Shown piece after piece: positions 1 to 64,000 of a stretch of 64,000 bases of DNA. Origin of the DNA: Syntrophobacterales bacterium (GTDB lineage Bacteria > Desulfobacterota > Desulfobaccia > Desulfobaccales > 0-14-0-80-60-11); the NCBI GenBank assembly GCA_020060385.1, contig JAGVAH010000048.1, positions 645 through 64,644 of the forward strand. Reading direction: 5' to 3'. Each line of letters starts with the position of its first letter. Within the stretch, counting starts at the first letter, position 1. The translations under genes were made by a program, and so were the position numbers. Under the pieces are notes generated by a model. It made no database searches, was not told where the DNA came from, and saw only the letters and a program-made list of their open reading frames with translations.

Positions 1-828
1 CTCCTTCTTTGTCTGGCAATGTTGGCGGCCTTCGTCCTCATCGGCCTGGTCTCCTATGGCATCAACGGTCAGATCACCACGGCCATGGATCCCAAATACC
101 ACTCTTTGACGACCAAGGTCATGCTCCTGTGGTTTGCGCCCCTGGCCCTCCTTTGGGGCCCCTCTTCCCAGAAAATCCTGGGCACGCTCCTCATCGCCTT
201 GAGTTATCTCCTCTTTTTGTTTACCCAGTTGCGGTCGGCCATGGCCCTCCCCTTGATCCTGGGAGGGCTGGCGGTCCTTTTTGGGGGCATGCGCCTGAAA
301 TATTTTTTGGTGATTCTCCTGGCTCTGTCCGCCATCCTGGTCTACTGCATCCGCCATTTGCCCGTGGAAAGAACCGGCCTGCAATATGAGCCCGCTTACT
401 ACCGGGTGGAAAATATCATGTTTTCCTGGCACATCGCCCTGAAGCACCCCCTTTTGGGCATCGGCCTGCTGACGCCCCGGGAGGATTTTCTCCAGGATTA
501 TGCTATAAAGTACCCCTATGTGACCCGGGAGAAGTTCCGGGATTCCCTGGCGTCCATCAAGGTCGCGGACAACATGTTCCTGACTTTTATGGTGGGGGTG
601 GGTTTTCCTTTTCTGTTGCTCTATTCTTTTTCCCTGATCATGCTCCTGGCCAGATTATTGGGAACCGTGGGCGCCACCCCCCCGGTCGCTTTTATCCCCC
701 CCCTGGCCCTATTTTTGCCGCTGGCCGGGGCGTTTATGACCTTTTTTATCTATGATCTGCTGCTGCATCCCCAGGTCTGCTGGTTCTTTCACCTGCTGCT
801 GGGTCTGATCCCCTTAGACCGGAAATAG
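1..828 (+). CDS. O-antigen ligase/polymerase-family (Wzy_C-like) polytopic membrane protein, 5' end cut by the window edge
   Basis: The frame is open from base 1 to the stop at 826-828. The translation is strongly hydrophobic with many TM segments, and the loop NIMFSWHIALKHPLLGIGLL is typical of the O-antigen ligase/Wzy_C family. It sits at the head of a glycan-assembly cluster. Confidence 0.55.
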   Translation, partial: LLLCLAMLAAFVLIGLVSYGINGQITTAMDPKYHSLTTKVMLLWFAPLALLWGPSSQKILGTLLIALSYLLFLFTQLRSAMALPLILGGLAVLFGGMRLKYFLVILLALSAILVYCIRHLPVERTGLQYEPAYYRVENIMFSWHIALKHPLLGIGLLTPREDFLQDYAIKYPYVTREKFRDSLASIKVADNMFLTFMVGVGFPFLLLYSFSLIMLLARLLGTVGATPPVAFIPPLALFLPLAGAFMTFFIYDLLLHPQVCWFFHLLLGLIPLDRK

Positions 829-900
829 GAGTAATGCAGTTTTCTGTTTTTTGTTTTCCACGGTGAGGTGCACATCGTCAACTGAGCAGTTTAGTGGGTC

Positions 901-949
901 TTGAACTTTGAACTTTGAACTTTGAACCTTGAACCTTGAACCTTGAACC
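901..949. repeat. Tandem heptamer array (TTGAACY)x7 abutting the start codon of the GT2 gene
   Basis: Units start at 901, 908, 915, 922, 929, 936 and 943: TTGAACT x3, then TTGAACC x4. All are perfect and head to tail. The array ends 4 nt before the ATG at 954. Confidence 0.95.
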
Positions 950-953
950 CAAC

Positions 954-1757
954 ATGAGCGACCTGCCCCCCTTCTACGTCATCACGGTAAATTACCACAG
1001 CGCTTCCTATCTGCCGGACTTCATCGCTTCCCTGGCCCCGCTGCCGTTTCTCAACCGGATGATCATCATCAACCACTCTCCGGAAGAGAGCCTGGGGGCC
1101 TTAAGCGCGCCCTTTCCTCTAGAAATCATCGATCAGGAGAACGCCGGGTATGGCGCGGGACTGAACCGGGGGCTGCGGGAGATCCCCCAGCAGAACGCCA
1201 TTGCCCTCCTGTGCAATCCCGACCTGGTCCTGGCCACCCCTGCTAAGGTGGCGGAGGCCCTGGCCTTCATGGCCGGACAGCCCCGGGTGGGCTGCCTGAT
1301 CCCCCGGTCCGTGGATTTCCAGGGGCAACCCATACTGGCCTGCCGCACCTTTTACACCTGGAAGAGTCTTTTGGCTGCCCGCATCGGTCTTTTCCGCCGG
1401 GTCTTCGCCGGCCCTTACCGGGAACACCTGCTGCTGGACGCGCCGGGCGACCGGCCCCTGGAAGTGGACTGGGGCTATGGCGCGGCCATGTTTTACCGGG
1501 TGGCCGCGTTCGGGGGCGGCCCCGCGTTTGATGAGAACTTCTTTCTGTATATGGAGGACGTGGACCTGTGCGTGCGTCTGTGGCAGGCGGGCCTGGCCGT
1601 GGTCTCCTATCCCGAACTGCTTTTCCGGCACCACAGCCAGAAGGATAGTCATCGCCGCTGGCGTTTTCTCAGGTACCATCTGGTGAGCCTGGGGAAATTC
1701 ATCTGGAAATATCATGGCTTGCCCCAGCGGCGGCATCCCGGGACGAAAATTTTTTGA
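954..1757 (+). CDS. Family-2 (GT-A fold) glycosyltransferase
   Basis: ATG at 954. The ORF-track start at 936 lies inside the repeat array. Motifs: VITVNYHS, DQENAGYGAGLNRG and YMEDVDLCVR, typical of rhamnosyl/GT2 transferases. Confidence 0.75.
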   Translation: MSDLPPFYVITVNYHSASYLPDFIASLAPLPFLNRMIIINHSPEESLGALSAPFPLEIIDQENAGYGAGLNRGLREIPQQNAIALLCNPDLVLATPAKVAEALAFMAGQPRVGCLIPRSVDFQGQPILACRTFYTWKSLLAARIGLFRRVFAGPYREHLLLDAPGDRPLEVDWGYGAAMFYRVAAFGGGPAFDENFFLYMEDVDLCVRLWQAGLAVVSYPELLFRHHSQKDSHRRWRFLRYHLVSLGKFIWKYHGLPQRRHPGTKIF

Positions 1758-1997
1758 GCCCGGGGGCCCCGGGGGTGCGGGGCCTGACGACCAGGCAGGG
1801 GGGAGACGCCTGAAGCTCATGGTCTGTAGCTGCCGGGGCCTCCGGCTACTAGAGCGATAATCCCGGCCCCGGGGTCCCTGTTAGTTATCTCGTCCTTACT
1901 CTTAGCGCTGGGTTATCCGGAGTTGCCATCCCCCGCACCACCTTCCTCTCTGGGCCCTGGGGTGGTTGTCTGCCAGGTTTGCCGGTACGCCCGGAGC

Positions 1998-2025
1998 TTG
2001 ACAATCAGCCCCGTTCTTGTATAAA
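1998..2025 (+). promoter_or_regulatory. Candidate sigma-70 promoter for wzm-wzt (TTGACA-16 nt-TATAAA)
   Basis: TTGACA at 1998-2003, a 16-nt spacer, TATAAA at 2020-2025, with TG at 2018-2019. A consensus-grade match is unusual in this GC-rich background. It lies only about 14 nt upstream of the wzm ATG (2039). Confidence 0.45.
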
Positions 2026-2038
2026 TGGATTGGTGAAT

Positions 2039-2896
2039 ATGGTGGAAATCCCTGTCAATTTACAGCTTCCCCCCCCAAGAGAACCCATCATCATCTCTCC
2101 TGACCGCAGCTGGGCCCGCGTTAATTTCCGGGAGATTTGGGAATACCGGGAGCTGCTCTTTTTCTTGGCCTTGCGGGATATCAAGGTCCGCTACCGCCAA
2201 ACCGTATTCGGCATTGCCTGGGCCATTATCCAGCCCTTCTTCACCATGCTGGTCTTCAGCCTGTTCTTTGGGCGCCTGGCCAAAATACCCTCGGACGGCG
2301 TGCCCTATCCCATTTTCAGCTATGCGGCCATGGTGCCCTGGGCCTTTTTCGCCAATGCGGTCTCCCAATCTTCAGACAGCCTGGTGGGCAGCGCCAATTT
2401 GATATCCAAAGTCTATTTTCCCCGGGTGTTGATTCCCCTGGCCGTGATGCTCTCCGGCATCGTCGACTTTCTGGTGGCCTTTGTGCTGATGTTGTTCATG
2501 ATGGTCTATTTCCAGATTTTTCCCACCCTCCAGGTTATCTGGCTGCCCGGCTTGCTGCTCCTGGCCCTGATCACTGCTTTGGGCGCGGGCTTATGGCTTT
2601 CCGCACTGAACGTCCAATTTCGGGACGTGCGTTATGCCCTGCCCTTCGTGGTCCAGATCTGGCTCTTTGTGACGCCGGTGGCCTATCCCAGCAGTCTTTT
2701 GCCCGAACCCTGGCGCACCTTTTATGGGATCAACCCCATGGCCGGGGTGGTGGAAGGGTTCCGTTGGGCCCTCCTGGGCACCGCCACCGCGCCCGGTCCC
2801 ATCATTGCCGTTTCCGCCCTTTTCGCCCTGATTCTGTTGGTCAGCGGCCTCCTTTATTTCCATCGCATGGAAAGAAGCTTTGCCGATATCATCTGA
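2039..2896 (+). CDS. wzm: ABC-2 type polysaccharide/O-antigen export permease
   Basis: The N-terminal motif REIWEYRELLFFLALRDIKVRYRQTVFGIAWAIIQP is characteristic of Wzm/TagG/KpsM permeases. About 6 TM segments follow. The ATPase gene starts 13 nt downstream. Confidence 0.85.
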   Translation: MVEIPVNLQLPPPREPIIISPDRSWARVNFREIWEYRELLFFLALRDIKVRYRQTVFGIAWAIIQPFFTMLVFSLFFGRLAKIPSDGVPYPIFSYAAMVPWAFFANAVSQSSDSLVGSANLISKVYFPRVLIPLAVMLSGIVDFLVAFVLMLFMMVYFQIFPTLQVIWLPGLLLLALITALGAGLWLSALNVQFRDVRYALPFVVQIWLFVTPVAYPSSLLPEPWRTFYGINPMAGVVEGFRWALLGTATAPGPIIAVSALFALILLVSGLLYFHRMERSFADII

Positions 2897-2909
2897 GCGC
2901 CGGTAACTC

Positions 2910-4202
2910 ATGGACTCGCCAATTATCAAAGTCGAAAACCTGGGCAAGAAGTATCGCATCGAAGGGAGTTTCGACCGCTACAGCACCATCCGGGAAACCC
3001 TGAAGGAGGTTTTCCTGACCCCGGTGCGCCGCTTGCGGGCCCTGGCCCAGGGACAAGGCGTCAGCGATGCCCCGGAAACCTTTTGGGCCCTGCAAAATGT
3101 CTCCTTTGCAGTGCAGCCCGGGGAAGTGGTGGGGATCATCGGCCGGAACGGCGCGGGCAAAACCACGCTACTGAAGATTCTCTCCCGGGTCACCAACCCC
3201 ACCACCGGCCGGGTGGTCCTGGGGGGCCGGGTGGGGTCCCTGCTGGAAGTGGGAGTGGGCTTCCACCCCGAACTTTCCGGGCGGGACAACATCTACCTGA
3301 GCGGCGCCATCATGGGCATGAAGCGGGCGGAGATCGCCCGGAAATATGACGAAATCGCGGCGTTCTCGGGGGTGGAAGATTTTTTGAATACCCCGGTGAA
3401 GCGCTATTCCAGCGGCATGTACACCCGCCTGGCCTTTGCGGTGGCCGCCCACCTGGAGCCGGAAATCCTCATCGTCGACGAAGTGCTGGCGGTGGGGGAC
3501 CTGGGCTTCCAAAACAAGTGCCTGGGCAAGATGTCGGAAGTGGCCCGGAGCGGCCGCACGGTGCTCTTTGTCAGCCACAACCTCTCCGCCATCGCCACCC
3601 TCTGCACCCGGGGCCTGCTCCTGGAGAAAGGGGAAATCGTCTTCCAGGGCAACAGCAGCGAAGTCATTTCCCAGTATGTGAAGCTGACCCGGGCCATGGA
3701 ACCCCAGGACCTCAGCCACCGCCTGGACCGCAAGGGCACCGGGGCCTTGCGGGTGACCCGGTTTTATATGGAGGACGAGGCAGGGAGGATCCTGGAGGCG
3801 GCCCAATCCGGCGGCTGCGTCCGCTTCGTCCTGGAATACGAGGGCGCGGCCGACACCCCCCTGAAGGAGGTGGCGGGCCACATCATGGTGGCCGACGGCT
3901 CCCGCTACCGCCTCTTCTCTTTCCTGTCGGAGATCGTGGGAGAGCCTTTCTCCTCCTTGCCCCGCACGGGCCGGCTCATCTGCCGGGTCCCTGAGCTGCC
4001 GCTGCTCCCCGGCAATTACGATCTCCATTTTTCCTGCCTGGTGGGCCGGCAGCTGGCGGACAAGATGCACTTCGCCGCCTCCCTGGTGGTGGCGGAGGGG
4101 GACTTCTTCGGGACGGGCCGCCTGTTCACCGACCGGGATGCTTACGGCAACGTCCTGGTGCACCACACCTGGACGGTGGATACTGAGAACCGCACTTTTT
4201 AG
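2910..4202 (+). CDS. wzt: O-antigen/polysaccharide export ABC ATPase with a C-terminal extension (putative glycan-binding domain)
   Basis: Walker A GRNGAGKTT, ABC signature YSSGMYTRL, Walker B ILIVDEVL, H-loop VSHN. About 180 residues follow the NBD, as in Wzt proteins that carry a carbohydrate-binding domain. Confidence 0.85.
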   Translation: MDSPIIKVENLGKKYRIEGSFDRYSTIRETLKEVFLTPVRRLRALAQGQGVSDAPETFWALQNVSFAVQPGEVVGIIGRNGAGKTTLLKILSRVTNPTTGRVVLGGRVGSLLEVGVGFHPELSGRDNIYLSGAIMGMKRAEIARKYDEIAAFSGVEDFLNTPVKRYSSGMYTRLAFAVAAHLEPEILIVDEVLAVGDLGFQNKCLGKMSEVARSGRTVLFVSHNLSAIATLCTRGLLLEKGEIVFQGNSSEVISQYVKLTRAMEPQDLSHRLDRKGTGALRVTRFYMEDEAGRILEAAQSGGCVRFVLEYEGAADTPLKEVAGHIMVADGSRYRLFSFLSEIVGEPFSSLPRTGRLICRVPELPLLPGNYDLHFSCLVGRQLADKMHFAASLVVAEGDFFGTGRLFTDRDAYGNVLVHHTWTVDTENRTF

Positions 4203-4220
4203 GAAGGCAACCGCGCTCCC

Positions 4221-5450
4221 ATGGGCAGCCTACGATTTCTGCATCTGGCCAACTATCACAGCGACAACATCGGCAACGGCGCTCTCATTGCCGGCACGGA
4301 GCGGGTGCTCCGGGAGGACCTGGGCAGGGAACTGACCTTTATTCCCGAACCCTGGGCCGACTACACCGCGCTGGGGGCCAAGCCCTTTGATGCCGCCTTT
4401 GTGGAGCGGGTCAACCGGGAGGCGGACGTCCTCCTGGTGGGCGCGGCGGTGACCCTGGACGGCCGGGCCCAGTACGGGCACACCGGCATGCGCTTCAATC
4501 TGCCCCTGCCCCTCTGGGAGCGGATAGACAAGCCCATCATCTTCTACGCCATCTCCCACCGCCACTGGCCCCTCCAGACCTATCACCACGCCCACCGCCT
4601 GGCCGAGACCCTGCGGTACGTGGAGAGCCGCCCCCATATTTTGTTCAGCGTGCGCCATGACGGCACCAAGGAGTGGCTGGAAGGCTTGCTGGGCTTTGCT
4701 TCCCCGAAGGTGGCGGCCATTCCCGATCCGGCCCTGTTCGTGCCCACTGAAGAAGCTTGGCACCCCGAACTCCGGGAGGATGCCATCAATGTGGTCATCT
4801 CCTTGAACAACGAGGACCCGGTCTACCGTTACGGCGGCCCGATGCAGCGGCTGGCCTGGAGGGGGCTGGGCTTTCTGGACCAGATGCTCCTCACCCGGGC
4901 CTGGCGCCACTTCCCGGAATGGCGCTGGCGGCGCCGGCGGTTCCTCACGGCCCTGGCCCAGGCCCTGACCCAGGTGGCCCGGGACTGGGACCTGAACCTG
5001 ATCCTTTGCCCCCACTCCACCGACGACCTGGCCATCATGGAGGAGTTCATCCGCCGCCTGCCGCCCCGGCTGGCCATGTACCAGGTGACCTGCGCCGGGT
5101 TGCTGCCGGAGTCCCGGTCCGCCTATGTTTACGACCTTTACCGCCGGGCCGACCTGGCCCTGAGCATGCGCATCCATTCCATGAGCCCGGCCTTGGGCCT
5201 GTCCACCCCGGTGATTACCCTGGATAGCGACACCCGCATGACCCAGTTCATGAAGACTGCGGGCTTAGGGGATTTTGCCCTGCAAATTTTCGACCCTGAT
5301 CTGCCGGCCAAGGTCCAGCACTTGATGAAATTTATCCTGACTAACAAGAAAGAGTTAAAAAAGAAAATACAAAAAATCTGTACCAATATGCGGCAACAGA
5401 CCAAAGCCTTTAACCAAAACGTGGCCTCATTACTCAATGTCGCGACATAA
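4221..5450 (+). CDS. Polysaccharide pyruvyl transferase-family protein
   Basis: N-terminal LANYHSDNIGNGALI and C-terminal LSMRIHSMSPALGLSTPVITLDSDTRMTQFMKTAGL resemble the conserved blocks of PS_pyruv_trans proteins. The last ~50 codons are markedly AT-rich. Confidence 0.5.
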   Translation: MGSLRFLHLANYHSDNIGNGALIAGTERVLREDLGRELTFIPEPWADYTALGAKPFDAAFVERVNREADVLLVGAAVTLDGRAQYGHTGMRFNLPLPLWERIDKPIIFYAISHRHWPLQTYHHAHRLAETLRYVESRPHILFSVRHDGTKEWLEGLLGFASPKVAAIPDPALFVPTEEAWHPELREDAINVVISLNNEDPVYRYGGPMQRLAWRGLGFLDQMLLTRAWRHFPEWRWRRRRFLTALAQALTQVARDWDLNLILCPHSTDDLAIMEEFIRRLPPRLAMYQVTCAGLLPESRSAYVYDLYRRADLALSMRIHSMSPALGLSTPVITLDSDTRMTQFMKTAGLGDFALQIFDPDLPAKVQHLMKFILTNKKELKKKIQKICTNMRQQTKAFNQNVASLLNVAT

Positions 5451-5471
5451 TTGGTTTTTTCGAATTCATTT

Positions 5472-6830
5472 ATGAGTCGGTATCGCTTTTTATCAATACT
5501 TTTCATTGTATTTCTTATTGCCGTGGGCGCCGCCTTGAATTTCTTATATCCGAGCCTGCGGGGTGCGGATTTAAGCATTGGAACAAAGGTAATTATAAAT
5601 GTTTATTTATTGTTATTAATTGTACTGGCAACGATAGGTTTATTCTTAGAAAAATATTACAAGCAAATAATTCTAATATTCATCATATCATTCTGCACAC
5701 TTAGCATTATACTGGGCGGAAGTGAGTTATATTTATTTTTAAAAAAAGCTCACCCTGGGCCCCAACATAAATATGACCTAAAAGCCTTGTACAAATATTA
5801 TAATTCATTTTGCGTGCAACATCTGCATCCATATTATATCTTTTCCTTGCCTTACAATAATGCTTTAATAAATAAGATTAATAATCCCGTTTGTTCCATT
5901 GATAGTAATGGTTTTCGCGGCCCGGGCCCGGAAGAACGGGGAGAGAAAAAACTCGCTTTCCTCCTGGGAGGTTCGGCGGCTTTCGGCCTGGAAGCAACGA
6001 GCAATGCCACCACCATCACCGGATTTTTAAATGAGCAGCAATCCCGGTATTTTTTTGTCAATGCCGGGGTGCCGGGCTGGAACTCCATGCAGGAATTGTA
6101 TCGCCTCTTATTGCAGCTGCTGGCATACCACCCGGATTTGATTCTGGTGTATGATGGCCATAATGACGCCAGCATCAGCTATAAGCACGCCAAGAGCGGG
6201 CATGATTATTTGGAGGGCACGCCGGACTCCTATGGGGCCCTGGCCGCAAAGGTGGATGACATCCGCAGCCAGGGAAAAAATATCTTTAATCTAGATATTA
6301 ATTATGAAATGCTATGGTCCAAACTGAATTCCTTGTGTTTGCCGGAATTGAGAGCTTATCTGTCAAATATGAGGGGGAAAAATCCGCAAGTTGTGGTAAA
6401 TTTGCATCTCCAGGAGGAACTGGAAAAAAGCGGGAAGCTCGACGCCGCCTGGAAGAAAAAGGCAGAGGCCACCGCCGGTAATTATGTGAAGAACTTGTCC
6501 CTGATGCGGACGCTCACCCAGGAGAGGAATATTAAAATAATATTTATCTTTCAGCCGTACCTATTCGCCCACCAAAACAAGGGCCAATGTCTGCAAGAAT
6601 ATTTTCATAAATATAAATCCATTAATGCGGAAAAAATCAATTTCATAAATAAGTTTCATGAGATAGTAATTAATAAGGCCGCGACGCTCGGCCGCTTTTA
6701 CGATTTTTACACCTTATTTGACCAATATTATCAGGATATTCCCGGGGGGAAGATATTTGGTGATGAGGTGCACTTGTACGACCGGGGCAATGAAATAGTG
6801 GCCCGGGAAATCATCCCCCTTTTGCCTTGA
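5472..6830 (+). CDS. Membrane-anchored SGNH/GDSL-family hydrolase (possible glycan O-acyl esterase/transferase), low-GC gene
   Basis: ATG at 5472 (TTG at 5451 also possible). N-terminal TM helices, then the SGNH blocks: LLGGSAAFG (Ser), NAGVPGW (Gly), YDGHND (GxND), GDEVHL (DxxH). Visibly AT-rich compared with its neighbours. Confidence 0.6.
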   Translation: MSRYRFLSILFIVFLIAVGAALNFLYPSLRGADLSIGTKVIINVYLLLLIVLATIGLFLEKYYKQIILIFIISFCTLSIILGGSELYLFLKKAHPGPQHKYDLKALYKYYNSFCVQHLHPYYIFSLPYNNALINKINNPVCSIDSNGFRGPGPEERGEKKLAFLLGGSAAFGLEATSNATTITGFLNEQQSRYFFVNAGVPGWNSMQELYRLLLQLLAYHPDLILVYDGHNDASISYKHAKSGHDYLEGTPDSYGALAAKVDDIRSQGKNIFNLDINYEMLWSKLNSLCLPELRAYLSNMRGKNPQVVVNLHLQEELEKSGKLDAAWKKKAEATAGNYVKNLSLMRTLTQERNIKIIFIFQPYLFAHQNKGQCLQEYFHKYKSINAEKINFINKFHEIVINKAATLGRFYDFYTLFDQYYQDIPGGKIFGDEVHLYDRGNEIVAREIIPLLP

Positions 6831-6929
6831 GGGACCTGGAAAAACAGGATTTTCAACAAGTGGGACCTGGTCCCCGACTCCGGCAAGCAAGGACAATACA
6901 GAAAAAACACCTAGGGGCAAGGAGAACAA

Positions 6930-7799
6930 ATGCAACCCGTAAAAATCGGTAATCGTCTGGTGGGGCCCGATTCACCCACGTTTATTATCGCCGAGATCGG
7001 TATCAATCATAATGGGGACGTGGAAATCGCCAAAAAGCTGATCAGCGCGGCCGTGGGCGCGGGCTGTGACGCGGTGAAGTTCCAAAAACGCACGGTGGAG
7101 GTGGTCTATTCCCCGGAAGAGTTGGCCAAGCCCCGGGAAAACCCCTTCGGCCCCACCAACGGCGACCTGAAGCGGGGCCTGGAGTTCGGCCAGGGGGAGT
7201 TCGCCGAGATCGACCGCTTTTGCCGGAGCCTGGGCATCCTCTGGTTCGCCTCCTGTTGGGACGAAGGCTCGGTGGATTTCCTCGCCCGCTTTGATCCCCC
7301 CTGCTATAAAATCGCCTCCGCTTCCCTGACCGATGACGCCTTGCTCCGGCATCACCGCCGCCTAAACAAACCCATCATCCTCTCCACGGGCATGAGCACC
7401 CTGGAGCAGGTCGACCACGCGGTGGGGGTCCTGGGAAAAGAGGATCTGATCCTCATGCATACCACCAGCACCTATCCCTCCAAGATCGAAGAATTGAATT
7501 TGCGGGTCATCCCGGCCCTTAAAGCCCGCTATGGTATCCCGGTGGGTTACTCCGGACATGAAGTGGGCATTTACACCACCCTGGTGGCCATGGTTCTGGG
7601 GGCCTGCGCGGTGGAAAGGCATATCACCCTGGACCGGGCCATGTGGGGCAGCGACCAGGCGGCCTCCGTGGAGCCCCATGGCATTGCCCGCCTGGTGAAG
7701 GATATCCGGGCCGCGGAACTGGCCCTGGGGGACGGCCTCAAAAAGGTCTATGACAGCGAAAAACCGATTATCCAAAAATTGCGCCGGGTGGGCGCATGA
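6930..7799 (+). CDS. NeuB-family nonulosonic acid (sialic-acid-like) synthase, TIM-barrel only (no C-terminal SAF domain)
   Basis: SD AAGGAG lies upstream. Motifs FIIAEIGINHNGD, AVKFQKR, HTTSTYP, GYSGHE and VERHITLD match NeuB/LegI/PseI-type synthases. At 289 aa the protein ends right after the barrel. Confidence 0.75.
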   Translation: MQPVKIGNRLVGPDSPTFIIAEIGINHNGDVEIAKKLISAAVGAGCDAVKFQKRTVEVVYSPEELAKPRENPFGPTNGDLKRGLEFGQGEFAEIDRFCRSLGILWFASCWDEGSVDFLARFDPPCYKIASASLTDDALLRHHRRLNKPIILSTGMSTLEQVDHAVGVLGKEDLILMHTTSTYPSKIEELNLRVIPALKARYGIPVGYSGHEVGIYTTLVAMVLGACAVERHITLDRAMWGSDQAASVEPHGIARLVKDIRAAELALGDGLKKVYDSEKPIIQKLRRVGA

Positions 7800-8302
7800 T
7801 TCGGGTTCTGGCCCTGGATATCGATGGGGTCCTGACCGATGGCCGGGTGCTGCTGGATGAATCCGGCCGGGAATCCAAGTTTTTGTGCTTCCGGGACATC
7901 GACGCGGTCTTCCACGCCCGCCGGCAGGGGCTGGTGCTGGCCCTGGTCACCGGGGAAGACACCCCCATGGTGGAGGTTATTGCCCGGCGCCTGGAAATCA
8001 GCCATGTCTATCGTCATGCCAAGGACAAGCACGCGGCTATCAGGCAATTATCCCGGGATCTGCAGGTCCCTTTGGAGGAAATCGCCTACGTGGGCGACGC
8101 GCCGAAGGATGCGCCGGCCCTGGCGGCCGTGGCCTGGGGCCTGGCCCCCGCGGACGCGGATGAGAAGGCCCGGGCCGCGGCCCGCCTGGTGCTGCGCCAA
8201 GGCGGCGGCCAGGGCGCGGTGAGCGAAGCGGTACATCTGGTGCTGACAGAAAGGGAAAAGAAAACCGGGCCCCAAGGAATACCAGAGGACCACCTTATAT
8301 GA
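7796..8302 (+). CDS. HAD-IIIA phosphatase of the KdsC (KDO-8-P / KDN-9-P phosphatase) family
   Basis: Motif I LALDIDGVLTDG, and YVGDAPKDAPA near the C-terminus. About 168 aa. The start overlaps the NeuB-like stop (ATGA at 7796-7799). Confidence 0.65.
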   Translation: MIRVLALDIDGVLTDGRVLLDESGRESKFLCFRDIDAVFHARRQGLVLALVTGEDTPMVEVIARRLEISHVYRHAKDKHAAIRQLSRDLQVPLEEIAYVGDAPKDAPALAAVAWGLAPADADEKARAAARLVLRQGGGQGAVSEAVHLVLTEREKKTGPQGIPEDHLI

Positions 8303-9336
8303 AGATTTTGATCGCCGGGTTGGGCAGCATCGGCCAACGCCACGCCAGAAACCTGCGCCTCCTTTGCGGCCGGGATTTGGAACTCATCACCTATAGAACC
8401 CGGGGGCTGCCCCAGGTAATAACCCCCGATCTGAAAATCAAAACGGACGCGAGCATTGAATCGGAGTATGGTTTCCGATCCTATGCCAGTCTGGAGGAGG
8501 CCCTGGCCCAAAGGCCCGACGCGGTCTTTATCTGCAATCCCAACAGCATGCACCTGCCCCTGGCCTTAACCGCGGCCCGGGCCGGCTGCCACCTGTTCAT
8601 TGAGAAACCCCTGTCCCACAATCTGGAGGGGGTGGCGGAATTAATTGACCTCATCGAGGAAAAGGGCCTGGTCTGCCTGGTGGGCTATCAACTGCGATTT
8701 CACCCGGGGTTAAAGATCGTCAAGTCCCTGTTGGCCTCTGGGGTCATCGGCCATCTTATCTCCGTCAGGATGGCCTTCGGGGAGTATATCCCCCACTGGC
8801 ACAAGTATGAGGATTACCGGCAGTACCACGCCGCCCGCCAGGACCAGGGGGGCGGCGTCATTTTGTCCCAGATCCACGATCTCGATTTCATTTACGCCCT
8901 CTTCGGCCTGCCCCGCCGCGTCTTTGCCCTGGGGGGCAAGCTGAGCAGCCTGGAGGTGGACGTGGAGGACACCGCCAGCATCCTCATGGACTATCAAATT
9001 GCGGGCCGGCCGGTGCCCATTCATGTCAGCCAGGATTACGTGCAGAGGCCGCCGGTGCGCCGCTGCGACATCGTCGGGGATAGCGGCGCCATTACCTGGG
9101 ACTACTATAACCTCCTGGTCCAGGTGGAAAGGCCCGAGGAAGGGGTGTCCGAGACCCACAGGTTCGACCGCTTCGACCGGAATCAACTCTTTCTCGATGA
9201 ATTGACACACTTCCTCAATTGCCTCCAGGGCCTGGAGACCCCGGTGGTCAATATCCATGATGGGGCCAACAGCCTGAAGATGGCCCTGGCTGCCAAAGAA
9301 TCGCTGGCCACCGGCCAGATAGTGGCCCTGGCCTGA
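8299..9336 (+). CDS. Gfo/Idh/MocA-family NAD(P)-dependent oxidoreductase
   Basis: N-terminal Rossmann motif MKILIAGLGSIGQRHARNL, then EKPL. The start overlaps the upstream stop (ATGA at 8299-8302). Confidence 0.7.
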   Translation: MKILIAGLGSIGQRHARNLRLLCGRDLELITYRTRGLPQVITPDLKIKTDASIESEYGFRSYASLEEALAQRPDAVFICNPNSMHLPLALTAARAGCHLFIEKPLSHNLEGVAELIDLIEEKGLVCLVGYQLRFHPGLKIVKSLLASGVIGHLISVRMAFGEYIPHWHKYEDYRQYHAARQDQGGGVILSQIHDLDFIYALFGLPRRVFALGGKLSSLEVDVEDTASILMDYQIAGRPVPIHVSQDYVQRPPVRRCDIVGDSGAITWDYYNLLVQVERPEEGVSETHRFDRFDRNQLFLDELTHFLNCLQGLETPVVNIHDGANSLKMALAAKESLATGQIVALA

Positions 9337-9345
9337 GGTTAAGAG

Positions 9346-10095
9346 ATGGAAATCCTGGCCTTGATTCCGGCCCGGGGAGGTTCCAAGGGCGTGCCCCGCA
9401 AGAATATCCTGGTAGTCGCGGGCAAGCCGCTCATTGCTTACTCCATCGAACAGGCCCTGGCCTCCAAATACATTACCCGCACCCTGGTGTCCACGGACGA
9501 TGCGGAGATTGCCGGGATAGCCCGGCAGTGTGGCGCTGAAGCGCCGTTCCTGCGGCCGGCGGAATTCGCCCAGGACCTCTCCCCGGACATTGACGCCTTC
9601 CGCCATGCCCTCACCTGGCTGCAGGAAGAAGAAAATTATACCTGTGAATTGGTGGTGCAGCTGCGGCCCACGGGCCCGGTGCGGCGGGTGGAGCTGATCG
9701 ACGCAGCCATTGAGCTGATGTTGGCGCACCCGGAGGCCGACTCCCTGCGGGCGGTGAGCCTGGCCGACCAGACTCCTTATAAGATGTGGCGGCTGGAGGG
9801 AGAATTTATCATGCCCCTGTTAAGCCTGCCGGGGGTGCCGGAGCCCCACTCCCTGCCCCGGCAGCTTCTGCCCAAGGTCTACTGGCAGAACGGCTATGTG
9901 GACGTGGTGCGGTCCCGCACTGTCCTGGAATTGGGTTCCATGGCGGGCCAGAAAGTTTTGCCCTTCGTGATCCACGATCCCATCGTGGACCTGGACTATC
10001 CGGAGACCATCCCCCGGCTGGAGGAGGCCCTGCGTCTGCTGGCCCGGGGGGAGTGGGGCGGCTCCGGGCCAGACACGGAGCGGTATCCGGTCTAG
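9346..10095 (+). CDS. Acylneuraminate (CMP-nonulosonic acid) cytidylyltransferase family
   Basis: ALIPARGGSKGVPRKN is the signature of CMP-NeuAc/CMP-Kdo synthetase-like enzymes. About 249 aa. Confidence 0.8.
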   Translation: MEILALIPARGGSKGVPRKNILVVAGKPLIAYSIEQALASKYITRTLVSTDDAEIAGIARQCGAEAPFLRPAEFAQDLSPDIDAFRHALTWLQEEENYTCELVVQLRPTGPVRRVELIDAAIELMLAHPEADSLRAVSLADQTPYKMWRLEGEFIMPLLSLPGVPEPHSLPRQLLPKVYWQNGYVDVVRSRTVLELGSMAGQKVLPFVIHDPIVDLDYPETIPRLEEALRLLARGEWGGSGPDTERYPV

Positions 10096-10172
10096 AACAT
10101 ATTTTCAAACCTATTTTGAGGCTGCAGATAGGCAATCAACGCGCAAACGGGTGGAACAAGGAATTTTCAAGT

Positions 10173-10251
10173 CCCCCTTTTCCAAAGGGGGATTTAGGCG
10201 GATTATCAGGAGCTTATATAATCCCCCCCACCCCCCTTTAGGAAAGGGGGG
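10173..10251. repeat. Pair of related GC hairpins (CCCCCTTT-N3-AAAGGGGG type), REP-like intergenic element
   Basis: Hairpin 1: stem 10173-10180 / 10184-10191 (8 bp, 3-nt loop). Hairpin 2: stem 10231-10239 / 10243-10251 (9 bp, 3-nt loop). The stem sequences are nearly the same and sit about 50 bp apart between two genes. Confidence 0.8.
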
Positions 10252-10307
10252 GAAAACTTCCTGTATTCAGGCTCACAAGTTTTTTGCCGCCTGATAGAGA
10301 GGTGCTG

Positions 10308-11147
10308 ATGAGCGGCAGCGGCAAAGACCTCTTTGATCTCACCGGCCGGGTGGCGGTGATCACCGGCGGGGCCGGTCTCTTGGGCCAGAAGCATGCCCAG
10401 GTGGTGGCCGCGTATGGGGGCATCCCGGTGCTGGCGGACATCAATGGCCGGGGGGCCCAGGCCGCGGCCCGGGAAATCGCCCAACGTTACGGGGTTGACT
10501 GCCTGGGCGCGGCCACGGACATCACCCGCCGGGCCTCCGTGGAGCGCCTCCTGGAAATGCTTCTGGGACGCTATGGCCGGGTGGACATTCTCATCAACAA
10601 TGCCGCCAATAACCCCAAGGTGGAGGCAACCCCCACCTCGGGAGAGGAATGGTCCCGGTTTGAAAACTTCCCCCTGGCGGTGTGGAACCAGGATTTACAA
10701 GTGGGGCTAACGGGCGCGTTTTTGTGCTGTCAGGTGATCGGCACGGAGATGGCCGCCCGGGGCCGGGGGGTGATTTTGAACATCCTCTCGGATCTGGCCC
10801 TCATCGCCCCGGATCAGCGCCTTTACCGGACTCCCAACCTGCCGGAGCATTTGCAGCGGGTGAAGCCCGCCAGCTATTCCGCGGTGAAAGGGGCCCTGCT
10901 GATGCTCACCAAGTACCTGGCCACTTACTGGGCCGAGAAGAACGTGCGGGTGAACGCCCTCTCCCCCGGGGGCGTTTATGCCGGCCAGGACCAGGACTTT
11001 GTGGCCCGGCTCGCCAATCTCATCCCCCTGGGGCGCATGGCCCGGGCGGATGAATACCAGGGCGCGGTGCTCTTCCTGGTCTCCGATGCCTCCTCCTACA
11101 TGACCGGGGCCAACCTGGTGGTGGACGGGGGACGCACCGTCTGGTAA
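10308..11147 (+). CDS. Short-chain dehydrogenase/reductase (SDR)
   Basis: ATG at 10308, preceded by GAGAGG. Motifs VAVITGGAGLLG (TGxxxGxG), NNAA and YSAVKGAL (YxxxK). Confidence 0.8.
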   Translation: MSGSGKDLFDLTGRVAVITGGAGLLGQKHAQVVAAYGGIPVLADINGRGAQAAAREIAQRYGVDCLGAATDITRRASVERLLEMLLGRYGRVDILINNAANNPKVEATPTSGEEWSRFENFPLAVWNQDLQVGLTGAFLCCQVIGTEMAARGRGVILNILSDLALIAPDQRLYRTPNLPEHLQRVKPASYSAVKGALLMLTKYLATYWAEKNVRVNALSPGGVYAGQDQDFVARLANLIPLGRMARADEYQGAVLFLVSDASSYMTGANLVVDGGRTVW

Positions 11148-11157
11148 TCTGCACTGT

Positions 11158-12645
11158 ATGAAAACCGTGCTGCTGCTATCCGGCCACCTCCACGTCCGGG
11201 ACCTCACCCGGAGTCTGGCCGAAGACCTGGCCCGGGACCACCGGGTCATCGTTCTCATCAATACGGTCCTGCCCCAACCGGAGACGGAGTTCTGGCGCGA
11301 TTTCCGGGCCGGCACGGTGGTGGACTTCCGCCAGGCCGTGGAGCAGGCCAAGGGCCGGAGCGACCTCAAGACCCCTGAGTTTATGCACCGCCTGGAAAGG
11401 GAACTGGGCGTGCCCCTGTACAAGGCCACCAGCAATTTTCAACTCTATCGGCGCATCTTTAAATCCTATTTCGGCTGGTGGCCCCGGGACGGGTTCTATG
11501 AACAGGAAAACGACGTCCTCGCTGAGTTCCTGGGCTCCTATCTGGCCTTAGAGGATATTTTTGAGCGCTATGGACCGGACCTCATCTTCCAGGAGACGGT
11601 GGATCTCATCTCCACCTTTGTGGCCCTGGCCCTGGGATACCGCCGGGGCGTCTTCGCCCTGGGGTTCGACATGGCCCCCGGCTTTGATGATGCCAGGATG
11701 GTCATCTCCTACGGCATCCACCGGCAGAACATCATCCTCAACAAGCTTTTTACCCAGCCGGAACTCATCGCCCCTGCTTCCCGGGAAGGGGGGGCCAAAC
11801 TTCTGGAGCGCTTCGCCCGTCTGGCCGACCATGCACCCTGGTATGTGCGCCCATATGGCAAAAATCTGCAAGGCGTCCTGGGGGTGGCCCGGGAAAAACT
11901 GCAGGGGAAGCTCTTTGATAAAAACTTTTGGGGACATCCCCTCAAGTCCCTGGAGCGGCTGGAGAGCCTCCTCTGGCTGGAGAAGCATTGCCAGCGGACC
12001 CTGCCGGCAGAGCCCTATGTCGCCTTTTTCCTGCAGCACCAGCCGGAGGCCTCCTCCTGCACCTATGCCCCCCGCTGGGTCTACCAGGAGGCGATCATCG
12101 AGCAATTGGCCATCAACGCGCCCTACGGCCTGAAGATCGTCATCAAAGAGAATCCCCGCACCTACGGCATCCGGGGCAGGCGCTATTTCGGGCCCCTCCT
12201 GGAGATTCCCAACGTCCATATGCTGCACCCCTCAGTCAATTCCTACGGGGTGGCCCAGCGGGCCGAGGCCATCCTGGCCATCATCGGCTCCATCGGCCTG
12301 GAGGGCATCTTGATGGGGAAGCGGGTGGCGGTCCTGGGCCGGCCCTATTACTCCATTTACCCGGGAGTAAAAAAGCTCAATTACCCGGAGGAGATATTTG
12401 CCGCGCTTCAGGACCCCTCCTGGCAACCCGGGACCCTGACCCAGGAATTGCAGGATTTCGCCGCGGCCTTCTGGGAATCGGCCCAGGCCTTTGGGAAAGT
12501 GAACCCCGGGGAGGTCTGGCCCCCCCCGGCGGTGGCTGGCCCCCACTTGGGGCAGGCCCTGCGCCACACCCTGGGTTTCATCGAAGAGCATGGTTTACGC
12601 CCCCGGGATTACGACCCGGGCTTGCCGGTGGAGGCCAGGGATTAG
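11158..12645 (+). CDS. Capsule-polysaccharide-biosynthesis (KpsS/KpsC/LpsZ-like, Capsule_synth) family protein; candidate ulosonic-acid transferase
   Basis: The blocks FFLQHQPEASS, LKIVIKENPRTYG and IIGSIGLEGILMGKRVAVLGRPYYS resemble the conserved blocks of the Capsule_synth family as I recall them. Assigned by memory only. Confidence 0.45.
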   Translation: MKTVLLLSGHLHVRDLTRSLAEDLARDHRVIVLINTVLPQPETEFWRDFRAGTVVDFRQAVEQAKGRSDLKTPEFMHRLERELGVPLYKATSNFQLYRRIFKSYFGWWPRDGFYEQENDVLAEFLGSYLALEDIFERYGPDLIFQETVDLISTFVALALGYRRGVFALGFDMAPGFDDARMVISYGIHRQNIILNKLFTQPELIAPASREGGAKLLERFARLADHAPWYVRPYGKNLQGVLGVAREKLQGKLFDKNFWGHPLKSLERLESLLWLEKHCQRTLPAEPYVAFFLQHQPEASSCTYAPRWVYQEAIIEQLAINAPYGLKIVIKENPRTYGIRGRRYFGPLLEIPNVHMLHPSVNSYGVAQRAEAILAIIGSIGLEGILMGKRVAVLGRPYYSIYPGVKKLNYPEEIFAALQDPSWQPGTLTQELQDFAAAFWESAQAFGKVNPGEVWPPPAVAGPHLGQALRHTLGFIEEHGLRPRDYDPGLPVEARD

Positions 12646-12702
12646 GGGGGAAGCCATCCTGGGGGCCTCAAACCGGTCCCTTCCGGTTCCACTTGAGACA
12701 TC

Positions 12703-13956
12703 ATGAAAAACCTTCTGATAGTCAGCTATTGCTTTCCCCCCCAATTGACCCCGGAATCCCTCCTCCTCTTGCGCCGGGTGAAAGAACTGGCCCGGAGAGG
12801 CTGGGACCTCACCGTGCTCACCACCGATGCCGACGCCACCCTGGAGAGGCTGGACCCCCGCCTGGAAGAGTCTTTACCGCCTTCGCTACGGGTGGTGCGC
12901 ACGGGCCGGGCCCTCTATCCCCTGTTTGCCGTAAAAACGCTGGCCAAATTGATCCTCAAACCCCTCACCTTCCTGGGTCTGCCGGAGATGCAATTGCCCT
13001 GGTATTTCTTTGGCTTGCAAGCCGGCCGGCGTCTGCTCCGGGAGAAGAGATTTACGGCCATCTATTCCCATGCCTTTTATCACGTGGGCAGCCTGGTGGC
13101 CCTGGCGCTGAAGCGCCGCAGCGGCCTCCCCTGGCTGGCCTATTTCAGCGACCCCTGGGTGGACAATCCTTATCTGCGGCTGGCCCCTTTACAACACCGC
13201 CTGAGCCGGAGGATCGAGGCCGCCGTCATCCGGGAAGCGGACACGGTGGTCTTCGTAACCCGGCAGACGGCTGAGGTGGTGATGCGCAAATACCCCCGGG
13301 AATGGAGAAAGAAGGTCCATGTCATTCCCCACGGTTATGAGACCGACACCTGGGAGAAGCCGGACCCCAACCCGGCCCCCAGGGGGCGTTTGCGCCTGGT
13401 CTACACCGGCATGTTTTATAAGGGCAGGAGGACTCCCGAGGGCCTGTTCCGGGCTTTGCAGCGGCTGGGCCGGACCCGGCCCCTGGCGGAGCAGTTGGAA
13501 GTCCGCCTCATCGGCCCCCTGGTCCCCGATTACCAGCCCCTGGCCCGATCCCTGGGGGTGGACCAGGTGGTGAGCTGCTCCGGGCCCATCCCCTTTGCCG
13601 CCAGCCTGCAAGAAGCGGCCGGAGCGGACGTCATCCTGGTCATTGAGGCCGTCACCAGCCCCAGCCTGATTCTGCCCACCAAATTGGTGGATGCCCTGGC
13701 CTTCGGGAAACCCATCCTGGGCCTGGTGCCCCCGGAGGGGCCGCCCGCGGACCTGCTCCGGCAGTTGCAATGCCCCCTGGCCGAGCCGGATGACGTGGCG
13801 GGCATTGCCCGGGCCCTGGGAGAACTGCTCGACCTCTGGCACGAGGGCAAATTGACGGTTTCTCCCGGGTTTGCCGCGGTGGCCCGGCAGTATGATATCC
13901 GGGAGACGACCAAGGCCTTTGAACAGGTTTTAAACAAGTTGACGCCGGGGGATTAA
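12703..13956 (+). CDS. GT-B fold (family 4-like) glycosyltransferase
   Basis: Length and layout fit GT4. The C-terminal block VILVIEAVTSPSLILPTKLVDALAFGKPILGLV resembles the E-x7-E nucleotide-sugar-binding region. Confidence 0.6.
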   Translation: MKNLLIVSYCFPPQLTPESLLLLRRVKELARRGWDLTVLTTDADATLERLDPRLEESLPPSLRVVRTGRALYPLFAVKTLAKLILKPLTFLGLPEMQLPWYFFGLQAGRRLLREKRFTAIYSHAFYHVGSLVALALKRRSGLPWLAYFSDPWVDNPYLRLAPLQHRLSRRIEAAVIREADTVVFVTRQTAEVVMRKYPREWRKKVHVIPHGYETDTWEKPDPNPAPRGRLRLVYTGMFYKGRRTPEGLFRALQRLGRTRPLAEQLEVRLIGPLVPDYQPLARSLGVDQVVSCSGPIPFAASLQEAAGADVILVIEAVTSPSLILPTKLVDALAFGKPILGLVPPEGPPADLLRQLQCPLAEPDDVAGIARALGELLDLWHEGKLTVSPGFAAVARQYDIRETTKAFEQVLNKLTPGD

Positions 13957-14020
13957 GAAGCACAGAGCTCCTGAGCTTTTCCCCGTGAGGGCGCGGCACG
14001 CGCAGAATTTTTCTGCAGGC

Positions 14021-14043
14021 GTAGGGCGGGCGTCCCGCCCGCC
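14021..14043. repeat. GTAGGG-type GC hairpin element
   Basis: GTAGGGCGGGCGTCCCGCCCGCC: stem GGGCGGG (14024-14030) / CCCGCCC (14034-14040) with a 3-nt loop. Intergenic, after the GT4 gene. Confidence 0.7.
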
Positions 14044-14150
14044 TCAGTAATCCGCCCAGGCAGGAAAGCATGGGCCGCAAATTCTCAGGACAGTTCCTCA
14101 GGAGCTGTATGCTCACCCGTAAGTTATGCAAATTTCGTGGAATTATGCAC

Positions 14151-14184
14151 TTAACTTTGAACTTTGAACCTTGAACCTTGAACT
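14151..14184. repeat. Second tandem heptamer array (TTGAACY)x4 plus one degenerate unit
   Basis: TTAACT (degenerate, 14151-14156), TTGAACT (14157), TTGAACC (14164), TTGAACC (14171), TTGAACT (14178-14184). The array ends 30 nt upstream of the ATG at 14215. Confidence 0.9.
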
Positions 14185-14214
14185 TTTCAGGACAGGCAAT
14201 AATCTGGGTGGAAC

Positions 14215-15357
14215 ATGGAAAAAATCGAATTTTTCAAACACAATCTGACCGAGGCGGATCTGGACCTGGCCAACCAGGTGATGCGCTCCATCTTCCTTAC
14301 CACCGGGCCCATGGTGGCCCAATTCGAAAAGAAATTCGCCCAGTATCTGGGCAGCCCGGAAGCGGTGGGCCTCACCAGTTGCACCGGGGCCATGCACCTG
14401 GCCCTCCTGAAACAGGGCATCGGCCCGGGGGATGAAGTCATCACCACCCCCATGACCTTTGTGGCCACGGCCACCGCCATCCTGGAGACCGGGGCCACCC
14501 CGGTCCTGGTGGACGTCTGCCCGAAAAGCGGGCTGCTGCTCCCGGAGGCCGTGGACGCAGCCGTCTCTTCCAAAACCAGGGGCATCCTGCCGGTGCACCT
14601 CTATGGCCGCATGGCGGATATGCGGGGCCTGGCCCGGGTGGCGGCCAAACATGGCCTGGTCATCGTCGAAGATGCGGCCCACTGCCTGGAAGGCAGCCGG
14701 GACCAGGTGCGGCCGGGGGAGCTCAGCGCCGCGGCCTGCTTCTCCTTTTATCCCACCAAGAGCATGACCTGCGGAGAAGGGGGGGCCCTGGTGTGCCGCT
14801 TCCCGGAAGAAGCCGCCTGGTACCGCGCGGCCCGGCACCACGGGATTTCCAAGAACGCCTCCTCCCGCTATACCAAGAAATACGAACATTGGGACATGGA
14901 GATGATGGGCTGGAAGTACAATATGGATGACATCCAGGCGGCCCTGCTCCTCAATCAGATCGACCGTTTGGACGGTTACCGCCAACGGCGCCAGGACCTG
15001 GAAAACCTTTACCGGGAACTGCTGGCGGAGGTGGAGGGGCTCGACCTTCTGGAAGCTCCGGGTCCCGGGGAAGTGAGCGGCCACCATCTCTTCACCGTGC
15101 TGCTGCCGAATAAAGTGGACCGGGACGAAGTCATCAAGCTGGTGCAGGAGATGGGGGTAGGCTGCGCGGTCAATTACCGGGCCATCCACGTGCTCCGCTA
15201 TTTCCGGGAGACTTACGGCTACCGGCCCGGGGATTTCCCGGTAGCCTATGAGATCGGCCAGAGGACCATCAGCCTGCCCCTTTATCCCCAGTTGAGGGAA
15301 GAAGAAGTGGCCCGGGTCTGCGAGACCCTGAAGCAAGCAGTCTCCTCCCGGCTATAA
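14215..15357 (+). CDS. DegT/DnrJ/EryC1/StrS-family PLP-dependent sugar aminotransferase
   Basis: The N-terminus has the usual family layout, and FSFYPTKSMTCGEGGALV carries the PLP-lysine motif (PTK). Confidence 0.8.
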   Translation: MEKIEFFKHNLTEADLDLANQVMRSIFLTTGPMVAQFEKKFAQYLGSPEAVGLTSCTGAMHLALLKQGIGPGDEVITTPMTFVATATAILETGATPVLVDVCPKSGLLLPEAVDAAVSSKTRGILPVHLYGRMADMRGLARVAAKHGLVIVEDAAHCLEGSRDQVRPGELSAAACFSFYPTKSMTCGEGGALVCRFPEEAAWYRAARHHGISKNASSRYTKKYEHWDMEMMGWKYNMDDIQAALLLNQIDRLDGYRQRRQDLENLYRELLAEVEGLDLLEAPGPGEVSGHHLFTVLLPNKVDRDEVIKLVQEMGVGCAVNYRAIHVLRYFRETYGYRPGDFPVAYEIGQRTISLPLYPQLREEEVARVCETLKQAVSSRL

Positions 15358-15472
15358 AAAAGCCGGGAGCAATTTCATTCAGGGGGCATATTTCTCCGTC
15401 CTCAGCTCCACTTAGGGCGAGCTCTGGCAGGGGCCTGGGAACCCTGCCCTATCCCCCCATACCTTGGCATTT

Positions 15473-17434
15473 ATGTGCGGGATTACCGGATTTATCGATT
15501 TTCAGGCCAGGCGGACCCCAGAGGAACTGGAGGCACTGGCCCGGGCCATGGCTGCGACCCTGAGACATCGGGGACCGGACGACTCCGGGGTCTGGGTGGA
15601 GGCGCGCTTGGGCCTGGCCCTGGCTCACCGCCGCCTCTCCATCCTGGATCTATCGCCCCTGGGGCGGCAGCCCATGGTCTCCCCTGGAGGCCGCTATGTC
15701 ATTACCTATAACGGCGAGATCTACAATTTCCCCGCCTTGAAAAAGCTCCTGGAGAAGCAGGGAGCAGAATTTCGCAGCACCTCGGACACGGAAGTCCTGC
15801 TGGCCGCCATCGACTGCTGGGGCCTGGAAGAGACCCTGGGGCAGGCCATCGGCATGTTCGCCTTTGCCCTCTGGGACCGGGAGGAACGGGTCCTGTTCCT
15901 GGCCCGGGACCGCCTGGGGGAGAAGCCTCTCTATTACGGCTGGCAGGGACACACCTTTCTTTTCGCCTCGGAACTCAAGGCCCTCCGCGGCTGGCCGGAT
16001 TTCCCCGGGATTATTGACCGCCACGCCCTGGCCCTCTTCCTCCGCCTCAATAATGTGCCCGCGCCTTATTCCATCTATCAGGGGATTCACAAACTGCCCC
16101 CGGGAACTTTCCTCAAGCTGGCCTGGCAGGGACTGACACCAGGGGAAACGCCCGGGCCCCTCCCCTATTGGTCGGCCCGGACAGTGGCGGAACAGGGGCA
16201 GCAGGACCCCTTTGCCGGCAGCGACGGCCAGGCCCTGGAGGAATTGGACCGGCTGCTGAAAGACGCGGTAAAAAGCCAGATGATGGCCGACGTGCCCCTG
16301 GGCGCGCTCCTCTCCGGCGGCCTGGATTCCTCCACGGTGGTGGCCCTGATGCAGGCCCAGAGCAGCCGGCCGGTTAAGACCTTTACCATCGGCTTCCACG
16401 AAGACGCGTTCAATGAAGCCGTCCATGCCCAGGCGGTGGCCCGCCATTTGGGCACGGACCACACCGAGTTATATGTGACGGCCGCCGCGGCCCGGGCGGT
16501 AATCCCCCGGTTGCCGTCCCTCTATGATGAGCCCTTCGCCGATTCTTCCCAAATCCCCACGTTCCTGGTGTGTCAGATGGCCCGCAGCCAGGTGACCGTA
16601 GCCCTTTCCGGGGATGGGGGCGATGAGCTCTTCGGCGGCTATCCCCGCTACAGCCTGGTTCCGGCGATTTGGCGCCTGGTCAAATCCATCCCTTCCTGGG
16701 CGCGGCAGGGCACGGGCCGGCTCCTGACCGGATTGCCGCTATCCTTCTGGGACCGGCTCTTCTCCATGCTGGAGCCGGTCTTGCCCGGGCATCTCCATTA
16801 TCGACCCTATGGGGAAAAGGTCTATAAACTGGCGGCCTATCTCCAGGCCCGGAGCCCTGAAGAGGTCTATTACAACCTGATTTCCCAGTGGCGGCAGCCC
16901 CTGGAAGTGGTGCGCCAGGCGGAGGAATACCCCACCCTGGTGACGGACCGGAGCCGCTGGGCCGACTTGCCCGATTTGGGGCCGCGGCTGATGTACTTTG
17001 ATTTGGGATTGTATCTGCCGGATGATATCCTGGTGAAGGTGGACCGGGCGGCCATGGGCGTCAGCCTGGAGACCCGGGTGCCCCTTTTGGACCACCGGGT
17101 GGTGGAATTTGCCTGGAGATTGCCCCTGTCCCTGAAAATCAGGAATAAACAAGGTAAATGGCTGCTCCGGGAATTGCTCTGCCGCTATGTGCCCCGGGAA
17201 TTGGTGGAGCGCCCCAAGATGGGTTTTGCCGTGCCCATTGCCGCTTGGCTGGCGGGGCCTTTGCGGGATTGGGCGGAGGGCCTGCTGGCGGAGAATCGTC
17301 TGCGGCAGGAAGGCTTTTTCCACCCGGAACCCATCCGGCAAAAATGGCAGGAGCACCTGGCAGGCAGGCCCTGGTGGCATCACCATTTATGGAACGTCCT
17401 GATGTTCCAGGCCTGGCTGGAGTCGACCCGGTAA
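15473..17434 (+). CDS. asnB: Asparagine synthetase (glutamine-hydrolysing) family amidotransferase, WbpS-like context
   Basis: The start is taken at MCGITGF because an Ntn amidotransferase needs Cys2. Motifs RGPDD, YNGEIYN and the PP-loop LSGGLDSS. Confidence 0.85.
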   Translation: MCGITGFIDFQARRTPEELEALARAMAATLRHRGPDDSGVWVEARLGLALAHRRLSILDLSPLGRQPMVSPGGRYVITYNGEIYNFPALKKLLEKQGAEFRSTSDTEVLLAAIDCWGLEETLGQAIGMFAFALWDREERVLFLARDRLGEKPLYYGWQGHTFLFASELKALRGWPDFPGIIDRHALALFLRLNNVPAPYSIYQGIHKLPPGTFLKLAWQGLTPGETPGPLPYWSARTVAEQGQQDPFAGSDGQALEELDRLLKDAVKSQMMADVPLGALLSGGLDSSTVVALMQAQSSRPVKTFTIGFHEDAFNEAVHAQAVARHLGTDHTELYVTAAAARAVIPRLPSLYDEPFADSSQIPTFLVCQMARSQVTVALSGDGGDELFGGYPRYSLVPAIWRLVKSIPSWARQGTGRLLTGLPLSFWDRLFSMLEPVLPGHLHYRPYGEKVYKLAAYLQARSPEEVYYNLISQWRQPLEVVRQAEEYPTLVTDRSRWADLPDLGPRLMYFDLGLYLPDDILVKVDRAAMGVSLETRVPLLDHRVVEFAWRLPLSLKIRNKQGKWLLRELLCRYVPRELVERPKMGFAVPIAAWLAGPLRDWAEGLLAENRLRQEGFFHPEPIRQKWQEHLAGRPWWHHHLWNVLMFQAWLESTR

Positions 17435-17468
17435 TCCCTTAAATCCTGAAAGATGTTGCTGTAGATTT

Positions 17469-18626
17469 ATGGTCGGGAAGAAAATCAAAATCGTTCACCT
17501 CATACCCTCCTTCTGGACCGGCCACGGCCCCAGCAGCGGCATCATGGCCCAGATCCGCAGCCATGACCCCCGGGAATTCGCTTTCTCCATCTGGTCCCTC
17601 TATGCCCCGCCCCCGGCCCTGGACCCCGAATCGCTGCTCCGGGAGGCTGGCCTGGAATACCGGGTCTTCCCCATGGGGCGTTCCTTCCTGGATTTCCGGG
17701 TTCTCTGGCCCTTGGTGCGCCATTTGCGGCGCAAAGCGCCGGATATCCTCCACTGCCATCTGCTGCGGGCCAACCTTTACGGCCCCATTGCCGCCCGCCT
17801 GGCGGGGATCAAGGCGGTGATCTGCACCATCCGGGGCATCGATGAGTATGTCACCAGCCCCGGCCTGGTGCCCCGGGCGGTGCGGCTGGCGGAACGCCTC
17901 ACTGCCGGCTGGGTGGCCAGATACGCGGCGGTTTCCGAAGCTGCCCGGCGGGCGATAATTACCCACCTGGGTTTATCGCCCTTAAAAATCGTCACCATCT
18001 TAAACGCGGTGGATCTGGCTCCTTTTCAGCGACCCCGGGGAGATGGCGCCGCAGTCCGGGCCGCGTTGGGGCTGTCCCCGGAGGGGATCGTGGTGGGCTC
18101 CGTGGGGAACCTGTTGCCCCTGAAAAATTACGACAGTCTGGTGCTATGGTTCCGCGAGCTGGCGGCCCTTTGCCCCCAGGTGCAACTGCTCCTCGTTGGC
18201 GAAGGGCAAGAGCGCCAGGCCCTGGAGAGCCTGGTGGCCGAACTGGGCCTGGCCGACAAGGTGCGGTTGCCGGGATTCCGGGAGGATATTCCGGCAGTTT
18301 TGGAGGCCATGGATATCTTTGCCTTCCCATCCCTGTCGGAGGGGCTGCCCCGGGCCGTGATGGAGGCCATGGCTGCGGGCCTGCCCTGCGTGGCCCTGGA
18401 CGTGGGGGGCAATGGCGAAGCCGTGGTGGACGGGGAGACGGGCTATGTGGTCTCTCCCGGGGATGCCCCGGGTTTCACCGCCGGGCTCCTCCGGTTGGTT
18501 CAGGACCCGGAATTACGGAAAAAGTTGGGAGAGGCTGGAAAAAAACGCGCCTTTAAGCTATTTAATCCTAAACGTCTGGCCGCGCAATATGCCGAGCTGT
18601 ACCGCGCGGTCCTTAACCGGAGTTAG
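17469..18626 (+). CDS. Family-4 glycosyltransferase
   Basis: FPSLSEGLPRAVMEAMAAGLPCVALDVGGNGEAVVDGETGYVV is the canonical GT4 E-x7-E region. Confidence 0.75.
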   Translation: MVGKKIKIVHLIPSFWTGHGPSSGIMAQIRSHDPREFAFSIWSLYAPPPALDPESLLREAGLEYRVFPMGRSFLDFRVLWPLVRHLRRKAPDILHCHLLRANLYGPIAARLAGIKAVICTIRGIDEYVTSPGLVPRAVRLAERLTAGWVARYAAVSEAARRAIITHLGLSPLKIVTILNAVDLAPFQRPRGDGAAVRAALGLSPEGIVVGSVGNLLPLKNYDSLVLWFRELAALCPQVQLLLVGEGQERQALESLVAELGLADKVRLPGFREDIPAVLEAMDIFAFPSLSEGLPRAVMEAMAAGLPCVALDVGGNGEAVVDGETGYVVSPGDAPGFTAGLLRLVQDPELRKKLGEAGKKRAFKLFNPKRLAAQYAELYRAVLNRS

Positions 18627-18632
18627 ATCGTC

Positions 18633-20162
18633 GTGGCGGACCTGAACATGCCCCTGGGGGTGGCCGCTGGCCTGCTGGTCTTTGGCTTTGGGGCGACCTA
18701 TGCCATCATCCCCCAGGCCAAGAAATGGGGCCGGAACTGGGGCTTGGTCGCGCCCCCGGGGGGCCGGCGCCATCATCCCCAGGACACTCCCTTAACCGGA
18801 GGGATCGCCCTCTTCATTCCCCTGATGGCGGCCTTCCTGGCCTTTTTCGGCCTCACCTTATCGGGCAAGTTAACCATTCTGCTGCCGGAATGGCCCCGGA
18901 TGTTATCCCTCTTTCTGGGCACCACCTGGATCCTGATCCTGGGCACCATCGACGACCGGCTGATGCTCGGCTGGAAGCCGAAGCTGGCCGGCCAGTTCCT
19001 GGCGGGCCTGGTCCTGGTTCTGGGAGGCCATACCGTGTCCGTGGCCACCATTCCCTGGGTCGGGCCGGTGCATTTTGGCTGGTTGGGCATCCCCCTTTTC
19101 CTGTGCGCGGTAGTGACCATCACCAATGCCATCAACCTCATTGACGGCCTGGACGGCCTGGCCGGGGGCATCTGCTTTTTCGCGGCCCTCACCAACGCGG
19201 TCATCGCCTCGGTAAATGGCGATTTTTTCCCGGCCACCATCAGTTTCACCCTGGCCGGGAGCCTCCTGGGATTTCTCCGGTTTAACTTCCCCCCGGCCTC
19301 CATCTTCCTGGGAGACGGGGGCAGCATGATGCTGGGCTTCCTGTTGGGCACCCTGGCCATCAGTTCCACGGCCTTCTTTCCCGGCCAACGCCTGGGCACC
19401 AGCATCATGATCCTGGCGCCTTTCCTGCCCCTGGGCATCCCCCTCTTTGAAGTGGCCCTCTCCGTTCTCAGGAGATGGCTCACCGGCACCGCCCTCTTCC
19501 TGGGGGACGGCAACCATCTGCACCACCGCCTCCTGGGCAAGATCAAGTCCGCCCGCCCCACGGTGGCGATTTTTTACTTCTTCAGCGCCTCCCTGTGCGC
19601 CCTGACCCTGCTCCTGGTACTGGAAGTCCAGACTCCGGTGCTCCGGTTTTTGGCCGGCTTCCTCACCCTGGTCCTGATGCTGGCGGTCACCTGGTCCCTC
19701 AGGCTCTACGGGGAGCGGGGCCTCTTTCTCACCCTCCGTAACCGCCCTTATTTCAAGTTCTTGGGGGAATTCCTCCGCTTCATGAAACTGCGGATCGGCC
19801 GGGCCAGGTCGGCCGCGGATCTCCTGGCTTTACTGGAGTCGGGGGTCAGGGATCTGGAATTCGACCGCGTCGAGGTGGTCCATCAGGGCCGGATTCTTAA
19901 AAAATGGGCCAATCCCCAACCGGTGCACCCCGACAGCCCCCGCCTGGCTTTCGAAGAATCCCTGGCGGCCTGGGGCCTGCAAGTCAAATGGGTCCGCCCC
20001 CTCCATGGGGATGAGGACTATAACGAATATCTCCAGTTGACCTGGCACCGCTTCCTGGGGGCCGTGAAGGCGGCCTTGCCCCCACAGGACCCGGGCCTGG
20101 GGGAGGCCCCTGCCCGGGAGGAGGGGCAAGAGCCGGTGGCCCGGGCCTCACGGCGGCGGTAG
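18633..20162 (+). CDS. Polyprenyl-phosphate N-acetylhexosamine-1-phosphate transferase (MraY/WecA/WbpL family) with a ~140-aa C-terminal cytoplasmic extension
   Basis: NAINLIDGLDGLAGG and FLGDGGSMMLGF are family signatures, and there are about 10 TM segments. The start is ambiguous (GTG 18633 or ATG 18648). Confidence 0.8.
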   Translation: MADLNMPLGVAAGLLVFGFGATYAIIPQAKKWGRNWGLVAPPGGRRHHPQDTPLTGGIALFIPLMAAFLAFFGLTLSGKLTILLPEWPRMLSLFLGTTWILILGTIDDRLMLGWKPKLAGQFLAGLVLVLGGHTVSVATIPWVGPVHFGWLGIPLFLCAVVTITNAINLIDGLDGLAGGICFFAALTNAVIASVNGDFFPATISFTLAGSLLGFLRFNFPPASIFLGDGGSMMLGFLLGTLAISSTAFFPGQRLGTSIMILAPFLPLGIPLFEVALSVLRRWLTGTALFLGDGNHLHHRLLGKIKSARPTVAIFYFFSASLCALTLLLVLEVQTPVLRFLAGFLTLVLMLAVTWSLRLYGERGLFLTLRNRPYFKFLGEFLRFMKLRIGRARSAADLLALLESGVRDLEFDRVEVVHQGRILKKWANPQPVHPDSPRLAFEESLAAWGLQVKWVRPLHGDEDYNEYLQLTWHRFLGAVKAALPPQDPGLGEAPAREEGQEPVARASRRR

Positions 20163-20299
20163 CCCCTGGCCCCCTTGCGCCACGTGCCTCTCACAGGAAT
20201 CTCAAACCAGGTCTCCGGCAAATGGTGGCCCAGGCTGGAAAGCCTGGGCCGGCGCAGCTTAAAGCCTGCGGCCACCCAAGACAGATTGACCTCCGCCCC

Positions 20300-22015
20300 A
20301 TGTTAGCGATACTTAGCATCTGGTTTTATGTGTTCCTGATCTGTTTGATTTATGGGGGCGCGGCCGCCAGGCTGCTGCTGCACCTTTTGGGAGAAGCAAA
20401 CCCTGATCCGGGGCGGCTGCCCCTTTCCCTGCTCACCATCTTGGGATTATCTTTAGTAACCACCCTGGCCGGCTATCTTTCTCTTTTCATAAAAATCGCT
20501 TTGCTGGCCAATGCCCTGGTCTTCCTGGGTGCCTTGCTCCTGGCCGGCATCTATTATGAAGAACTCACCCATTGCCTCCAGGCTGGCCTGCGGCGGTTAT
20601 TTGCTCTCCATAAATATATCCTGGCCTTATTTTTTTTAATTTTTCTCTTTATCCTGGTCCGGTCCGCGGCCCCTCCTTCCGCCTTTGATACCGGCCTCTA
20701 TCACGCCCAGGCCATCCGCTGGATTGAAGAGTATCCGGTGATCCCGGGATTGGGCAATCTGCACGGCCGGCTGGCCTTCAATTCCATGTGGTTACCGGCC
20801 AACGCCCTCTTCGGCTTTTCTTTCCTGAAGGTCCAGCCCTGCCACGTGCTGAATGGCTTTTTCCTATTAGTTTTTCTCTTTATCTGCCTGCAAGGCTTAA
20901 GTAATTTAATCAACAGGCAATATCATTTCAGCAATATTCTGCGGGCCGGCATGGCCCTCCCCGGGCTCCTGGTTTTTAAGGACCAGTTGTCGTCGCCTAC
21001 TCCGGATGTACCGGTAGCTTTATTGATCTGCCTCCTTTTCGTTTATTATGTCCAATTGCGGGAAAACCATGGGGAGGTTCCGGGGCAGTTCTTCTCCCTC
21101 CTCATTTGCTTCCTGGCCGCCTGGGCCATAACCATCAAATTATCCGCCCTGCCCTTGGCCCTGTTGATAGTAGCGATCGCCGGCAAGGAGATCGCCCGGT
21201 GCCATACCCGCAACTTATGTCTCCTGGCCGGGGGCGCCGCCTTCCTGGTACTCCCCTACTTCCTCAGAAACATCTGGCTCTCCGGCTACCTGCTCTACCC
21301 TTTTCCCGCTCTCGACCTCTTTCACTTTGATTGGCAGGTGCCCCCAGCCGCGGCCCTGGCCGAAAAGCGGGCCGTGGAGGCCTTTGCCCGGGACCCCGGG
21401 TACGTCTTGACTCCGGCCGCCTTAAACAGCGCCTTTGCCTGGGCGCCCACCTGGTTCCAACAGACCCTGGCGGATTACGGCAGTAAATTGGCCCGCATTC
21501 TTCTCCCGGGCCTGGTCCTCCTGGTGGATTGCCTGGTAAACGCCATCACCCGCAAAACCTGGGAGATCGACCTGGGGGAAATCGGCAAAAATGCGGTGCT
21601 CTACCTCACTGCCGCCGGGGGCCTTCTTTTTTGGTTCTTTACTGCGCCGGACCCCCGCTTTGCCATGGGTTATCTGCTGGTGGCGGTCATCATCATCTTC
21701 ATCCCCCTTCTTAAAGCCTTTGATTATCAGGTGACCAGGATATTCCCCTGGTCCCTGGCCTTATTAATGCTTTACTTTGTGGCGGCTTTTCTGCCCCCGG
21801 ATCTTCCCACCCTGGGTCAACGCCTCTGGCTGCCGGCTCCTTATCCCCAGGAACGGCTGACCGTGGAGGAGATTCAGGGCCGCCAGGTCTATTTTCCCGG
21901 GAACCCGGGGGGGAAATGCTGGTATGCCCCTCTTCCTTGTACCTATCACCCCGTTAATTTTGTGTTTCGGGGGGCCGGCATGAAAGACGGTTTCCAGGCC
22001 CGGAGCGCCCCCTAA
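20300..22015 (+). CDS. Large polytopic membrane protein, possible glycan polymerase/transferase (function unassigned)
   Basis: ATG at 20300. There are at least 12 predicted hydrophobic helices and a ~100-aa C-terminal soluble tail. I recognise no catalytic motif. The only functional argument is its position in the glycan cluster. Confidence 0.4.
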   Translation: MLAILSIWFYVFLICLIYGGAAARLLLHLLGEANPDPGRLPLSLLTILGLSLVTTLAGYLSLFIKIALLANALVFLGALLLAGIYYEELTHCLQAGLRRLFALHKYILALFFLIFLFILVRSAAPPSAFDTGLYHAQAIRWIEEYPVIPGLGNLHGRLAFNSMWLPANALFGFSFLKVQPCHVLNGFFLLVFLFICLQGLSNLINRQYHFSNILRAGMALPGLLVFKDQLSSPTPDVPVALLICLLFVYYVQLRENHGEVPGQFFSLLICFLAAWAITIKLSALPLALLIVAIAGKEIARCHTRNLCLLAGGAAFLVLPYFLRNIWLSGYLLYPFPALDLFHFDWQVPPAAALAEKRAVEAFARDPGYVLTPAALNSAFAWAPTWFQQTLADYGSKLARILLPGLVLLVDCLVNAITRKTWEIDLGEIGKNAVLYLTAAGGLLFWFFTAPDPRFAMGYLLVAVIIIFIPLLKAFDYQVTRIFPWSLALLMLYFVAAFLPPDLPTLGQRLWLPAPYPQERLTVEEIQGRQVYFPGNPGGKCWYAPLPCTYHPVNFVFRGAGMKDGFQARSAP

Positions 22016-22153
22016 ACTTAGAAGAGGGGCCAGGGCGGCGGAAGAGGCCGGAGATTAGAAGGGGGGAAATCCCGGGTTGGTGAACCGCGGCAGGGACCAG
22101 GGCCGCCGTCCCTGTTTCCCCCCAAGCCCAGAAGTACTTGGAGGAGAGCCCAA

Positions 22154-23365
22154 GTGGAAAGTAAAAATAGTCCCCATCCTCAATCCTGGGCGCTTTTCCT
22201 GGGAAAATGCGCCCGGGGCTGCGGCCTTTTCCTCAAAACCTTATGGTTGATTATCGGCGCCACCCTCTTGCTGCTCCTCTTCCTGGAGGCAACCTGCGCC
22301 CTCATCTATCATTTGCTTCCCGGTAAAAGGGGCCCCGAGTATTTCCAGGAAAGCGCCAGTTATCAGAAATCTCCCTGGATTCATGATTACGATCAGGAAC
22401 TGTTCTCCAGCTACAATACTTCCTGGAGACCTTATAGATATTGGCGCCGCACCCCTTATAAAGGGAAGTATATTAATATAGACGAGCACGGCATCCGTTA
22501 CACCGTCCCCGGTAAGGTCAAGGCGGGTAATGCTTCCCAAAAGCTGAAGATCTTCATGTTCGGGGGCTCCACCCTCTGGGGGGAGGGAGTCCGGGACCAG
22601 TTTACCATTCCCTCCCTGCTGGCCCAGGATCTGGCCGACCGGGGCCTGAGAACGGAAATCACCAATTTCGGGGAAGTGGCCTACGTCAATACCCAGGAAC
22701 TGATCGAGTTGATATTGCAACTGGAGCGGGGGAATATTCCCGACATCATCATCTTCTATGACGGTTATAATGATGTTTATGCGGCCTTACAGAATCAGGC
22801 CGCGGGCTTCACCCAGTTTGAATGGAAGAGGGAGCTGGAATACAACATATCCACACGTTATAATAAACTTAAAAGGGTCTTTTTGTTAAACACCCTTGAT
22901 AGATTCTATTTGGGCAAATTGATAAAGTCATTATCCAATAAATTGAGTTACCAGAAACCTTTTTCCCAAAAGAGTAATACCTTGAAAAATGATGTAGTGG
23001 AGGTCTATTTAAATAATCTTAAGATCATTGCCGCGTTAGGTAAAGCTTATGGTTTCCTGCCGTTATTTTATTGGCAGCCGGTAATTTACACCAAAAAGAC
23101 CTTGACACTTTTTGAAAAAAGGTTTGCCACTGAACCCCTGGGAGATCTATACCGGCAGTCCCAGGCAGTGATGCAGGCCAGACAGCAAGAATTTGCGCCT
23201 TATCATTTTTTTGATATCAGCGGCTTATTTGCCGCCGCCCCCCATGAGGTCTACCTGGATTATTGCCATGTCAACGAGGATGCCAACCGGATTATCGCCC
23301 AGCGGCTGGCCGACGATTTGCTGCGGATTGCCAAGCCTTCTGTTCCAGCGCCGGCGGTGAAGTAA
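22154..23365 (+). CDS. Membrane-anchored SGNH/GDSL-family hydrolase, paralogue of 5472-6830
   Basis: GTG start with GGAGGAGAG upstream. One N-terminal TM helix, then MFGGSTLWGEG (Ser block), NFGEVAY, YDGYND (GxND), LDYCHVN (DxxH). The block order matches the first copy. Confidence 0.55.
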   Translation: MESKNSPHPQSWALFLGKCARGCGLFLKTLWLIIGATLLLLLFLEATCALIYHLLPGKRGPEYFQESASYQKSPWIHDYDQELFSSYNTSWRPYRYWRRTPYKGKYINIDEHGIRYTVPGKVKAGNASQKLKIFMFGGSTLWGEGVRDQFTIPSLLAQDLADRGLRTEITNFGEVAYVNTQELIELILQLERGNIPDIIIFYDGYNDVYAALQNQAAGFTQFEWKRELEYNISTRYNKLKRVFLLNTLDRFYLGKLIKSLSNKLSYQKPFSQKSNTLKNDVVEVYLNNLKIIAALGKAYGFLPLFYWQPVIYTKKTLTLFEKRFATEPLGDLYRQSQAVMQARQQEFAPYHFFDISGLFAAAPHEVYLDYCHVNEDANRIIAQRLADDLLRIAKPSVPAPAVK

Positions 23366-23553
23366 CTCAACGGCAGCCCGGCCGCCCCAGATAGCCCTCC
23401 CAGAAAAATATCGGCCCGGGCCCGCGCTCAGGCAAAGTTGACCGGGGATAGGACTTGGTCCCCTCTGGCGGGGGGCCAGGCGGCTTCTGGAGGCTTTATT
23501 CCATGTTCCCTTTGAAATGAAACAAACTGACAAGTTAACATATTGATATCTCT

Positions 23554-23582
23554 GGTAGGGGCGGGTATAAACCCCCCCTACC
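23554..23582. repeat. GTAGGGG...CCCCTAC hairpin element
   Basis: GGTAGGGG (23554-23561) pairs with CCCCTACC (23575-23582) around a 13-nt loop. Intergenic. Confidence 0.7.
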
Positions 23583-23654
23583 ATGCGAACATGGTGTTAA
23601 AGATGATTCCGCCATGGTGGCCGGGATTCGGAAAGCATACGACCATTTGCTAAA

Positions 23655-23669
23655 TGTTGCAAAATTGCA
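23655..23669. promoter_or_regulatory. Candidate regulator-binding motif TGTTGCAA-AA-TTGCA upstream of the sigma-54 activator gene
   Basis: Its reverse complement, TGCAATTTTGCAACA, matches 14/15 positions of 25346-25360 upstream of the nuoE-like operon. Confidence 0.35.
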
Positions 23670-23690
23670 TATGTTTCAAAAATAAAATGT

Positions 23691-23716
23691 TTGACTGGTA
23701 TAAAGATTGCTATAAT
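23691..23716 (+). promoter_or_regulatory. Candidate extended -10 promoter (TGCTATAAT) for the activator gene
   Basis: TGnTATAAT at 23708-23716 in an AT-rich island. TTGACT at 23691-23696 is only 14 nt away, too close for a canonical -35, so the call rests on the extended -10 alone. Confidence 0.3.
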
Positions 23717-23860
23717 ATATATAGGGAGAAAAGATTCCGACAGCGCATATCCTCTGTCTGCATTTTCAACTCCCCTGCTCCAGTGTGTCCATTAAGTTAG
23801 ATCCACACCCGGCGTGTGCAACCCCTCGAGGTCTGAGGGCCCAGAGGTAGGAGATGGGCC

Positions 23861-25261
23861 ATGTGTGCACTCACCTCTTTGGAAAATATTCACAACCCAG
23901 ATATTCTCCCCTCCCTGAAGTTCATGAACCTCGACTATGCCGACATTCTCGACCATTTTCCCGAAGGCGTCTTTCTCATCAACACCCGCTGGCAAGTGGG
24001 TTACTTCAACCAGATGGCCGAGGAAATCACCGGTTACACCCGGGAGGAGGTCATGGGCAAGTTCTGCTGGGACGTATTCCGGGCGGACATGTGCCAGAAA
24101 GACTGCCCCATGCGCATCTCCATGAGCACCGGGGAGGTCCTGGTGGACCAGGAGGTGGAAATCACCACCAAAGCCGGGATGAAAAGATTGATCCTGGTCA
24201 ATACCGCCCAGATCAAGAAGCCTGGCAACGTGGTGCTGGGGGGGGTGGAAACCTTTCACCACCTCACCTGTCCCGAAGCCGCGGCCAAGGCTGATGATCG
24301 GGGTTTTGCGGCCATTGCCGGGGTCAGCCCCCGGATGCAGGAGATTATTCAGAGCCTGCCGGTGATCGCGGCCTCCGATTCCAACGTGCTGATCCAGGGG
24401 GAATCCGGCACCGGCAAAGAACTGGTGGCCCGGGTCATCCACCAGCATAGCCCCCGGAGCAAAGGGCCCTTCGTGGCGGTAAACTGCTCGGCCATCCCCG
24501 AGACCTTGATCGAGTCGGAACTCTTCGGACATGAACGGGGGGCCTTCACCGGCGCGGTGAGCAGCAAGCCGGGCCGCTTCGAATTGGCCAAGGGCGGCAC
24601 CCTCTTACTGGACGAGATCGGCGACCTCAAGCCCGAACTCCAGGTGAAGCTGCTGCGCGTCCTGGAGGTCAAGGCCTTTATGCGGGTGGGGGGCACCCGC
24701 AAAATCCCCCTGGAAGCCAGGATCATGACCGCCACCAATGTGGACCTCATGGAAGCCATGCGCCAGGGCAAGTTCCGGGATGACCTTTATTACCGGCTGT
24801 TCACCGTGCCCATTGATCTGCCGCCTCTCCGGGAAAAACGGGAGGATATTCCCATCCTGGTGAAGTGCTTCCTGGAGCAGCTCAACCGCAAATTCAATAA
24901 AAAGGTGCGGGGGGTGGACCCCAAGGTCATGAAGATCCTCTGCCGCCATTCCTGGCCCGGCAATGTCCGGGAGCTGCAGCATGTCCTGGAATACTGCTTC
25001 GTCTTTGCCAAAGGCCCCCTGATCACCGAACGCCACCTGCCCCGCCTGGAATCATCCTGGGCCGGCCGGGAACTGGAGCTGCCCCTGGCCGATAAGGCCA
25101 TGAGCCCCCTGCAGTCGCTAGAAAAGAAAACCATTCTCATGGCCCTGCAGATGAGCCAGGGCAGCAAGCAGGACGCGGCCCGGATCCTGAAGATCAGCCG
25201 CAGCAAACTCTGGCGGAAGATGCGGCTCTACCATCTCGGCGACAAGGACTTTAAAAAATAA
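23861..25261 (+). CDS. Sigma-54-dependent transcriptional activator (PAS sensor - AAA+ - Fis-type HTH)
   Basis: PAS-like N-terminus with a Cys cluster [19 protein letters not shown]+ motifs [15 protein letters not shown] and ERGAFTGA (GAFTGA loop). C-terminal [22 protein letters not shown] 23861 follows GGAG; 23924 is an alternative start. Confidence 0.85.
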
Positions 25262-25342
25262 GACGTTTTTTAAATATGCGACAATTTCCCCGCTTATATA
25301 ACTACTAAATATTTAAAATAAAAATAAGCCATCCTTAATCTG

Positions 25343-25360
25343 TGTTGCAATTTTGTAACA
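25343..25360. promoter_or_regulatory. Dyad-symmetric site TGTTGCAA-TT-TTGTAACA (candidate UAS)
   Basis: The two 8-nt half-sites are inverted repeats (7/8). The site lies about 270 bp upstream of the sigma-54 promoter and is related to 23655-23669. Confidence 0.4.
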
Positions 25361-25615
25361 AACCTTCCCTATCAATAATTTTTCTAGAAAATATTTGGTT
25401 GATAAGTAAATCCAGAAATCATCGGTCTCCGGTGAAATCAAAACACCCTTTCATTTACGCGACATTGTTTGGAAATAATTAACTCCTTGAAATACTTAAT
25501 ATTTACTAAGTGCCTCCAAAAAACGTTTTAATTCCGCTCATTTCCAACCCCGGTAAATCCCTCGGGCTCCCCCCCCACCTTCATAATTATTATTAGTTTC
25601 AACTAATTATCCGTT

Positions 25616-25631
25616 TGGCCCCGTCCTTGCT
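25616..25631 (+). promoter_or_regulatory. Sigma-54 (-24/-12) promoter TGGCCCCGTCCTTGCT
   Basis: GG at 25617-25618 and GC at 25629-25630, matching the spacing of the consensus TGGCACG-N4-TTGCW. It lies 47 nt upstream of the nuoE-like ATG, directly downstream of a sigma-54 activator gene. Confidence 0.7.
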
Positions 25632-25677
25632 CTGTTTGCCGTTGAGAGCAAATCCCCGAACAGAGGAGGAAAGGTCT

Positions 25678-26145
25678 ATGAGTGTCACATTTAAGGTCCT
25701 GGAAACTATCCTGGAGCGCTATCCCCCCAGTTCGGAGCACCTCATCAGCGCCCTACAGGATGTACAGGCCCGGTTCAATTACATTCCCCCGGAGGCGATG
25801 ACCGCGGTCTGCGACCATCTGGGGGTGCCGCTGTCCCGGGGTTGGGCGGTGGCCACCTTCTATAAATCCTTTAGCCTGGAGCCCAAAGGCGAACACGATG
25901 TGGCGGTGTGCCTGGGCACGGCCTGTCACGTCAGGGGCGGCCGCAACGTCTATGACAAGTTCCGGCGGGATCTGGGCATTGCCGCTCAAGAAGGGACCAC
26001 CCGGGACCTCAAGTTCTCCCTGCGCCAGGTGCGGTGCCTGGGTTGTTGCTCCATGGCGCCGGTGGCCCAGGTGGACGAGGAGATTCACGGCAATCTCAGC
26101 CAGCGGAAAGCGGGGCATCTGCTCCGGATGTACCGCAAGAGGTGA
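25678..26145 (+). CDS. NuoE/HoxE-like [2Fe-2S] thioredoxin-fold subunit
   Basis: SD GAGGAGGA upstream. Cys pattern CLGTACHVRG ... CLGCCSMAP is typical of NuoE/HydC. Confidence 0.8.
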   Translation: MSVTFKVLETILERYPPSSEHLISALQDVQARFNYIPPEAMTAVCDHLGVPLSRGWAVATFYKSFSLEPKGEHDVAVCLGTACHVRGGRNVYDKFRRDLGIAAQEGTTRDLKFSLRQVRCLGCCSMAPVAQVDEEIHGNLSQRKAGHLLRMYRKR

Positions 26146-26150
26146 GGGTC

Positions 26151-28061
26151 ATGCAGATAACCAGCATCGACGATTTGCAAAAGGCAAAGGTCGGGGGCCT
26201 GGCCCAGCTTTATCCCCCCAAACCCAAGATTCTGGTGGGCATGGCCACCTGCGGGCTGGCGGCCGGGGCCCAGCGGGTCTACGACCTGCTCCACAAGAAG
26301 GCCCAGCAAGAACATTGGGAAGGGGTGGTGGAAAAGACCGGCTGCATCGGCATCTGTTACCAGGAACCCCTGGTGGACCTCATTATTCCGGGCAAGCCCC
26401 GGGTAACGTATGCGGAGATGTCGCCGGAGAAGGCAGAAGCCCTCTGGGAGGAGCTGGCCGCGGGCCGCGTGCCGGAAAAACAGGTTCTGGCCCGGATGGA
26501 CGTGGACGGCATGATCCTGGATGGCGGCCCCCGGAAACTCTATCAGGGCAAACTGAAAGGTTTTCTGGCCAAAGTGCCACGTTATGAAGACCTGGACTTC
26601 TTCAAGCTGCAGCGCCACATCGCCATGCGCAACTGCGGCTTCATCGATCCGGACAACCTGCTGCAATACATCGCCCGGGGCGGCTATTTCGCCCTCTATA
26701 CCGCGCTGACGACCATGACCCCGGACCAGGTCATCCAGGCCGTGACCACCGCGGGCCTCCGGGGCCGAGGGGGCGGCGGCTTCCCCACCGGGGTCAAGTG
26801 GGCCTCCTGCCGCAAGGCCAAGGGCTGGCCCAAGTACGTGCTGTGCAACGCGGATGAAGGGGATCCGGGCGCCTACATGGACCGGAGCCTCATTGAGGGC
26901 GACCCCCACTCCATCCTGGAAGGCATGCTCATCGGCGCTTATGCCATCGGCTCCAGCGAAGGCTACATCTACGTGCGGGCCGAATACCCCCTGGCGGTCA
27001 AGACCTTGCAGCGGGCCATCCTGGCGGCCAGGGAAGCGGGGCTCCTGGGGACCAACATCCTGGGCAGCGGTTTTTCCTTTGACCTCAAGCTCAACCTGGG
27101 AGGCGGGGCCTTCGTCTGCGGGGAATCCACCGCGTTGATGGCCTCCATTGAGGGCAAACCCGGCGAGCCCCGGGCCAAGTACGTCCATACCGCGGATAAG
27201 GGCTTGTGGAACCGCCCTTCCAATCTCAACAATGTGGAAACCTGGGCCAACGTGCCGGTGATCATCGCCAAGGGCGCGGACTGGTACCGGGACATCGGCA
27301 CCGAGGGCAGCAAGGGCACCAAGATCTTTTCCCTGGTGGGCCAGGTGAAAAACGTGGGCCTGGTGGAAGTTCCCATGGGCGTCAGCATCAAGCAGATGGT
27401 CCAGGATATCGGCGGCGGCGTGCCGGAGGACCGGGAGTTCAAGGCCCTGCAGATCGGCGGCCCCTCGGGAGGCTGCATCCCCAGGGAGCAATGGGACCTG
27501 CCCATCGACTTTGACTCCCTCTGGGACGCGGGGGCCATGATGGGCTCCGGCGGCATGATCGTCATGGACAACTCCACCTGCATGGTGGATGTGGCCAAGT
27601 TTTTCCTGGACTTTCTCATCGACGAATCCTGCGGCAAATGCATCCCCTGCCGCCTGGGCCTGAAACGCATGCGGGAGCTGTTGGAGGAGTTTTCCTCCGG
27701 CAAGGGCTCCCTGGAGGATCTGGAAGAACTGCAGTCTCTCTCGGAAGCGGTGAAGGACGGCTCCCTTTGCGCCCTGGGAGGCTCGGCCCCCAACCCGGTG
27801 CTCACCACCCTCCGCTATTTCCGGGAGGAATACGAAGCCCACATCCTGCACCATAAATGCCCGGCGGCAGTCTGCAAGGAGTTGATCACCTACACCATCA
27901 CCCCGGAGCTGTGCAACGGCTGCACCGCCTGTGTCCAGGAGTGCCCCCAGGGGGCCATCACCGGGACCAAGAAGGAACCCCACACCCTGAACTCGGCCCT
28001 GTGCATCAAGTGCGGCGCCTGCTTTGAGGTCTGCAAGTTCGGGGCGGTGGCGGTGGCCTGA
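26151..28061 (+). CDS. NuoF/HydB-like NAD(P)H-binding FMN/FeS subunit with an N-terminal [2Fe-2S] domain and a C-terminal 2x[4Fe-4S] ferredoxin domain
   Basis: GRGGGGFPTGVKW (FMN site), CNADEGDPGAYMDR (NADH site), ESCGKCIPCRLG (N3 cluster), CNGCTACVQECP and CIKCGACFEVC. ATG at 26151 after GAGGTGAGGG. Confidence 0.85.
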   Translation: MQITSIDDLQKAKVGGLAQLYPPKPKILVGMATCGLAAGAQRVYDLLHKKAQQEHWEGVVEKTGCIGICYQEPLVDLIIPGKPRVTYAEMSPEKAEALWEELAAGRVPEKQVLARMDVDGMILDGGPRKLYQGKLKGFLAKVPRYEDLDFFKLQRHIAMRNCGFIDPDNLLQYIARGGYFALYTALTTMTPDQVIQAVTTAGLRGRGGGGFPTGVKWASCRKAKGWPKYVLCNADEGDPGAYMDRSLIEGDPHSILEGMLIGAYAIGSSEGYIYVRAEYPLAVKTLQRAILAAREAGLLGTNILGSGFSFDLKLNLGGGAFVCGESTALMASIEGKPGEPRAKYVHTADKGLWNRPSNLNNVETWANVPVIIAKGADWYRDIGTEGSKGTKIFSLVGQVKNVGLVEVPMGVSIKQMVQDIGGGVPEDREFKALQIGGPSGGCIPREQWDLPIDFDSLWDAGAMMGSGGMIVMDNSTCMVDVAKFFLDFLIDESCGKCIPCRLGLKRMRELLEEFSSGKGSLEDLEELQSLSEAVKDGSLCALGGSAPNPVLTTLRYFREEYEAHILHHKCPAAVCKELITYTITPELCNGCTACVQECPQGAITGTKKEPHTLNSALCIKCGACFEVCKFGAVAVA

Positions 28062-28072
28062 AAGGAGGGAAC

Positions 28073-28648
28073 ATGATCACCTTTTCCATCAACGGCCAAG
28101 AAGTCGGGGGAGAGGAAGGCTGGACCGTCCTGGATGTGGCCAGGTGGCACGGCATCGAGATCCCCACTCTCTGCCACCACGAGGCGATGGAGCCTTTCGG
28201 GGCTTGCCGCCTGTGCGCGGTGGAGGTGGATGACGGCAGGCGCACCCGGGTGGTGATCTCCTGCATGTATCCCATTCGGGAGGGCATCAAGGTGCAGACC
28301 GAGACCCCCCGGGTGGCCAACGTGCGCCGCTGGATCGCCCAGTTGCTATTGGACGAAAGCCCCCAGGCGCCGAATATCCAGGAGTTGGCCAAATCTTTCG
28401 GGGTGACCCCTTCCCGGTTCAAAAAGACGGGAGTGGAGTCCGCCTGCCACCTCTGCGGCCTCTGCATCAGGGCCTGCCAGGAGGTGGTGGGGGTGCAGGC
28501 TCTCACCTTCGGCAACCGGGGGGTCCTCAAAGAGGTCACCTCGCCTTACCATCGCCGGAGCCAGGATTGCATACGCTGTGGAACCTGTCTTTACGTCTGC
28601 CCCACCGGGGCCATGGAACAAATCTTTCCCCTGGTCAGCAGCGAGTAA
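28073..28648 (+). CDS. NuoG-N-terminal-like [2Fe-2S]/[4Fe-4S] ferredoxin subunit
   Basis: CHHEAMEPFGACRLCAVEV (2Fe-2S), CHLCGLCIRAC, CIRCGTCLYVCPTGA. Only the electron-wire part is present, with no molybdopterin or hydrogenase domain. Confidence 0.7.
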   Translation: MITFSINGQEVGGEEGWTVLDVARWHGIEIPTLCHHEAMEPFGACRLCAVEVDDGRRTRVVISCMYPIREGIKVQTETPRVANVRRWIAQLLLDESPQAPNIQELAKSFGVTPSRFKKTGVESACHLCGLCIRACQEVVGVQALTFGNRGVLKEVTSPYHRRSQDCIRCGTCLYVCPTGAMEQIFPLVSSE

Positions 28649-28691
28649 GCCATTGCGGCCCTATAGACGCAGGCAGAAGAAGGAGATCTCC

Positions 28692-31115
28692 ATGAAAACC
28701 GAAAGCAAAATAGGCGTTTTCCTGTGCGAGTGCGGGGGCAAGATCAGCGGCCGCATAGATTTGCAGGAGGTACGCGAGTTGACCCGATATGAACCCTGGG
28801 CCCATTTCGAAACCTCCCCCTACCCTTGTCTGGCCCCCGGTCTGGAAACCATCCGCAAGCAAGTCCAGGATAAGGGGTTGGACCGCATCATGGTGGCCGG
28901 CTGCTCCTCCCGGATCATGAAAAAGAGGTTCACCAATGGTCTGGCCGCGGTGGGCATCCAGAGGCATCAAATAGAGATGGTCAACCTCAAGGACCACGTG
29001 GCCCTGGTGCACGAAGCCGGCCCCCAGGAACTGGCCCGCAAGGCTGCGGCCCTGATCAGCGGCGGCCTGGCCAGCCTCAGGCTCCTGGAGCCTTATGAAC
29101 CCGTGTCCCTGCCCTTCGAGGGACCCGCGCTCATCTTGGGAGGCGGCGTCTCCGGCTTCGCTGCGGCCCGGGAACTGGCCCGCCATGGTTTGGAGAGCGT
29201 GGTCTTTTCTAAGGCCTTAGAGGCTGAGCGGGTTCTGGAGGAGCTGCATTGGACCTTCCCCGGCTGCCGTATCTTCTGCGGCGACTTGGGGGAATTTCTC
29301 CGGGAGGTGTTCACCAGCCCTAAAATCAAAATAATGCCTGATCAGCCCATAGATTATATCGTCGGCGGCGTGGGCGACTATCATGTGGGGCTGCGGCAGC
29401 CTGACAACACGATCACCGAAGTTAACGGCGCGGCCATCATTGTCGCCCTGGACCGGGAATTCGCCCCCCCGGAAATCGCCCATATCGGCGGCGGTGAGCG
29501 GGTGCTCGATCTGCTGGACCTGGAAGAGCAACTGGTGGAAGGGGAATTTAAACCCGGCAAGGTCCTCTTCTGGGTGAACAGCCCCCAGCACGGCAAAGAC
29601 GCACAAGAGTTGGCGACCATGGCCGCGTGGCGGGATAGCCTGTTGTTGGCCCGGGAGCATCCCCAGGTCCAACCCACGGTGCTCTATCCGGCCAACATCG
29701 CCCTGCCCCTGGCCGGAGCCGACCTGGTGGAGGCCCGGGCCCACGGCATCGGGCTGATGTCTTACGCGCCGGAGGTGCATCCGGTGGTCCAGTCCGGCTA
29801 CTTGAGCTTTGTGAGTCCTGCGGACAACCTGGAACATGAAGTGGAGTGGGACACCCTGGTAGTTCCGGGGGTGCCAGGAGACCCGGGGGCCAAGGCCCAG
29901 GAACTGCTGCGGTGGCTGCCCATTTATCCGGAAAACGGGGGCCGCCTCCAAAAGAGCCACATCAAATTCTGGCCGGATCAGGTCCCGGACGAGTCCCTCT
30001 TTTTTACCGGCTCCGCCGGGGGTCTCTGCGACCTGAATGATGTGTTGCAACAGGGGAAGAATGCGGCCCGGGGAGTGTTGCGGCTCCGGGAAAAAGCCCT
30101 GGAAGGCAAATTGGTGAGTCCGGTGGTGGTGCATGTGGATAAGGACCTCTGCGAGGGTTGCGGCCTGTGCACCGAGATCTGTCCCTGCGGCGGCGTGGAA
30201 CACGTCAAACCAGGGAGCGGCCCGGTCCCCCGGGAGGTGGACAACCACCTCTGCAGCGGCGGCGGCACCTGTGCGGCCACCTGCCCTTATGAAGCCGTGA
30301 AGATCCTCAATAACACCGCGCAGCAGTTGGAAGCCCGCCTCAAGGCCATGATGGCCCGGATGCAGGAAAACGATATCCTGGGCTTTGTTTGCGGCTGGGG
30401 CGGCTTGGCTTCCGCGGAACAAGCCGCGATCAAGGGGGTCGCCTACCCCAGCGGCATTTATCTGGTGCCGGTGAACTGCCTGGGCTCCATTGACCCCTTC
30501 ATTCTCTCCATGGCCTTTCTGAACGGGGTCAAGGGCATCATGCTGGCCGGCTGCACGCCCAAACATTCCTGCCATTACCACTTCGGAGTAGACCACTGCT
30601 GGTATCGGGTCAACGCCATGAAAAAACTCCTTTCCCTGGCCGGTCTGGAGCGGCGGCGGATCTCCATCGGCTACGTGGAGGTCAATGAGCCGAATTCCTT
30701 TGCCCGCATGGTGGAGTCCCACATGGAAAGCCTGGGAAAGCTGCCGCCCCTGCCCCAGGATGAGAAGAGCAAGGCCAAACTCTGGGCCATTCACGCCACC
30801 CTGCACCGGCCCCGGGTGCGTTGGGTCCTGGGGACCAGCCTGAGGCGGCCGGCGGAGAAAGAATTCCCCGGCTCCCAGTTCAACGCCGTGGAAGCGGACG
30901 AGACCATGTTGGATGTGCTCAAGGAAGAATTTCTGGCCTCCAGAATTCTCAAGGCCTTGAGCGACCAGCCCCTCAATCCGCCGGGAATCGCCCGGCTTAT
31001 GGACGAGCCGGTGAAAAACATTACCCCTCTGTTGCCGGATATGGCCAACGAGGGCCGCATCGCCCTCCAGGGCTGGGAGGGAGGCTACCCGGTTTATGCC
31101 GTGGGCAAGGCGTGA
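28692..31115 (+). CDS. HdrA-like FAD/FeS oxidoreductase fused to an MvhD (FlpD) domain
   Basis: SD AAGGAG. Dinucleotide fold ALILGGGVSGFAAARELARHG, inserted ferredoxin CEGCGLCTEICPCG, and the C-terminal MvhD-type block ILGFVCGWGGLASAE...VNCLGSIDP...MLAGCTPKHSCHY. Confidence 0.7.
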   Translation: MKTESKIGVFLCECGGKISGRIDLQEVRELTRYEPWAHFETSPYPCLAPGLETIRKQVQDKGLDRIMVAGCSSRIMKKRFTNGLAAVGIQRHQIEMVNLKDHVALVHEAGPQELARKAAALISGGLASLRLLEPYEPVSLPFEGPALILGGGVSGFAAARELARHGLESVVFSKALEAERVLEELHWTFPGCRIFCGDLGEFLREVFTSPKIKIMPDQPIDYIVGGVGDYHVGLRQPDNTITEVNGAAIIVALDREFAPPEIAHIGGGERVLDLLDLEEQLVEGEFKPGKVLFWVNSPQHGKDAQELATMAAWRDSLLLAREHPQVQPTVLYPANIALPLAGADLVEARAHGIGLMSYAPEVHPVVQSGYLSFVSPADNLEHEVEWDTLVVPGVPGDPGAKAQELLRWLPIYPENGGRLQKSHIKFWPDQVPDESLFFTGSAGGLCDLNDVLQQGKNAARGVLRLREKALEGKLVSPVVVHVDKDLCEGCGLCTEICPCGGVEHVKPGSGPVPREVDNHLCSGGGTCAATCPYEAVKILNNTAQQLEARLKAMMARMQENDILGFVCGWGGLASAEQAAIKGVAYPSGIYLVPVNCLGSIDPFILSMAFLNGVKGIMLAGCTPKHSCHYHFGVDHCWYRVNAMKKLLSLAGLERRRISIGYVEVNEPNSFARMVESHMESLGKLPPLPQDEKSKAKLWAIHATLHRPRVRWVLGTSLRRPAEKEFPGSQFNAVEADETMLDVLKEEFLASRILKALSDQPLNPPGIARLMDEPVKNITPLLPDMANEGRIALQGWEGGYPVYAVGKA

Positions 31116-31241
31116 GTAGCCAGAAAGATAAAATAATGTCAAGTCCCGGACCCAAGTTCCTGCTCCTGGAGTGTTAAGGCCGCTTTAAGAAGCCAGTTCA
31201 CCTAGGGGCCGGAACTTGGATTGACCGGGCAGGAGGCCCCC

Positions 31242-32348
31242 ATGAAAACTTTTGCCGATTTGATCCAGGAGGTCCAAGAACCAGGCCTCTGTCACCAATG
31301 CGGTGGTTGTGTAGCGTTTTGTAACGCCATCAATTATGGGGCCTTGGAGTTGGGACCTGACGGCCGGCCGCGCTTCAGCAATAAGGAAAAATGCATCGAG
31401 TGCGGCATCTGCTATTCCATCTGTCCGGTGATCCATGAGCTGGACGAAGACACCAAAGAACTGGTATCCTGGAGCGCGCCTTTGGGCCGTGTCATGGGCA
31501 GCGCCGTGGCCCGGGCCGCTGCCCCCCAGGTGCGGGCCCAGGCCACCGACGGCGGGGTGATCACCGCGCTTTTACTCCACCTCTTTGACCGGGGCCGTAT
31601 CGATGCGGCCATCGTCAGCAAGACGGTGGGCCCCTTCCAGCGTCGGCCCTGGCTGGCCCTCACCCGGGAAGACATCGCCGCCGCGGCCGGGTTCCACTTC
31701 GACACGCTCCCCAGCATTAAGCATTTCTCCGATTTTTACACCACCTATTCCCCCTCCATCGTGGGACTGGGGGCCGCGGCCCGGAAATCCTTGAAAAGGG
31801 TGGCCTTTGTGGGTACGCCTTGCCAGATCAAAGCCTTGCGGCGCATGGAGGTTCTGGGGGTGGTGCCCGCCGATGCCATCAAATTCCATTTCGGCCTGTT
31901 CTGCGCCGGCAATTTCCAGTTCGGCCCGGAACAGCGGCAGCGTCTGGAACAGATGGGCAATTTTACCTGGGGCGAGGTCCAGAAAGTCAACCTCAAAGAA
32001 GACCTGTTAATCCACTTGAATAACGGGGAAATCCGCGCCCTGCCCCTAAAGCAGCTTGATTTTATGAAACGGCACGCCTGCCGCTTCTGCGACGATTATG
32101 CCGCGGAGTTTGCCGACCTTTCCTTCGGAGGCATTGGCGCGCCTCAGGGCTGGACCACCGTCATCATTCGCTCCTCCATTGGGTCGACGGTCTGGGCCGA
32201 GGCCCGGGGAGTGGATATTGAAATGTACAATTACCGGGAAAATCCCGCCTTGACCTCCCAGGTCATGGCCAAGGTGGAGGAATGGTCCGATAAGAAAAAG
32301 AAATCGGCCCTGGAATATTTCCAGGACCTGGAGAAGAAAGCCATCTAA
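31242..32348 (+). CDS. FrhB/FdhB-family (coenzyme F420 hydrogenase/dehydrogenase beta-like) flavo-FeS protein
   Basis: SD AGGAGG. N-terminal 2x[4Fe-4S] (CHQCGGCVAFC, CIECGICYSICP), then FrhB-like blocks DGGVITALL, FVGTPCQIKALRR and RFCDDYAAEFADLSFGG. Confidence 0.7.
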   Translation: MKTFADLIQEVQEPGLCHQCGGCVAFCNAINYGALELGPDGRPRFSNKEKCIECGICYSICPVIHELDEDTKELVSWSAPLGRVMGSAVARAAAPQVRAQATDGGVITALLLHLFDRGRIDAAIVSKTVGPFQRRPWLALTREDIAAAAGFHFDTLPSIKHFSDFYTTYSPSIVGLGAAARKSLKRVAFVGTPCQIKALRRMEVLGVVPADAIKFHFGLFCAGNFQFGPEQRQRLEQMGNFTWGEVQKVNLKEDLLIHLNNGEIRALPLKQLDFMKRHACRFCDDYAAEFADLSFGGIGAPQGWTTVIIRSSIGSTVWAEARGVDIEMYNYRENPALTSQVMAKVEEWSDKKKKSALEYFQDLEKKAI

Positions 32349-32451
32349 GGTAAGGCCGCAGAAGGGGCTTTTTGCATGGAAAGCGCCTGAGGAAATGACT
32401 TGCACCCGGGGATCATCCCAAAACTTAAGTTAGACTGGGGGCCAAGTCAGC

Positions 32452-32492
32452 CCAGAGATCCTGGCGGCGCCTGGCGCAGCCAGGATCTCTGG
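32452..32492. repeat. Perfect 14-bp inverted repeat (CCAGAGATCCTGGC / GCCAGGATCTCTGG) with a 13-nt loop
   Basis: Arms at 32452-32465 and 32479-32492, about 100 nt after the frhB-like stop. No T-tract follows, so it is not a canonical intrinsic terminator. Confidence 0.85.
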
Positions 32493-32804
32493 CAGGCGCG
32501 ACGGCGGCGGGTGCCGATGGTCGATAATCAAGAGCCCTAGGGGGCCTGATCGTCTGTTATCCCTGTGGCCGGCGCCCTGTCAGGACCTGGGCCGCGGTCT
32601 AGCCGGGCCAGGCCCCCTCTGCTACCCGCAACTTTCCGATAATCCCTTCCGCCGCGTACCGCTGCCTGTGCATCTCCCTGCCTCCCTGCAATCCACCTCT
32701 CTAATTTACCCTAGGGATCAGTTTTCAGGGGTGAGGTTATACCATTTTATCTTTCTAATGCATCAAATATGAACATTGACAAAGGTCCTTTAATACCATT
32801 TTCT

Positions 32805-32889
32805 TGTAGGGGGGCACCCATATGTGCCCCCAAACCGTGCGGACATGCCGAGGCTCTAAGGGCGGACACGCGGGTCCGCCCCTACAGAG
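32805..32889. repeat. GC-rich composite palindromic element (GTAGGGG...CCCCTAC family), left copy flanking the NRPS block
   Basis: Contains hairpins GGGGCAC-N6-GTGCCCC and GGCGGAC-N6-GTCCGCC. It shares the 18-mer CGGACACGCGGGTCCGCC (32863-32880) and a 16/18 match of GCACCCATATGTGCCCCC with the copy at 62341-62395. Confidence 0.8.
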
Positions 32890-33107
32890 AAATTGCCGTT
32901 AGATTGCGACTTGGCATGATAAGATTAATCACCCGATCCACGGGTTGGGACCGTGAGCCTCGGCAGATGTCCTTGAACTTCCTGATCAGTTCCGGACCTT
33001 TCCTGAGTATGGGCGGGTAAGGCGGCCGCCACCCCCCGTTGAGGCTCCGCACTACTCATGGGAAAAAAAAATTACCGACCCGGGAACCCTTGCCCAGACA
33101 CGCAACC

Positions 33108-33833
33108 CTAATTCTTCTTCCTCAGGACGTAGATGACCCACGGCGCTATCGAGGTTTCGTTTAGCCAATCGTAGGGTTCATCTTCACGTCCGAGGGGTGT
33201 GTGATGCAGGACCAGATCGATTTCGCAGGTGGCAAATAGATGCAGGTAGTCTGCGTGCAACCAGAGAAGGTCCACCACGGGGCGCTGGTCCGCGACATCT
33301 TTCATCACGATCTTGACTGGGTCCCCACTTTGAGCATTATGGTTTTCCGGAAAATCCTTCGTCGTGAAAGATGCCCACTCGTGGGTGTAGATCTCGGGGG
33401 TCGAGCCCAGGATAATAATGTGCCCTGCACTATTCAGCAGGTCACGCAGACCACCTAAAAGCTCTCTGCGCTTGCCGACGCCGGGAATATTGTCAAACGT
33501 GAAGGCAGCCAGAACCAGGTCGAAGTGGCCGGGCTGGAACGAACTGAAATCCCCATCATCTATCAACCGATAGATGCCGCTTGGGTCGGCGTTCTGGGCC
33601 AGATCTATCATGCTGCTCGAAATGTCGATGCCAATTGCCTCAAAGCCAAGCCTTTTCAGAAACCTCGTAGAGCGTCCGGCCCCGCAACCGAAATCGAGAG
33701 CTACGCGTCCCTTGATGTGTTTGGCGATGATCCCGGGCAAGTCGCGGTACGCCAAATAGTAGGTGCCGGGGAACTCAAGAGTCGAATAAGCTTTCGCCCT
33801 CTGAGTGTCATCATAGACATTGAAAAATGACAT
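33108..33833 (-). CDS. Class I SAM-dependent methyltransferase
   Basis: ATG at 33833. The longer ORF-track start would overlap the kamA-like gene. Motif I VALDFGCGAGRSTRFL. Confidence 0.7.
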   Translation of the reverse strand: MSFFNVYDDTQRAKAYSTLEFPGTYYLAYRDLPGIIAKHIKGRVALDFGCGAGRSTRFLKRLGFEAIGIDISSSMIDLAQNADPSGIYRLIDDGDFSSFQPGHFDLVLAAFTFDNIPGVGKRRELLGGLRDLLNSAGHIIILGSTPEIYTHEWASFTTKDFPENHNAQSGDPVKIVMKDVADQRPVVDLLWLHADYLHLFATCEIDLVLHHTPLGREDEPYDWLNETSIAPWVIYVLRKKN

Positions 33834-33885
33834 GGTTTCTCCGCATCCCTTGACGCGCAAAGTGAAGGAGGTTCGATTGCAAAAA

Positions 33886-35316
33886 TCAGTGCAGCAAACA
33901 CTCGGTAACAGAGTAGCTGGGAAGGATCCGTTCACGATCCCCCTCGTCTGCAAACGGGAACCTTTCCCTGGCAAAGGCAGGCCGTAGCTGGTCAAACCAA
34001 GTGACATGGGGGTCCAATGCTGCGAAGAACACGGTCTTCACCAAGGCAGGATCCCGAGCCTGGGTGAAGTCGCAGATCAGGACCGGTTCATCCGCATGGA
34101 TCGCCGGGACACCCCCGTGGGCCCGGGAAAACGTTTCAATCATTCTGTCGTCCATTATGTCCCGTAGCGTGATCACGCCCATGATCCTCACTTTTCCGGG
34201 AAAAGCCGACATCGTCGGCCCTTGCACAGGCCGGGAAAGACCGGAGACGCTCGCATAAGCCTGCCTATATATCTCGTAGGCCCTTACGAGGGGGACCTCG
34301 AAGTAGTTTCTCGCGCCTGTGTCCCGTTCCACAAACATGTAGTAGGGGATAAGCCCCAGCCGGACTCCGGTTCGCCAGATAGAGGCCCAGACCTCGGGAT
34401 CGTCATTAACATGCCTGATGATCGGTGCCTGCATGCGGATTTGGGCGCCCGTATTGCGTATTCGCTGGATTGCCGCCCTCGCTATTTCAGGTTCGAGTTC
34501 CACTGGATGGGAGAAGTGGCCCATGATCGCCAAATGCCGATTGGCGGCGATTACCTCCTCAAAAAGTCTCAAGCAGTCGTCTGCATCTGGCTCCGAGACA
34601 AAGCGATAAGGCCAGGACGCGATGGCTTTTGTGCCGATGCGAATGTTCTGCACATGGTCTAGTTCGGGGATCAACAGGGGCTCTAGATATTTGCGCAGCA
34701 GTGTTGTCCGCATGATCATCGGGTCACCCCCGGTGATCAGCACATCCGTGACGTCTGGATGGGCCTTCAGATAGGCAACCAAGTCCACCGTGTCCTTGCT
34801 GGCAAACTTCACTCCTTCCATGTTAATAAACTGGGCCCAGCGGAAACAGTAGGTGCAGTAAGCATGGCACGACTGTCCATGGAAAGGGAAAAAGAGCACC
34901 GTTTCCCGATACTTGTGCTGCAGTCCCCAAAGAGGTCGCCCTTCGAATATAGGCACATTGTGAGTCAACTGCCCGGCCGGGTACGGATTCAAATCGAGCC
35001 GGATCCGCTGGATCACCCGGGCCAGGGAGTCTTGCGCATGGCCCTTGCGCAAGAGTGTCTCCACATCATGGTACTGCTCGGGGTCAAGCATTTCCCGTTG
35101 GGGGAACACAAGCTGGAAAACCGGATCGTTCGGCACCTTGGACCAGTCGATGAGGTTCTCCATGAGATAGCGGTTCGTTCGGAAGGGAAGAACTTGAGAT
35201 ACGACTTCCACAGCCGCCCGCAGATCGGGCTTCAGCCTCCTCCATTCGGGCGTTGCTGCCACGTTATGGATGCCAACCGCCTGATAGCGGATAGGTGTTG
35301 TCGCAGCTGGTTTCAA
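33886..35316 (-). CDS. KamA-family radical SAM aminomutase (lysine/glutamate 2,3-aminomutase-like)
   Basis: CHAYCTYCFRW (CxxxCxxC), GLQHKYRETVLF, ITGGDPM, and a C-terminal Lys-containing block (FPGKV). TTG start preceded by AAGGGAG. Confidence 0.8.
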   Translation of the reverse strand: MKPAATTPIRYQAVGIHNVAATPEWRRLKPDLRAAVEVVSQVLPFRTNRYLMENLIDWSKVPNDPVFQLVFPQREMLDPEQYHDVETLLRKGHAQDSLARVIQRIRLDLNPYPAGQLTHNVPIFEGRPLWGLQHKYRETVLFFPFHGQSCHAYCTYCFRWAQFINMEGVKFASKDTVDLVAYLKAHPDVTDVLITGGDPMIMRTTLLRKYLEPLLIPELDHVQNIRIGTKAIASWPYRFVSEPDADDCLRLFEEVIAANRHLAIMGHFSHPVELEPEIARAAIQRIRNTGAQIRMQAPIIRHVNDDPEVWASIWRTGVRLGLIPYYMFVERDTGARNYFEVPLVRAYEIYRQAYASVSGLSRPVQGPTMSAFPGKVRIMGVITLRDIMDDRMIETFSRAHGGVPAIHADEPVLICDFTQARDPALVKTVFFAALDPHVTWFDQLRPAFARERFPFADEGDRERILPSYSVTECLLH

Positions 35317-35367
35317 CCCGCTCCCTTTCCGGATGTCTCTCGAATTTCCGAATCACTCCGCCATGAG

Positions 35368-36141
35368 TCAGGACAGCCTCTGGCCGATAAACGCCGCGCC
35401 GATTGCGCCCCTGACTTGCGGATTGTCAGCCACAAAGACCTTCATTCCCAGCGCTTCCTCAAGCGCCCTGACCACGCCGCGGTTCAAGGCAACTCCTCCA
35501 CTCATTCCCAGAGGGCCGCTGATGCCCACAGTCCTGAGCAGCGAGATAGCCCGTGTGGCTATCGAGTTGTGGACCGCCTTGACGATATCCGGAATCGGCG
35601 TCCCCACGGCCACCAGTGACACCACCTCCGTCTCGGCAAACACCGTGCAGGTGCTGCTGATACGCACGGTGTTCTGGGAAAGCGCGGACACCTCCCCGAG
35701 GTCCGTAAGCTCCAGCCCCATAGCCTTCGCCGTAACCTCCAGAAATCTGCCGCAACCCGCGGCGCACTTGTCATTCATGGCGAAGGATTCCACATTCCCA
35801 GCCTCATCGATCCGAATAGCCTTGCTGTCCTGGCCGCCAATTTCCAGGATGGTTCTTATCTCCGGATTCAGGAGGTGCATCCCTATTGCATGGCAGGTAA
35901 TCTCGGAGATGTGTTTGTCGGCAAAGGGAACGTTCTCCCTCCCGTAGCCGGTGGTCACCACAAAGCCTATGTCATTGCGCGTCAGCCCTGCCTTGCCGAG
36001 CACATTCTCATAGGTCAATTCCGTGGCGGTCCGATTGCTGCCGCCGGTCAAAACGAGATCGAAGCCGATAACCTCCCAAGTCTCGTTCATGAGAGCAGCT
36101 TTTGTTGACAAAGAACCGACGTCAATACCTGCAGTGATCAC
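35368..36141 (-). CDS. BcrAD/BadFG-family ATPase: activator (archerase) of 2-hydroxyacyl-CoA dehydratase (HgdC/HadI/FldI type)
   Basis: MITAGIDVGSLSTKAALM (ASKHA phosphate-1). Bridging-cluster cysteines in CAAGCGRFLE and ISSTCTVFAE. GTG start after AAGGAGAG. Confidence 0.85.
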   Translation of the reverse strand: MITAGIDVGSLSTKAALMNETWEVIGFDLVLTGGSNRTATELTYENVLGKAGLTRNDIGFVVTTGYGRENVPFADKHISEITCHAIGMHLLNPEIRTILEIGGQDSKAIRIDEAGNVESFAMNDKCAAGCGRFLEVTAKAMGLELTDLGEVSALSQNTVRISSTCTVFAETEVVSLVAVGTPIPDIVKAVHNSIATRAISLLRTVGISGPLGMSGGVALNRGVVRALEEALGMKVFVADNPQVRGAIGAAFIGQRLS

Positions 36142-36164
36142 CTCACGACTCTCCTTCCTCAGGC

Positions 36165-37382
36165 TTATTGCATGAGTTCCAAGAACGCGTCGACGCGGTT
36201 CTTGATATGGTTGAACGTATAGTTGTTCCTATCAACCAGGTCGATATTGATGGTCAGATACTTCAGCTTCCTGCTCGCCGCCAGATCCCTGAGCATAGGG
36301 TTGATTCCCATCATGTTCCTGCATCCCCACACGTTCGAGATCACAAACCCCTCAATGCCAAACGTTTCGCACATCCGTAACGTGTCCACCCGCATCCTCT
36401 CGGCATTCCAATGGTAGAGTATCGCTCTATGGGCCATGCTCCGCAGCGGCTCGTCCTCATCGAGAACCAATGCGTTCGCCTCCCATAGTGGTGCCCAATA
36501 GACGATGTCGACCACGCGGTTCATATATTGCAGCAGTTCGTGGGACTCCTCCGGTGCTTGACCTATCCACATTACCCGCTTGCCTTTTTTCTCCTCGCCT
36601 TTTGCCAGCTCCAGGGCCTCCTCGAACAACACTTTGCATATCTGCGCATTCTGCTTGGCGCCGAAGTAATTCATCCCAAATATCTCATGCAGTTCTCGAG
36701 AGACTCCAGCAAGCTTGTGGGTTTCCAGAAGTCGAATAGTCTCCGAGAAGTATTCCCGCGCCTGGTTGGAGTGTTCTACCGCGGCGCGCAATGAATCCGG
36801 GGCGAGTTCCACCCCGAACTCACCTTCCAGCTGCGATATCAAATATTGCATCTGCTTGACGAGATACCTCAGGGAGTCTTCATCGATCGTATCCGGCGTA
36901 TGCAATGGCAAAATCGGCACGCTATAGCGCTTCCCTGATATATAAATCAGCTTCGACAGCCCCTCGCAGGGTTGGTTGTTGGTCAAGACGACGTTGGGGC
37001 GCGGATAGCAATTTGCCAGCATCATGCCGTAAGGTCCCCGCAGGAAAGAACATATGTCCCTCGATAGATTCTGCTCTTCGGTCAGTTGCAGGATCCGGTT
37101 CACATCCGCAGATTGGGCCAGCATGTTCGACATCGACTCAATGTTCCAAGGGATGGCCTCAAAGGCAAAGGCAATCTCTGTGGGAAATTGCTCGGAGACA
37201 TACGCCACCCGCGACCGCTCCTTATAAGCCTCCACCAGTCGATGACAGTTGACGATGGAACGCATCCGCGAGGCCCTGAGTTGGGGGCCGTCTATCTCGG
37301 CATCGGGGCGAAGATCGCCGATCAGCCTAAGAAGGTTCTGATACTGAACGCTGCGCCTCTGTCCGTTTCTCTCTTGTTCCAA
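36165..37382 (-). CDS. 2-hydroxyacyl-CoA dehydratase D-component subunit (HgdA/HadB/FldB-like)
   Basis: The HGD-D family architecture is recognisable (AYVSEQFPTEIAFAFEAIPWNI, DICSFLRG, VWGCRNMMG). It lies adjacent to the second subunit and the activator. TTG start after GAGGTGGA. Confidence 0.65.
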   Translation of the reverse strand: MEQERNGQRRSVQYQNLLRLIGDLRPDAEIDGPQLRASRMRSIVNCHRLVEAYKERSRVAYVSEQFPTEIAFAFEAIPWNIESMSNMLAQSADVNRILQLTEEQNLSRDICSFLRGPYGMMLANCYPRPNVVLTNNQPCEGLSKLIYISGKRYSVPILPLHTPDTIDEDSLRYLVKQMQYLISQLEGEFGVELAPDSLRAAVEHSNQAREYFSETIRLLETHKLAGVSRELHEIFGMNYFGAKQNAQICKVLFEEALELAKGEEKKGKRVMWIGQAPEESHELLQYMNRVVDIVYWAPLWEANALVLDEDEPLRSMAHRAILYHWNAERMRVDTLRMCETFGIEGFVISNVWGCRNMMGINPMLRDLAASRKLKYLTINIDLVDRNNYTFNHIKNRVDAFLELMQ

Positions 37383-37391
37383 GTGTCCACC

Positions 37392-38525
37392 TCAAAACAT
37401 CCGGGATTCCAGAAATGTCTGTATCCGGGTCCTGATGCTGGCAAGGTTCGTGACGTTGCGCTCCGATTCGATAGACAAGACCGGGATTTTCGCCTCCCGC
37501 AGTCGCTCCAATACATAAGGGTAGTCGTGCAGGTTTGTGTCGCAGAATTTAATGGAGTAATAGATGACCGAATCGACCTGGTACTCTTGCACCAGATCTA
37601 GGATGTGCTGAATTCTGACATCAATCTCCAGCCTGCGGGCGCTGGTATACTTCTCCAGATAGTAATCGGCGATGGCGGTGACGGGCTCCGCGTCCGGATC
37701 GATCTGTCCTTCGAAATACTTGACTCCGTTGCTGATGTCCTCGCAGACCAGAGCGGCGCCCCCATTCTCAATGGCGTCGATGATGCCCTGTTGATCGAAG
37801 TAACTGCCGCAGATCATCACCCGGTGACCCTTCCGGGGGGCGGGCGGCGGCTCCGCCGCCGCCAGCGCCTCGAGCAGCGCCGACATTTTCCTGTTGAAAT
37901 GCTCCTTCAATCCCGTGGTGGCAGCCTTGACCACCTGTATCGACTCCCCCCCGGTCAGAACCTGTCGTCCTCCCTTCTTGTACCGGTAGAGCCGTTGCAT
38001 GAGCGTCCTCGACCGGTTGCAGATGTCGATGGCCTCTCGCAGCGCCTCCTCGGAGATCTTGCGCCCATACCGGTGTTCCATTTCGGTGATCAACTTTCGC
38101 AGCCGCTGGGCGAAATACTCCTTGGAGATGGCGCTCACATAGCAAGGAAGATCCAGAAAATAGGTCGTCATGGACGGGATATCCCGGGTCCATGCCTCCC
38201 AGAGCTTCTTTCTCATGTCGCAGGCGTCGGCGAAGATGACCCCATCGGCGAAATCGTAGACGCCGGCCAGCCCTTCGCTAAAGCAACTCAGCAGGTAGGA
38301 ACAATAGTTATTGCCGAGACGGGCGCAGGCATCGGTGGCGCTCGACTCCAATTCGCCCGTGATTCGCAAAGGGATCAGGCCCGCGGCCAGGAAGATCTCC
38401 TCTGGTGTTTGGATCGACACCCAACCGATCTTCGGGCTGTCCGCCGCTTTCCAAAGATCGAAGCGGTTCCGGTACAGATCCACAATACCTCGGATCGCCT
38501 GCCGTATCGTGTCTTCCCCCCTCAT
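37392..38525 (-). CDS. 2-hydroxyacyl-CoA dehydratase D-component subunit (HgdB/HadC/FldC-like)
   Basis: True start ATG at 38525 (MRGEDTIRQ...), overlapping the NRPS stop as ATGA. Motifs KIGWVSIQTPEEIFLAAGLIPLRI, NYCSYLLSCF and YYSIKFCDTNLHDYP. Confidence 0.65.
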   Translation of the reverse strand: MRGEDTIRQAIRGIVDLYRNRFDLWKAADSPKIGWVSIQTPEEIFLAAGLIPLRITGELESSATDACARLGNNYCSYLLSCFSEGLAGVYDFADGVIFADACDMRKKLWEAWTRDIPSMTTYFLDLPCYVSAISKEYFAQRLRKLITEMEHRYGRKISEEALREAIDICNRSRTLMQRLYRYKKGGRQVLTGGESIQVVKAATTGLKEHFNRKMSALLEALAAAEPPPAPRKGHRVMICGSYFDQQGIIDAIENGGAALVCEDISNGVKYFEGQIDPDAEPVTAIADYYLEKYTSARRLEIDVRIQHILDLVQEYQVDSVIYYSIKFCDTNLHDYPYVLERLREAKIPVLSIESERNVTNLASIRTRIQTFLESRMF

Positions 38526-41500
38526 GCAACCTCCGGGGCCATTTCCACCGAGGTGAGAGGCCGGAATTGGCCCCACAGAGTCTCGGACAGGTAATGGGAA
38601 ATGCTCGATATCGTCGGCGCCATGGACACCAAGCAAACGCTCGGCGCGATGCCAAAGGCGCTGTTGATTTGGACCATCAGATTCGCCGCCCCCAAGGAGG
38701 TCAGGCCGAGATCGAAGAGGTTGGCCTCCATCCCTACGGGCCCTACGCCCAACAGCTCCTCGACCATCGATGCCACCTTCTTGGCGATGGCCGCTGGCGG
38801 CACCGCGATTTCCTCGCGGTCCGCCGGCCTCTCGGGCATCGGCAGCCACTCGTATTGCACTGGGCCCCCCGCTGCCCGCGGTATCATGCCCACCTGTATG
38901 TAGTTGTCCGGGATCATATAGCCCGGCAACCATCGCCCCAGATGCAGCTTCACCTCTTCCACGAATAACTGCGGCACCGCAGGTACGCCGCCCCCCAGAA
39001 CCAGGAAGGCGACGAGGCGCTCCCGGTGCTGGACCTCATCGTCGAAGACGACTACCGCGTCCTCGATGCCGGGGTGGGATCTGAGACGCCCCTCGATCTC
39101 GGCAAGGCTGACTCGGTGGCCATCGATGCTCACCTCGTCGGGGCGACCCGTCAACTCGATACGGCCGTCAGGGAGCCACCGGGCCCAAACCCCTGTCCGG
39201 TACATCCTGCTGCCGGCAGCATACGGATTCATGGTGAATCCAGGCGCGGTTTCGTCCCCGCGGTCCCAATACCCCCTGGCCAGGCCGGCGCCGCCCACGC
39301 ACAGCTCCCCCGTGACGCCGATGGGCAGTAGGCCGCCGTCGTGGCCGAGGATGTAGACTTCCGAGTTCGTTATCGGTTTGCCGATAATGCCCCCCGCACC
39401 ATCCCCATTCACGGGGCAGCAGGTCGTTACTTCCGTATTTTCCGCGTGACCAAAGCATTTAACGAATTCGTATGAGCCCTTGCGCGCAGGGCTAACGTTG
39501 CGTCCGGAGGTAATCAACACCCGGAGCGCGGTATTCTCTGCTGGGGCCAAGTGATGGCAAAGGGGAGCAGGCAACCAGGCAATGGTCACGCGGCTCTGCG
39601 CCAAATACTGGTCAAGCGACTTGGCGTCGCGCCCGGCGCCTTCGGTAAGGATGCCAATGGACGCGCCCGCGGCCAGGAACGGAAATACCTCAAAGATGGT
39701 GGCGTTCGCGGTAAGATCTCCGTACTTGGCGCTGCGATCGTCGGGACTCACCGCGAAGCGTTCGGTATGCCACCGGCAGCGGTCGAACAAGGACCTGTGC
39801 TCGATCATCACCCCTTTCCAGGCGCCTGTGGGCTTGGCAACATAACTCACGTAAGCTAGCCCTCCAGCGTCTCGGAGAGGCTCGAGGTTCGAGCCATTGG
39901 GGTCGTAGTTCTTCTCATCTCCCAGGTCCACGAATGGTGTGGTGAAAGGAGTTATTTCGGCGGCGGCATGGCCCAGGACGAGCCTGGCGCCGCTTGCCGC
40001 CAAAAGCCGCTCGATACGCGGCCAGGGATAGCCCTGGCTCAACGGCAGGTATGCGGCCCCCGTTTTTAAAACCGCGAGGAGCCCCATGATCATCTCGAAG
40101 GAGGGCCGCACCATGACGCCAACGATGTCCCCTGCTCCGATCCCCTGCCTGCGCAGATACCGCGCCAACTGGTTGGCGCGCCGGTTCAGCTCACCATACG
40201 TCATGCTCTTATCGTCTAAGACCAGGGCCACCCGGTCGGGAGACTGCTCCGCTTGCCCCTCGAAGGCCGAAACCACATTTTCGCCACCGGCGCGCTCCAC
40301 CACCCCGCCGTTGAACCCGCAGAGAATCCTCTCCTTTTCGGGCTTGGTCAGGACTTCAATCTGACCCAACTCCCTGCCCGGCTCTGTTATCACTTGTTTG
40401 AGAACCTGAAGGTAATTTGCAGCCAGGCGTTTGGCGGTGCTCCGCCGGAAGAGGTCGGTGTTGTATTCCATTTCGAACTCAAGCTTTCCGTCCGTCTCCA
40501 CCGCCCCCAAGGCCAAGTCGAACTTCGCTACCGGGTAGCCTACGTCCATCTCCCGGACGGTCAACCCGGGCATCTCCAGGGCGCTGAAGGATTGATCCTG
40601 CACGACAAACACCGTGTTGAAGAGAGGCTGGCCACCGCTTCTCAGCATGTGGCCCAGCATCATCCCCCACAGCTGGTACTCCTGGCATTCCAAGGCCCCG
40701 CGGACGGCCGTCCTCACCTGCGCCAGGTACTGGTCGAAACGGAGCCGGGACTGCGGCCGACTCCTGACCAGGTGCGTGCTCACGAACATACCCACCACCT
40801 TCTGGACCTCAGCGATGTACCTGCCGGCGGTGGGCACGGCGACGATTATGTCCTCCTGGCGGCTATATTTCGATAACAGCACCCCGTACGCCGCCAGGAG
40901 GGCCATGAACAGCGTTACCTCGTGCTCGGCACAGAAAGTCTTCAGTGCACTTTGCACCCATGGCTCCGTCTCGAAGGTAATCCTGGTGCCGGCAGACGAG
41001 AAGTTCTGGGGACGCGGAAAGTCCGTATCCAGTCGCGGCAAAGGAGGCGGGTCCTCGAGGACGCTCAGCCAGTATTTCTCCTTCTCGCGAAACGGTTCGC
41101 TCTGCAGATGCTCACCAATCCACTCCGCAAAATCCTTAAAGGTCACCCCGGGCTCCGGCAGCTCTTCGCCCGCATAGAGCGCGGCCATCTCCTCAAACAA
41201 GATCCCCATGGAGGTGCCGTCGCTTACCAGGTGGTGCATGTCCATCAACAGCACCTGGCGGCCGGGTCCCAGGGGCACCAGGGCCGCCCGCAGCAGCGGC
41301 GCCACTCCCAGATCAAAGGGGCGAATGAAATCGCGAGCCACTTCCTCGATCTCGTCTTCGCCGCATCCCTCCAGGACACTGATGGCGAAATCGACCCTGG
41401 GGCTCACCCATTGCCTGGGCTGACCGCCCACCGTCCTGAACGACGTCCTCAACGTCTCATGGCGATGGATCAGTTGCCGAAAGGCGTTTTCCAACCTGGG

Positions 41501-44500
41501 GACGTCCAGATCGCCGTGGAGTTCGAAGGCCGTGGGCAGGTTATATTCCACACCCTTTCTGGAGGAGCAAAGGGCATACAATAAGGCCTGGGTCGGGGTG
41601 ACCGAGTAGTGCACCCGGCTTTCTGCGGCCTGGAGCACCATAGATTCGTGTTTGGTGACGTTTTCAAAGCAGCGGGCCAGCAAGGCGAGGGATTGGTTAT
41701 CGAACACGGCCCCTAAAGGGACACTCGCGTCAAACTCCCTGTTCGCCTTGGCCAGCATTATCGTGGCCCGCAGGGAATCGCCTCCGATTTCAAAGAAGCG
41801 ATCGTGGATGCCGATTTTTTTCCGGTCCAACACACTGCGCCAGATCTCGGCCAGTCTTTTCTCCGTGTCACTTCGAGGCGCTACATAACCTTGCCCCACC
41901 CCCAGGCTTGCTTCCGGGTTCGGTAACCTTGTGGTGTCGATCTTGCCCCGGGGGTTCAGAGGAATTGCATCGACGGTGAGCAGGAAGGCCGGTACCATGT
42001 AATCGGGGAGATGCCTGGCGAGGTGGGCTCTGAGCTCGGCCAGCTGCGCCGCCTCCCGCCAGACAATATAGGCGCAGAGGAACTTATTGTTCTCTTTATC
42101 CTCCCGGGGAACCACCACCGCATCCTGCACCGCTTCATGAGCGAGGATCGCCCCTTCGATCTCCCGCAACTCCGTCCGGCATCCCCGGATCTTGACCTGA
42201 TTGTCCGTCCGCCCGATGAACTCGAGGCTGCCGTCCGGAAGCCACTTGGCCACGTCGCCGGTGCGGTACATTCTCTCGCCCGGCACAAAGGGATCGGCCG
42301 CGAACTTCTCCGCCGTCCGCAGGGCGTCATTAAGATAACCGCGGGCCAAGCCCACACCGGCAATGCATAGCTCGCCCGGGGCCCCAATGGGCACCACTTC
42401 ATTGGCTTTCCCCAGCAGGTACACCCGCGTATTGGCCACCGGCTTGCCGATGGGTATCCTCTCCTCCTCGATTCGCACCGTGCAGCTGGTGGCGACGACC
42501 GTATCCTCCGTGGGCCCATAGTTATTCACCACCTGGTAACTCTTTGGCCTGAGGCGACGCAGGCGGTCACCGCCGGTCAGCAGCGTGCGCAAAGACTTGT
42601 TGTCCAACTCCATAAACAATTCGCACACCTGCGTCGGCAGGAAACAGATGGTGATGCCCTTCTCTTCGAAATAGCGATTGAGCCGGGGCAGGTCCAGCCG
42701 CATCGCCTCTTTGATCACATGGAGAGCGGCTCCTGCCTGCAGATAAGGGAAAATTTCCCAAACAGAGGCGTCGAAACTAAAGAGGGCGTACTTCGTGGCC
42801 CGATCGGCGGCGGTTACCCCGAAGGTGTTGATATGCCAGGCGCACAGGTTGTTCACGGAGTGATGCTCGATCATGACCCCTTTCGGCGCTCCGGTCGTCC
42901 CCGAGGTGTAAATCACATACGCCAGATCCCGGCCATATACTGCGTGTGCGAGATTCGAGTCGTCACCCCCATAGAGTCCGGGGTCGCCCAGGTCCAGAAC
43001 GAGCCGTGATGCATCTCTCCACTTGGCGCCGCCAGCCTCGAGGACGATCTGCGCGCCACTATCCTTAAGCATGGTCCGCACTCTATCTTCGGGACAATCG
43101 GGATCGATGGGCAGGAAGGCACACCCCGCTTTCAGAATAGCCAGTATGCCGACGATCATCTCGAGCGACGGTCCGGCGATGATGCCCACGACTTCTTCCC
43201 GGGCAACTCCCTTGCTCACCAGGGCGCGCGCGACCTGATTGGCGCGTCCATTGATCTCCAGGTAGGAGAGGGACAAATTTCCGTAAACAACGGCAACGTT
43301 GTCAGGGTTCTTGTCGACTTGCTCTTCGAAGATCTCGTGAATGCTCCGCTGGGCCGGGTAGCCGCTGGCGGAGGGATTGAAGCCGATGAGAATCTCCCGC
43401 CGCTCCTCCTCGGTGAGCGGATCGAGGTCGGCTATTTTACGGTCGGGGTGATGGACGATCTGCTCCAGGATATTTCTGTAGTGCAGGCTGAGCCGCTCCA
43501 TGGTGTCCTTACGGAATAGCTTGGCGCAGTATTCCAGTTCGAAATCAAGTCTCTCTTCCCCCTCGGCGGCCAACAGGGTCAGGTCGAACTTCGAGATCTT
43601 CCACTCGAAGTTGAGCCGCTTGACGGTCAGCCCATCTATTTCGAACTTCTCGCTGCCCTCGTCCAGGGAGGCGAACACCGTGTCGAAGAGCGGATTCCTG
43701 CTGAGATTTCTGTCCAGCATCAGCTTATCCACGAGTTCCTCGAACTGGTATTCCTGATTGGCGTAGGCATCGAGCGCATTGCTCCTCACCAGGCGGAGGA
43801 ACTCCCGGAAGGTGAGCTCGCCCCTCGGCTGATTGCGCATCGCCAGGGTATTGACGAACATGCCCACGACTCTTTCCAGCGACGGCTCATTCCGTCCCAC
43901 CACTGGCGTGCCCACGATAATGTCTTCCTGGCCTGCGTATTTCGACAAGAGAACCGTGTAGGCAGCCAACAAAATCATATGCATGGTCGCCCCGCAGTCC
44001 CGGCAGATCGCTCGAAGACCCTCCACGGTCGGGGTGTCGGCCTGGAAGGTCACCAGGCCGCCCTCGAAGGACTGCACCGCCTGGCGCGGGTAGTCTGTGG
44101 CCAGGTTGAGAACCGGCAGTTCACCTGCGAATAACTCTGTCCAGTAGGCTCCCTGCGCCAGCACCGCTTCGCTTTGGGAGCGGGCCCGTTGCCAGGCCGC
44201 GTAGTCCTTGTATTGGATCGCCGGCGGTTCGAGGGTTTGCCTCCGGTAGAGCGAGCAGAGTTCATCGAGTATGATCTCCACGGAAATCCCGTCCGAGACG
44301 ATATGGTGCATATCGACGATGAGCGAGTGCACCGACTCTCCGGACTTGACGATCGCAGCCCTTATGAGCGGTGCTTTACTCAAGTCGAAGGGGCGCACGA
44401 ACCGCTCGATTTCCTGCTGAATCGCCGCCTCACCAGTCGAGGAAATGTACTCGAAGGCAAAGTCCGGACACTGATGCACCTTCTGGACGATCCTTTCGTC

Positions 44501-47500
44501 AACCAGGGCGAAGGACGTTCTGAGAGGCTCGTGTCTCGCTATAAGTGCGCCAAATGCTTGCTCCCACCGCTCAGCGTCAAAGGGCCCCGTGATCTCCATC
44601 GCCCAGGGGACGTTATACTGGACATCCGCGGGCGCCAGTTGATTCAGGATGTAGAGCCGTTCCTGAGCCGACGACACCGGGTAGTACTCCCGCTCGCCCA
44701 CCGGCTCTATCAGAACCGGCGAATCCTCCCCGGTGAGTTCGACCCGGGCCGCCAGTTTCCGAATAGTTGGCTGCGCGAATACGTCCCGCAAGGAGATGCT
44801 CGCCTTAAGCTCCCGGTTGGCCCTCCCGGTCATGAAAATCGCCTTCAGGGACTGCCCGCCGAGCTCGAAAAAGTTGTCGTCGATGCCCACTCTCCCGACT
44901 CCCAGAACCTGTTCCCAGATCCGGGCCATCACAGTCTCTGTCTTGGACCTGGGAGCCGTGTATGTATGAGAACTGACGATGAGCGCCAGCGGGTCCGGCA
45001 ACTCCTTCTTATCGAGCTTCCCCCCCCGGGCGATGGCAAAGCGCCGCAGCGGCACGAACCAGGCCGGGATCATGTATGGCGGGAGATACTCTGCCAGCCC
45101 AGCCCGCAACTCCGTGGCCGGGATTTCACCATCTGCGACGAAGTAGGCGCAGAGACAGGTATCCCCGGCGGCGTCCACCCTAGTGGTCACGAGGGCTTCT
45201 TTGATCTGCGGAAAGCGGAGCAAACTGGCTTCGATCTCCCCCAGTTCGATCCGGAAGCCCCGGATTTTTACCTGATCGTCGTTCCGTCCCAGATACTCGA
45301 TGTTTCCATCCGGCAGCGTTCGGGCCAGGTCGCCGGTTTTGTACATGCGCAGAGGCGTTGGCCCTATGCGGTTCATGACAAAGCGCTCATCCGTAAGGAG
45401 GGGATTGTTCAGATAGCCTCTTGCCAGGCAGACCCCGGCGACGCACAGCTCTCCCGTCACTCCCTCGGGCACCGGGTGGCCGTATTGGTCCAGCAAGTAG
45501 ATGCCGGTATTGTCAATGGCCTGGCCGATGGGGACGGACAGGGCTGTATCGGTCCGGGGCTCGTACTTATGAATCATGCAGCCAACAGTGGCTTCTGTAG
45601 GCCCGTATTCGTTGAATATCTCAATCCGGCCCCCGAAACTCGCGTGAATCTTGGCGGCCAGACTCGTTTTCAGGTCCTCCCCGCCCACAATGATCTTTCG
45701 AAGCCTGCTCCCGTTCCGGTCAAGTTCTCCATCCACTGCGCCCAAAAGACTCAGATGCGTCGGCGTGAGCTTGATCAACTCCACCTGGTTGTCCCTGATG
45801 ATGTCCTCGATCAGGGCCACGGCATCGTCGAGCCGATAGATGACGATGCGGTTGCCCGACACCAAGGGCACGAAGATCGACGTCACCGTGAGATCCACCG
45901 ACAAGGGTGAATGCAGCGCAAAGGAGATTTTCTCCTGGCCCACGTAAGTCTTCGTGGCCCAGGTAATATAATTGGCAAGAGCGCCGTGGGACACCATCAC
46001 TCCCTTCGGGGTGCCGGTGGAGCCGGAGGTATAGATGACGTAAGCCAAGTCCTGGGAGTCGATGGCTGGCAGCGCCGGCAACTCCTCCACTGCGGACCAC
46101 GCCTCTTTATCCAGCTGCATGATTGCCAGGCCAGGCCAGGCGAAGGGTCCCGGGTCGCCTGCTATTAATAACGCGGCCATGCGTGCATCCGCGGCGATCT
46201 TTCGAAACCTCTCCCCGGGAGTCGTCGGATCCAGGGGCAGGTACGCCGCGCCGAGCTTGAGCACCCCCAGAATGGCGATAATCATCTCGAATGACGGCGG
46301 GGCCACCAGACCCACAAGATCGCCCCGGTCTACCCCCTGCTCCCGGAGTCTTTGAACCAGGGCGTTCGATCGCCTGTCCAGCTCGCCGTAGCTCAGGGTC
46401 TCTCCCCTGGACGAGAGTGCCGGTGCGGCCGGGGCTTTCCGAGCCTGGGCCCGGAAGAGATCCGCGACGTTGTTGGGGCTCGCCGCGTTAGGGACTGGCG
46501 GAAGGACCAGACGCTGTCTCTCCCGGGCGGTCAAGATGTTGATATCAGATAGTTTGACGCGGGGATCGGCGGCAATTTCTTCGAGAATGTTCAGATAGTG
46601 ACCAGACAGTCTCTCAATCGTCTGCCGTCGGAAAAGGTCCGTGCGGTACTCGAATTCCAGCACGAATCGTTGATCTGGCCCCTCGATCTGCGTCAGACTG
46701 AGCTCGAACTTGGAAATCTGATAGTCGAGTTCGTAAAGGCTGAAGTCGACTCCTCCGTGGCGGCTAACTCCCCCATCGTAGGAGAGTGCGCCGAACATCG
46801 TGTCAAACAGGGGGTTCCGGCCCAGGTCCCGGGGCGGGTTGATCCTGTCCACCAAGTCTTCGAATTGGTAGTCCTGGTGTTCAAAGGCGTTCAGGCATTC
46901 CCCCCGCACCTGCTTGAGGTACTCCACAAACTCCAACTCGCCTTGGGGTTGACTCCTCAAGAGTAGCGTGTTGACGAATAAGCCGACCACTCCTTGAAAT
47001 TCCTCGGCTCGCCTCCCGGCCACCAAAGTGCCGACAATGATGTCCTCCTGACCGGCATACTTCGACAGTAAAATGTTGTAGGCCGAGAGCAAGAGCATAA
47101 ACATCGAGGTGCGGTTCTTCACTGCCAGGGATCGCAGGGCGGCAGTGAGCTCCTTGCCGGGACGCACAAACACGCGGTCTCCTGCCTGGGATTGATCCCG
47201 TTTCCGGAGATAGTCCGTCGGCAGGTTCAACACGTGCCTTCCGTCCAGCAGCTGCAGCCAGTAATCCTCTTGTTTCCTGGCCTCCGCCGTCTTGGCGAAG
47301 CGTCTCTGCCAGAGCGCAAAATCCTGGTACTGGCGCTGCAACTCTGGCAGACTCTGCCCCCCGTAGAGCCGGCCCAGCTCGTCAAGCAGGATGTCGACGG
47401 AGACAGCGTCGCAAATGATGTGGTGCAGGTCCAGCAAGAGAACGTGTTCAGCCTTCTCCAGCCGGACCAGGCAGGTACGCAATAGCGGCGCGCGGTGCAG

Positions 47501-47827
47501 ATCGAAAGGCCGGACAAAGCTCTGGTTGATCTCTTCGATCTCCCCCTTACTCTTGGCGTCCCGCAGGGGCAGGGGCAGGGAAACCCGTTCTTTGATCCTT
47601 TGCACGACCTCCTCCCCGGCAATCCCGAAGGAGGTCCTCAGGCCGGAGTGCCGCGCCACGAGAGCCGACAGGGCCTGCCGCAGCCGGCGCACATCCAGTT
47701 TCCCCTCCAGCCGCAGGGCAACCGGCACATTGTACTCGGTGCTTTCCGGGGATAAGCGGTTGAGTATGTACATGCGCTTCTGGTTAGCGGACGCCGGGAA
47801 GCACAGTAGTTTAGGGGGCGATGCCAT
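38522..47827 (-). CDS. Non-ribosomal peptide synthetase, three modules C-A-T / C-A-T / C-A*-T (third A domain degenerate, no TE)
   Basis: ATG at 47827 after AAGGAGG. C motifs HHIICDAVS, HHIVSDGIS, HHLVSDGTS. A3 motifs IYTSGSTGTPKGV and IYTSGTTGAPKGV, against the degenerate VSYVAKPTGAWKGV. T motifs LGGQSL, IGGDSL, LGLTSL. Confidence 0.95.
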   Translation of the reverse strand: MASPPKLLCFPASANQKRMYILNRLSPESTEYNVPVALRLEGKLDVRRLRQALSALVARHSGLRTSFGIAGEEVVQRIKERVSLPLPLRDAKSKGEIEEINQSFVRPFDLHRAPLLRTCLVRLEKAEHVLLLDLHHIICDAVSVDILLDELGRLYGGQSLPELQRQYQDFALWQRRFAKTAEARKQEDYWLQLLDGRHVLNLPTDYLRKRDQSQAGDRVFVRPGKELTAALRSLAVKNRTSMFMLLLSAYNILLSKYAGQEDIIVGTLVAGRRAEEFQGVVGLFVNTLLLRSQPQGELEFVEYLKQVRGECLNAFEHQDYQFEDLVDRINPPRDLGRNPLFDTMFGALSYDGGVSRHGGVDFSLYELDYQISKFELSLTQIEGPDQRFVLEFEYRTDLFRRQTIERLSGHYLNILEEIAADPRVKLSDINILTARERQRLVLPPVPNAASPNNVADLFRAQARKAPAAPALSSRGETLSYGELDRRSNALVQRLREQGVDRGDLVGLVAPPSFEMIIAILGVLKLGAAYLPLDPTTPGERFRKIAADARMAALLIAGDPGPFAWPGLAIMQLDKEAWSAVEELPALPAIDSQDLAYVIYTSGSTGTPKGVMVSHGALANYITWATKTYVGQEKISFALHSPLSVDLTVTSIFVPLVSGNRIVIYRLDDAVALIEDIIRDNQVELIKLTPTHLSLLGAVDGELDRNGSRLRKIIVGGEDLKTSLAAKIHASFGGRIEIFNEYGPTEATVGCMIHKYEPRTDTALSVPIGQAIDNTGIYLLDQYGHPVPEGVTGELCVAGVCLARGYLNNPLLTDERFVMNRIGPTPLRMYKTGDLARTLPDGNIEYLGRNDDQVKIRGFRIELGEIEASLLRFPQIKEALVTTRVDAAGDTCLCAYFVADGEIPATELRAGLAEYLPPYMIPAWFVPLRRFAIARGGKLDKKELPDPLALIVSSHTYTAPRSKTETVMARIWEQVLGVGRVGIDDNFFELGGQSLKAIFMTGRANRELKASISLRDVFAQPTIRKLAARVELTGEDSPVLIEPVGEREYYPVSSAQERLYILNQLAPADVQYNVPWAMEITGPFDAERWEQAFGALIARHEPLRTSFALVDERIVQKVHQCPDFAFEYISSTGEAAIQQEIERFVRPFDLSKAPLIRAAIVKSGESVHSLIVDMHHIVSDGISVEIILDELCSLYRRQTLEPPAIQYKDYAAWQRARSQSEAVLAQGAYWTELFAGELPVLNLATDYPRQAVQSFEGGLVTFQADTPTVEGLRAICRDCGATMHMILLAAYTVLLSKYAGQEDIIVGTPVVGRNEPSLERVVGMFVNTLAMRNQPRGELTFREFLRLVRSNALDAYANQEYQFEELVDKLMLDRNLSRNPLFDTVFASLDEGSEKFEIDGLTVKRLNFEWKISKFDLTLLAAEGEERLDFELEYCAKLFRKDTMERLSLHYRNILEQIVHHPDRKIADLDPLTEEERREILIGFNPSASGYPAQRSIHEIFEEQVDKNPDNVAVVYGNLSLSYLEINGRANQVARALVSKGVAREEVVGIIAGPSLEMIVGILAILKAGCAFLPIDPDCPEDRVRTMLKDSGAQIVLEAGGAKWRDASRLVLDLGDPGLYGGDDSNLAHAVYGRDLAYVIYTSGTTGAPKGVMIEHHSVNNLCAWHINTFGVTAADRATKYALFSFDASVWEIFPYLQAGAALHVIKEAMRLDLPRLNRYFEEKGITICFLPTQVCELFMELDNKSLRTLLTGGDRLRRLRPKSYQVVNNYGPTEDTVVATSCTVRIEEERIPIGKPVANTRVYLLGKANEVVPIGAPGELCIAGVGLARGYLNDALRTAEKFAADPFVPGERMYRTGDVAKWLPDGSLEFIGRTDNQVKIRGCRTELREIEGAILAHEAVQDAVVVPREDKENNKFLCAYIVWREAAQLAELRAHLARHLPDYMVPAFLLTVDAIPLNPRGKIDTTRLPNPEASLGVGQGYVAPRSDTEKRLAEIWRSVLDRKKIGIHDRFFEIGGDSLRATIMLAKANREFDASVPLGAVFDNQSLALLARCFENVTKHESMVLQAAESRVHYSVTPTQALLYALCSSRKGVEYNLPTAFELHGDLDVPRLENAFRQLIHRHETLRTSFRTVGGQPRQWVSPRVDFAISVLEGCGEDEIEEVARDFIRPFDLGVAPLLRAALVPLGPGRQVLLMDMHHLVSDGTSMGILFEEMAALYAGEELPEPGVTFKDFAEWIGEHLQSEPFREKEKYWLSVLEDPPPLPRLDTDFPRPQNFSSAGTRITFETEPWVQSALKTFCAEHEVTLFMALLAAYGVLLSKYSRQEDIIVAVPTAGRYIAEVQKVVGMFVSTHLVRSRPQSRLRFDQYLAQVRTAVRGALECQEYQLWGMMLGHMLRSGGQPLFNTVFVVQDQSFSALEMPGLTVREMDVGYPVAKFDLALGAVETDGKLEFEMEYNTDLFRRSTAKRLAANYLQVLKQVITEPGRELGQIEVLTKPEKERILCGFNGGVVERAGGENVVSAFEGQAEQSPDRVALVLDDKSMTYGELNRRANQLARYLRRQGIGAGDIVGVMVRPSFEMIMGLLAVLKTGAAYLPLSQGYPWPRIERLLAASGARLVLGHAAAEITPFTTPFVDLGDEKNYDPNGSNLEPLRDAGGLAYVSYVAKPTGAWKGVMIEHRSLFDRCRWHTERFAVSPDDRSAKYGDLTANATIFEVFPFLAAGASIGILTEGAGRDAKSLDQYLAQSRVTIAWLPAPLCHHLAPAENTALRVLITSGRNVSPARKGSYEFVKCFGHAENTEVTTCCPVNGDGAGGIIGKPITNSEVYILGHDGGLLPIGVTGELCVGGAGLARGYWDRGDETAPGFTMNPYAAGSRMYRTGVWARWLPDGRIELTGRPDEVSIDGHRVSLAEIEGRLRSHPGIEDAVVVFDDEVQHRERLVAFLVLGGGVPAVPQLFVEEVKLHLGRWLPGYMIPDNYIQVGMIPRAAGGPVQYEWLPMPERPADREEIAVPPAAIAKKVASMVEELLGVGPVGMEANLFDLGLTSLGAANLMVQINSAFGIAPSVCLVSMAPTISSISHYLSETLWGQFRPLTSVEMAPEVA

Positions 47828-50800
47828 CGCGGCCCTCCTTTTCCATGCCGTTGGCCACCACCATTGCCAACTCCGCCACTGTCGGCGAATCAAACACCGT
47901 CCTGAGTGTTACCTCCACGCCGAACTCAGCGCTCAACCGGGAGGCCAATAGGCTCGCCTTCAACGAATGTCCGCCCATCTCGAAGAAGTTGTCGAAGGGA
48001 CCGATGTTCGAGGTCCCCAGCAACTCCCCCCATATTTGGGCGACGCTTATCTCCAGGGGGCTTCGCAGCGGGGTGCCCTTATCCTCCGCCTCCGGACGCG
48101 GCCGCGGCGCCGGGAGCGCCCGCAGGTCGATCTTGCCGCTCTCCGTCAACGGCAGCCGCTCCACTTGGCAAAAGTGGGAAGGCAGCATGTAGGGGGGCAG
48201 CAAGCCGGTGAGATGCTGGCGCAGATCCGCAGCAGAGGCAGGCGGCTGCGCCACATAATACGCACAGAGGCGCCTGGTTCCATCCTCACCGGCCGCCGCC
48301 GTGACGACGGCTTCCTTCACCTGGGCGTGCTCGATCAGCCTGTTTTCGATCTCACCCAGCTCGATCCGGAAGCCCCTGATCTTGACCTGCCGATCGGCTC
48401 GCCCCACGAACTCGATGATCCCGTCGGCACGCTGTTTCACGAGATCTCCAGTCTTGTAGATTCTTTCTCCGGGAACGAAGGGGTTAGGGATGAAGCGCTC
48501 AGCGGTCAGCTGGGCCCGGTTCAGATAGCCCCGCGCCAGGCCGTCCCCACCCACGTACAACTCACCGATGGCGCCGGGGGGCGAAAACGACATCTCCCGG
48601 TCGAAGATATATGCCTGCGAGTTCGGCACCGGCCTGCCGATGGGGATCGTCCTGGGTTCCGGTTGCGTAATCGGGTGGTAGGTGGAAAAAACGGTGTTCT
48701 CTGTGGGCCCATAGGCATTGACCACGGTGAGTGAGGGATTTGCCCTCCAGACCCTCTCGACGTGATTTATCGAGAGCACGTCTCCCCCCGTGATCAAGGT
48801 CTTCAAGGGCCGAAACAGCGTCGCATCCGCATCTGCCAATTGATTAAGCAGGGGGGGGATCAAGAACATGATACTGATGCGGTTCTCCGCCAGGAATTGA
48901 CCGAGTGCCCTGGCATTCAGCAGGACATCATCGCCTGCAAAATAGAGCGTCAGTCCGTTGAGAAGCGAACCCCAGATCTCGAAGGTCGTGGCGTCGAAGG
49001 AGGGAGCGCTGGTCTGCAGTAACCGGTCACCCGCGCCCATTCCCAGATAGTTCAAATTCATGGCCAGGTTGACCACGCCCCGGTGCTCCACCATGACACC
49101 CTTGGGCGCGCCCGTCGATCCCGAAGTGTAGATAACGTATGCCAGGTTCGACGGTCTTGCCGCGGGGCGCGGATGGCACTCATCAGCCTCGTTGGCGCCG
49201 CAGTCCCTGAGTCGGACCACCGGACCCTCGAATTCCACCGCCTCCCGGAAAGCGTCCGGCAGGATCAACACCCGTGGCCCTGCGTCACGCAGTATCTCCT
49301 GAATTCGTTTCCCCGGGCTATTCTCGGCAATGGGCAGATATGCGCCTCCGGCTTTCAGGATGCCGAGGTATCCCAACACCGTCTCGAAGGAGCGCCCGCC
49401 GACGATGGCCACGATGCTCTCAGGCCCGACGCCGTGATCCCGGAGGACCATCGCCAGGCGATCTGCTTTTTGGTTGGCTTCCCCGTAGGTAAGCGCGGTG
49501 TCGCCGTCCACAATCCCCAGAGCATCGGGTCTTTGGCCCGCTTGTGCCTCGAACAACTCGTGCACGCATTTATTCCGGGCATAGGGAGTATGCGTCAGGT
49601 TCCAGCTCTCGAGGAGCTGCCGCTTCTCTTCTGCATCCACCAGCTCAAGTTTGTTCAAGCCCACGTCCCAGCCCGAACAGAGTTGGCTGAGGAGCGTGGT
49701 GTAGTATTTCGCCAGCCGCACCACCGTGCTCGTCTGGAAGAGGTCCGTATTGTGCTCGATGCGGATCTCCGCGCCCTTGGCGCCCCAATGCATGTCGAAG
49801 ATCAAGTCCACCTGGACGGCATTCGTTTGGGTGGCCACATCGATCCATTGTTCCCGTTCCACCCCCTTAAACCGATTCTCGTCATGCGTGTGCGGCACCA
49901 TGTTGAACATCGTCCGGACCAAGGGTACCCGGCTGTCACCCCGAGCCGGCGCCAGCTTCTGCACGAGCCTCTCAAAGGGATAATCCTGCATGTAATACGC
50001 GGCCTCTACCTGTTCCTGCACCAGGTCCACGAGCTGGCTGAAGGTGTATCCCCAGCGGACCCGGACCCGAATCGCCGTCATGTTCACGAAGTAACCGGTG
50101 AGGTCCTGCAGCTCCGGGCAGTAATGCCGCCCGGAGAAAAAAACGCCCACCGCAATGTCCTCTTGCTGACAATACTTCTGCAGCAGCACATAAAAGGCAG
50201 CGAGGAAACTGGAAAAGGGCAGGACACCTTTCTCCCAACTGAGCCTCTGTAATTTGTCGACCAGGTCCTGGGGGATATCGACAATCGTCAGCCCGCCTTT
50301 GAAAGAAATAGAGGGGGAAGGCGCGAAATCAGTGGGCAAATCGAGGGCCGGCATCTCCTCGTGGAATTGGGAGAGCCAATATTCCTCTTGTTCCCGGGTC
50401 TGCTCCTCAGAAAAATGACGGCGCTGCCAGATGGCGTAGTCCGCATACTGGATCGCTTTCGCCGGGAGCGAACCCCTTCCGCCTCGCGCCAGATCGTTAT
50501 AGAGAAGCGTGAGATCCCGCCACAGGAGATCCACCGACGCGGCATCAGAGATGATGTGATGCACGCGCAGCAACAGGACATGGTCTCCGGCGCCCAGCTT
50601 GAGCAATACCACTCCGAACAGCAAATCGTCATAAGTCCACTTCGAGATCGGTTTTTGACAGATCTGGGAAATCCCCGAGGAAAGTGCCCCCTCGACGTCA
50701 CCCTGCGCCTCCTTCGACATGTCGATATACCTAAACGCCTTGCCGGTATCTTGGTCGAAGGATTGCCCCGGGCCGTCGATACCCCGGGAAATCTTCGTTC

Positions 50801-51023
50801 GCAAAACCTGGTGGTGTTCCATCAGTTGCCCGGTCGCCCGCTGCAGCAGGGGCACATCAAGATCACCCGTGAGCCGCTTGCAGGTATTGATATCCCAGAT
50901 GGAACTGTCCGGATTGAGCTCACAGAAGTAGAGCACTCTTTCCTGCTGGAACGTCAGCGGGCAGGAGGCGATTACCCCGCCGGCCGGTATCGGCGGGTAT
51001 CTGCGAATGCCGGCCAGCTTCAA
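47811..51023 (-). CDS. Non-ribosomal peptide synthetase, one module C-A-T
   Basis: HHIISDAAS (C), IYTSGSTGAPKGV / NAYGPTE / YKTGDL / GRADRQVKIRGFRIELGEIE (A), MGGHSLKA (T). The TTG start overlaps the upstream stop (TTGA at 51020-51023). Confidence 0.95.
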   Translation of the reverse strand: MKLAGIRRYPPIPAGGVIASCPLTFQQERVLYFCELNPDSSIWDINTCKRLTGDLDVPLLQRATGQLMEHHQVLRTKISRGIDGPGQSFDQDTGKAFRYIDMSKEAQGDVEGALSSGISQICQKPISKWTYDDLLFGVVLLKLGAGDHVLLLRVHHIISDAASVDLLWRDLTLLYNDLARGGRGSLPAKAIQYADYAIWQRRHFSEEQTREQEEYWLSQFHEEMPALDLPTDFAPSPSISFKGGLTIVDIPQDLVDKLQRLSWEKGVLPFSSFLAAFYVLLQKYCQQEDIAVGVFFSGRHYCPELQDLTGYFVNMTAIRVRVRWGYTFSQLVDLVQEQVEAAYYMQDYPFERLVQKLAPARGDSRVPLVRTMFNMVPHTHDENRFKGVEREQWIDVATQTNAVQVDLIFDMHWGAKGAEIRIEHNTDLFQTSTVVRLAKYYTTLLSQLCSGWDVGLNKLELVDAEEKRQLLESWNLTHTPYARNKCVHELFEAQAGQRPDALGIVDGDTALTYGEANQKADRLAMVLRDHGVGPESIVAIVGGRSFETVLGYLGILKAGGAYLPIAENSPGKRIQEILRDAGPRVLILPDAFREAVEFEGPVVRLRDCGANEADECHPRPAARPSNLAYVIYTSGSTGAPKGVMVEHRGVVNLAMNLNYLGMGAGDRLLQTSAPSFDATTFEIWGSLLNGLTLYFAGDDVLLNARALGQFLAENRISIMFLIPPLLNQLADADATLFRPLKTLITGGDVLSINHVERVWRANPSLTVVNAYGPTENTVFSTYHPITQPEPRTIPIGRPVPNSQAYIFDREMSFSPPGAIGELYVGGDGLARGYLNRAQLTAERFIPNPFVPGERIYKTGDLVKQRADGIIEFVGRADRQVKIRGFRIELGEIENRLIEHAQVKEAVVTAAAGEDGTRRLCAYYVAQPPASAADLRQHLTGLLPPYMLPSHFCQVERLPLTESGKIDLRALPAPRPRPEAEDKGTPLRSPLEISVAQIWGELLGTSNIGPFDNFFEMGGHSLKASLLASRLSAEFGVEVTLRTVFDSPTVAELAMVVANGMEKEGRDGIAP

Positions 51024-54000
51024 GCCCTCGCCTCCTTCATCTGCGAAAGCGACCTCGAGGCTTCGACAAGCCTGGCGATTTCCGAAATCGTCGGCAGTTC
51101 AAGAAAGTCCAGGATTGCCAGGTTCGCGCCCAAGTTGCTGTTGAGCGCGGCGACGAAGCGGAGGGTCAAAAGGGAGTTTCCCCCCAACCGGAAGAAATTG
51201 CTGCTCGGATCGAGCCCGGCGGTATTCAGCAGTCCTTCCGCGATCCCGATAATCTCCTGCTCCAACGCCGTTGCCGGTTGCCGGCTCTCCGGCGAGGGGG
51301 GGACCACCCGTTGCGGTTCCGGCAGTCTCTGCAAATCGACCTTGCCGCTGGCAAGTCGCGGCAGCCCATCCACTTTCACGAAGAAATCCGGAATCATGTA
51401 GTTGGGCAGCCAGGCAGCCAGCTCCTGGCGCAGACCCTCCAGCGAACCATCCCCCTCGCCCTCCTTCAGGGAAACATAGGCAACGAGTCCTTTCTGGTCG
51501 AATTGTTCTGTGGTCGCCTTCACCACCGCCTCCGCCACCGCGCGGCAGGAGAGGAGCCGCCGCTCGATCTCCCCGATCTCCACTCGAAAACCTCGTATCT
51601 TCACCTGCCCGTCTCTGCGGCCAAAGAATTGGATCAGGCCGTCGTCGCCCCACCTGGCCAAGTCCCCCGTCCGGTAGATTCTCTCCCCTTCCCGGTACGG
51701 ATCCGGGCAAAACTTCTCCTTTGTCAGCTCAGGCCGGTTCAGGTACCCACGCGCCAGCCCCACCCCGGACAGGCATAGCTCCCCGGTCACGCCCACCGGA
51801 GCCAGCTTCAGATTCTCATCCAGAATGTACGCCATGGTGTTGGTGATGGGCGTGCCGATGGGAACCCGAGGGGATTCCTCCCCCCGGGGTAGAGAGTGCC
51901 ACGTCGCATAGATGGCGGCCTCGGTGGGGCCGTACAAGTTCTCGAGCTTCACCCCGGGGACCATACGGTGGAAGCGGTTGACCAGATCCCCTTTGAGGGC
52001 CTCACCGGCCACGAAGAGATAGCGCAGTTTCTCGAGGGTCGGAATATCGCCCTCCTCAAGCCCTGACAAGAAGGCGTCCAGCATCGAGGGGACGAAGTTG
52101 ATGTGGGTCACTTGGTATTTCTCTATGGCCTCCAGCAGCTGCCTGGGATCCTTTTCCGCGCCTTTGTCGAGCACTGCCAGCTTGCCGTCGCCGAAAACCC
52201 AACCGAATAGCTCCGTGGCGGAGACGTCGAAGGTGAAGTTTGTCTTGAACAGGAACGTGTTGCCGTTGATGGGGTATTGGGCCTCCAGGAACTCCAGGGT
52301 ATTCATTAACGCCCGGTGTTCCACCAAGACCCCCTTCGGCCTGCCAGTGGACCCGGAGGTGTAAAGGACATAGGCCGCGCTCCCAGGACCCCCCTTGCGG
52401 CCCGGATTGCTGCCATCGCCGCTGGCTGATGCCTCGCTGTCAACCGGAATCCAATTGAGAGAGCCAATGCTGGGCATCAGCTCAGGGGGGGCGTCGCGCG
52501 GCATCAGAATAATGCCGGCGCCGCTGTCTTCCAGGATGTATTCGACCCGGCGCCGGGGAAAGGCCGGATCGATGGGAAGATACGCCGCACCGGCCTTCAG
52601 AATGGCGAAGACCCCGACCACCATCTCCGGTGCACGGTCAAGCATGATCGCCACCGTGTCGCCCTCACCAACGCCGGCCTCCATCAGCCTGGCGGCCAGA
52701 TGGTTCACTCTCCGGTTGAATTCGCCATTGGTGATCACCCCGGCCCCATGCAGGATGGCCGCCTGCGCCGGCGCCCGGGCGGCCCGTTCCTCCAGTAACT
52801 CCACGATGCTGCGCGTGAAAGGGGCCGGCGCGGCTTCACATTTGCCCAGGGATAAGACCAGTTTCTCCTCCGCCGCGTCGAGCATCCCCAACCCCCGGGC
52901 GTTAGCGCTGGGAGAGTCCATGATCTTCTCCAAAAGCGTGAGGTAATGTCGCAACATGCGTTGAATAGTCGCCGGGGAGAAGATGTCCGTGTTGTACTCC
53001 AGACGCAGCTCCGGCTCCTCTGGATGCAGGTGGCAATCGAGGAAAAGATCCACCTGGGTGGCGGTGATGGTGGGTTCCACCCACTCCTCCCGGTTAATCC
53101 CCTGAAAGGTGCGGCTCTCCTGGCGCCCCGGAATCATGTTGAAGAGCGCGCGAAACAGTGGATTCCGCTGATGCTGGCGGTCGGGGGAGAGTCTGCTCAC
53201 GAGCCGTTCGAAGGGGTAATCCTGCATCTCGTAGGCATCGGCGACCTGCCCATGGACATACTTGAGGAACCCCTCCACCGTCTGCCCCGGGTCGAGGCGC
53301 GCCCGCAAAGCGACGGTGTTGGCGAAGAGGCCGGCGAGCAGCTTGATCTTGGCGCTGTAATGACGTCCCGAAAAGATGGTGCCAATAACGATGTCGTCTT
53401 GCCGGCAGTAATTGTGGAGTAAAAGATAGTAGGCGCTCAGCAGGGTGGCAAAGGGAATGACTCGCCTCTCAAAGCTGAATGACTGCAGGCGTTTGATCAG
53501 TGATTGGGGGAGCCGCCGCCTCTCCAGGGCGCCCCTGAAGGTCAACGTCGGGGAATCCGGAAAATCTGTGGGCAAATCGAGCTGCGGCAACTCGCCCGCA
53601 AATTGCTGGAGCCAATAGGACTCCTGCTCCCTGACCTGGTCCTCGCCAAATTGCTGGCGCAGCCACCTGGCATAGTCGAAATACTCGAACTCAAGTTCAG
53701 GAACCGTCCCGGCTCCCTCGAGCCGGGAATTGTACAAGACCTTCAGGTCGTTCCATAAGATCTCCAGGGTGGTGGCGTCGCAAATGATATGATGCAGCTT
53801 CAAGATGACCCAGACCTCGTTCTCCCTTAATCGAACCACCACAGTCTTAAAGAGTTCTCCTCCTTCCAGAGGCATCGGCTTTTCATATTCCCGGTTCAAG
53901 ACCGCTTTGGCTTGCGCCTCCAGGCCACTTTCCACCTGGGAGGAAAGGTCGAGGTACTGGAAAGCACCCTTTACCTTCAGGTGTTGCGACTGGAAGGGTA

Positions 54001-54244
54001 CGCCGTCGACGAGGCCAATCCGGGTTCTCAGGGCCGCATGCCTCTCGATCAGAGCCGCGACTGCTTGCTCAAGGAGATGGACGTCCAGATTCCCCAACAA
54101 CCGTTTGCAGGAAATACGGTTCCATAAGTTGCCCTCTGCTGACAGCTGGTTGAGATACAGCACTCTCTCCTGCTGGAAGGAAAGGGCCGAGCGGGTTTCG
54201 GGGTAATGCTCGATATCGGGATAACGCACTCTGCTCTTCTGCAT
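51020..54244 (-). CDS. Non-ribosomal peptide synthetase, one module C-A-T (first NRPS gene of the operon, possible starter C)
   Basis: The preferred start is ATG 54244, preceded by AGGAGAGAGG. The ORF is open up to TTG 54325. Motifs HHIICDATT (C), LYTSGSTGRPKGV / NLYGPTE / YRTGDL (A), LGGNSLL (T). Confidence 0.9.
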   Translation of the reverse strand: MQKSRVRYPDIEHYPETRSALSFQQERVLYLNQLSAEGNLWNRISCKRLLGNLDVHLLEQAVAALIERHAALRTRIGLVDGVPFQSQHLKVKGAFQYLDLSSQVESGLEAQAKAVLNREYEKPMPLEGGELFKTVVVRLRENEVWVILKLHHIICDATTLEILWNDLKVLYNSRLEGAGTVPELEFEYFDYARWLRQQFGEDQVREQESYWLQQFAGELPQLDLPTDFPDSPTLTFRGALERRRLPQSLIKRLQSFSFERRVIPFATLLSAYYLLLHNYCRQDDIVIGTIFSGRHYSAKIKLLAGLFANTVALRARLDPGQTVEGFLKYVHGQVADAYEMQDYPFERLVSRLSPDRQHQRNPLFRALFNMIPGRQESRTFQGINREEWVEPTITATQVDLFLDCHLHPEEPELRLEYNTDIFSPATIQRMLRHYLTLLEKIMDSPSANARGLGMLDAAEEKLVLSLGKCEAAPAPFTRSIVELLEERAARAPAQAAILHGAGVITNGEFNRRVNHLAARLMEAGVGEGDTVAIMLDRAPEMVVGVFAILKAGAAYLPIDPAFPRRRVEYILEDSGAGIILMPRDAPPELMPSIGSLNWIPVDSEASASGDGSNPGRKGGPGSAAYVLYTSGSTGRPKGVLVEHRALMNTLEFLEAQYPINGNTFLFKTNFTFDVSATELFGWVFGDGKLAVLDKGAEKDPRQLLEAIEKYQVTHINFVPSMLDAFLSGLEEGDIPTLEKLRYLFVAGEALKGDLVNRFHRMVPGVKLENLYGPTEAAIYATWHSLPRGEESPRVPIGTPITNTMAYILDENLKLAPVGVTGELCLSGVGLARGYLNRPELTKEKFCPDPYREGERIYRTGDLARWGDDGLIQFFGRRDGQVKIRGFRVEIGEIERRLLSCRAVAEAVVKATTEQFDQKGLVAYVSLKEGEGDGSLEGLRQELAAWLPNYMIPDFFVKVDGLPRLASGKVDLQRLPEPQRVVPPSPESRQPATALEQEIIGIAEGLLNTAGLDPSSNFFRLGGNSLLTLRFVAALNSNLGANLAILDFLELPTISEIARLVEASRSLSQMKEARA

Positions 54245-54413
54245 ATCCTCTCTCCTGACCGCCTGTCCGCCATGAGAATGCGTCATAAAAGTCCAAGGCA
54301 GACAACTTGGATGACGATCTGACAAACTGCTTAAGGTACCCTAGCGATTGGAGGAAAGTGGTCAAATCGCTGGCTTGCCGCCTGGTAGCCCAATGACCTC
54401 TTTCGACATGCTC

Positions 54414-55604
54414 TTAGATTCCGGAGCCTCGGGACGCCACCCGTGCCGCCGCTCCGGCAGGAGGAGCCGTCCGCCCCTTGATCAGCTCGTCGGCGATGAT
54501 CAGCCGTTGAATCTCCGATGTCCCGTCGCCGATCTCCGTCAGCTTCGCATCCCGGTAGAACCTCTCCAGGGGAAGATCCCGGGAATAACCATACGCCCCA
54601 TGGATCTGAATGGCGTCCCTGGTGACCGCGACCGCCATCTCCGAAGCAAAAAGTTTCGCCTCTGCAGCCTCTTTCAGGAAGCTCTTGCCCTGATCTCTCA
54701 ACCTCAGGCCCTTTCTCAGCAGCAAGTCTGCGGCGCTGATCCGCATTTCCATGTTGGCCAGCATGGCCTTCACCAGTTGAAAGCGATACAGTGGAGTCCC
54801 GAACTGCCTCCTTTGCACCACATAATCGAGGCACAGGTCGCGCGCTTCTTCGGAGATGCCGAGGGCAATGGCCGCCATATCCAACCGGGCAGCCGGCAGG
54901 GTGCGTTGCAAGACTTCGAAGCCCCTGTCCTGGCGGCCGATGAGGTTCTCCTTGGGCACTCGTACGTCCATGAAGACCAGTTCGCCGGTGTCGGAGGCCC
55001 GCATGCCGAGTTTCCGTTCCTTCCTGCCGGTCGCGGCAAAGCCGGGAGTTCCCTTCTCGACGACCAGGAGGCTCAGTCCCAGCAGTCCTGCCTGCGGTGA
55101 GGTCTTGGCCACGACCACGGCCAGGTCCGCCACGTTGGCATTGGTGATGAAAAGCTTCGAGCCATTGAGGAGATAATAGTCGCCCGCAGCCTCCGCGCGG
55201 GTCTGTATGGAGGCGATGTCCGAGCCGCTCCCCGCTTCGGTCATCGCGAAGGCGCCGATTTTTTCGCCACTGATCATCGGCTGTAGAAACTTGTCTTTGA
55301 GGTAGTCCGAACCCGCGGTGAATATGGGATCGCAGGTCAGGGTGGCATGCGATACCGCGGTCATGGCCGTGGCGGCGCAGACCTTCGCCACTTCCCGGAT
55401 GAGGGTCGCGTAGGCCGTGTAGTCCGTCTCCGCCCCGCCATACCGCTCCGGATATGGCGCCCCAAAGAGGCCGAACCTCCCCATTTCCCGGAAAGCCTGC
55501 AGCGGAAACTCCTCTCCCTCGTCCGCGTCGGCGGCGATCGGCGCAATCACCTTCCGGGCAAACTGACGCCCGCTGTCCTGAACGCTGCTGTCGTAATCAG
55601 TCAT
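54414..55604 (-). CDS. Acyl-CoA dehydrogenase family flavoprotein
   Basis: About 396 aa with family blocks GAFAMTEAGSGSD, YYLLNGSKLFITN and IHGAYGYSRDLPLERFYRDAKLTEIGDGTSEIQR. The start overlaps the AsnB-like stop (ATGA at 55601-55604). Confidence 0.85.
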   Translation of the reverse strand: MTDYDSSVQDSGRQFARKVIAPIAADADEGEEFPLQAFREMGRFGLFGAPYPERYGGAETDYTAYATLIREVAKVCAATAMTAVSHATLTCDPIFTAGSDYLKDKFLQPMISGEKIGAFAMTEAGSGSDIASIQTRAEAAGDYYLLNGSKLFITNANVADLAVVVAKTSPQAGLLGLSLLVVEKGTPGFAATGRKERKLGMRASDTGELVFMDVRVPKENLIGRQDRGFEVLQRTLPAARLDMAAIALGISEEARDLCLDYVVQRRQFGTPLYRFQLVKAMLANMEMRISAADLLLRKGLRLRDQGKSFLKEAAEAKLFASEMAVAVTRDAIQIHGAYGYSRDLPLERFYRDAKLTEIGDGTSEIQRLIIADELIKGRTAPPAGAAARVASRGSGI

Positions 55605-57382
55605 GACACCACCCCGAAAGCACTATGCCAGGAATCGAGAGAGATCAAGGCGTGCGAGGTCCTGTAGATGGCCAGATTATCAGTGGCCGCGAATTGGCCC
55701 CTCTTGCGGAAGAAATCATCCACCTTCCTTTTGTTGAAGTAGTGACCGATCCTGGAGCCCGCCGCCTGCACCAATTCGTTGGCTTGATTCCGTTCGTTGA
55801 AAACCGTTTTGGGATCGACGGGGATGGGGACGGGCCGTTTTTTCCTCTCGACCACAGGCGCGGGCAGCATGTCTGTCCCAATGCTCTTCAGAAGGACCTT
55901 TTCGGAGTCCGCCGTAGACTTATAGGCAGACGGCATGTCAATGACAAACTCCACCAAACGGTGATCCAGGAAGGGGACCCTCGACTCGACCCCCCAGGCC
56001 ATGCTGGTCTTGTCCAGACGCTCCAGCAGGTCCACGAGGTAGTACTTGAGAAAGAGATAGAGCAGCTTATTGGTACCGTCCCCGGTCTCCAACGCGACCA
56101 TCTCGCCGGCCAAAATGGCGCGCACCTTTTCCCTGTATCCGGTCTCCTTCTCGAGGTCCGGATGCAGCAGCCCGGAGACTTCCTCAAGATAGGGGGCCCA
56201 GGGGAATTCCTTTTGCCCCTCCGGATTACAGCGTTCGAGAAAGAAATAGTAGCCCGCAAACAACTCGTCCGCTCCCTCCCCCGACATCACCACCGTTACT
56301 TTCGGCTTTACTCCCCGATAGAGGAGAAACAGCGAGGGAGACGTTAATTCCACGGGCTTTTCCACATGCCAGGCGACTCTCCTCATGACCTCGAAGTATT
56401 CCTCCGGCTGAAAAATGAACTCCGTGTGGTCCGTACCATAGGCCTCCGCCACCAGACGGGCATAGTGCAGATCAGTATCATCCGGCCTCTGCGTCCTGTT
56501 CTTGTGGTAGCCCATGGAGAAGGTTTTTAGGCGCCCGCCGATATGCTTGGTGGCCATTGCCGACACCAGACTCGAGTCCAGCCCCCCGCTCAGGAGCGTC
56601 CCCAACGGTACGTCGCTCACAGATTCCATCTTGATGGCCGAATTCAAGAGGCATTGGACCTCCTCCCGGCAGTCCCCGAAGGAGTTGCCGTTGTGCCGGA
56701 CCCCGTCACGTTCCAGGGCCCAGTATCGATGGCTGGTGACGGCCCCGTTCTCGATAACGATCGTCGTGCCGGGCGGCACGGACCGGATGCCCTTGAACAT
56801 CGTTTTGGAATCCAGGAGCGTTGTGCAGAGGAGATATTCAGGGATGGCATGGATATCCACCTCGGCCCGCATTTGGGGATGCTTTAGAATGGCCTTGATC
56901 TCCGAGGCGAAGATGAATAACGAGCCGGTAATTGCATAATAGAGAGGCTTGATACCCAAGCGGTCCCTCGCCAGGAAGAGAAGCTCCTTTTCCTCGTCCC
57001 ACAGCGCAAAGGCGAACATGCCGTTGAATTTTGAGACGCACTTCCAGCCGTACTCCTCGTACCCGTGCACGATGACTTCGGTATCGGCATCGGTGGCGAA
57101 GCGGTGGCCAGTGCGCAATAGCTCCTGTCTCAATTCCTTGTAGTTGTAAATTTCACCGTTGTAAGTGACCCATACCCTACCGTCTTCGTTGCTCATCGGC
57201 TGCCTGCCCCCGGCAAGATCGATCACCGAGAGCCTGCGGTGTCCAAAGCCGAGGAAGCGGTCAATGTATGCGCCCCAATCGTCCGGGCCGCGATGAGCAA
57301 GCATTGCCGTCATCTTAAGCAGCACGGCTTCCGAAACGGGTGCGTTCTTCTGCATGTCGAAGACCCCGCAAATCCCGCACAT
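55601..57382 (-). CDS. Asparagine-synthetase-family (Ntn glutaminase + PP-loop synthetase) amidotransferase
   Basis: MCGICGVF (Cys2 nucleophile), HRGPDD, YNGEIYN, LSGGLDSS. It is a divergent paralogue of 15473-17434, about 40% identical by eye over the N-terminal domain. Confidence 0.85.
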   Translation of the reverse strand: MCGICGVFDMQKNAPVSEAVLLKMTAMLAHRGPDDWGAYIDRFLGFGHRRLSVIDLAGGRQPMSNEDGRVWVTYNGEIYNYKELRQELLRTGHRFATDADTEVIVHGYEEYGWKCVSKFNGMFAFALWDEEKELLFLARDRLGIKPLYYAITGSLFIFASEIKAILKHPQMRAEVDIHAIPEYLLCTTLLDSKTMFKGIRSVPPGTTIVIENGAVTSHRYWALERDGVRHNGNSFGDCREEVQCLLNSAIKMESVSDVPLGTLLSGGLDSSLVSAMATKHIGGRLKTFSMGYHKNRTQRPDDTDLHYARLVAEAYGTDHTEFIFQPEEYFEVMRRVAWHVEKPVELTSPSLFLLYRGVKPKVTVVMSGEGADELFAGYYFFLERCNPEGQKEFPWAPYLEEVSGLLHPDLEKETGYREKVRAILAGEMVALETGDGTNKLLYLFLKYYLVDLLERLDKTSMAWGVESRVPFLDHRLVEFVIDMPSAYKSTADSEKVLLKSIGTDMLPAPVVERKKRPVPIPVDPKTVFNERNQANELVQAAGSRIGHYFNKRKVDDFFRKRGQFAATDNLAIYRTSHALISLDSWHSAFGVVS

Positions 57383-57385
57383 CTT

Positions 57386-58420
57386 CTACCGTCCCCCCCA
57401 TTGCGCGCCGCCCGCTGCGCCCAGGAGATCCCTCTCGACCTGGGCCGCGATGGCCATCCCCTTGCCGTCATGGTCTGCCAACCTCTCCAAAGCCGCGTCC
57501 CTGCTAATTAAACCCTGGCGAACCAACTGGCCCATTTCGTACTCGTAGGGATGGAATTGGTGGAGGTTCTGATGCTTGACAATGCCGAAGGCATTCAACC
57601 GGCAATTGGTGGAGTTTGGATCGACGTCCTTTGGTTTTGACCAGCCAAGCCCGGCTATGGTCCTGTAAATCTTCGTTTCGTCATAGCCAAGGACCGGCAG
57701 GGGACTGACGACGTAGGGGAAGGGCCGCGTCCGGTGTTCCTCCGCGGTCAGCATCAGGTAGTCGTAAACCCAAGGCCCCGTTCTGTCAGCCAATTTATCG
57801 AAAAGCTGCCGCCTAAGGGCATAGGGAATTCTGTTGTCCTGATATATGAGTTCGTCCGGGGATCGCATAACCTGCCCCGGACTGTTGCCCAGCATGACCA
57901 TGGGCACCTGCTTTTCAATGGCTGTGCGCAGAGCGGCGGTCATGACCATGCGGATACAGGAAATGCAGACACCGCTGCCGAACTTTGTCAGATGCTCGGG
58001 ATAAAGGGGGGATTGCCCGCTGGCCAGAAAAATTTCGTTCAAGCGATCCTGGCGATATCTGATGATAATATGGTCTACGTTCAACCGCGCCGTGACTATC
58101 CGCAGGTTGGCTGAGCACGCCTCCGAGAGGAAGCCATTGTCGAAAGTCACGGCCAGCAGCCGCAAATGATACTTCTCCTGAAGCAGGTGGAGCAGGAAGG
58201 TGCTGTCTTTCCCGCCGCTGCAGGACACCACGGCGTCGTACCGCGGCCCTTTCGATTTGGAGGCGTCGATGATCTTCGACAAAATACCGCCAAAGTCCCG
58301 GGGCGAGGCCACCGTCTTTTGCCGTTCGCTGAACTCCTGGCAGATCGAGCAGACGCCATCCTCTCCGAATATGATTCCCGGAAAGTGCGGGCCCAGGACG
58401 CATTTGGTGCAACGCTTCAT
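57386..58420 (-). CDS. PP-loop (adenine nucleotide alpha-hydrolase) ATPase with an N-terminal Cys4 ribbon, WbpG / N-acetyl-sugar-amidotransferase-like
   Basis: CTKC...CSIC zinc-ribbon-like N-terminus and the PP-loop VSCSGGKDST. The start overlaps the ligase stop (ATGA at 58417-58420). Confidence 0.65.
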   Translation of the reverse strand: MKRCTKCVLGPHFPGIIFGEDGVCSICQEFSERQKTVASPRDFGGILSKIIDASKSKGPRYDAVVSCSGGKDSTFLLHLLQEKYHLRLLAVTFDNGFLSEACSANLRIVTARLNVDHIIIRYRQDRLNEIFLASGQSPLYPEHLTKFGSGVCISCIRMVMTAALRTAIEKQVPMVMLGNSPGQVMRSPDELIYQDNRIPYALRRQLFDKLADRTGPWVYDYLMLTAEEHRTRPFPYVVSPLPVLGYDETKIYRTIAGLGWSKPKDVDPNSTNCRLNAFGIVKHQNLHQFHPYEYEMGQLVRQGLISRDAALERLADHDGKGMAIAAQVERDLLGAAGGAQWGGR

Positions 58421-59952
58421 ATTCTCTTCGCCATCGATAACTCGGCACGATCCAGCTTGCCCGTGCCCGTGGTGGGCATCTCCACACGAAAGGTGATCTC
58501 GTCGGGCATCATGTAGTGGGGCAGAAGGCGCTTACAGTGACCGGCTACCTCCTCTGCCGCGAGGTCCGCGCCCTGGCTTCGAACCAGTATGGCATGTATG
58601 CGGGGACCGCTATCCGTCTCCGGCGTACAGACCACCGCCGCCATGGCCACGCCGTCCAGGCGTTCCAGGCAGGCCTCGATCTCTTCTGGATATACCTGGT
58701 ACCCCAGACGCTTGATCATGTTGTCTTTGCGGCCGACGAAATATAAATAGCCCTCCTCGTCCAACATGCCCAGGTCACCGGTGTGCACGCCGTCTTCCCG
58801 GAAGGTCTCGCCGCCGTTGCGTTTCCAGTAGCCAGGGGAGATAAACGCTCCCCGGTGCACAATCTCCCCCACTTCCCCCGGTGCCCGCGGCTTTCCTGCC
58901 GCATCGACGATGACTATTTCCACCCCCGGTAGAGGCTTTCCCACCGACCCGGGCTTCCTGTGGAAATCGGCGGGAACGAGACAGGTGGAGCGGAACGCTT
59001 CCGTGGTCCCATACATCATGAAGAAGTCCGTATTTTTGAGGATGCCCTTCAGTCTTGCCAGATACCCTTCCGGAAAGACCTCGCCAATCAGCGATAGATA
59101 GCGCAGGTGCGGGAACTCGCAGTCCGCCAAAGCCGGGTAGCGCGCCAGCATCATGCGCCAGAACGACGGGACTGCATGGAATCCGGTGATCTTCTCCGTG
59201 AGAAGGGTAGTCACCACGTCCTTGGGAAAGTGCGAGTCCTGCAGGACCAGCGCGCCGCCGACGAGGACCGCGGTAAATAGCTGGCTCAGGGCGCCGTCAA
59301 AGGAAAACGGCGTCAAACTGATAAGCCGGTCCGTGGAGACGTTCTCGAGCACTTGCGCCGAAACCAGCGTGGACGCGGACAGAATCCCATGCGTCACCAT
59401 GATGCCCTTGGCCCTCGCAGTCGTTCCCGAGGTATAGATAATCGCGGCGAGATCTTCCTCATGGGGGGGTGGGTAGGAGGCCGACTGGGCCCTGCCACTT
59501 GAGCCCCCCAGAGCAGTATCCAGTCTGAGAGTGGAAGCCGGGTGGCCTCGGCTGGTCTCCGGTCCCATGGCGATCAGCAGGCTCGGCAGGATGCCTTTTT
59601 CTCCGGCTCGTTCGATGGCCGCGCCTTTGCTTTCGTGAAAAAAAAGAGCGGCAGGTTGACATTCTTCAATTACGTGGCCTAGCTTGTCGTCCCGGAAGGA
59701 GGGATTGAGGTGGACCATAACCCCGCCGGCCTTTGCTATGGCAAAAATCACCACTACCTCATCGGCGCACTTCGGCGCAAAGACCCCCACCCGCATACCC
59801 TTTTCCACGCCCTTGGAGCGCAGGAAGGCCGCAAGCCGCGACGATCTTTCATCCAGATCCGCAAACGACAGCCGTTGCCCTCGAAAGGCGATCGCCTCTT
59901 TGTCGGGGCGGTCCCGGGCACTCCTGCGCAGCATTTCAGGAACTGGCAGCAT
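58417..59952 (-). CDS. Stand-alone adenylate-forming enzyme (ANL superfamily acyl/aminoacyl ligase)
   Basis: IIYTSGTTARAKGIMVTHG (P-loop), MMYGTTEAF, HTGDLG, GRKDNMIKRLGYQVYPEEIE, and the catalytic Lys in TGTGKLDR. Confidence 0.85.
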   Translation of the reverse strand: MLPVPEMLRRSARDRPDKEAIAFRGQRLSFADLDERSSRLAAFLRSKGVEKGMRVGVFAPKCADEVVVIFAIAKAGGVMVHLNPSFRDDKLGHVIEECQPAALFFHESKGAAIERAGEKGILPSLLIAMGPETSRGHPASTLRLDTALGGSSGRAQSASYPPPHEEDLAAIIYTSGTTARAKGIMVTHGILSASTLVSAQVLENVSTDRLISLTPFSFDGALSQLFTAVLVGGALVLQDSHFPKDVVTTLLTEKITGFHAVPSFWRMMLARYPALADCEFPHLRYLSLIGEVFPEGYLARLKGILKNTDFFMMYGTTEAFRSTCLVPADFHRKPGSVGKPLPGVEIVIVDAAGKPRAPGEVGEIVHRGAFISPGYWKRNGGETFREDGVHTGDLGMLDEEGYLYFVGRKDNMIKRLGYQVYPEEIEACLERLDGVAMAAVVCTPETDSGPRIHAILVRSQGADLAAEEVAGHCKRLLPHYMMPDEITFRVEMPTTGTGKLDRAELSMAKRI

Positions 59953-60205
59953 CGCTTCTACCTGTAGTCTTTTGCTCCTGCTTGGTGATGATCAAGCTGA
60001 CCAGTCCATCGACTGTGCCGAAACTGGCCATGTCGATGTCATCCCCGCTGATCTCCAGATGGAATGTCTCCTCGATGAAGACCACCAGTGACAAAACGTC
60101 CAACGACGTCAGCAGCCCGCGTTCGAACAGGTTGATCGAATGGTCGAAGCCTCTCTCATTGGAGATTCCTTCGATATAACCGACGATCATGTCTCGTATG
60201 CTCAT
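59936..60205 (-). CDS. Free-standing acyl/peptidyl carrier protein
   Basis: 89 aa from ATG 60205. LFERGLLTSLDVLSLVVFIEETF has the carrier-protein helix II pattern with the Ser attachment site (DltC/ACP-like). It overlaps the ligase start by 17 nt. Confidence 0.65.
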   Translation of the reverse strand: MSIRDMIVGYIEGISNERGFDHSINLFERGLLTSLDVLSLVVFIEETFHLEISGDDIDMASFGTVDGLVSLIITKQEQKTTGRSDAASS

Positions 60206-60366
60206 ATGATACTTCCCTGGTGCAAGGTTCGAGGGGGAGCATGGCGCGCACTTCACCTCTTTTTCGCAGGCCAACAACTATTATGGCCTGGGAAAAAATC
60301 TCCGTTCGTCAACCGGACTTCTTCTCTGCTCTGACGCGCGTCGAAGCTTCGGGCTGCCGGCTCTAG

Positions 60367-60765
60367 CTAAGGCGCCGTGGGAGCATCGGGGACGACTTGC
60401 ACCCATGTGCCTAGAGCAGCGACCAAAGAAGCCGGCACGGCAATACGCCGCTCCAGGACTGCATTGCTTTTGAGCTTGATCAGTACTAGTCGGGGGCCCG
60501 CTTTCTCTGCAGCTTCGGTTGTTTCCCCTTTTTTCTCGGCAACTTCTTCGGATTGCGCGGGGACAAGGTCGCTAATGTCGATCACATCTCCAGCCGCAAT
60601 CTCGTACTGGGCGCCATTAATGTCGATACAGCAAAGCTCTTTGGTGGTGGTTAGAATCGTGGCGGCGATAATCACCTCGCCCGTTGGATTCCCGTAAAGT
60701 ATTTCACCACGGAGTGAACTTTCCTCTGGGTTCTGAAAACCGGCGATAAATTGCTCGAAGTTCAT
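60367..60765 (-). CDS. Hypothetical 132-aa protein (no recognisable family)
   Basis: ATG 60765 is preceded by a strong SD (GAGGAGG, 5-nt spacer). Two small predicted beta-rich segments are joined by an acidic E/A/K linker. Lies between the PPTase gene and the carrier-protein gene. Confidence 0.5.
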   Translation of the reverse strand: MNFEQFIAGFQNPEESSLRGEILYGNPTGEVIIAATILTTTKELCCIDINGAQYEIAAGDVIDISDLVPAQSEEVAEKKGETTEAAEKAGPRLVLIKLKSNAVLERRIAVPASLVAALGTWVQVVPDAPTAP

Positions 60766-60859
60766 ATTTCCTCCTCATATTAATTAGTTACATCGACTGC
60801 CATCTTCTGCTGCTCCATAATCCAGGGTAAATAGCAAATTAGAGGGATCAAGAAGTCTT

Positions 60860-61618
60860 TCACCAGTCAGCCAGCAAGAAACCTGCGGCGGCGACTTTCT
60901 TAAGTGGTACCGCGACTGTCCCCACAACATCATCGAGCGGCTCTAAGTGGATGAGGCTCCAGTCCCGAAAAGGTATTAAGGCAGGCTCCCCGGAGACTAG
61001 CCTTGCTGGCTTGTCAGCACTGAGCGTCACCTCAAACGAGTGGAGCGGCATTGTAAGTCCGCAGCCCAAGGCTTTGATAACGGCCTCCTTCCTGGTCCAG
61101 CACCGAAAGAAGGCCTTGTACGCTTCCGTCTCGGGTAGTGCCGTTAGCTTAGCGTATTCCTGTTTAGTGAAGTATCTCTTGGCAATATCTAAAAAATCCG
61201 GAAGGGGACGAACCGTTTCGACATCGGCTCCCACACTTAATTGGGATGTCACCGCGACCAACGCCAAGCGTTCGCAGTGCGACAGGTTGAACTCTAGCTG
61301 GGAAGACCTCAGATGGTCCGCGATTCTGGGTTTGCCTTGAACTCCATAGGTGAACTCAATTGCCGCTGCACCTACCCCTAGGTAGCGCGCCAAAACCCGG
61401 CGCAAAAAAGCATGACTCCGAATAAATCGCCACCGGTCGGCAGCGAAAACAAAACTGCAGGCTCTTTGCACCTCTGTTTCTGAGAGGGAGGAAATGAGAT
61501 GGGAACTTTCTCTTGCATCCAGGCGCATAGCCCAAACGTGGGCACAACCAGGGTGAACCTCTTTGGGTAAAGCCATATTCCAAGTGAACTCGCGGAAAAT
61601 AGCCGTATCGCCGATCAT
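60860..61618 (-). CDS. Sfp-type 4'-phosphopantetheinyl transferase
   Basis: HVWAMRLD, FVFAADRWRFIRSHAFLRRVLARYLG, FNLSHCERLALVAV, VGADVE, FFRCWTRKEAVIKALG. Start at ATG 61618 (TTG 61702 possible). Confidence 0.8.
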   Translation of the reverse strand: MIGDTAIFREFTWNMALPKEVHPGCAHVWAMRLDARESSHLISSLSETEVQRACSFVFAADRWRFIRSHAFLRRVLARYLGVGAAAIEFTYGVQGKPRIADHLRSSQLEFNLSHCERLALVAVTSQLSVGADVETVRPLPDFLDIAKRYFTKQEYAKLTALPETEAYKAFFRCWTRKEAVIKALGCGLTMPLHSFEVTLSADKPARLVSGEPALIPFRDWSLIHLEPLDDVVGTVAVPLKKVAAAGFLLADW

Positions 61619-62340
61619 CTTGCACTCGCCCGAGGCACCCGACTGGGTTTCATGGACAAAAAGTCCATTTGGGGGAACCAACATCCTGAAAGTGCAGCGC
61701 AACCTCTCAGAATACGAGAACGGTGCTAAAGTGAAATCAGGAACTTGAGGTCCAGTGATTCGATCAGGCGCAGATCCGACCCCTTTGGTAAGGGAGTCCT
61801 GCTGTTATGAAACACAATGCCTGCGGTCAACGCAACCTGGCAACCACAGGATTTGCAATAACCTTGATGGCGGGGTGTCGAGTACGGTGGTAATAGGCTT
61901 CAGTGGAATCACCGATGAGGGCGCTTGAAATTTAGGGGCCACAGCATCGGCAACGATTGTTCTTATCCAGCCTTTTTAAGCCCAACCTTTTTCTGAAATT
62001 GCAGCAGATTAAGAGGGTTCTGTGATTTAATTCCACCCCAATTTGCCTGTCGATTCTCAACAAATAGAGCAAATTTGGCGGAGTCAAGGCGCTAAGCCTG
62101 GTTTCCATTTCGTGAGTAGCCCCCAACTGCCACCATTCCTGTTTTTTACATGGTTGCTACCCACAGGCCCGCTGAGCCAGCATCTATCGAGCAGATGGCT
62201 TGGTGGTCCCAAAAGACCCACCAGGAACTATCCATCCTTTGACTTCAACCATCTACTGAATGTTTACAACATTCCATCAAATCGTGTAAAAGTCAAGAAA
62301 TTTATAACTCTTCCCCAAAGCTTTTTCCCCCTTCCATTTT

Positions 62341-62395
62341 ATAGGCGCGCACCCATGTGTGCACCCACCCCTGGACGGACACGCGGGTCCGCCAC
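62341..62395. repeat. GC-rich palindromic element, right copy flanking the NRPS block
   Basis: GCACCCATGTGTGCACCC plus CGGACACGCGGGTCCGCC (62376-62393). It is in the same orientation as the copy at 32805-32889 but lacks ~28 nt of the internal segment. Confidence 0.8.
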
Positions 62396-62425
62396 AAAAC
62401 ATTGCTTTTACGTTGAGAAAAAATC

Positions 62426-63319
62426 CTAATTGATTTGCTGCCATTGTCCTCCCATAAATTTATAATTGTTACCTTCTTTATCTTCCAGAAACCATTTTCC
62501 CGAATTGCGATCTTGAAAGATATAGCCGTTTAATCCTTGGGCTATTTTGGCTTTTTTTACTGTTGCATAAGTGGATGGTGAGAGATCGGCTTCTCCGGTC
62601 TGTTCAGTAACTTTTTCTTGAACTTGCCCCTTAGTATCGGCTCTTTCCGGTTGCCCTGGCCCCCCAAGTTTAACCCATTGGTCCCCCTCGAATTTATATG
62701 AGTTGCCGTCGCTATCCTCTAAGAAGAATTTTTTGGAATTGCGATCTTGAAAAATATAGCCTTGCAACCCCTGGGCCTTTTTGGCCTTTCTGACGGTGGC
62801 CATGGTGGGCGGCGCAGCCTCGGCTTCCTTGGACGGGGCTGGGGACCGCCCTATCACTTTCGCTTTTAAGGCCTGTTCGGCCGGGGGCTGCGTTTTGTCC
62901 ACGCCGACTTCCTGCATCTGCTGATTAATAATGTCCATGGCCTGCTTGCCGGCGGCGACCATCTTCCCCTGGGGGTCCAGGAGCACCAGGTACGGCACCA
63001 TTTTAAGCCCGAACTGCCGGGCCACGGGTGACTTCCAATCAGTCCCCTGTAAGCCGGGACGGTTGATGTCCACCCTTTTGACGATCACATTGGTCTTTGC
63101 CGCCAGTCGCTCCAGACGTGGCGCTAATTCGAGGCAAGCAGGGCAAAACGTGCTGTAAAAATCAACCACCACGGGACTCCCGGGAACTGTTAAGGATCTC
63201 AGGTCTATGGCCTGTCCCTCCCTGCCAAGGTTCACCTGCAACACTTCGCCCGCAATCACTACTGACGACAAGGCGATAAGCAGCATTGATGTGAGCAATA
63301 ATTTAATGATGAGCTTCAT
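62426..63319 (-). CDS. Secreted/lipid-anchored thioredoxin-fold (TlpA-like) protein with a duplicated C-terminal module
   Basis: N-terminal signal-like MKLIIKLLLTSMLLIALSSVVIA and the redox motif FYSTFCPACLE (CxxC). Two ~46-aa repeats (aa 173-218 and 251-296) contain GYIFQDRNS..FLED..GN.YKF.G.QW. Confidence 0.6.
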   Translation of the reverse strand: MKLIIKLLLTSMLLIALSSVVIAGEVLQVNLGREGQAIDLRSLTVPGSPVVVDFYSTFCPACLELAPRLERLAAKTNVIVKRVDINRPGLQGTDWKSPVARQFGLKMVPYLVLLDPQGKMVAAGKQAMDIINQQMQEVGVDKTQPPAEQALKAKVIGRSPAPSKEAEAAPPTMATVRKAKKAQGLQGYIFQDRNSKKFFLEDSDGNSYKFEGDQWVKLGGPGQPERADTKGQVQEKVTEQTGEADLSPSTYATVKKAKIAQGLNGYIFQDRNSGKWFLEDKEGNNYKFMGGQWQQIN

Positions 63320-63510
63320 TTCTTCCCCCCATGAAAACCCAGATGAAAATTATCTGATGCGATTATTAAAAGAAAGCCTGTTTATAGCACCATCGCCATC
63401 ATTGTCCAGGCTGGTAACATCTTGTTAAATATAAAGCGCCACTGTTTAATAGCGGTGTTCGGGCCATTCTTGTCTGAATAATTAACCCCAAGGATCAATT
63501 GTTAACGTAA

Positions 63511-64000
63511 TCAATTATTTAATTGAATGCCATTGACGCTCACGAGGCACATCTCTCTCTGGTTAGAAGCCGCCTTCGTGGCCACAATAAATTCACAAGT
63601 CTTTTCGTCCATCGCCTTGGCCGTTTTGACCCTGGTTACCAGGGCGTAGGTCCCTGGCTGGACCTTGGCGGGGATCTTGGTGGAGTAGGAAACTCCATAG
63701 CTGCCACTTTTGCGGCTGCCCTTATCCTCGAAGGGCTTATCCACAGGTTTTCCCTGGCTGGTAATGGTCTGGGTAATCACCATATCCACAGGTTGGTCAT
63801 TGCCGGTCAACACGGTAAAGTTAGTGTTTAGGGCCACCTCGTCACCATTGGTGACCATGCTGGGAGCAACCTCTAGTTCCTCAATAACCACCTTTTCTCC
63901 CTGTTCCGGTTGATAGCTGTACTTGGCCTCCGCAGCCTGGCGGTCTCGTAATACTTTCTCCTGGTGTTTGGCGTAGGCGAATCCCGCCAAGGCCCCCGCC
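63511..64000 (-). CDS. Hypothetical protein, 5' end beyond the window edge
   Basis: The frame is open to base 64000. The beta-rich translation has no motif I recognise, and coding is supported only by ORF length and codon pattern. Confidence 0.4.
   Translation of the reverse strand, partial: AGALAGFAYAKHQEKVLRDRQAAEAKYSYQPEQGEKVVIEELEVAPSMVTNGDEVALNTNFTVLTGNDQPVDMVITQTITSQGKPVDKPFEDKGSRKSGSYGVSYSTKIPAKVQPGTYALVTRVKTAKAMDEKTCEFIVATKAASNQREMCLVSVNGIQLNN

Follow-up and report, generated by a model that had tools for sequence, protein, structure and literature searches.

A conserved NuoEF-ferredoxin-HdrA/MvhD-FrhB operon of a Syntrophobacterales bacterium: a possible Bfu-type enzyme with a degenerate HdrA adaptor

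We analysed a five-gene operon in a 64-kb stretch of Syntrophobacterales DNA (hereafter the window, meaning that whole stretch) and found that it is conserved as a unit in Thermodesulfobacteriota, in uncultured relatives of sulfate reducers. Our preferred reading, which we hold tentatively and consider possible, somewhat short of probable, is that it encodes a soluble Bfu (HydABC-like) bifurcating or confurcating enzyme in which an HdrA/BamF-like protein would serve as adaptor and a third substrate, X, would react at the flavin of an FrhB-like subunit.

Results

Organization and conservation of the operon

Between 25678 and 32348, five co-directional genes on the forward strand encode a NuoE-like protein, a NuoF-like protein, a ferredoxin, an HdrA-like protein fused to MvhD and an FrhB-like protein (Table 1). 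A sequence-only reading had claimed this arrangement, and Pfam and NCBIfam models confirm every domain that it named; its range for the intergenic gaps (5-93 nt) was slightly off, since the gaps measure 5, 11, 43 and 126 nt, the last being 105 nt if FrhB starts with the TTG at 31221. A polysaccharide cluster lies before the operon and an NRPS/dehydratase cluster after it.

A synteny survey of the five-gene set recovered the same order, led by a sigma-54 activator gene, in more than 25 independent contigs, and the arrangement is therefore not due to chance. DNA homology to the closest long relative, locus L089, extends from 23909 to 32346, ending at the FrhB stop codon. The operon ends after FrhB in the window and in loci L083 and L090, and goes on in L089 (82-91% identical), L001, L086, L087, L101, L102 and L120, where it is extended by one or two proteins of ~1000 residues and an MvhD of 250-260 residues. 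These large proteins are fused double HdrAs of the BamE-like kind (VE, GGxM, DCAMU, an inserted ferredoxin domain, CVGSR..CS.VCCMYAIK and a C-terminal ferredoxin domain); they contain selenocysteine, with Cys197/Sec present, and have no leading N-terminal domain. With such proteins encoded downstream in close relatives, the complex may ancestrally have been a larger one. Many genomes, among them that of the isolate Dethiosulfatarculus sandiegensis, have the four-gene core by itself, and in some loci FrhB orthologues adjoin BamE-like HdrA proteins without NuoEF.

No CCG/HdrBC protein, hydrogenase large subunit, molybdopterin formate dehydrogenase, MetF or Etf is encoded anywhere in the 64-kb window, in agreement with the partners reported missing by the sequence-only reading. 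A BamE-like HdrA gene is equally absent from the 64 kb, and no remnant of one was found in 32349-33107. The description of an orphan module holds for this locus; it fails in close relatives that have BamE-like HdrA dimers and a BamF-like MvhD, and one lineage has a CCG/HdrD-like gene adjoining the HdrA-like gene.

Table 1 Features of the operon and its surroundings in the window
Feature	Position	Strand	Length or basis
Sigma-54-dependent activator gene (PAS, AAA+, Fis-type HTH)	23861..25261	+	Pfam Sigma54_activat E 8e-68, PAS_9, HTH_8
Three TGCGACA/TGCAACA boxes, AT-rich leader	25277..25464	+	Boxes at 25277-25283, 25343-25360 (palindromic pair) and 25458-25464; conserved blocks in six-locus alignment A4; repeat/palindrome search
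Sigma-54 type -24/-12 promoter, TGGCCCCGTCCTTGCT	25616..25631	+	46 nt before NuoE ATG
NuoE-like (BfuC/NuoE/HydC-like)	25678..26145	+	155 aa
NuoF-like (BfuB/NuoF/HydB-like)	26151..28061	+	636 aa
2Fe-2S/2x[4Fe-4S] ferredoxin (short BfuA)	28073..28648	+	191 aa
HdrA-like + MvhD fusion	28692..31115	+	807 aa
HdrA-type N-terminal domain	28692..29096	+	Aligns to HdrA residues 11-140
Degenerate thioredoxin-reductase-like domain	29118..30101	+	AF2, Foldseek, hhalign, alignment A1
C-terminal ferredoxin domain of fusion	30123..30311	+	Fer4 matches, residues 479-537
Long MvhD/BamF-like domain	30375..31115	+	PF02662 E 4.9e-29
FrhB-like	31242..32348	+	368 aa
Hairpin, 20-nt arms, 95% complementary, 1-nt loop	32452..32492	+	104 nt after FrhB stop

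The Bfu-type core

The NuoE-like protein matches PF01257 (E 1.3e-44) together with the HoxE and NuoE models, and its translation has a Cx4C...Cx3C motif in a thioredoxin-like [2Fe-2S] cluster domain. The NuoF-like protein (PF01512, PF10589 and Fer4) consists of an N-terminal Trx-like domain, the FMN/NAD(H) site, the NuoF [4Fe-4S] domain and a Cys/His linker, followed at the C-terminus by a 2x[4Fe-4S] domain for the docking of ferredoxin. Its best solved relatives are StnB (8oh5_B, E 4e-219), 9bov_B, NfnB (9n5u_B) and HydB (7q4v/8a6t/7p5h), with E-values from 1e-183 to 4e-219 against StnB, NfnB and HydB. Alignments show that all the cluster cysteines of these relatives are kept, including the three-Cys N-terminal pattern and the HHKCPAAVC linker; the clusters in question are missing from non-bifurcating homologues. 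The pair, which had been proposed to be of the bifurcating (Bfu/HydBC) type, accordingly reads as a complete HydBC/StnAB-like core with the full cofactor set of characterised bifurcating cores, and should handle NAD(H) and ferredoxin.

The 191-residue ferredoxin matches PF13510 and Fer4_7 in Pfam and the HoxU and group A6 hydrogenase N-terminal models in NCBIfam. It has one [2Fe-2S] and two [4Fe-4S] clusters, is without the His-ligated cluster, and is closest among solved structures to 9mqx_A (E 5.8e-39), from an entry in which chain B is the NuoF-like subunit. The earlier description of it as an iron-sulfur wire is supported: it is a short BfuA/HoxU/NuoG-N-terminal-like protein.

A degenerate HdrA fused to MvhD

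The 807-residue protein is an HdrA-MvhD fusion judging by its predicted fold, as had been proposed. No Pyr_redox match was found by Pfam in its thioredoxin-reductase-like domain, whose AF2 model (pLDDT 89) has HdrA 5odc_A as top Foldseek match (E 8e-34). We aligned this domain to HdrA of M. thermolithotrophicus with hhalign and built a family alignment (A1). The flavin domain still has its GGG loop and its C-terminal G-x6-D motif, and half of the FAD fingerprint is lost; VEK has become FSK, and both GGRM and the acidic residue that ends strand beta2 are gone. The same alignments reveal neither an inserted ferredoxin domain nor the C386/C399/C403/C404 [4Fe-4S] cluster, nor Cys197/CxxC; the position of Lys409 is Arg314 in the clade of the window and R, Q, L, H, N or S across the family. 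Since the cluster of the thioredoxin-reductase-like domain and the inserted ferredoxin domain are both missing, neither exit path of HdrA is present.

Cysteines C12, C14, C46 and C71 of the N-terminal domain are invariant in alignment A1, as are C487, C490, C493, C497, C499, C521, G523, G525, C527 and C531 of the C-terminal ferredoxin domain, which carries motif I (CxxCxxCxxxCPC) and motif II (CxxGxxCxxxCP); the second cysteine of motif II is replaced by glycine in 11 of the 13 family members. In alignment to MvhD (5odc_D), the [2Fe-2S] domain keeps four cysteines (C567, C596, C621 and C627), while the canonical CCNWC has become VCGWG and an extra Cys pair is lost. A C-terminal extension of ~120 residues ends in a helix-helix-helix-hairpin arrangement that is winged-helix-like in the AF2 secondary structure, and the domain shares 26.6% identity with the Sec-MvhD of locus L086 (252 residues) in an alignment of 241 residues. 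More generally, the last 240 residues of the fusion can be aligned with long MvhD proteins of the BamF-like kind. The best NCBIfam model for residues 309-685 is HdrA2 (NF040770), at a score of 292 against a cut-off of 1100. By these features the fusion keeps the parts that make up the mobile input arm of HdrA/BamE systems, namely the N-terminal cluster domain, the C-terminal ferredoxin domain and MvhD with a BamF-like winged-helix tail. The features on which bifurcation by HdrA depends have all been lost, and the protein is best read as an adaptor.

The FrhB-like protein and the third substrate

The FrhB-like protein (PF04422 and PF04432) begins with a 2x[4Fe-4S] ferredoxin domain, continues with an FrhB_N and FrhB_C core for FAD and [4Fe-4S], and has a helix at its C-terminus. 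Among solved structures it is closest to 8rja_E (E 1e-40) and 8riu_B, followed by FrhB and Fsr; these best matches in sequence and fold are F420-reducing modules of identical domain order. It scores under the NCBIfam frhB cut-offs, and its family includes HCAR, whose substrate is not F420. As suggested earlier for X, this protein offers the one plausible place that remains for hydride transfer with a third substrate. Most simply, X would be a mid-potential carrier of two electrons, for instance F420, a different deazaflavin or a flavin-like compound. Our check for F420-biosynthesis genes, which covered the 64-kb window, found none. F420 biosynthesis is not known from Desulfobacterota, a group that the 2021 review of F420 does not mention. 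The four-gene core occurs without FrhB in many related loci; therefore the site for X may be on the HdrA-like protein or on a partner whose gene lies elsewhere.

Regulation and transcript end

In nearly all related loci the gene immediately before NuoE is that of the activator, and the boxes in the AT-rich leader are candidate binding sites for its product. In 15 of 16 loci NuoE is preceded, at a distance of 37-103 nt, by a GG-N10-GC element, the core of which is mostly TGGC or TTGC, and TGGCC...CTTGCT is invariant across the six loci of alignment A4. The -24/-12 pattern occurs four times in the 64-kb window against 0.65 expected. The operon is best read as sigma-54-induced. The bam genes of benzoyl-CoA reduction are likewise under sigma-54-type regulation. 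Downstream, beyond the point at 32346-32348 where homology to relatives stops, the stable hairpin possibly marks the transcript end; it has no T-run.

Comparison with known systems

Among complexes whose substrates are known, none is orthologous to the operon. Its closest characterised counterparts are the BamGHI-BamF-BamE input arm and Elp-Hdr, and the closest predicted one is F420-Bfu. Class II benzoyl-CoA reductase of Geobacter metallireducens, Bam[(BC)2DEFGHI]2 (Bam-Bfu), provides a precedent for the wiring in its chain of BamGH, BamI, the BamE ferredoxin domain and BamF (cryo-EM preprint, 10.64898/2026.04.10.717634). Both systems combine a HydBC-type NuoEF-like pair (BamGH) and an iron-sulfur wire (BamI) with an MvhD-type adaptor that bears a winged-helix tail (BamF) and with an HdrA-type subunit, which takes up the electrons, or in the window would do so, at its C-terminal ferredoxin domain. 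Genuine BamE-like fused HdrA dimers occur in relatives of the window. Unlike Bam, the window has no BamB (tungsten), BamC or BamD (CCG), its HdrA-like protein is a single unit that lacks bifurcating hallmarks and forms one chain with the BamF-like part, and there is an additional FrhB-type flavoprotein. The gene order also differs, being G-H-I-(E/F) here and E-F-G-H-I in Geobacter.

F420-Bfu, itself uncharacterised, is predicted in Methanothrix/Methanosaetaceae to convert NADH and reduced ferredoxin to F420H2, and is reported absent from bacteria (Schut et al. 2022, PMC9304861). It shares the BfuBC core, a short BfuA and an FrhB-type F420-reducing FAD domain as third-substrate module; that domain is fused to BfuA, whereas the FrhB of the window is separate and a degenerate HdrA/MvhD protein is inserted. 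In Stn/NfnABC and HydABC (8oh5, 9n5u, 7q4v, 8a6t, 7p5h), the third-substrate module resides in BfuA, as an NfnB-like NADP(H) domain or an H-cluster, whereas BfuA here is a bare wire.

In Elp-Hdr (ElpABC-HdrABC) of Methanothermobacter marburgensis, the chain runs from ElpB (FrhB/FdhB-type) through ElpC (MvhD) to HdrA (PMC12350162). [quoted passage not shown] HdrA2 of Methanosarcina acetivorans (HdrA2B2C2; NF040770) shows the same HdrA-then-MvhD fusion, but still has the inserted ferredoxin domain, a clustered thioredoxin-reductase domain and its HdrB2C2 partners. The three-part layout of the FrhB-like protein, in which the N-terminal domain is for docking, recurs in the F420-reductase subunits of Ca. 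Ethanoperedens CODH and Fwd (8RIU, 8RJA), for which F420 use is demonstrated (PMC11493965); those subunits are archaeal, dock on CODH or Fwd and are about 26-28% identical.

Discussion

The sequence-only reading had placed bifurcation on the HdrA-like protein, with NAD(P)H electrons arriving via NuoEF and being split between ferredoxin and X on FrhB. We consider this version very improbable and a bifurcating role for this flavoprotein unlikely. Its HdrA fold, N-terminal cluster domain, C-terminal ferredoxin domain, MvhD, retained glycine loop and G-x6-D motif, and Arg314 in the clade of the window would suit such a role; against it stand the loss of both exits, of Cys197/CxxC, of conservation at Lys409, of the beta2-end acidic residue, GGRM and the extra MvhD Cys pair, the low HdrA2 score, and an intact bifurcation site already in the BfuBC core. 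A non-bifurcating, inducible NADH-dependent reductase is another explanation: electrons would flow one way to the FrhB or HdrA-like flavin without ferredoxin coupling, and the acceptor might be, for example, sulfur, a disulfide or a stress-related compound. This explanation seems to us quite unlikely. Control by a PAS/sigma-54 activator does suggest signal-driven induction, NADH alone reduced most BamGHI clusters in vitro, and neighbours in relatives include CoA-disulfide-reductase/rhodanese, DsrC, DsrMK-like, Usp, MsrA and pyridine-nucleotide-disulfide oxidoreductase genes; these neighbours, however, are variable rather than conserved, and BfuB keeps every cluster that separates bifurcating from non-bifurcating NuoF homologues.

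The five proteins may instead be no more than the input arm of a larger assembly that works in two stages and resembles class II benzoyl-CoA reductase, its BamE-like fused HdrA being encoded elsewhere in the genome; HdrA-type bifurcation would then take place on that partner and feed high- and low-potential acceptors. We rate this proposal as rather unlikely. The seven extended operons argue for it, as do the agreement of the relatives' proteins with the published description of BamE and BamF, the complementary N-terminal-domain/Cys197 pairs described for archaeal tandem HdrA genes, and the FrhB orthologues that adjoin BamE-like HdrA. It is opposed by the three loci without BamE-like genes, by homology that stops exactly at the FrhB stop with neither remnant nor gene in the window, by the many genomes with a solitary core, and by the fact that most of these clusters are without a BamB/C/D-type output.

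For the soluble Bfu-type enzyme that we prefer, the window, L083 and L090 loci, ending after FrhB, represent a stand-alone unit, and the conserved activator gene and promoter point to co-regulation. The BfuBC core would couple NADH, reacting at the FMN, with reduced ferredoxin, reacting at the C-terminal BfuB clusters. Mid-potential electrons would leave BfuA for the degenerate HdrA protein, where they would meet its ferredoxin domain and MvhD cluster and perhaps also a non-bifurcating flavin and the N-terminal cluster. They would go on to FrhB, moving through its N-terminal ferredoxin domain and [4Fe-4S] cluster to the FAD, which would exchange hydride with X in a reversible reaction. The product would be an iron-sulfur flavoenzyme in which known energy-coupling parts are put together in a new arrangement.

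Gene content of the operon and its surroundings

The operon comprises five genes on the same strand, separated by 5, 11, 43 and 126 nt, and all the domains named for them in the sequence-only reading of this DNA were recovered by Pfam and NCBIfam. The partners that this reading had listed as absent are indeed missing, as no CCG/HdrBC protein, hydrogenase, formate dehydrogenase, MetF or Etf is encoded across the 64-kb window. Neither the BamB tungsten (AOR-family) subunit nor BamC or BamD (CCG) was found in the window or in the related loci examined. A class II benzoyl-CoA reductase was considered and rejected on this lack of BamB, BamC and BamD; the HGD-D and BcrAD genes nearby lie on the opposite strand, within an NRPS-type cluster.

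The 759-bp non-coding stretch 3' of the FrhB-like gene has no homology to the relatives and contains a hairpin and GC-rich palindromic elements. A tblastn search of this stretch and of the whole window with the relatives' proteins, for remnants of downstream HdrA/MvhD genes, matched only the operon itself. Rfam gave no matches between 22000 and 34000, and scans for sigma-70 promoters and intrinsic terminators returned match numbers no higher than in shuffled sequence.

Features of the window, with domain assignments or remarks
Feature	Coordinates	Strand	Remarks
Polysaccharide/O-antigen cluster	19-20162	+	Wzy_C, ABC-2/Wzt transporter, pyruvyl transferase, NeuB, CMP-sugar synthetase, DegT aminotransferase, asparagine synthase, glycosyltransferases
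Two ORFs after the polysaccharide cluster	20222-22015; 22154-23365		597 aa; 403 aa; no Pfam match
Sigma-54 activator gene	23861-25261		PAS/AAA+/HTH, directly 5' of operon
-24/-12 element	25616-25631		46 nt 5' of NuoE start
Other exact TGGC-N7-TTGCT matches	23307-23322; 36024-36039; 59616-59631
NuoE-like gene	25678-26145	+	Pfam/NCBIfam
NuoF-like gene	26151-28061	+	Pfam/NCBIfam
Ferredoxin gene	28073-28648	+	Pfam/NCBIfam; 191 residues
HdrA-like/MvhD gene	28692-31115	+	Pfam/NCBIfam; 807 residues
FrhB-like gene	31242-32348	+	Pfam/NCBIfam; 368 residues
Non-coding stretch	32349-33107
Hairpin	32452-32492		20-nt arms
GC-rich palindromic elements	32798-32893
Secondary-metabolite-type cluster of an anaerobe	33108-59952	-	Downstream of operon
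Methyltransferase and radical-SAM protein	in 33108-59952	-
BcrAD/BadFG-type ATPase	35368-36141	-
Two HGD-D dehydratase subunits	36165-38933	-
NRPS genes	38522-47893; 47811-51023; 51020-54325	-	Five C-A-T modules; system has accessory genes
Acyl-CoA dehydrogenase, asparagine synthase, AMP-ligase	in 33108-59952	-	Listed with NRPS genes
PPTase	60860-61702		Listed with NRPS cluster

NuoE and NuoF form a Bfu-type core, with the ferredoxin as a wire

Matches of the NuoF-like protein (BfuB) to PF01512, PF10589 and Fer4 correspond to the FMN/NADH domain, the NuoF [4Fe-4S] cluster and a C-terminal 2x[4Fe-4S] ferredoxin domain. The protein matches the B subunits of solved bifurcating enzymes (StnB 8oh5_B, E 4e-219; 9bov_B, 9e-218; NfnB 9n5u_B, 8e-215; NiFe-HydB 7t2r_B, 3e-210; HydB 7q4v, 8a6t and 7p5h, 1e-198 to 3e-183) far more strongly than NuoF of complex I (about 1e-100), and in the alignments all cluster cysteines are shared with StnB, 9bov_B and NfnB. 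Residues 26-111, the N-terminal thioredoxin-like domain, align to StnB 2-86 with a C...CxxxC pattern common to both, while at the linker Cys/His (B2/Zn) site HHKCPAAVC is aligned to DKKCPAKSC. According to Schut et al. (PMC9304861), such extra clusters distinguish bifurcating Bfu enzymes from non-bifurcating NuoF homologues, which lack the N-terminal cluster domain and the linker site.

The NuoE-like protein (BfuC) is a thioredoxin-like [2Fe-2S] protein (PF01257, E 1e-44). The ferredoxin matches PF13510 and Fer4_7, carrying a [2Fe-2S] and two [4Fe-4S] clusters without the His-ligated cluster, and among solved structures it comes closest to 9mqx_A, chain A of entry 9MQX from the WorABCSL paper; it is a short BfuA wire. 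Judged at the sequence level, the operon passes as a member of the Bfu family (BfuABC/HydABC-type). The NuoEF pair of bifurcating type with a small FeS wire that had first been proposed is borne out, the BfuBC cofactor set being complete with every cluster cysteine of BfuB kept.

The HdrA-like protein lacks the parts predicted for bifurcation

An AlphaFold model of the HdrA-like protein, built from 60 sequences, is confident (pLDDT 89, pTM 0.81). In Foldseek searches with this model the top places went to chains of HdrA (5odc_A, E 8e-34; TM up to 0.66) and the next to thioredoxin-reductase-type flavoproteins, and phmmer also matched the protein to HdrA, leaving query residues 235-383 unaligned. 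The family shows the fold of HdrA; its cluster domain at the N-terminus and its ferredoxin domain at the C-terminus both hold invariant cysteines, and no member has a Pyr_redox Pfam match, whereas canonical HdrA has one.

In HdrA and BamE, the two electrons have separate exits: the thioredoxin-reductase-domain cluster serves the high-potential one, whereas the low-potential one leaves by the 'shuttle' cluster of the N-terminal domain and the ferredoxin insertion (10.64898/2026.04.10.717634, PMC12350162). We recovered the HdrA sequence of M. thermolithotrophicus from a printed alignment, with C386, C399, C403, C404, K409, E356 and C197 at the expected numbers, and aligned it profile-to-profile with the HdrA-like family (hhalign). 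The inserted ferredoxin domain (2x[4Fe-4S], exit to ferredoxin) is missing from the HdrA-like protein as a clean 72-column deletion, and the segment aligned to the thioredoxin-reductase-domain [4Fe-4S] site (Cys386/399/403/404, exit to HdrC) has no cysteine. Across the family alignment, the interval of residues 71-487 contains no invariant cysteine at all. The position of Lys409, which lies at flavin N5, is Arg314 in the clade of the window's protein, while other members of the family have Q, L, H, N or S there; the Cys197/DCxxC segment, next to the flavin in HdrA, reads FPGCRIFC in the window and varies among relatives (FPGSQLFS, YPGERHY). Of the FAD fingerprint (GxGxxG, an acidic residue closing strand beta2, GG(R/V)M and a C-terminal G...D motif), the protein retains the GGG loop and G440-x6-D447, with VEK changed to FSK and GGRM to AERV. 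[quoted passage not shown]

By these features the protein keeps the input or mobile-arm parts and has lost both HdrA exits, and it fails as a bifurcating HdrA: it is an HdrA by fold, but probably not by function. The sequence-only reading had made HdrA the bifurcating flavoprotein, a role that is unlikely given the loss of the inserted domain, the four cluster cysteines, conservation at Lys409 and Cys197, and GGRM. Its view of a module without adjacent hdrBC or catalytic subunits holds for the 64-kb window, where no HdrBC or CCG-domain partner is found, but not for one relative (L081), in which a CCG/HdrD-like protein adjoins the HdrA-like gene.

The MvhD domain of the fusion (PF02662, 101 bits against a cut-off of 22) has exactly four cysteines, all invariant; the extra CC..C cysteines are gone and the canonical CCNWC reads VCGWG. 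Its 120-residue tail is predicted by the AlphaFold model to end in a helix-helix-helix-hairpin arrangement, and the last 240 residues of the fusion align with MvhD proteins of 250-260 residues in relatives. BamF exceeds the usual length of an MvhD by more than 100 residues and contacts BamI through a winged helix (10.64898/2026.04.10.717634); judged by this published description, the long tail may be of the BamF type.

The FrhB-like protein resembles archaeal F420-reducing subunits

The assignment of the last gene to an FrhB-family flavo-FeS protein stands, with the FrhB_N and FrhB_C core (PF04422, PF04432) and the [4Fe-4S] cysteines present, and GTPCQ, GLFC and CxxC conserved in comparison with 8rja_E. 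In sequence the protein comes closest to 8rja_E (E 1e-40) and 8riu_B (2e-39), followed by FrhB of Methanosarcina and Methanothermobacter and then Fsr; HCAR is a far weaker match. Foldseek gave the same order (TM 0.69-0.84) with a structure model of no more than moderate quality (pLDDT 64.5, and less than 50 in the N-terminal domain), which was therefore used for fold ranking only. Both entries come from Ca. Ethanoperedens, 8RIU being its F420-reducing CODH component and 8RJA its Fwd complex (PMC11493965). The CODH F420-reductase subunit consists of an N-terminal 2x[4Fe-4S] docking domain (1-83), an FAD/[4Fe-4S] F420-reductase domain (84-349) and a C-terminal extension (PMC11493965), a three-part layout common to our protein. 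On the other hand, its scores lie below all NCBIfam cut-offs (TIGR03289, 140 vs 331.5; PRK09325, 165 vs 269; FpoF, 100 vs 475), so that it is a family member and not an equivalog. By its genes and scores, the operon fails both as a Bam system and as a carrier of an frhB equivalog.

Over 31242-32174 of the FrhB gene, the window shares about 71% DNA identity with four loci (L001, L104, L083, L002) and about 82% over the other four genes; identity to L089 and L090 is about 83% throughout, FrhB included. The drop may reflect either two alleles of FrhB or a recombination event at the last gene. FrhB orthologues (68-70% identical) also occur fused to an N-terminal response-regulator receiver domain (P0163 at L088 5121-6623, P0185, P0222); the L088 gene stands alone, adjoining genes for a pyridine-nucleotide-disulfide oxidoreductase, MsrA and Usp.

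The unit is conserved among relatives

A synteny survey had been proposed with the sequence-only reading, and we surveyed loci in three ways: the HdrA-like family was scanned against a genome collection, FrhB against metagenomes, and exact proteins were looked up. The unit proved conserved, the order activator-NuoE-NuoF-ferredoxin-HdrA-like recurring among the more than 25 loci recovered. All hosts are Thermodesulfobacteriota/'delta-proteobacterial' MAGs (Desulfobaccales, Syntrophobacterales, Desulfarculaceae, Desulfatitalea, Desulfotignum), apart from the isolate Dethiosulfatarculus sandiegensis, a cultured organism whose four-gene core (the operon without FrhB) makes experiments feasible. 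DNA homology (blastn) between the window and its closest long relative, L089, covers 23909-32346 and stops at the FrhB stop codon. FrhB is not limited to close relatives, as the metagenome scan also placed it after a divergent (36% identical) HdrA-like clade and beside canonical fused HdrA.

Gene arrangements around the core in the window (W) and in related loci (L numbers)
Arrangement	Loci
FrhB as last gene, after close or divergent (36% identical) HdrA-like clade	W, L001, L002, L083, L086, L087, L089-L094, L097, L098, L100, L102, L104
No further gene beyond FrhB	W, L083, L090
FrhB, then one or two ~1000-residue proteins and long MvhD	L089, L001, L086, L087, L101, L102, L120
Four-gene core alone, some with NifU/IscU-like ORF	many loci
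CoA-disulfide-reductase/rhodanese gene 3' of core	L085
Ferredoxin and HdrA-like pair adjoining 770-residue CCG/HdrD-like protein, 1124-residue HdrA, MvhD and a different FrhB	L081
FrhB orthologues adjoining fused HdrA proteins, without NuoEF	L105-L107, L111, L112, L114

The ~1000-residue proteins of the relatives each consist of two HdrA units, fused and permuted. VE, GGxM, the selenocysteine motif DCAMU, a ferredoxin insertion and CVGSR...CS.VCCMYAIK with its lysine are all present in the first unit; the second has neither CxxC nor lysine and carries its ferredoxin domain at the end. This is the architecture reported for BamE (10.64898/2026.04.10.717634). At L089 10345-17291, and also in L086, L087, L101 and L120, the BamE/BamF architecture (DCAMU double HdrA and a 250-260-residue MvhD) occurs without BamB/C/D. 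In one Desulfobaccales lineage (L081 9378-22430), the ferredoxin/HdrA-like pair occurs without NuoEF, with a further large HdrA-like protein near and Ku/LigD genes upstream. Small NifU/IscU-like ORFs (..NPDG..GSCGD..) lie 3' of the HdrA-like gene in divergent-clade loci without FrhB (L007 13331-13738, L011 12766-13215, L013 12481-12915, L014 6390-6821), immediately adjacent in L007 and L013.

A predicted sigma-54 promoter precedes the operon

Between the activator gene and NuoE lies the -24/-12 element TGGCCCCGTCCTTGCT, and 15 of 16 loci carry a similarly placed GG-N10-GC element. In an alignment of six promoter regions TGGCC...CTTGCT is unvarying, with three TGCGACA/TGCAACA boxes and a GGAGG ribosome-binding site also conserved. 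Scanning for exact matches to TGGC-N7-TTGCT gave 4 in the window, with 0.65 expected. Among the other three, the match at 23307, about 540 nt 5' of the activator gene, could be a candidate sigma-54 promoter of the activator itself. Taken together, the loci show a conserved stand-alone five-gene unit under predicted sigma-54 control.

Discussion

The operon and its relatives show a Bfu core joined to an adaptor derived from HdrA/BamF and shorn of the bifurcating hardware, together with a flavoprotein of the FrhB type, which elsewhere belongs to the F420 chemistry of archaea. Among known systems, it stands nearest to class II benzoyl-CoA reductase (its BamGHI-BamF-BamE arm), the predicted F420-Bfu of archaea, Elp-Hdr/Fdh-Hdr, HdrA2 and Stn/NfnABC; for the gene set itself we found no description in the searchable literature, in which reviews on HdrA modules are incompletely covered.

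We propose that NADH and ferredoxin would be coupled in the BfuBC core rather than at an HdrA flavin. Electrons would then pass through BfuA into the fusion protein, by way of its ferredoxin domain and its MvhD cluster, possibly also via a non-bifurcating flavin and the N-terminal cluster, and on to the N-terminal ferredoxin domain and FAD of the FrhB-like protein, where hydride would be exchanged with a third substrate, X. This wiring from BfuBC through BfuA, fusion and FrhB to X is tentative, and we give it not quite an even chance. The third substrates best suited to Bfu enzymes have potentials near -400 mV, e.g. H2, formate, NADPH or F420 (Schut et al., PMC9304861), which fits a deazaflavin-type carrier as X. 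An F420-like X would account for about half of the probability that we assign to the wiring. Use of F420 in this lineage is unproven. Other FrhB relatives act in tetrapyrrole reduction, the 64-kb window, the stretch scanned, holds no F420-biosynthesis genes, and Desulfo- taxa are nowhere mentioned in a review of F420.

Alternatively, the five proteins may be the input arm of a two-stage complex resembling Bam, with a BamE-like partner encoded at another locus. Extended clusters found among close relatives speak for such an arm, as do the N-terminal domain and Cys197, which are complementary; stand-alone loci nevertheless exist, and we consider this explanation unlikely though far from negligible. 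The variable neighbour genes hint instead at an inducible, non-bifurcating NADH-dependent reductase, perhaps linked to sulfur or redox stress, but the intact Bfu signature argues against it, and we hold it improbable. Least credible to us is HdrA-type bifurcation by the degenerate flavin domain, as first suggested for this DNA, which we regard as very improbable.

The wiring through FrhB has a bolder form, in which the operon would encode the first bacterial FrhB-linked Bfu enzyme, interconverting NADH plus reduced ferredoxin and a deazaflavin (F420 or a new analogue), with 'dead' HdrA-BamF fusions, a class not recognised before, connecting Bfu cores to interchangeable output modules without bifurcating themselves. 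We think this specific form doubtful; if true, it would place F420-type redox chemistry in sulfate-reducer and syntroph lineages where it is not known.

Electron bifurcation is a way for anaerobes near the thermodynamic limit to produce low-potential ferredoxin. The 2026 benzoyl-CoA reductase structure demonstrated that modules of the Bfu type can be linked in a chain with those of the HdrA type (10.64898/2026.04.10.717634), and in the operon and its relatives the building blocks of that chain are put to other uses. For specialists in bifurcation, the interest lies in the 'dead' HdrA adaptor and the bacterial FrhB module rather than in a new principle. If the proposed mechanism is right, the operon would represent a new functional type within the Bfu family and a natural case of an HdrA turned into a mere connector, and it would pose a testable question, namely whether sulfate-reducing and syntrophic Thermodesulfobacteriota use a deazaflavin or bacterial FrhB has another substrate.

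Follow-up and report, generated by a model that had tools for sequence, protein, structure and literature searches.

A minus-strand NRPS operon with a predicted CtaC-type thioamide synthetase and a candidate ketyl-radical enzyme belongs to a cluster family found in distant bacterial phyla

Do an NRPS and the oxygen-sensitive sulfur-inserting and radical enzymes encoded beside it serve one pathway, and what would that pathway make? The question is raised by a tightly packed, 28-kb operon of 15 genes with a five-module NRPS, on the minus strand of a 64,000-nucleotide stretch of DNA (the window). We called ORFs on this strand and assigned families by Pfam and NCBIfam profile searches. All 15 genes listed in a sequence-only reading of the window were recovered with their coordinates and families. 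Gene and domain identities, together with synteny, uphold its picture of one compact NRPS operon whose tailoring set is unusual and oxygen-sensitive.

The six stop/start overlaps announced in that reading are all present: ATGA at 58417-58420, 55601-55604 and 38522-38525, TTGA at 51020-51023, and 17-nt overlaps at 59936-59952 and 47811-47827. The last of these depends on ATG 47827, which has an AAGGAGG site upstream, being the start of NRPS-C; the JGI gene caller places this start at ATG 47773, but an identical 17-nt overlap in Blastochloris viridis supports ATG 47827. At the other junctions, short spacers separate the genes (3, 9, 23, 51 and 52 nt; the last two precede the KamA-like and methyltransferase genes), and three gaps are bigger: 127 nt between the acyl-CoA/acyl-carrier dehydrogenase gene (ACAD) and NRPS-A, and two of 161 and 94 nt. 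From this layout a single transcript for the whole operon is plausible, and so is the stoichiometric co-translation proposed earlier. Stop/start overlaps are frequent in operons generally, so those of the window are not by themselves beyond chance; on comparing sequences, we regard their conservation in distant genomes as stronger evidence.

In B. viridis the entire operon is syntenic, with biosynthetic genes 56-78% identical. Rhodopseudomonas palustris BisB18, Bradyrhizobium jicamae and Acidobacteriota MAGs share gene order with the distal half of the operon, and reduced forms occur in Paenibacillus and one Spirochaetales MAG. We retrieved 79 homologues of the first HGD-D subunit (HgdA): relatives with at least 44% identity and enough flanking sequence all adjoin NRPS genes as well as HgdB, and the activase is also present except at one locus where the contig ends. 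Seven genomes from two phyla retain the ATGA by which the last NRPS gene overlaps that of HgdA. Could an NRPS operon simply have come to lie beside independently transcribed genes of anaerobic amino-acid fermentation? Fermentation is the classic setting of HAD, activase, KamA and ACAD, and the wider spacers ahead of the KamA-like and methyltransferase genes would suit such an accident. However, these genes accompany NRPS genes in Alphaproteobacteria, Acidobacteriota, Bacillota, Spirochaetota and Desulfobacterota, overlaps are conserved between genomes, close HGD-D and PP-loop homologues at the inspected loci all sit in such clusters, and transposase and relaxase genes border the B. viridis cluster. 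Accidental adjacency is contradicted by these comparative data and appears extremely improbable; the sequence-only reading had named conservation of the enzymes without the NRPS genes as evidence against itself, and we found the two conserved together across phyla. It had also linked the cluster to strict anaerobes. The host, a sulfate-reducer-like bacterium resembling the anaerobe Desulfobacca, is probably an anaerobe, but the cluster family is no speciality of strict anaerobes, since it has members in Paenibacillus, Bradyrhizobium and phototrophic Alphaproteobacteria too, which are not known as such.

The first gene encodes an Sfp/HetI-type 4'-phosphopantetheinyl transferase (60860..61618, minus strand like all features below; ORF open to 61702), assigned by Pfam ACPS and AASDHPPT_N and matching NCBIfam HetI at 185 bits, under the cut-off. 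The conserved small protein orf132 (60367..60765), with a strong GAGGAGG ribosome-binding site upstream, matched no Pfam or NCBIfam family; B. viridis has an ORF in the same position (36% identity). The stand-alone carrier protein (59936..60205), with its Ser within an LLTSLD motif, falls slightly short of the PP-binding cut-off (20.5 against 20.8 bits) and has weak DltC/ACP matches in NCBIfam; its B. viridis orthologue is 78% identical. Its gene shares a 17-nt overlap with that of a stand-alone ANL/A-type ligase (58417..59952; AMP-binding and AMP-binding_C), which keeps an FSFDG motif. Basic residues are absent from the ligase pocket, whose code is nearly constant over four phyla, reading DGSASIM--K in four of the five members compared and DGSATIM--K in P. 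tepidiphilus.

The NRPS has five colinear modules. NRPS-A (module 1, C-A-T; 51020..54286) carries the A code DVTFFALIYK, which is Cys-like and conserved in the cluster family, and NRPS-B (module 2, C-A-T; 47811..51023) the Ile/Val-like code DAFFIGAVFK. In NRPS-C (modules 3-5, C-A-T-C-A-T-C-A*-T by Pfam; 38522..47827) the codes DLTKIGEVGK (Asn) and DAWFLGNVVK (Leu) are followed by a dead A domain. This A* (approximate borders 38798..40330) is degenerate, as had been proposed: its code, NAFWISCEVP, is without Asp235 and Lys517, its core motifs are all broken (YVAKPTGAWKG, KCFGHAENT, YRTGVW, GRPD-EVSIDG, GGPVQ), and it scores 289 bits with TIGR01733, under the cut-off of 317. Every alphaproteobacterial and acidobacterial homologue compared has a degenerate domain here too. 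The terminal carrier domain T5 (38558..38770, the third PP-binding match of NRPS-C) has its Ser at residue 3044, within GLTSL, kept in eight family members; since the last A domain is dead, T5 must be loaded in trans. The versions in Paenibacillus carry C-T and a TE, and some relatives have an active last A domain, which shows that HgdABC does not go only with a terminal module lacking A. The reported absence of epimerisation, thioesterase, reductase and MbtH-like domains agrees with our searches: Pfam found no E, TE or R domain in the cluster proteins, and a motif search of the cluster found neither a dual E/C motif nor an MbtH motif. Neither a release domain nor an exporter is present in this window's version of the cluster.

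Is the PP-loop ATPase (57386..58420) a thioamide synthetase? Its cysteine and motif layout, together with an orthologue listing, refines the earlier label to a CtaC-type Fe-S enzyme, a predicted thioamide synthetase. In an alignment of 20 homologues, C4/C7/C24/C27 (zinc ribbon), SGGKDS at 68-73 and C152/C155/C273 are invariant. The residues mutated in CtaC, the closthioamide thioamide synthetase, are D77/S78, C154/C157 and C284, and translating the mutagenesis primers gives LSGGKDS, QLCFFCGR and SSGCKLG. The window protein shares this layout of zinc ribbon, SGGKDS and CxxC...C triad, a likeness drawn from motifs and the homologue listing. Orthologues from B. viridis and Paenibacillus durus are among the top 100 CtaC homologues, with cluster type "NRPS" (Dunbar et al. 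2019, PMC6772006, Table S5); the listed proteins WP_055038179.1 and WP_042207049.1 are 61% and 56% identical to ours. Counting against the CtaC assignment, structure comparison and NCBIfam both rank an amidine-forming N-acetyl sugar amidotransferase first. The enzyme might act without sulfur insertion, ammonia converting an O-adenylated amide to an amidine (WbuX/PseA-like) or loss of water giving a nitrile (QueC-like), with AsnB as the source of amide or ammonia. We consider this unlikely. WbuX TIGR03573 is the top NCBIfam match (residues 1-320), but at 113 bits it is far under the cut-off of 203. The WbuX-type amidotransferase 8wex is nearest among solved structures in sequence and fold (TM 0.62), but has no cysteines at the positions of the family's invariant CxxC, and the further fold neighbours NcsA, TtuA, YcfA and LarE are Fe-S or sulfur-inserting PP-loop enzymes. 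Weak QueC Pfam matches in some homologues and a glutamine amidotransferase gene 3 nt downstream would also fit an amidine or nitrile; against them stand a Cys triad and spacing matching the CtaC Fe-S ligands whose importance was shown by mutagenesis, and orthologues ranking among the nearest database homologues of CtaC.

That downstream gene encodes a glutamine-dependent AsnB-type amidotransferase (55601..57382; TIGR01536 502 bits, over the cut-off) with N-terminal MCGICG and SGGLDS motifs. It is kept in the minimal Spirochaetales cluster, in which a single Cys module is accompanied by carrier protein, ligase, CtaC-like enzyme, KamA-family radical-SAM enzyme, AsnB, ACAD, HGD-D and methyltransferase; since a one-module cluster keeps them, these enzymes would build a conserved core and not supply Asn. 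The ACAD (54414..55604; three ACAD domains in Pfam) best matches the acryloyl-CoA reductase AcrC in NCBIfam, at 391 bits, under the cut-off. The aminomutase (33886..35316; TIGR00238 130 bits, under the cut-off) does belong to the radical-SAM/PLP KamA family, retaining C125/C129/C132, R134 and K337 when aligned with 2A5H. The lysine-binding aspartates are replaced (D293 by R331, D330 by T368), and the LAM D293 position is Arg or Lys in both KamA-like subfamilies, which retain the cluster cysteines, R134 and PLP Lys; judged by these residues, the enzyme is not lysine-specific. The last gene encodes a class I SAM methyltransferase (33108..33833; Methyltransf_11/12/25) with orthologues 58-70% identical in the Acidobacteriota, B. 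jicamae, Spirochaetales MAG and Paenibacillus clusters.

On what would the two proteins act that Pfam assigns to HGD-D? The first subunit (HgdA, 37392..38525; BzdN/HadC, or beta, type), whose gene has the ATGA overlap with NRPS-C, matches BzdN (2e-43) ahead of HadC (1.5e-31) in the PDB. In NCBIfam it scores 155 bits with BzdN and 144 with HadC, but 185 with a double-cubane model, which makes the ranking of these sub-threshold matches unreliable; neither HGD-D subunit reaches an NCBIfam equivalog cut-off. The second (HgdB, 36165..37382; divergent HadB, or alpha, type) is very divergent, with weak PDB matches only (HadB 1.3e-4) and no convincing BzdO/BcrB similarity in that search. An HgdC-type ATP-dependent activase (archerase; 35368..36141) passes TIGR00241 at 250 bits and has the Cys motifs DKCAAGCG and STCTVFAE. 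Two HGD-D subunits with an activase thus stand; the name dehydratase, given earlier, is not established, BzdN being closer than HadC and the scores sub-cut-off. The BzdN rankings, and the aryl-capped substrate that CtaC requires, could suggest a benzoyl-CoA-reductase-like enzyme dearomatising a benzoyl or hydroxybenzoyl thioester loaded by the ligase (in closthioamide, CtaI loads 4-hydroxybenzoate), the ACAD then adjusting the ring. This is improbable: besides the unreliable ranking and the second subunit's lack of BzdO/BcrB likeness, the single ATPase gene passes a dehydratase-activase model, whereas a class I reductase has two ATPase subunits that differ from each other, and the ligase's FSFDG motif is A-domain-like, with no aryl-acid signatures.

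A doubtful but possible reading is that HgdAB, activase and ACAD form an off-line CoA-ester pathway on the pattern of the reductive branch in amino-acid fermentation (leading from an amino acid through 2-oxo acid, 2-hydroxyacyl-CoA and enoyl-CoA to acyl-CoA), merely supplying an unusual acyl or enoyl starter for the ligase. To our knowledge, all characterised HADs act on CoA esters, and the ACAD's best match is AcrC. Relatives carry genes for ETF alpha/beta (P. durus, P. tepidiphilus, Paramaledivibacter) and class-III aminotransferases (B. viridis, Rhodopseudomonas, L009, Paramaledivibacter), so that a CoA-level, Stickland-like precursor pathway also fits. However, the window cluster has neither gene, CoA-transferase, second CoA ligase and 2-hydroxyacid dehydrogenase are absent from every locus inspected, the sole ligase gene overlaps the carrier-protein gene, and in the seven genomes the start of hgdA is coupled to the stop of the last NRPS gene. 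We instead propose a carrier-bound substrate, on the strength of this translational coupling and the absence of a CoA-transferase.

Most likely the product is a short peptide that is N-capped and thioamidated, and whose synthesis involves an ATP-driven ketyl-radical enzyme. The aminomutase would form a beta-amino acid, probably acidic, with beta-glutamate as the leading guess, weakened by the lack in the ligase pocket of the basic residue expected for an acidic substrate. The ligase would load this unit, probably common to the cluster family, onto the free carrier protein, AsnB would amidate a free carboxylate of the carrier-bound unit, the CtaC-type enzyme would turn an amide into a thioamide and the ACAD would desaturate the chain. 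C1 would hand the cap to the NRPS, which would add Cys-like, Ile/Val, Asn and Leu residues before module 5 (C-A*-T), with T5 loaded in trans. With a low-potential electron supplied at the cost of ATP, the HAD/BCR-like enzyme would generate a ketyl radical on a carrier-bound thioester and so eliminate or reduce an alpha-substituent; the methyltransferase would finish the product.

The sequence-only reading knew of no characterised cluster with this gene set. In the searchable literature we likewise found neither a product nor a characterised homologous cluster, but the gene combination is not wholly unnoticed, since a 2019 catalogue of candidate thioamidated-NRP clusters (PMC6772006, Table S5) already includes NRPS clusters with a CtaC homologue, among them those of B. 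viridis, R. palustris and P. durus. We lean, by a modest degree, towards a functional, uncharacterised predicted NRPS operon of a horizontally spread cluster family, working by the mechanism proposed here. With orthologous clusters in cultured Rhodopseudomonas, Blastochloris and Bradyrhizobium, and shorter variants in Paenibacillus, the product can now be searched for.

An ORF scan finds 15 consecutive open reading frames on the minus strand, from 33108 to 61702, and the Pfam and NCBIfam assignments of their products agree with the gene list that had been read from the sequence alone. The PPTase is of the Sfp/HetI type, with ACPS and AASDHPPT_N domains at 60860-61618 (Pfam and NCBIfam). AsnB reaches 502 bits with TIGR01536 (cut-off 267) and carries both MCGICG, with the N-terminal Cys nucleophile, and the synthetase PP-loop SGGLDS. 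The small carrier protein scores 20.5 bits with the PP-binding model (cut-off 20.8) and has weak DltC/ACP matches. The three NRPS proteins, NRPS-A, NRPS-B and NRPS-C, have the domain orders C-A-T, C-A-T and C-A-T-C-A-T-C-A-T, and the other products include an ANL ligase, a PP-loop ATPase, an acyl-CoA dehydrogenase (ACAD), a KamA-family radical SAM protein and a class I methyltransferase. A 132-aa ORF (orf132) was assigned to no family: a relaxed Pfam search returned only noise, and its AF2 model, built from a single sequence, was discarded (pLDDT 37).

All six stop/start overlaps claimed by the sequence-only reading were found at the coordinates given there; operons often show overlaps of this kind. 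The one of 17 nt at 47811-47827 hinges on the start chosen for NRPS-C, for which ATG 47827 has an AAGGAGG site upstream. The window matches the JGI metagenome contigs Ga0104751_1000719 and Ga0104761_1000199; the JGI gene caller started NRPS-C at ATG 47773 (region 47773-47893), hiding this conserved overlap, and placed the start of the PPTase (60860-61702) at 61234, which leaves only the ACPS domain of 124 aa. Since the same 17-nt overlap occurs in Blastochloris viridis, the start originally proposed for NRPS-C is favoured. Pfam domains and a motif search detected no E, TE, R or MbtH domain, again as first read, and the dual E/C motif is also absent. Promoter and terminator motif scans of the window gave matches no commoner than in shuffled sequence; among them is a terminator-like hairpin with a T-rich tail at 33078-33099 (minus strand), 9 nucleotides past the methyltransferase stop, which is suggestive in that it would fit the end of the operon. 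An Rfam search of the whole window gave no match.

Downstream of the cluster lies a plus-strand gene set (23861-32348) typical of anaerobic electron-bifurcating or Hdr/Mvh-like complexes. A sigma-54 activator gene (23861-25261) precedes genes for a NuoF-like protein (26034-28061, or 636 aa if the start lies further in, as is probable), a protein of 845 aa carrying an MvhD/FlpD domain (28578-31115) and an Fe-S protein resembling FrhB/FdhB (31221-32348), all on the plus strand. With 86-92% identity, the NuoF-like protein matches proteins of Deltaproteobacteria and Desulfobacterales MAGs and of Desulfobacca acetoxidans, so the host is probably a Desulfobacca-like anaerobic sulfate reducer. Further upstream on the same strand lie glycosyltransferase genes at 17469-20162 (GT1/GT4 and GT4 WecA/MraY-like), a hint that an exopolysaccharide or cell-envelope locus occupies the first third of the window. 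Two large ORFs at 20222-23365 (597 and 403 aa, plus strand) belong to no Pfam family and have a local G+C of about 0.50, against about 0.60 elsewhere.

The first subunit of the HGD-D pair, HgdA (37392-38525), has 79 database homologues. Among the sampled relatives with at least 44% identity and enough flanking sequence, all adjoin NRPS genes and all have a second HGD-D gene, and the activase is present at every one of these loci except one truncated by its contig. These relatives thus offer no case of the tailoring enzymes being kept without NRPS genes, one of the observations that the sequence-only reading had named as counting against it. In seven genomes of two phyla, the last NRPS gene and the first HGD-D gene share the ATGA overlap.

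The complete operon, with the same gene order, is present in B. viridis (CP012946.1, about 3.167-3.198 Mb), where the biosynthetic genes are 56-78% identical to those of the window, whereas the PPTase and the small ORF share only 30-36% identity, and a class-III aminotransferase takes the place of the methyltransferase. Transposase, MobA and TraD genes flank this cluster, which appears from its surroundings to lie on a mobile island. The bracketing sequences (L007 1-6158 and L003 16784-20972, two fetched loci numbered internally) hold IS transposases, a MobA/MobL relaxase, TraD and TraI-like genes and a ParDE toxin-antitoxin pair. The distal half, which begins with the last NRPS gene, was found in Rhodopseudomonas palustris BisB18 (NC_007925.1, around 2.24-2.26 Mb), R. 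rhenobacensis, Bradyrhizobium jicamae, a Rhodospirillales MAG and Acidobacteriota MAGs, the sequence fetched for these loci ending short of the proximal half. Variants occur in several Paenibacillus species (among them P. elgii, P. ehimensis and P. durus), Paramaledivibacter, a Spirochaetales MAG and Desulfobacter vibrioformis. Strict anaerobes are thus not the only carriers of the family, and the occurrence of the nearest relatives in other phyla fits horizontal transfer.

The conserved core consists of the carrier protein, the ligase, the CtaC-like PP-loop enzyme, a KamA-family enzyme, AsnB, ACAD, the HGD-D pair with its activase, and at least one NRPS module with a Cys or Cys-like A domain; a methyltransferase is usually present. 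The firmicute and spirochaete versions do without the 476-aa KamA-like gene; in its stead, a gene lying between those for the CtaC-like enzyme and AsnB encodes a radical SAM protein of the KamA family with 606-621 aa. Some members have additional HGD-D genes. In Paramaledivibacter caminithermalis (FRAG01000038.1; fetched loci L005 and L018) the order is NRPS, TE, activase, three HGD-D genes, MatE, ETF alpha/beta, class-III aminotransferase and PPTase, so a third HGD-D paralogue exists in some clusters. The closest MAG relative, CBDUYN010000010.1 (73% HgdA identity), has two extra HGD-D genes, and its last NRPS ORF runs in frame and stop-free into hgdA (9500-11131 of the fetched locus L009). 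The junction is an Ala/Arg/Pro-rich stretch with an internal RBS and ATG, and represents either an NRPS-HGD-D fusion or a read-through artefact; because the Ala/Arg-rich linker and the internal RBS and ATG make a true fusion uncertain, we excluded it as evidence.

The NRPS is a colinear, modular type I system with five C domains (HHxxxD[GA]), four intact A domains, one degenerate A domain and five T domains. Specificity codes were extracted with a GrsA reference sequence, which as a control reproduced DAWTIAAICK. Module 1 has the code DVTFFALIYK, which is without assignment and resembles Cys codes; the codes of modules 2, 3 and 4, DAFFIGAVFK, DLTKIGEVGK and DAWFLGNVVK, read as Ile/Val-like, Asn and Leu, respectively. 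The fifth A domain (A*; code NAFWISCEVP) has all its core motifs broken and lacks both Asp235 and Lys517, so that the domain singled out in the sequence-only reading is predicted to be dead. It is similarly degenerate in all alphaproteobacterial and acidobacterial homologues, and the Ser of the last T domain (T5) is conserved, which implies that T5 must be loaded in trans. An example of an A-less module loaded in this way is PCP3 of yersiniabactin HMWP1. The terminal C-A*-T module resembles such modules in its conserved carrier Ser and its lack of a working A domain, but in the branch represented by the window the dead A domain has been kept rather than deleted; in Paenibacillus ehimensis the last module has shrunk to C-T and is followed by a TE gene. 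The Spirochaetales MAG has a single NRPS, C-A(Cys)-T-C. Neither a TE, an R nor a terminal C domain that could serve for chain release was found within the window, and among the loci inspected a TE gene occurs only in the Paenibacillus and Paramaledivibacter relatives. A tie between HgdABC (the HGD-D pair plus activase) and A-less terminal modules was considered and rejected, as several relatives keep an active last A domain.

The label 'PP-loop ATPase' for the product of 57386-58420 was right as to family, and the protein can now be described as CtaC-like by its Zn ribbon, SGGKDS motif and CxxC...C triad. CtaC, the thioamide synthetase of closthioamide biosynthesis, has a Zn site, the PP-loop residues D77/S78 and the Fe-S ligands C154, C157 and C284, and acts only on carrier-bound substrates (PMC6772006). 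Across 20 aligned homologues of the window protein, C4, C7, C24, C27, S68-G-G-K-D-S73, C152, C155 and C273 are invariant. D72/S73 are the counterparts of CtaC D77/S78, and C152/C155/C273, spaced similarly to C154/C157/C284, are the predicted ligands of a [4Fe-4S] cluster. The published CtaC mutagenesis primers decode to LSGGKDS, QLCFFCGR and SSGCKLG (PMC6772006), and the window protein has CSGGKDS, GVCISCIR and STNCRLN at the matching positions, a comparison of decoded peptide fragments rather than a full-length alignment. It is 61% identical to B. viridis WP_055038179.1 and 56% to Paenibacillus durus WP_042207049.1, both of which Table S5 in PMC6772006 places in the top 100 of CtaC homologues, giving their cluster type as 'NRPS'.

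By both sequence and fold, the nearest solved structure is a WbuX-type N-acetyl sugar amidotransferase (8wex, TM 0.62), followed in fold by the sulfur-inserting enzymes NcsA, TtuA, YcfA and LarE. However, 8wex has no cysteines at the positions of the CxxC of the window family, and the window protein scores 113 bits with the WbuX/PseA model TIGR03573 (cut-off 203) in an NRPS context without HisH/HisF-like genes. Thioamide formation is the likeliest chemistry, with a somewhat better than even chance of being correct; the main rival is that the same enzyme would form an amidine or a nitrile.

The closest known system is closthioamide biosynthesis (the cta cluster of Ruminiclostridium cellulolyticum; PMC6772006), through CtaC only. 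Both systems have a PP-loop ATPase, an Fe-S enzyme in CtaC and predicted to be one in the window, with the Zn ribbon, SGGKDS and CxxC...C triad; genes for a small carrier protein and for an ANL ligase adjoin its gene, and a carrier-dependent O-to-S exchange is the predicted chemistry. The closthioamide route, however, dispenses with NRPS modules and relies on an ATP-grasp enzyme together with ligases of the papain-like and transglutaminase-like kinds (PMC6772006), and Pfam and NCBIfam found no ATP-grasp CtaD and no papain-like or transglutaminase-like CtaG/CtaJ domain in any operon gene. The window instead combines a canonical five-module NRPS with AsnB, ACAD, HAD/BCR-like, KamA-like and methyltransferase genes, none of which is named among the cta functions described in PMC6772006.

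What does this NRPS start from? Four members share the ligase pocket code DGSASIM--K, while P. tepidiphilus has DGSATIM--K, and this near-invariance in members from several phyla argues for one conserved starter unit. Its nature may be sought in the KamA-like enzyme, which had been labelled a KamA aminomutase. Alignment to lysine 2,3-aminomutase (2A5H) supports the label in part, since the CxxxCxxC motif (C125/C129/C132), the carboxylate-binding Arg134 and the PLP-binding Lys337 are shared with KamA/Eam aminomutases. The protein is nevertheless about 60 residues longer, both aspartates that bind the lysine epsilon-ammonium group are replaced (Asp293 by Arg331, Asp330 by Thr368), and it stays under all NCBIfam cut-offs (TIGR03820, lysine 2,3-aminomutase, 107 bits against 525). 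The divergent firmicute KamA subfamily has Lys at the Asp293 position, and glutamate 2,3-aminomutase likewise has a basic residue there. On this likeness, our leading guess is an acidic substrate such as glutamate, but the ligase pocket shows no basic residue, which weakens the case for glutamate.

The genes around the ligase recall two known cassettes: LipA/LipB/LipD of friulimicin reportedly carry out ligase-carrier-ACAD lipoinitiation, and DdaG/DdaH of dapdiamide are said to combine a ligase with AsnB-type amidation. As there, a stand-alone ANL ligase, a discrete carrier, ACAD and AsnB stand upstream of an NRPS starting with a C domain; the window ligase, however, resembles an amino-acid A domain rather than a fatty-acyl ligase, and the cassette includes a CtaC-type and, family-wide, a KamA-type enzyme. 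A role for AsnB as plain supplier of Asn to module 3 was rejected, as the gene is kept in the Spirochaetales cluster, whose sole A domain has a Cys code.

The HGD-D pair (HgdA with the second subunit HgdB, 36165-37382) and activase (35368-36141) had been read as a dehydratase. The architecture agrees with this: two PF06050 subunits stand beside one BcrAD_BadFG activase (TIGR00241 above cut-off), as in the 2-hydroxyacyl-CoA dehydratases HadBC/HadI, HgdAB/HgdC and FldBC/FldI, with three or four conserved Cys per subunit and with the HgdC-type cysteine motifs of the bridging cluster kept in the activase. At the level of individual families the label is not established, as neither subunit passes any NCBIfam cut-off (HadC 144 bits against 700, HadB 48 against 750), the double-cubane model giving the top score. 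Among sequences of solved structures, HgdA matches BzdN (2e-43; PDB 8s02) ahead of HadC (1.5e-31), and HgdB, the barely recognisable alpha-type subunit, is faintly HadB-like (1.3e-4). Could the enzyme then be a class I benzoyl-CoA reductase of the Bzd type (BzdNOPQ)? BzdN is indeed the top structure match of the first subunit, but its model is reached with 155 bits against a cut-off of 454, there is no BzdO-like partner similarity and no aromatic-degradation context, and such reductases have four subunits with two different BcrA/BcrD-type ATPases, where the window has one activase gene. This single HgdC-type activase fits the dehydratase architecture and not the four-subunit reductase.

Unlike the known dehydratase genes, those of the window lie inside, and overlap with, an NRPS operon, and a CoA-transferase and a 2-hydroxyacid dehydrogenase are missing from the window and from every related locus inspected. 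The substrate of HgdAB is probably a carrier-protein thioester. The most serious rival is a CoA-level, Stickland-like pathway supplying a precursor, for which the ETF and aminotransferase genes of some relatives speak.

We observe the identities of the genes and their co-inheritance; the order of steps, the substrates and the action of HgdAB on a carrier are what we infer. The aminomutase would make a beta-amino acid, which the ligase would load onto the free carrier protein, where amidation by AsnB, thionation by the CtaC-like enzyme and desaturation by ACAD would take place. The first C domain (C1) would then hand this cap to the NRPS, which would add a Cys-like residue, Ile/Val, Asn and Leu, and the terminal C-A*-T module would accept a trans-loaded unit. 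The activase would use ATP to provide a low-potential electron with which the HAD/BCR-like enzyme would perform ketyl-radical chemistry on a carrier-bound thioester, and the methyltransferase would act late. That an archerase-activated ketyl-radical enzyme of HAD/BCR type acts on an NRPS-tethered thioester, possibly on the trans-loaded terminal T, and that a thioamide is introduced along the same route by a CtaC-type enzyme, is a tentative proposal which we hold to be the less probable outcome.

The sequence-only reading knew of no characterised cluster with this combination of genes. This stands in so far as no such cluster and no product was found in the searchable literature; the loci themselves, however, were already listed in a 2019 survey as NRPS clusters carrying a CtaC homologue (PMC6772006). 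As of that year, closthioamide, made without NRPS modules, was the only known bacterial thioamide-containing nonribosomal peptide (PMC6772006), and the later thioamide-mining papers in the literature searched are RiPP-centred or unrelated. The HAD, BCR, KamA, AsnB and ACAD families are each known singly. None of the publications found by the same searches assigns a HAD/BCR-type enzyme to NRPS biosynthesis, such enzymes being met there only in catabolism; their strict and conserved coupling to NRPS genes here points to new, carrier-protein-based radical chemistry.

The cluster is real, well conserved and an orphan, and its cultured carriers open it to experiment: the presence of the same operon in sequenced, cultivable strains (R. 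palustris BisB18, B. viridis, Paenibacillus elgii, P. ehimensis, P. durus) makes a metagenomic find testable, and the one-module Spirochaetales version provides a minimal enzyme set. If a canonical NRPS recruits a CtaC-type enzyme, this would show how ordinary assembly lines come to place thioamides in a backbone or side chain, and its product would be the first thioamidated peptide traced to such an NRPS. The radical reading, if true, would give the first known ATP-driven low-potential radical step on a thiotemplated assembly line.

Follow-up and report, generated by a model that had tools for sequence, protein, structure and literature searches.

What does an oxygen-sensitive, dehydratase-like enzyme do at the end of an NRPS gene? 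In the 64-kb stretch of DNA analysed here (the window), three ORFs on the minus strand at positions 35368-38525 encode two HGD-D subunits and one activator ATPase, and the first of them starts on the stop codon of an NRPS gene. The junction reads ...GTT GCA TGA, with the ATG at 38525-38523 and the TGA at 38524-38522, a true ATGA overlap that joins the start of the 377-aa subunit to the 3' end of an NRPS gene of 3083-3123 aa whose last domain is a T domain. A preliminary description of the locus had proposed both this junction and a set of one activator plus two D-component subunits; the former was read directly in the sequence, and the latter agrees with Pfam and TIGRFAM matches and with a tblastn search of the whole 64-kb window, in which one activase gene and two HGD-D genes make up the full count. 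Four-base overlaps are frequent in operons and are weak evidence when taken singly; the ATGA overlap is meaningful here because it is conserved in 12 related loci. We consider it somewhat probable that the trio forms a [4Fe-4S] radical enzyme of the 2-hydroxyacyl-CoA dehydratase (HAD) type, primed by ATP and sensitive to oxygen, and that it is dedicated to a conserved NRPS pathway.

The activator ATPase (35368-36141, minus strand; 257 aa, GTG start) is of the HgdC/HadI type. It matches PF01869 BcrAD_BadFG with E=2e-62 and the TIGR00241 model 'acyl-CoA dehydratase activase' with 250 bits, which passes the cut-off of 125, and its leading PDB matches are MbdQ (248 bits), HadI (235) and HgdC (206). 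Both cysteines that had been described as bridging the cluster (NDKCAAGCGRF and SSTCTVFAE) align with the NDKC and SSTC cysteines of HgdC (1HUX) and HadI (4EHT), and we take them to be equivalent to Cys127 and Cys166 of HgdC. Two such cysteines per monomer predict a homodimer-type activator with a bridged [4Fe-4S] cluster. Only one activase gene is found in the window, and the same is true of the related loci.

The two adjacent PF06050 genes are of different sequence and stand in the HadC-like (377 aa) and HadB-like (405 aa) positions; as paralogous HGD-D genes, they would be expected to yield the heterodimer of HAD-type enzymes. The beta-type subunit in the HadC/BzdN position (37392-38525, minus strand; 377 aa, ATG within the NRPS TGA; PF06050, E=3e-77) matches, among PDB sequences, BzdN with 152 bits, HadC with 113, MbdN with 107 and DCCP with 94. 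Its residues C75, C102 and C328 are invariant in 34 of 34 relatives; S37, S265 and either S or C at 295 stand where the distal double-cubane ligands would be. The ligand list used for the BzdN double cubane and for the BzdO site (Cys95/128/380, His131) was that of PMC11971306. Over the six BzdN ligand columns every clade member reads S-C-C-S-(S/C)-C, and HadC reads P-C-C-A-C-C. Three of the six double-cubane cysteines are kept, against all six in the nearest outgroup relatives; loss of the distal cysteines is confined to the NRPS-linked clade, in parallel to HadC, and nearly all neighbouring clades have the full six-Cys site. This pattern shows a beta subunit that holds a single three-Cys site and has lost the second half of an ancestral double-cubane site.

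The alpha-type subunit in the HadB/BzdO position, presumed to be catalytic (36165-37382, minus strand; 405 aa, TTG start; PF06050, E=2e-46), is closest to HadB by two routes. Its family profile scores 92 bits against HadB, 76 against BzdO, 67 against DCCP and 66 against MbdO among PDB sequences, and its AlphaFold model (pLDDT 89) has HadB (3o3o/3o3m, TM 0.78-0.80) as its top Foldseek matches. All 48 sequences compared have C111, C139 and C354, which fall in the columns of the HadB cysteines and of BzdO Cys95/128/380, and E82 aligns with Glu55, the active-site Glu of HadB. An equivalent of BzdO His131 is absent from the 405-aa subunit, which has Leu in that column; HadB likewise has no His there. 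The three-Cys cluster site and the active-site Glu argue for a HadB-like alpha subunit with a cluster whose fourth Fe site would be open. Cysteines that ligate the clusters, whose loss would have spoken against the initial assignment, are present in all three proteins.

With its single ATPase gene and two different HGD-D subunits, the trio has a dehydratase-type architecture and, as had been concluded earlier, not that of a four-subunit benzoyl-CoA reductase (BCR); nor is it that of the homodimeric double-cubane cluster protein (DCCP). HadBC with HadI (Clostridioides difficile; 3O3M/N/O, 4EHT) and HgdAB with HgdC likewise consist of two paralogous HGD-D subunits and a homodimer-type ATPase. 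HadBC also has three Cys ligands per subunit, a beta subunit without a double cubane, the active-site Glu and no His131 equivalent; the window trio differs in that identity is only ~16-20%. Its setting differs too: HadBC is accompanied by a CoA-transferase and LdhA, whereas the companions of the trio in its NRPS cluster are an ANL enzyme and carrier proteins; some hosts of the trio belong to facultative or aerobic genera (Paenibacillus, Bradyrhizobium), and its substrate may be carrier-bound. Neither equivalog family of the characterised enzymes takes in the subunits (HadC, 144 bits against a cut-off of 700; HadB, 48 against 750). The best NCBIfam match of both is the DCCP model NF040772, also below its cut-off of 350 (185 bits for the 377-aa subunit, 64 for the 405-aa subunit), and the 377-aa subunit scores slightly higher on the DCCP and BzdN models than on the dehydratase models. 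In an NJ tree without bootstrap, in which HgdAB, FldBC and LcdAB sequences lay outside the comparison, the NRPS-linked clade was separate from the characterised enzymes compared and nested in none of them. On these scores, which stay below every equivalog cut-off, and on its place in the tree, the trio falls outside the characterised HadB and HadC families.

Class I BCRs (BzdNOPQ, 8S02; MbdONPQ, 9G87/9GAI) have superfamily and fold in common with the trio, and they supply the best single-sequence matches of the 377-aa subunit (BzdN) and of the activator (MbdQ). They have two different ATPases (BcrA/D, BzdP/Q), whereas the trio has one ATPase gene; BzdN distal Cys 36, 263 and partly 293 are replaced in the 377-aa subunit, His131 of BzdO is missing from the 405-aa subunit, and the trio has no aromatic-degradation context. 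The two-ATPase arrangement and the Bzd-type six-Cys double cubane with His131 are thus both lacking, although the Cys criterion by itself leaves room for Thauera-type BCRs, as MbdN too lacks three of the six. DCCP/DCCP-R (6ENO, 7YYL) resembles the trio in its single-type ATPase partner and differs in being a homodimer with six Cys per monomer, whereas the trio combines two dissimilar subunits, each of which has three conserved ligands; together with the NF040772 scores, this places the trio outside DCCP.

Upstream of the junction, three NRPS genes lie on the minus strand. Gene 1 (51020-54325) encodes C-A-T with the unassigned specificity code DVTNFALIYK, which is also found in the first module of Paenibacillus clusters, and gene 2 (47811-51023) encodes C-A-T with the Val/Ile-like code DAFFIGAVFK. 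Gene 3 (38522-47773, start per the JGI gene call) encodes C-A(Asn)-T-C-A(Leu)-T-C-A-T with no TE; its A-domain codes are DLTKIGEVCK, DAWFLGNVVK and NAFWISCEVP. In the last A domain the P-loop, A5, the A7 Asp and the A10 Lys are broken, and by these motifs the domain is to be regarded as dead. The same degeneration recurs in nine other related loci, and in P. tyrfis the A domain is deleted and C-T left. Neither a TE nor another release domain was found in the window, Blastochloris or Bradyrhizobium clusters.

Further upstream, also on the minus strand, is a cassette in the order ACP-ANL-PP-loop-AsnB-ACAD. The carrier protein (about 59936-60205; ~89 aa, ORF with an LTSLD serine motif) is free-standing and overlaps the start of the ANL gene; a PP-binding gene stands in the equivalent position in Blastochloris, Paenibacillus durus, Brevibacillus and P. 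tepidiphilus. The stand-alone ANL enzyme (58417-59952; PF00501 and PF13193) resembles an amino-acid adenylation domain and has the code DGSASIM-FK. Because its Asp235, a mark of amino-acid substrates, is kept across phyla and its best PDB match is the module-2 (Gly) A domain of LgrA (265 bits), it looks like an amino-acid-activating enzyme rather than a hydroxy-acid ligase. The PP-loop ATPase (57386-58420) is distantly WbuX/QueC-like (TIGR03573, 113 bits, below cut-off); its sole PDB match is the N-acetyl sugar amidotransferase 8wex, and its family is found on the same contigs as the dehydratase clade. It is followed by a glutamine-hydrolysing amidotransferase of the asparagine-synthase family (AsnB-type; 55601-57382; TIGR01536, 503 bits, cut-off 267) and by a short-chain Bcd-type acyl-CoA dehydrogenase (ACAD; 54414-55604) with Pfam ACAD N, M and C domains. 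The top NCBIfam match of the ACAD is the acryloyl-CoA reductase AcrC (391 bits, below cut-off) and its best PDB match is 5ol2_C (355 bits), which we take to be Bcd of the C. difficile EtfAB-Bcd complex. The cassette is portable: one polysaccharide-type locus carries it with neither dehydratase nor NRPS.

The upstream end of the cluster is probably the gene for an Sfp-type phosphopantetheinyl transferase (60860-61702, minus strand, recognised from its ORF sequence), with an ACPS-family gene at the equivalent place in Blastochloris and Brevibacillus. The downstream end is probably a class I SAM methyltransferase gene (33108-33833, minus strand; Pfam Methyltransf_11/12/25), which is 58-70% identical in most related loci and has an aminotransferase in its place in Blastochloris. 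Between it and the trio lies a KamA-family radical-SAM/PLP 2,3-aminomutase-like protein (33886-35316, minus strand; TIGR00238, 130 bits, below cut-off) that can be aligned to LAM 2a5h at both the CxxxCxxC motif and the PLP Lys; its gene is syntenic in Blastochloris, Bradyrhizobium and Acidobacteriota, and missing from Paenibacillus clusters, which makes it accessory. The ACAD, ANL ligase and carrier protein listed for this operon in the preliminary description were all recovered, and the genes it had reported missing were missing here as well: no CoA-transferase or ETF was found among the annotated ORFs of the window (a few ORFs at 25.6-32.3 and 62-64 kb lay outside the Pfam scan), and no 2-hydroxyacid dehydrogenase among those of its cluster. 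The cluster also has no ketoreductase, transaminase or ferredoxin gene and no aromatic-acid pathway.

The trio is found in NRPS clusters from Alphaproteobacteria (Blastochloris, Rhodopseudomonas, Bradyrhizobium), Acidobacteriota, Bacillota (Paenibacillus), Spirochaetales and Desulfobacterales, co-localised and co-oriented with NRPS genes across these distant taxa. All loci of at least 44% identity with enough flank have NRPS genes beside the trio, and its position is always after the last NRPS gene or its TE. The gene cluster is apparently uncharacterised. A sister dehydratase clade is NRPS-linked too: it follows an NRPS that lacks a TE, and neither the ACAD gene nor any other cassette gene is present within 10 kb. 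In P. durus the trio accompanies two C-A-T modules and a TE, with MatE between the dehydratase genes, and in Dehalococcoidia outgroup loci ANL, HGD-D, HGD-D and ACAD genes are contiguous. At one locus (L005) a T domain is in frame with a subunit of the 377-aa type, which may be a MAG frameshift. The functional link to the NRPS, argued earlier from the junction of a single locus, is thereby placed on firmer ground by synteny over several phyla.

If the trio is indeed a HAD-type enzyme of this pathway, the activator would spend ATP to inject one low-potential electron, and the alpha cluster would bind a pantetheine-linked intermediate (on free ACP, T domain or CoA) at its thioester carbonyl to give a ketyl radical. 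This radical would expel the alpha substituent and make the beta proton removable, so that a 2-enoyl thioester would form, with the electron recycled after elimination; hydration, the reverse direction, could also occur. Most likely, the ANL enzyme would load an acyl or aminoacyl unit on the free ACP, and the AsnB-type amidotransferase, the PP-loop enzyme and the Bcd-type ACAD, assisted by EtfBA in clusters that encode it, would act on this unit too. The peptide would thereby gain a non-proteinogenic building block that is unsaturated, saturated or 2-hydroxylated. The alpha leaving group could be either OH or an amino/amide nitrogen, from a 2-hydroxyacyl or an aminoacyl/peptidyl thioester respectively. 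A route from 2-hydroxyacyl through enoyl to saturated acyl is plausible. A 2-hydroxy acid had been named as the source of the building block; the amino-acid-like ANL enzyme and the lack of an encoded 2-hydroxyacid source weaken this.

The idea of a recruited Stickland-type fermentation module meets with evidence on both sides. We take the C. difficile had operon to be hadAIBC-acdB-etfBA and the acrylate pathway to comprise Lcd and AcrABC. The co-occurrence of a HAD-type trio with a Bcd/AcrC-like ACAD is repeated here, and the corresponding clusters of P. durus and P. tepidiphilus also contain genes for EtfB and EtfA; trio, ACAD and EtfBA together match the had gene set minus its CoA-transferase. 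The NRPS clusters differ in having no CoA-transferase or 2-hydroxyacid dehydrogenase, the thioester being presumably made by ANL and ACP, and in an ACAD that is tied to the PP-loop and AsnB genes and separable from the dehydratase, in a biosynthetic rather than catabolic context. A cassette without dehydratase and a sister clade with no cassette gene within 10 kb count against the module idea.

Other reactions must be weighed against these observations. The enzyme might act on the terminal T domain of the NRPS itself, forming the ketyl on an aminoacyl- or peptidyl-S-T thioester and expelling the alpha nitrogen, with the T domain, whose A is dead or (as in P. tyrfis) missing, receiving its load in trans or from the module before it. 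The product would be a deaminated enoyl unit. If the nitrogen were already acylated, the peptide would instead leave as its C-terminal amide, in a reaction that parallels sacrificial-residue amidation and needs no oxygen. Loading of a terminal NRPS module in trans is known from syringomycin (SyrE C-T with SyrB1/SyrC), and amide release from a sacrificial residue is known from myxothiazol (MtaG). The window likewise combines a terminal module whose A domain is not functional with a stand-alone adenylating enzyme and a carrier protein; it differs in having no SyrC-type transferase or monooxygenase domain, the adjacent tailoring enzyme being an anaerobic radical enzyme. Coupling in 12 loci to a gene that ends in a T domain speaks for such a role, as do the invariable position of the trio, the clusters without a release domain, the terminal A domain degenerate in all close relatives, the in-frame continuation of the L005 T domain into subunit 1, the sister clade behind a TE-less NRPS without the cassette, and the Leu code of module 4, Leu being isosteric with the HadBC substrate. 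Yet P. durus has the trio with only two C-A-T modules and a TE, and with MatE between the dehydratase genes, the L005 fusion is itself open to doubt, operon order alone does not define substrates, and we know of no HAD-family enzyme whose substrate sits on a carrier protein or whose leaving group is nitrogen. We regard action on the terminal T domain as unlikely, if worth keeping in view.

Improbable in our estimate is an ATP-driven two-electron reductase resembling BCR and DCCP, which would work at low potential and dearomatise or reduce an acyl thioester building block. The BzdN and DCCP scores of subunit 1, the MbdQ match of the activator and the six-Cys sites of nearly all neighbouring clades, typical of BzdN/DCCP, all lean that way, and loss of the double cubane leaves room for a reductase because MbdN, which belongs to a working Thauera-type BCR, is likewise down to three of those six cysteines. 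Against it stand the one ATPase gene in place of two different ones, the distal ligands gone throughout the clade, the His131 position without His, an alpha subunit nearest HadB by profile and fold, a cluster without ferredoxin gene or aromatic-acid pathway, and the Asp235 kept in the ANL pocket. HAD reactions are reversible, and the pathway could instead run towards hydration: the ACAD (with ETF) would desaturate an ACP-bound acyl group and the radical enzyme add water to give a (R)-2-hydroxyacyl unit, an alpha-hydroxylation without need of oxygen that could lead to a depsi-bond or, later, to a transamination. The presence of ACAD and EtfBA, the lack of an encoded 2-hydroxyacid source and the Blastochloris aminotransferase would suit this direction; the ANL enzyme, amino-acid-specific in appearance, would not, and direction is not readable from sequence. 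We think hydration quite improbable. For the HAD-type radical enzyme that we favour, the position of the trio after NRPS genes in several phyla suggests that the making of peptide natural products can include a radical tailoring step not yet described.

The minus-strand dehydratase set consists of two HGD-D genes and an activator. Subunit 1 (beta-type, 37392-38525, 377 aa) matches PF06050 at E=3e-77, subunit 2 (alpha-type, 36165-37382, 405 aa, TTG start) matches HGD-D at E=2e-46, and the activator (35368-36141, 257 aa, GTG start) matches BcrAD_BadFG at E=2e-62 and TIGR00241, "acyl-CoA dehydratase activase", with 250 bits, above the cut-off of 125. The upstream NRPS gene ends in ...GCA TGA, and the start codon of the HGD-D gene that follows (ATG, 38525-38523) overlaps this stop codon as ATGA. 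Open reading frames, Pfam matches and the junction sequence thus bear out the three genes and the junction reported in the preliminary description. Also upheld is its claim that the activator keeps both cluster-ligand cysteines, as the pair in NDKC and SSTC aligns with the matching cysteines of HgdC and HadI, which we take to be the bridging-cluster ligands of those structures. A tblastn search of the window detected no second activase and no further HGD-D gene. The public (JGI) annotation gives the activator 240 aa, with a start 17 codons further downstream. The GTG at 36141, with GAGGAAGGAG ahead of it, restores the N-terminal phosphate-binding motif ITAGIDVGS, and the N terminus bearing this motif lines up with HadI and HgdC from their residue 1 onward.

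All genes of the NRPS cluster, from about 61702 down to 33108, share the minus strand. Transcription order begins with an Sfp-type PPTase (60860-61702), a small unknown ORF and a free carrier protein (ACP; about 59936-60205), and continues with an ANL ligase, a PP-loop ATPase, an AsnB-type amidotransferase and an acyl-CoA dehydrogenase (ACAD). Three NRPS genes follow (C-A-T, C-A-T and C-A(Asn)-T-C-A(Leu)-T-C-A*-T, where A* denotes a dead domain by its motifs), then the HGD-D pair and activator, a KamA-family aminomutase-like radical SAM protein and a methyltransferase. The window cluster encodes neither a thioesterase (TE) or other release domain nor a route to a 2-hydroxy acid. The module 1 code (51020-54325), DV(T/S)NFA(L/V/I)IYK, is common to the window and to Paenibacillus clusters (related loci L018, L026 and L088); neither this code nor the ANL code, DGSASIM-FK, matches an assignable specificity. 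The remaining genes of the window are unrelated to the NRPS cluster. These comprise a plus-strand polysaccharide locus (1-23400; Wzy-like, ABC-2/Wzt, pyruvyl transferase, NeuB, CMP-sugar cytidylyltransferase, DegT and glycosyltransferases) with a second AsnB-type amidotransferase (15464-17434, plus strand) that is 32% identical to the cluster AsnB, and a sigma-54 activator gene that also lies outside the cluster. Plus-strand redox genes (25600-32348) encode NuoF-like Complex1_51K, 2Fe-2S/4Fe-4S ferredoxin-like, FlpD-domain and FrhB-like proteins, and point to a strictly anaerobic host.

The last adenylation domain of the NRPS (module 38522-40100) is predicted to be dead. Its P-loop reads VAKPTGAWKG, its A5 motif is degenerate, and substitutions are found at the A7 Asp (to Val), the A10 Lys (to Pro) and Asp235 (to Asn). 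Nine further loci display the same degeneration; related loci with the pseudo-domain include L002 (Blastochloris), L004 (Bradyrhizobium) and L006-L011. Judged from these motifs, it is a conserved pseudo-domain that Alphaproteobacteria and Acidobacteriota alike have retained as a scaffold. Where the cluster is of the Paenibacillus tyrfis type, the terminal A domain has been deleted, leaving C-T.

Searches of a collection of 5.8 billion proteins identified about 79 relatives of subunit 1, counted as 90%-identity clusters, at 42-76% identity, together with two more distant matches at 30-36%. Locus look-ups, along with scanning of GTDB species genomes, place the same cluster in Blastochloris viridis, Bradyrhizobium sp. 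USDA 329, B. jicamae, Rhodopseudomonas palustris BisB18, R. rhenobacensis and a Rhodospirillales MAG; in Acidobacteriota MAGs, Terracidiphilus among them; in many Paenibacillus (elgii, tyrfis, ehimensis, tianmuensis, zanthoxyli, tepidiphilus, oleatilyticus and durus); and in Paramaledivibacter and MAGs of Spirochaetales and Planctomycetia, the short Planctomycetia contig having no visible NRPS gene. A junction-reading script found the NRPS stop and subunit 1 start overlapping as ATGA in 12 loci that share only 60-76% subunit 1 identity. The P. tyrfis type has a C-A-T gene plus a C-A-T-C-T gene, whose last module is without any A domain, followed by a stand-alone thioesterase, two HGD-D genes, activator, MatE and methyltransferase, and in P. 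durus the order is two C-A-T genes, TE, activator, MatE, HGD-D and HGD-D. A sister clade in Desulfobacterales, with subunit 1 identity of about 47% and subunit 2 identity of only 25-29%, has a TE-less NRPS followed by HGD-D(alpha), activase and HGD-D(beta). This synteny across taxa indicates that the NRPS link is old and robust. On the same grounds a catabolic operon without connection to the NRPS was rejected, and so was chance adjacency, against which the preliminary description had argued from the junction.

Several features of these loci vary. In one MAG (L005, CBDUYN010000010.1; 9400-15779), an NRPS T domain reads in frame with subunit 1 via an Ala/Pro/Arg-rich linker of ~100 aa, reflecting either a fusion or a frameshift in the assembly; the same locus encodes three paralogous alpha-type subunits (11142-12359, 12407-13621 and 14565-15779), one beta subunit, one activator and an NRPS with three active A domains. 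Accessory genes after the activator differ (window 33886-35316; L002 14943-16316; L018 13210-14625): the KamA-like aminomutase of the window (33886-35316) recurs in Alphaproteobacteria and Acidobacteriota, Paenibacillus has MatE in its place, and Blastochloris has a class III aminotransferase instead of the methyltransferase. Transposases, a ParDE toxin-antitoxin pair and relaxase/TraD genes flank the Blastochloris and Bradyrhizobium clusters (L002 16784-20972; L004 16504-19509; L085 1-6158), which suggests that the cluster moved horizontally on a mobile element. A tblastn search of PLSDB plasmids with subunit 2 gave no match.

By score, the enzyme appears to fall outside every characterized dehydratase family. 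As a single sequence, subunit 1 matched the solved structures of BzdN (152 bits), HadC (113), MbdN (107) and the double-cubane cluster protein (DCCP; 94), and the NCBIfam models for DCCP (185), BzdN (155) and HadC (144), all far under equivalog cut-offs. Taken alone, the subunit 2 sequence diverges strongly; when 18 family members were combined into a profile, HadB was the best match (92 bits), followed by BzdO (76), DCCP (67) and MbdO (66). Its AlphaFold model (pLDDT 89) likewise had HadB as the best Foldseek match (TM 0.78-0.80), with MbdO/BzdO (TM 0.76-0.78) and DCCP ranking behind. Profile and fold therefore suggest that subunit 2 corresponds to the catalytic, substrate-binding subunits, with subunit 1 corresponding to their partners. 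In BzdN, the [8Fe-9S] double-cubane ligands are Cys36/73/100/263/293/327, and in BzdO the catalytic-cluster ligands are Cys95/128/380 (PMC11971306). C75, C102 and C328 of subunit 1 are invariant (34/34 sequences), the BzdN Cys36 and Cys263 columns are Ser in 33 of the 34, and the Cys293 column is Ser or Cys. In an alignment of 75 relatives, this loss of distal ligands is restricted to the NRPS-linked clade, and the six cysteines are all kept in almost every neighboring clade. Parallel losses are seen in HadC (P-C-C-A-C-C at the six ligand columns) and in MbdN of the Thauera-type benzoyl-CoA reductase (BCR; Q-C-C-F-Y-C, three of six Cys left). C111, C139 and C354 of subunit 2, invariant in 48 sequences, fall in the alignment at the ligand positions of HadB and BzdO. 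E82 aligns with HadB Glu55, whose position we take to correspond to BzdO Glu65. The BzdO His131 position is Leu in subunit 2 and never His in the family; HadB has Ala there. In its subunits and cofactors, with one ATPase type and two single clusters, the enzyme has the architecture of a dehydratase.

A neighbor-joining (NJ) tree, built without bootstrap from reference fragments recovered from alignments and leaving the deep branching unresolved, placed the NRPS-linked clade apart from BzdN, HadC, MbdN and DCCP at approximately equal distance from each. Nearest to BzdN in this tree is a clade of Dehalococcoidia/Chloroflexi MAGs (L040, L045, L046, L051 and L052), whose loci place ANL, HGD-D, HGD-D and ACAD genes side by side and whose beta subunit has Asp at the fourth double-cubane cysteine.

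The ACAD has 5ol2_C as its best solved relative (355 bits), which we take to be C. difficile Bcd of the EtfAB-Bcd complex; its best NCBIfam match, AcrC, is below cut-off. Locus look-ups recovered a conserved cassette of ACP, ANL, PP-loop, AsnB and ACAD genes, in which, among Bacillota, the PP-loop gene is followed by one for a radical SAM protein, and the PP-loop protein family shares contigs with the dehydratase clade. EtfB and a ferredoxin-domain EtfA are encoded directly upstream of the carrier-protein gene in P. durus (L086 6155-8236) and P. tepidiphilus (L091 6168-8161); neither is found in the window cluster. With trio, cassette and ETF, these two species contain the set of the clostridial had operon minus CoA-transferase and 2-hydroxyacid dehydrogenase, which supports the earlier idea that a fermentation module was recruited. 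Outgroup loci in Dehalococcoidia carry contiguous ANL, HGD-D, HGD-D and ACAD genes, an arrangement that points the same way. The specific fermentation version is weakened, however, by three results. The cassette stands alone in a polysaccharide/PEP-CTERM-type locus of a Desulfobacteraceae MAG (L087, JAAXOH010000005.1; 8153-14047), with no NRPS or dehydratase gene within 10 kb; the sister dehydratase clade has no ACAD or PP-loop gene within 10 kb, and none of its contigs, judged by length, recurs among the PP-loop matches listed; and the ANL, accompanied by no 2-hydroxy-acid route, resembles an amino-acid adenylation domain (best solved match the LgrA Gly module, 265 bits), with Asp235 and the code DGSASIM-FK kept from Alphaproteobacteria to Bacillota. 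The ANL code of the lone cassette, DGSGSIM-FK, is almost identical to that of the window. The five-gene cassette is a portable module, and the ACAD was rejected as an obligate dehydratase partner on the basis of the lone locus.

Moving from the observed architecture, ligand pattern and pathway linkage to a probable chemistry, carrier and leaving group, we lean, with slightly better than even confidence, toward a 2-hydroxyacyl-CoA dehydratase (HAD)-type, electron-recycling ketyl-radical enzyme that acts on a pantetheine-bound intermediate and shapes a unit of the peptide. The activator would prime the alpha/beta core with one ATP-energized electron, and the core would act on the thioester carbonyl of the pantetheine-bound pathway intermediate. 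An alpha substituent would then be eliminated and a beta proton removed or, in reverse, water would be added. Acting jointly with AsnB, the PP-loop enzyme and the Bcd-type ACAD, along with ETF in clusters that encode it, the radical enzyme would shape a non-proteinogenic unit.

A BCR- or DCCP-like reductase is quite improbable. Absence of a double cubane was dropped as a criterion that excludes BCR, given that MbdN also has three of six Cys, and it is therefore chiefly the presence of just one ATPase gene, along with the active-site residues, that speaks against a reductase. To that extent, with the cysteine ligands, the earlier assignment to a dehydratase-type set stands, although the cut-offs of the characterized families are not reached. 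It is unlikely, yet compatible with several features of the clusters, that the enzyme acts on aminoacyl or peptidyl thioesters tethered to a carrier, namely the terminal T domain, and not on 2-hydroxyacyl-CoA. The alpha nitrogen would be expelled, giving either an enoyl unit by radical deamination or, with a sacrificial last residue carried by the A-less terminal module, a C-terminally amidated peptide that is released tracelessly. Conserved coupling to a gene ending in a T domain, a terminal A domain that is dead or absent, Gram-negative clusters without any release domain and the one MAG with an in-frame T domain and subunit 1 favor it. Desaturation by the ACAD followed by hydration by the radical enzyme, an oxygen-free 2-hydroxylation, seems very improbable.

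To our knowledge, HAD/BCR-family radical enzymes are recognized only from anaerobic catabolism, in amino-acid fermentation and aromatic degradation. Full-text searches of the accessible literature found no description of such an enzyme in a nonribosomal peptide pathway, and nothing on "3-methylbenzoyl-CoA reductase". One apparent match (PMC10616846) was rejected, as it concerns an unrelated 3-hydroxyacyl-CoA dehydratase analogy. We describe a radical enzyme of known type whose biosynthetic setting is new and conserved, whose cofactor signature is specific to the clade, and whose substrate is possibly carrier-bound.

Spread over several phyla, the NRPS cluster has this enzyme as a fixed component, and the enzyme clade bears its own cofactor signature, the loss of distal double-cubane ligands. 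Notably, an extremely oxygen-sensitive enzyme type has been kept in the clusters of facultative or aerobic soil bacteria. Cultured, tractable hosts include Paenibacillus durus, P. tyrfis/elgii, Rhodopseudomonas palustris BisB18, Blastochloris viridis and Bradyrhizobium, so that product and reaction are directly testable. The substrate range of the enzyme family could widen from CoA esters to carrier-protein esters. Expulsion of nitrogen on a carrier-bound thioester, if true, would give the HAD family a new reaction class and NRPS systems a new oxygen-independent mechanism of tailoring or release. Evidence on product and reaction would reveal how anaerobic radical chemistry builds or releases peptide natural products.
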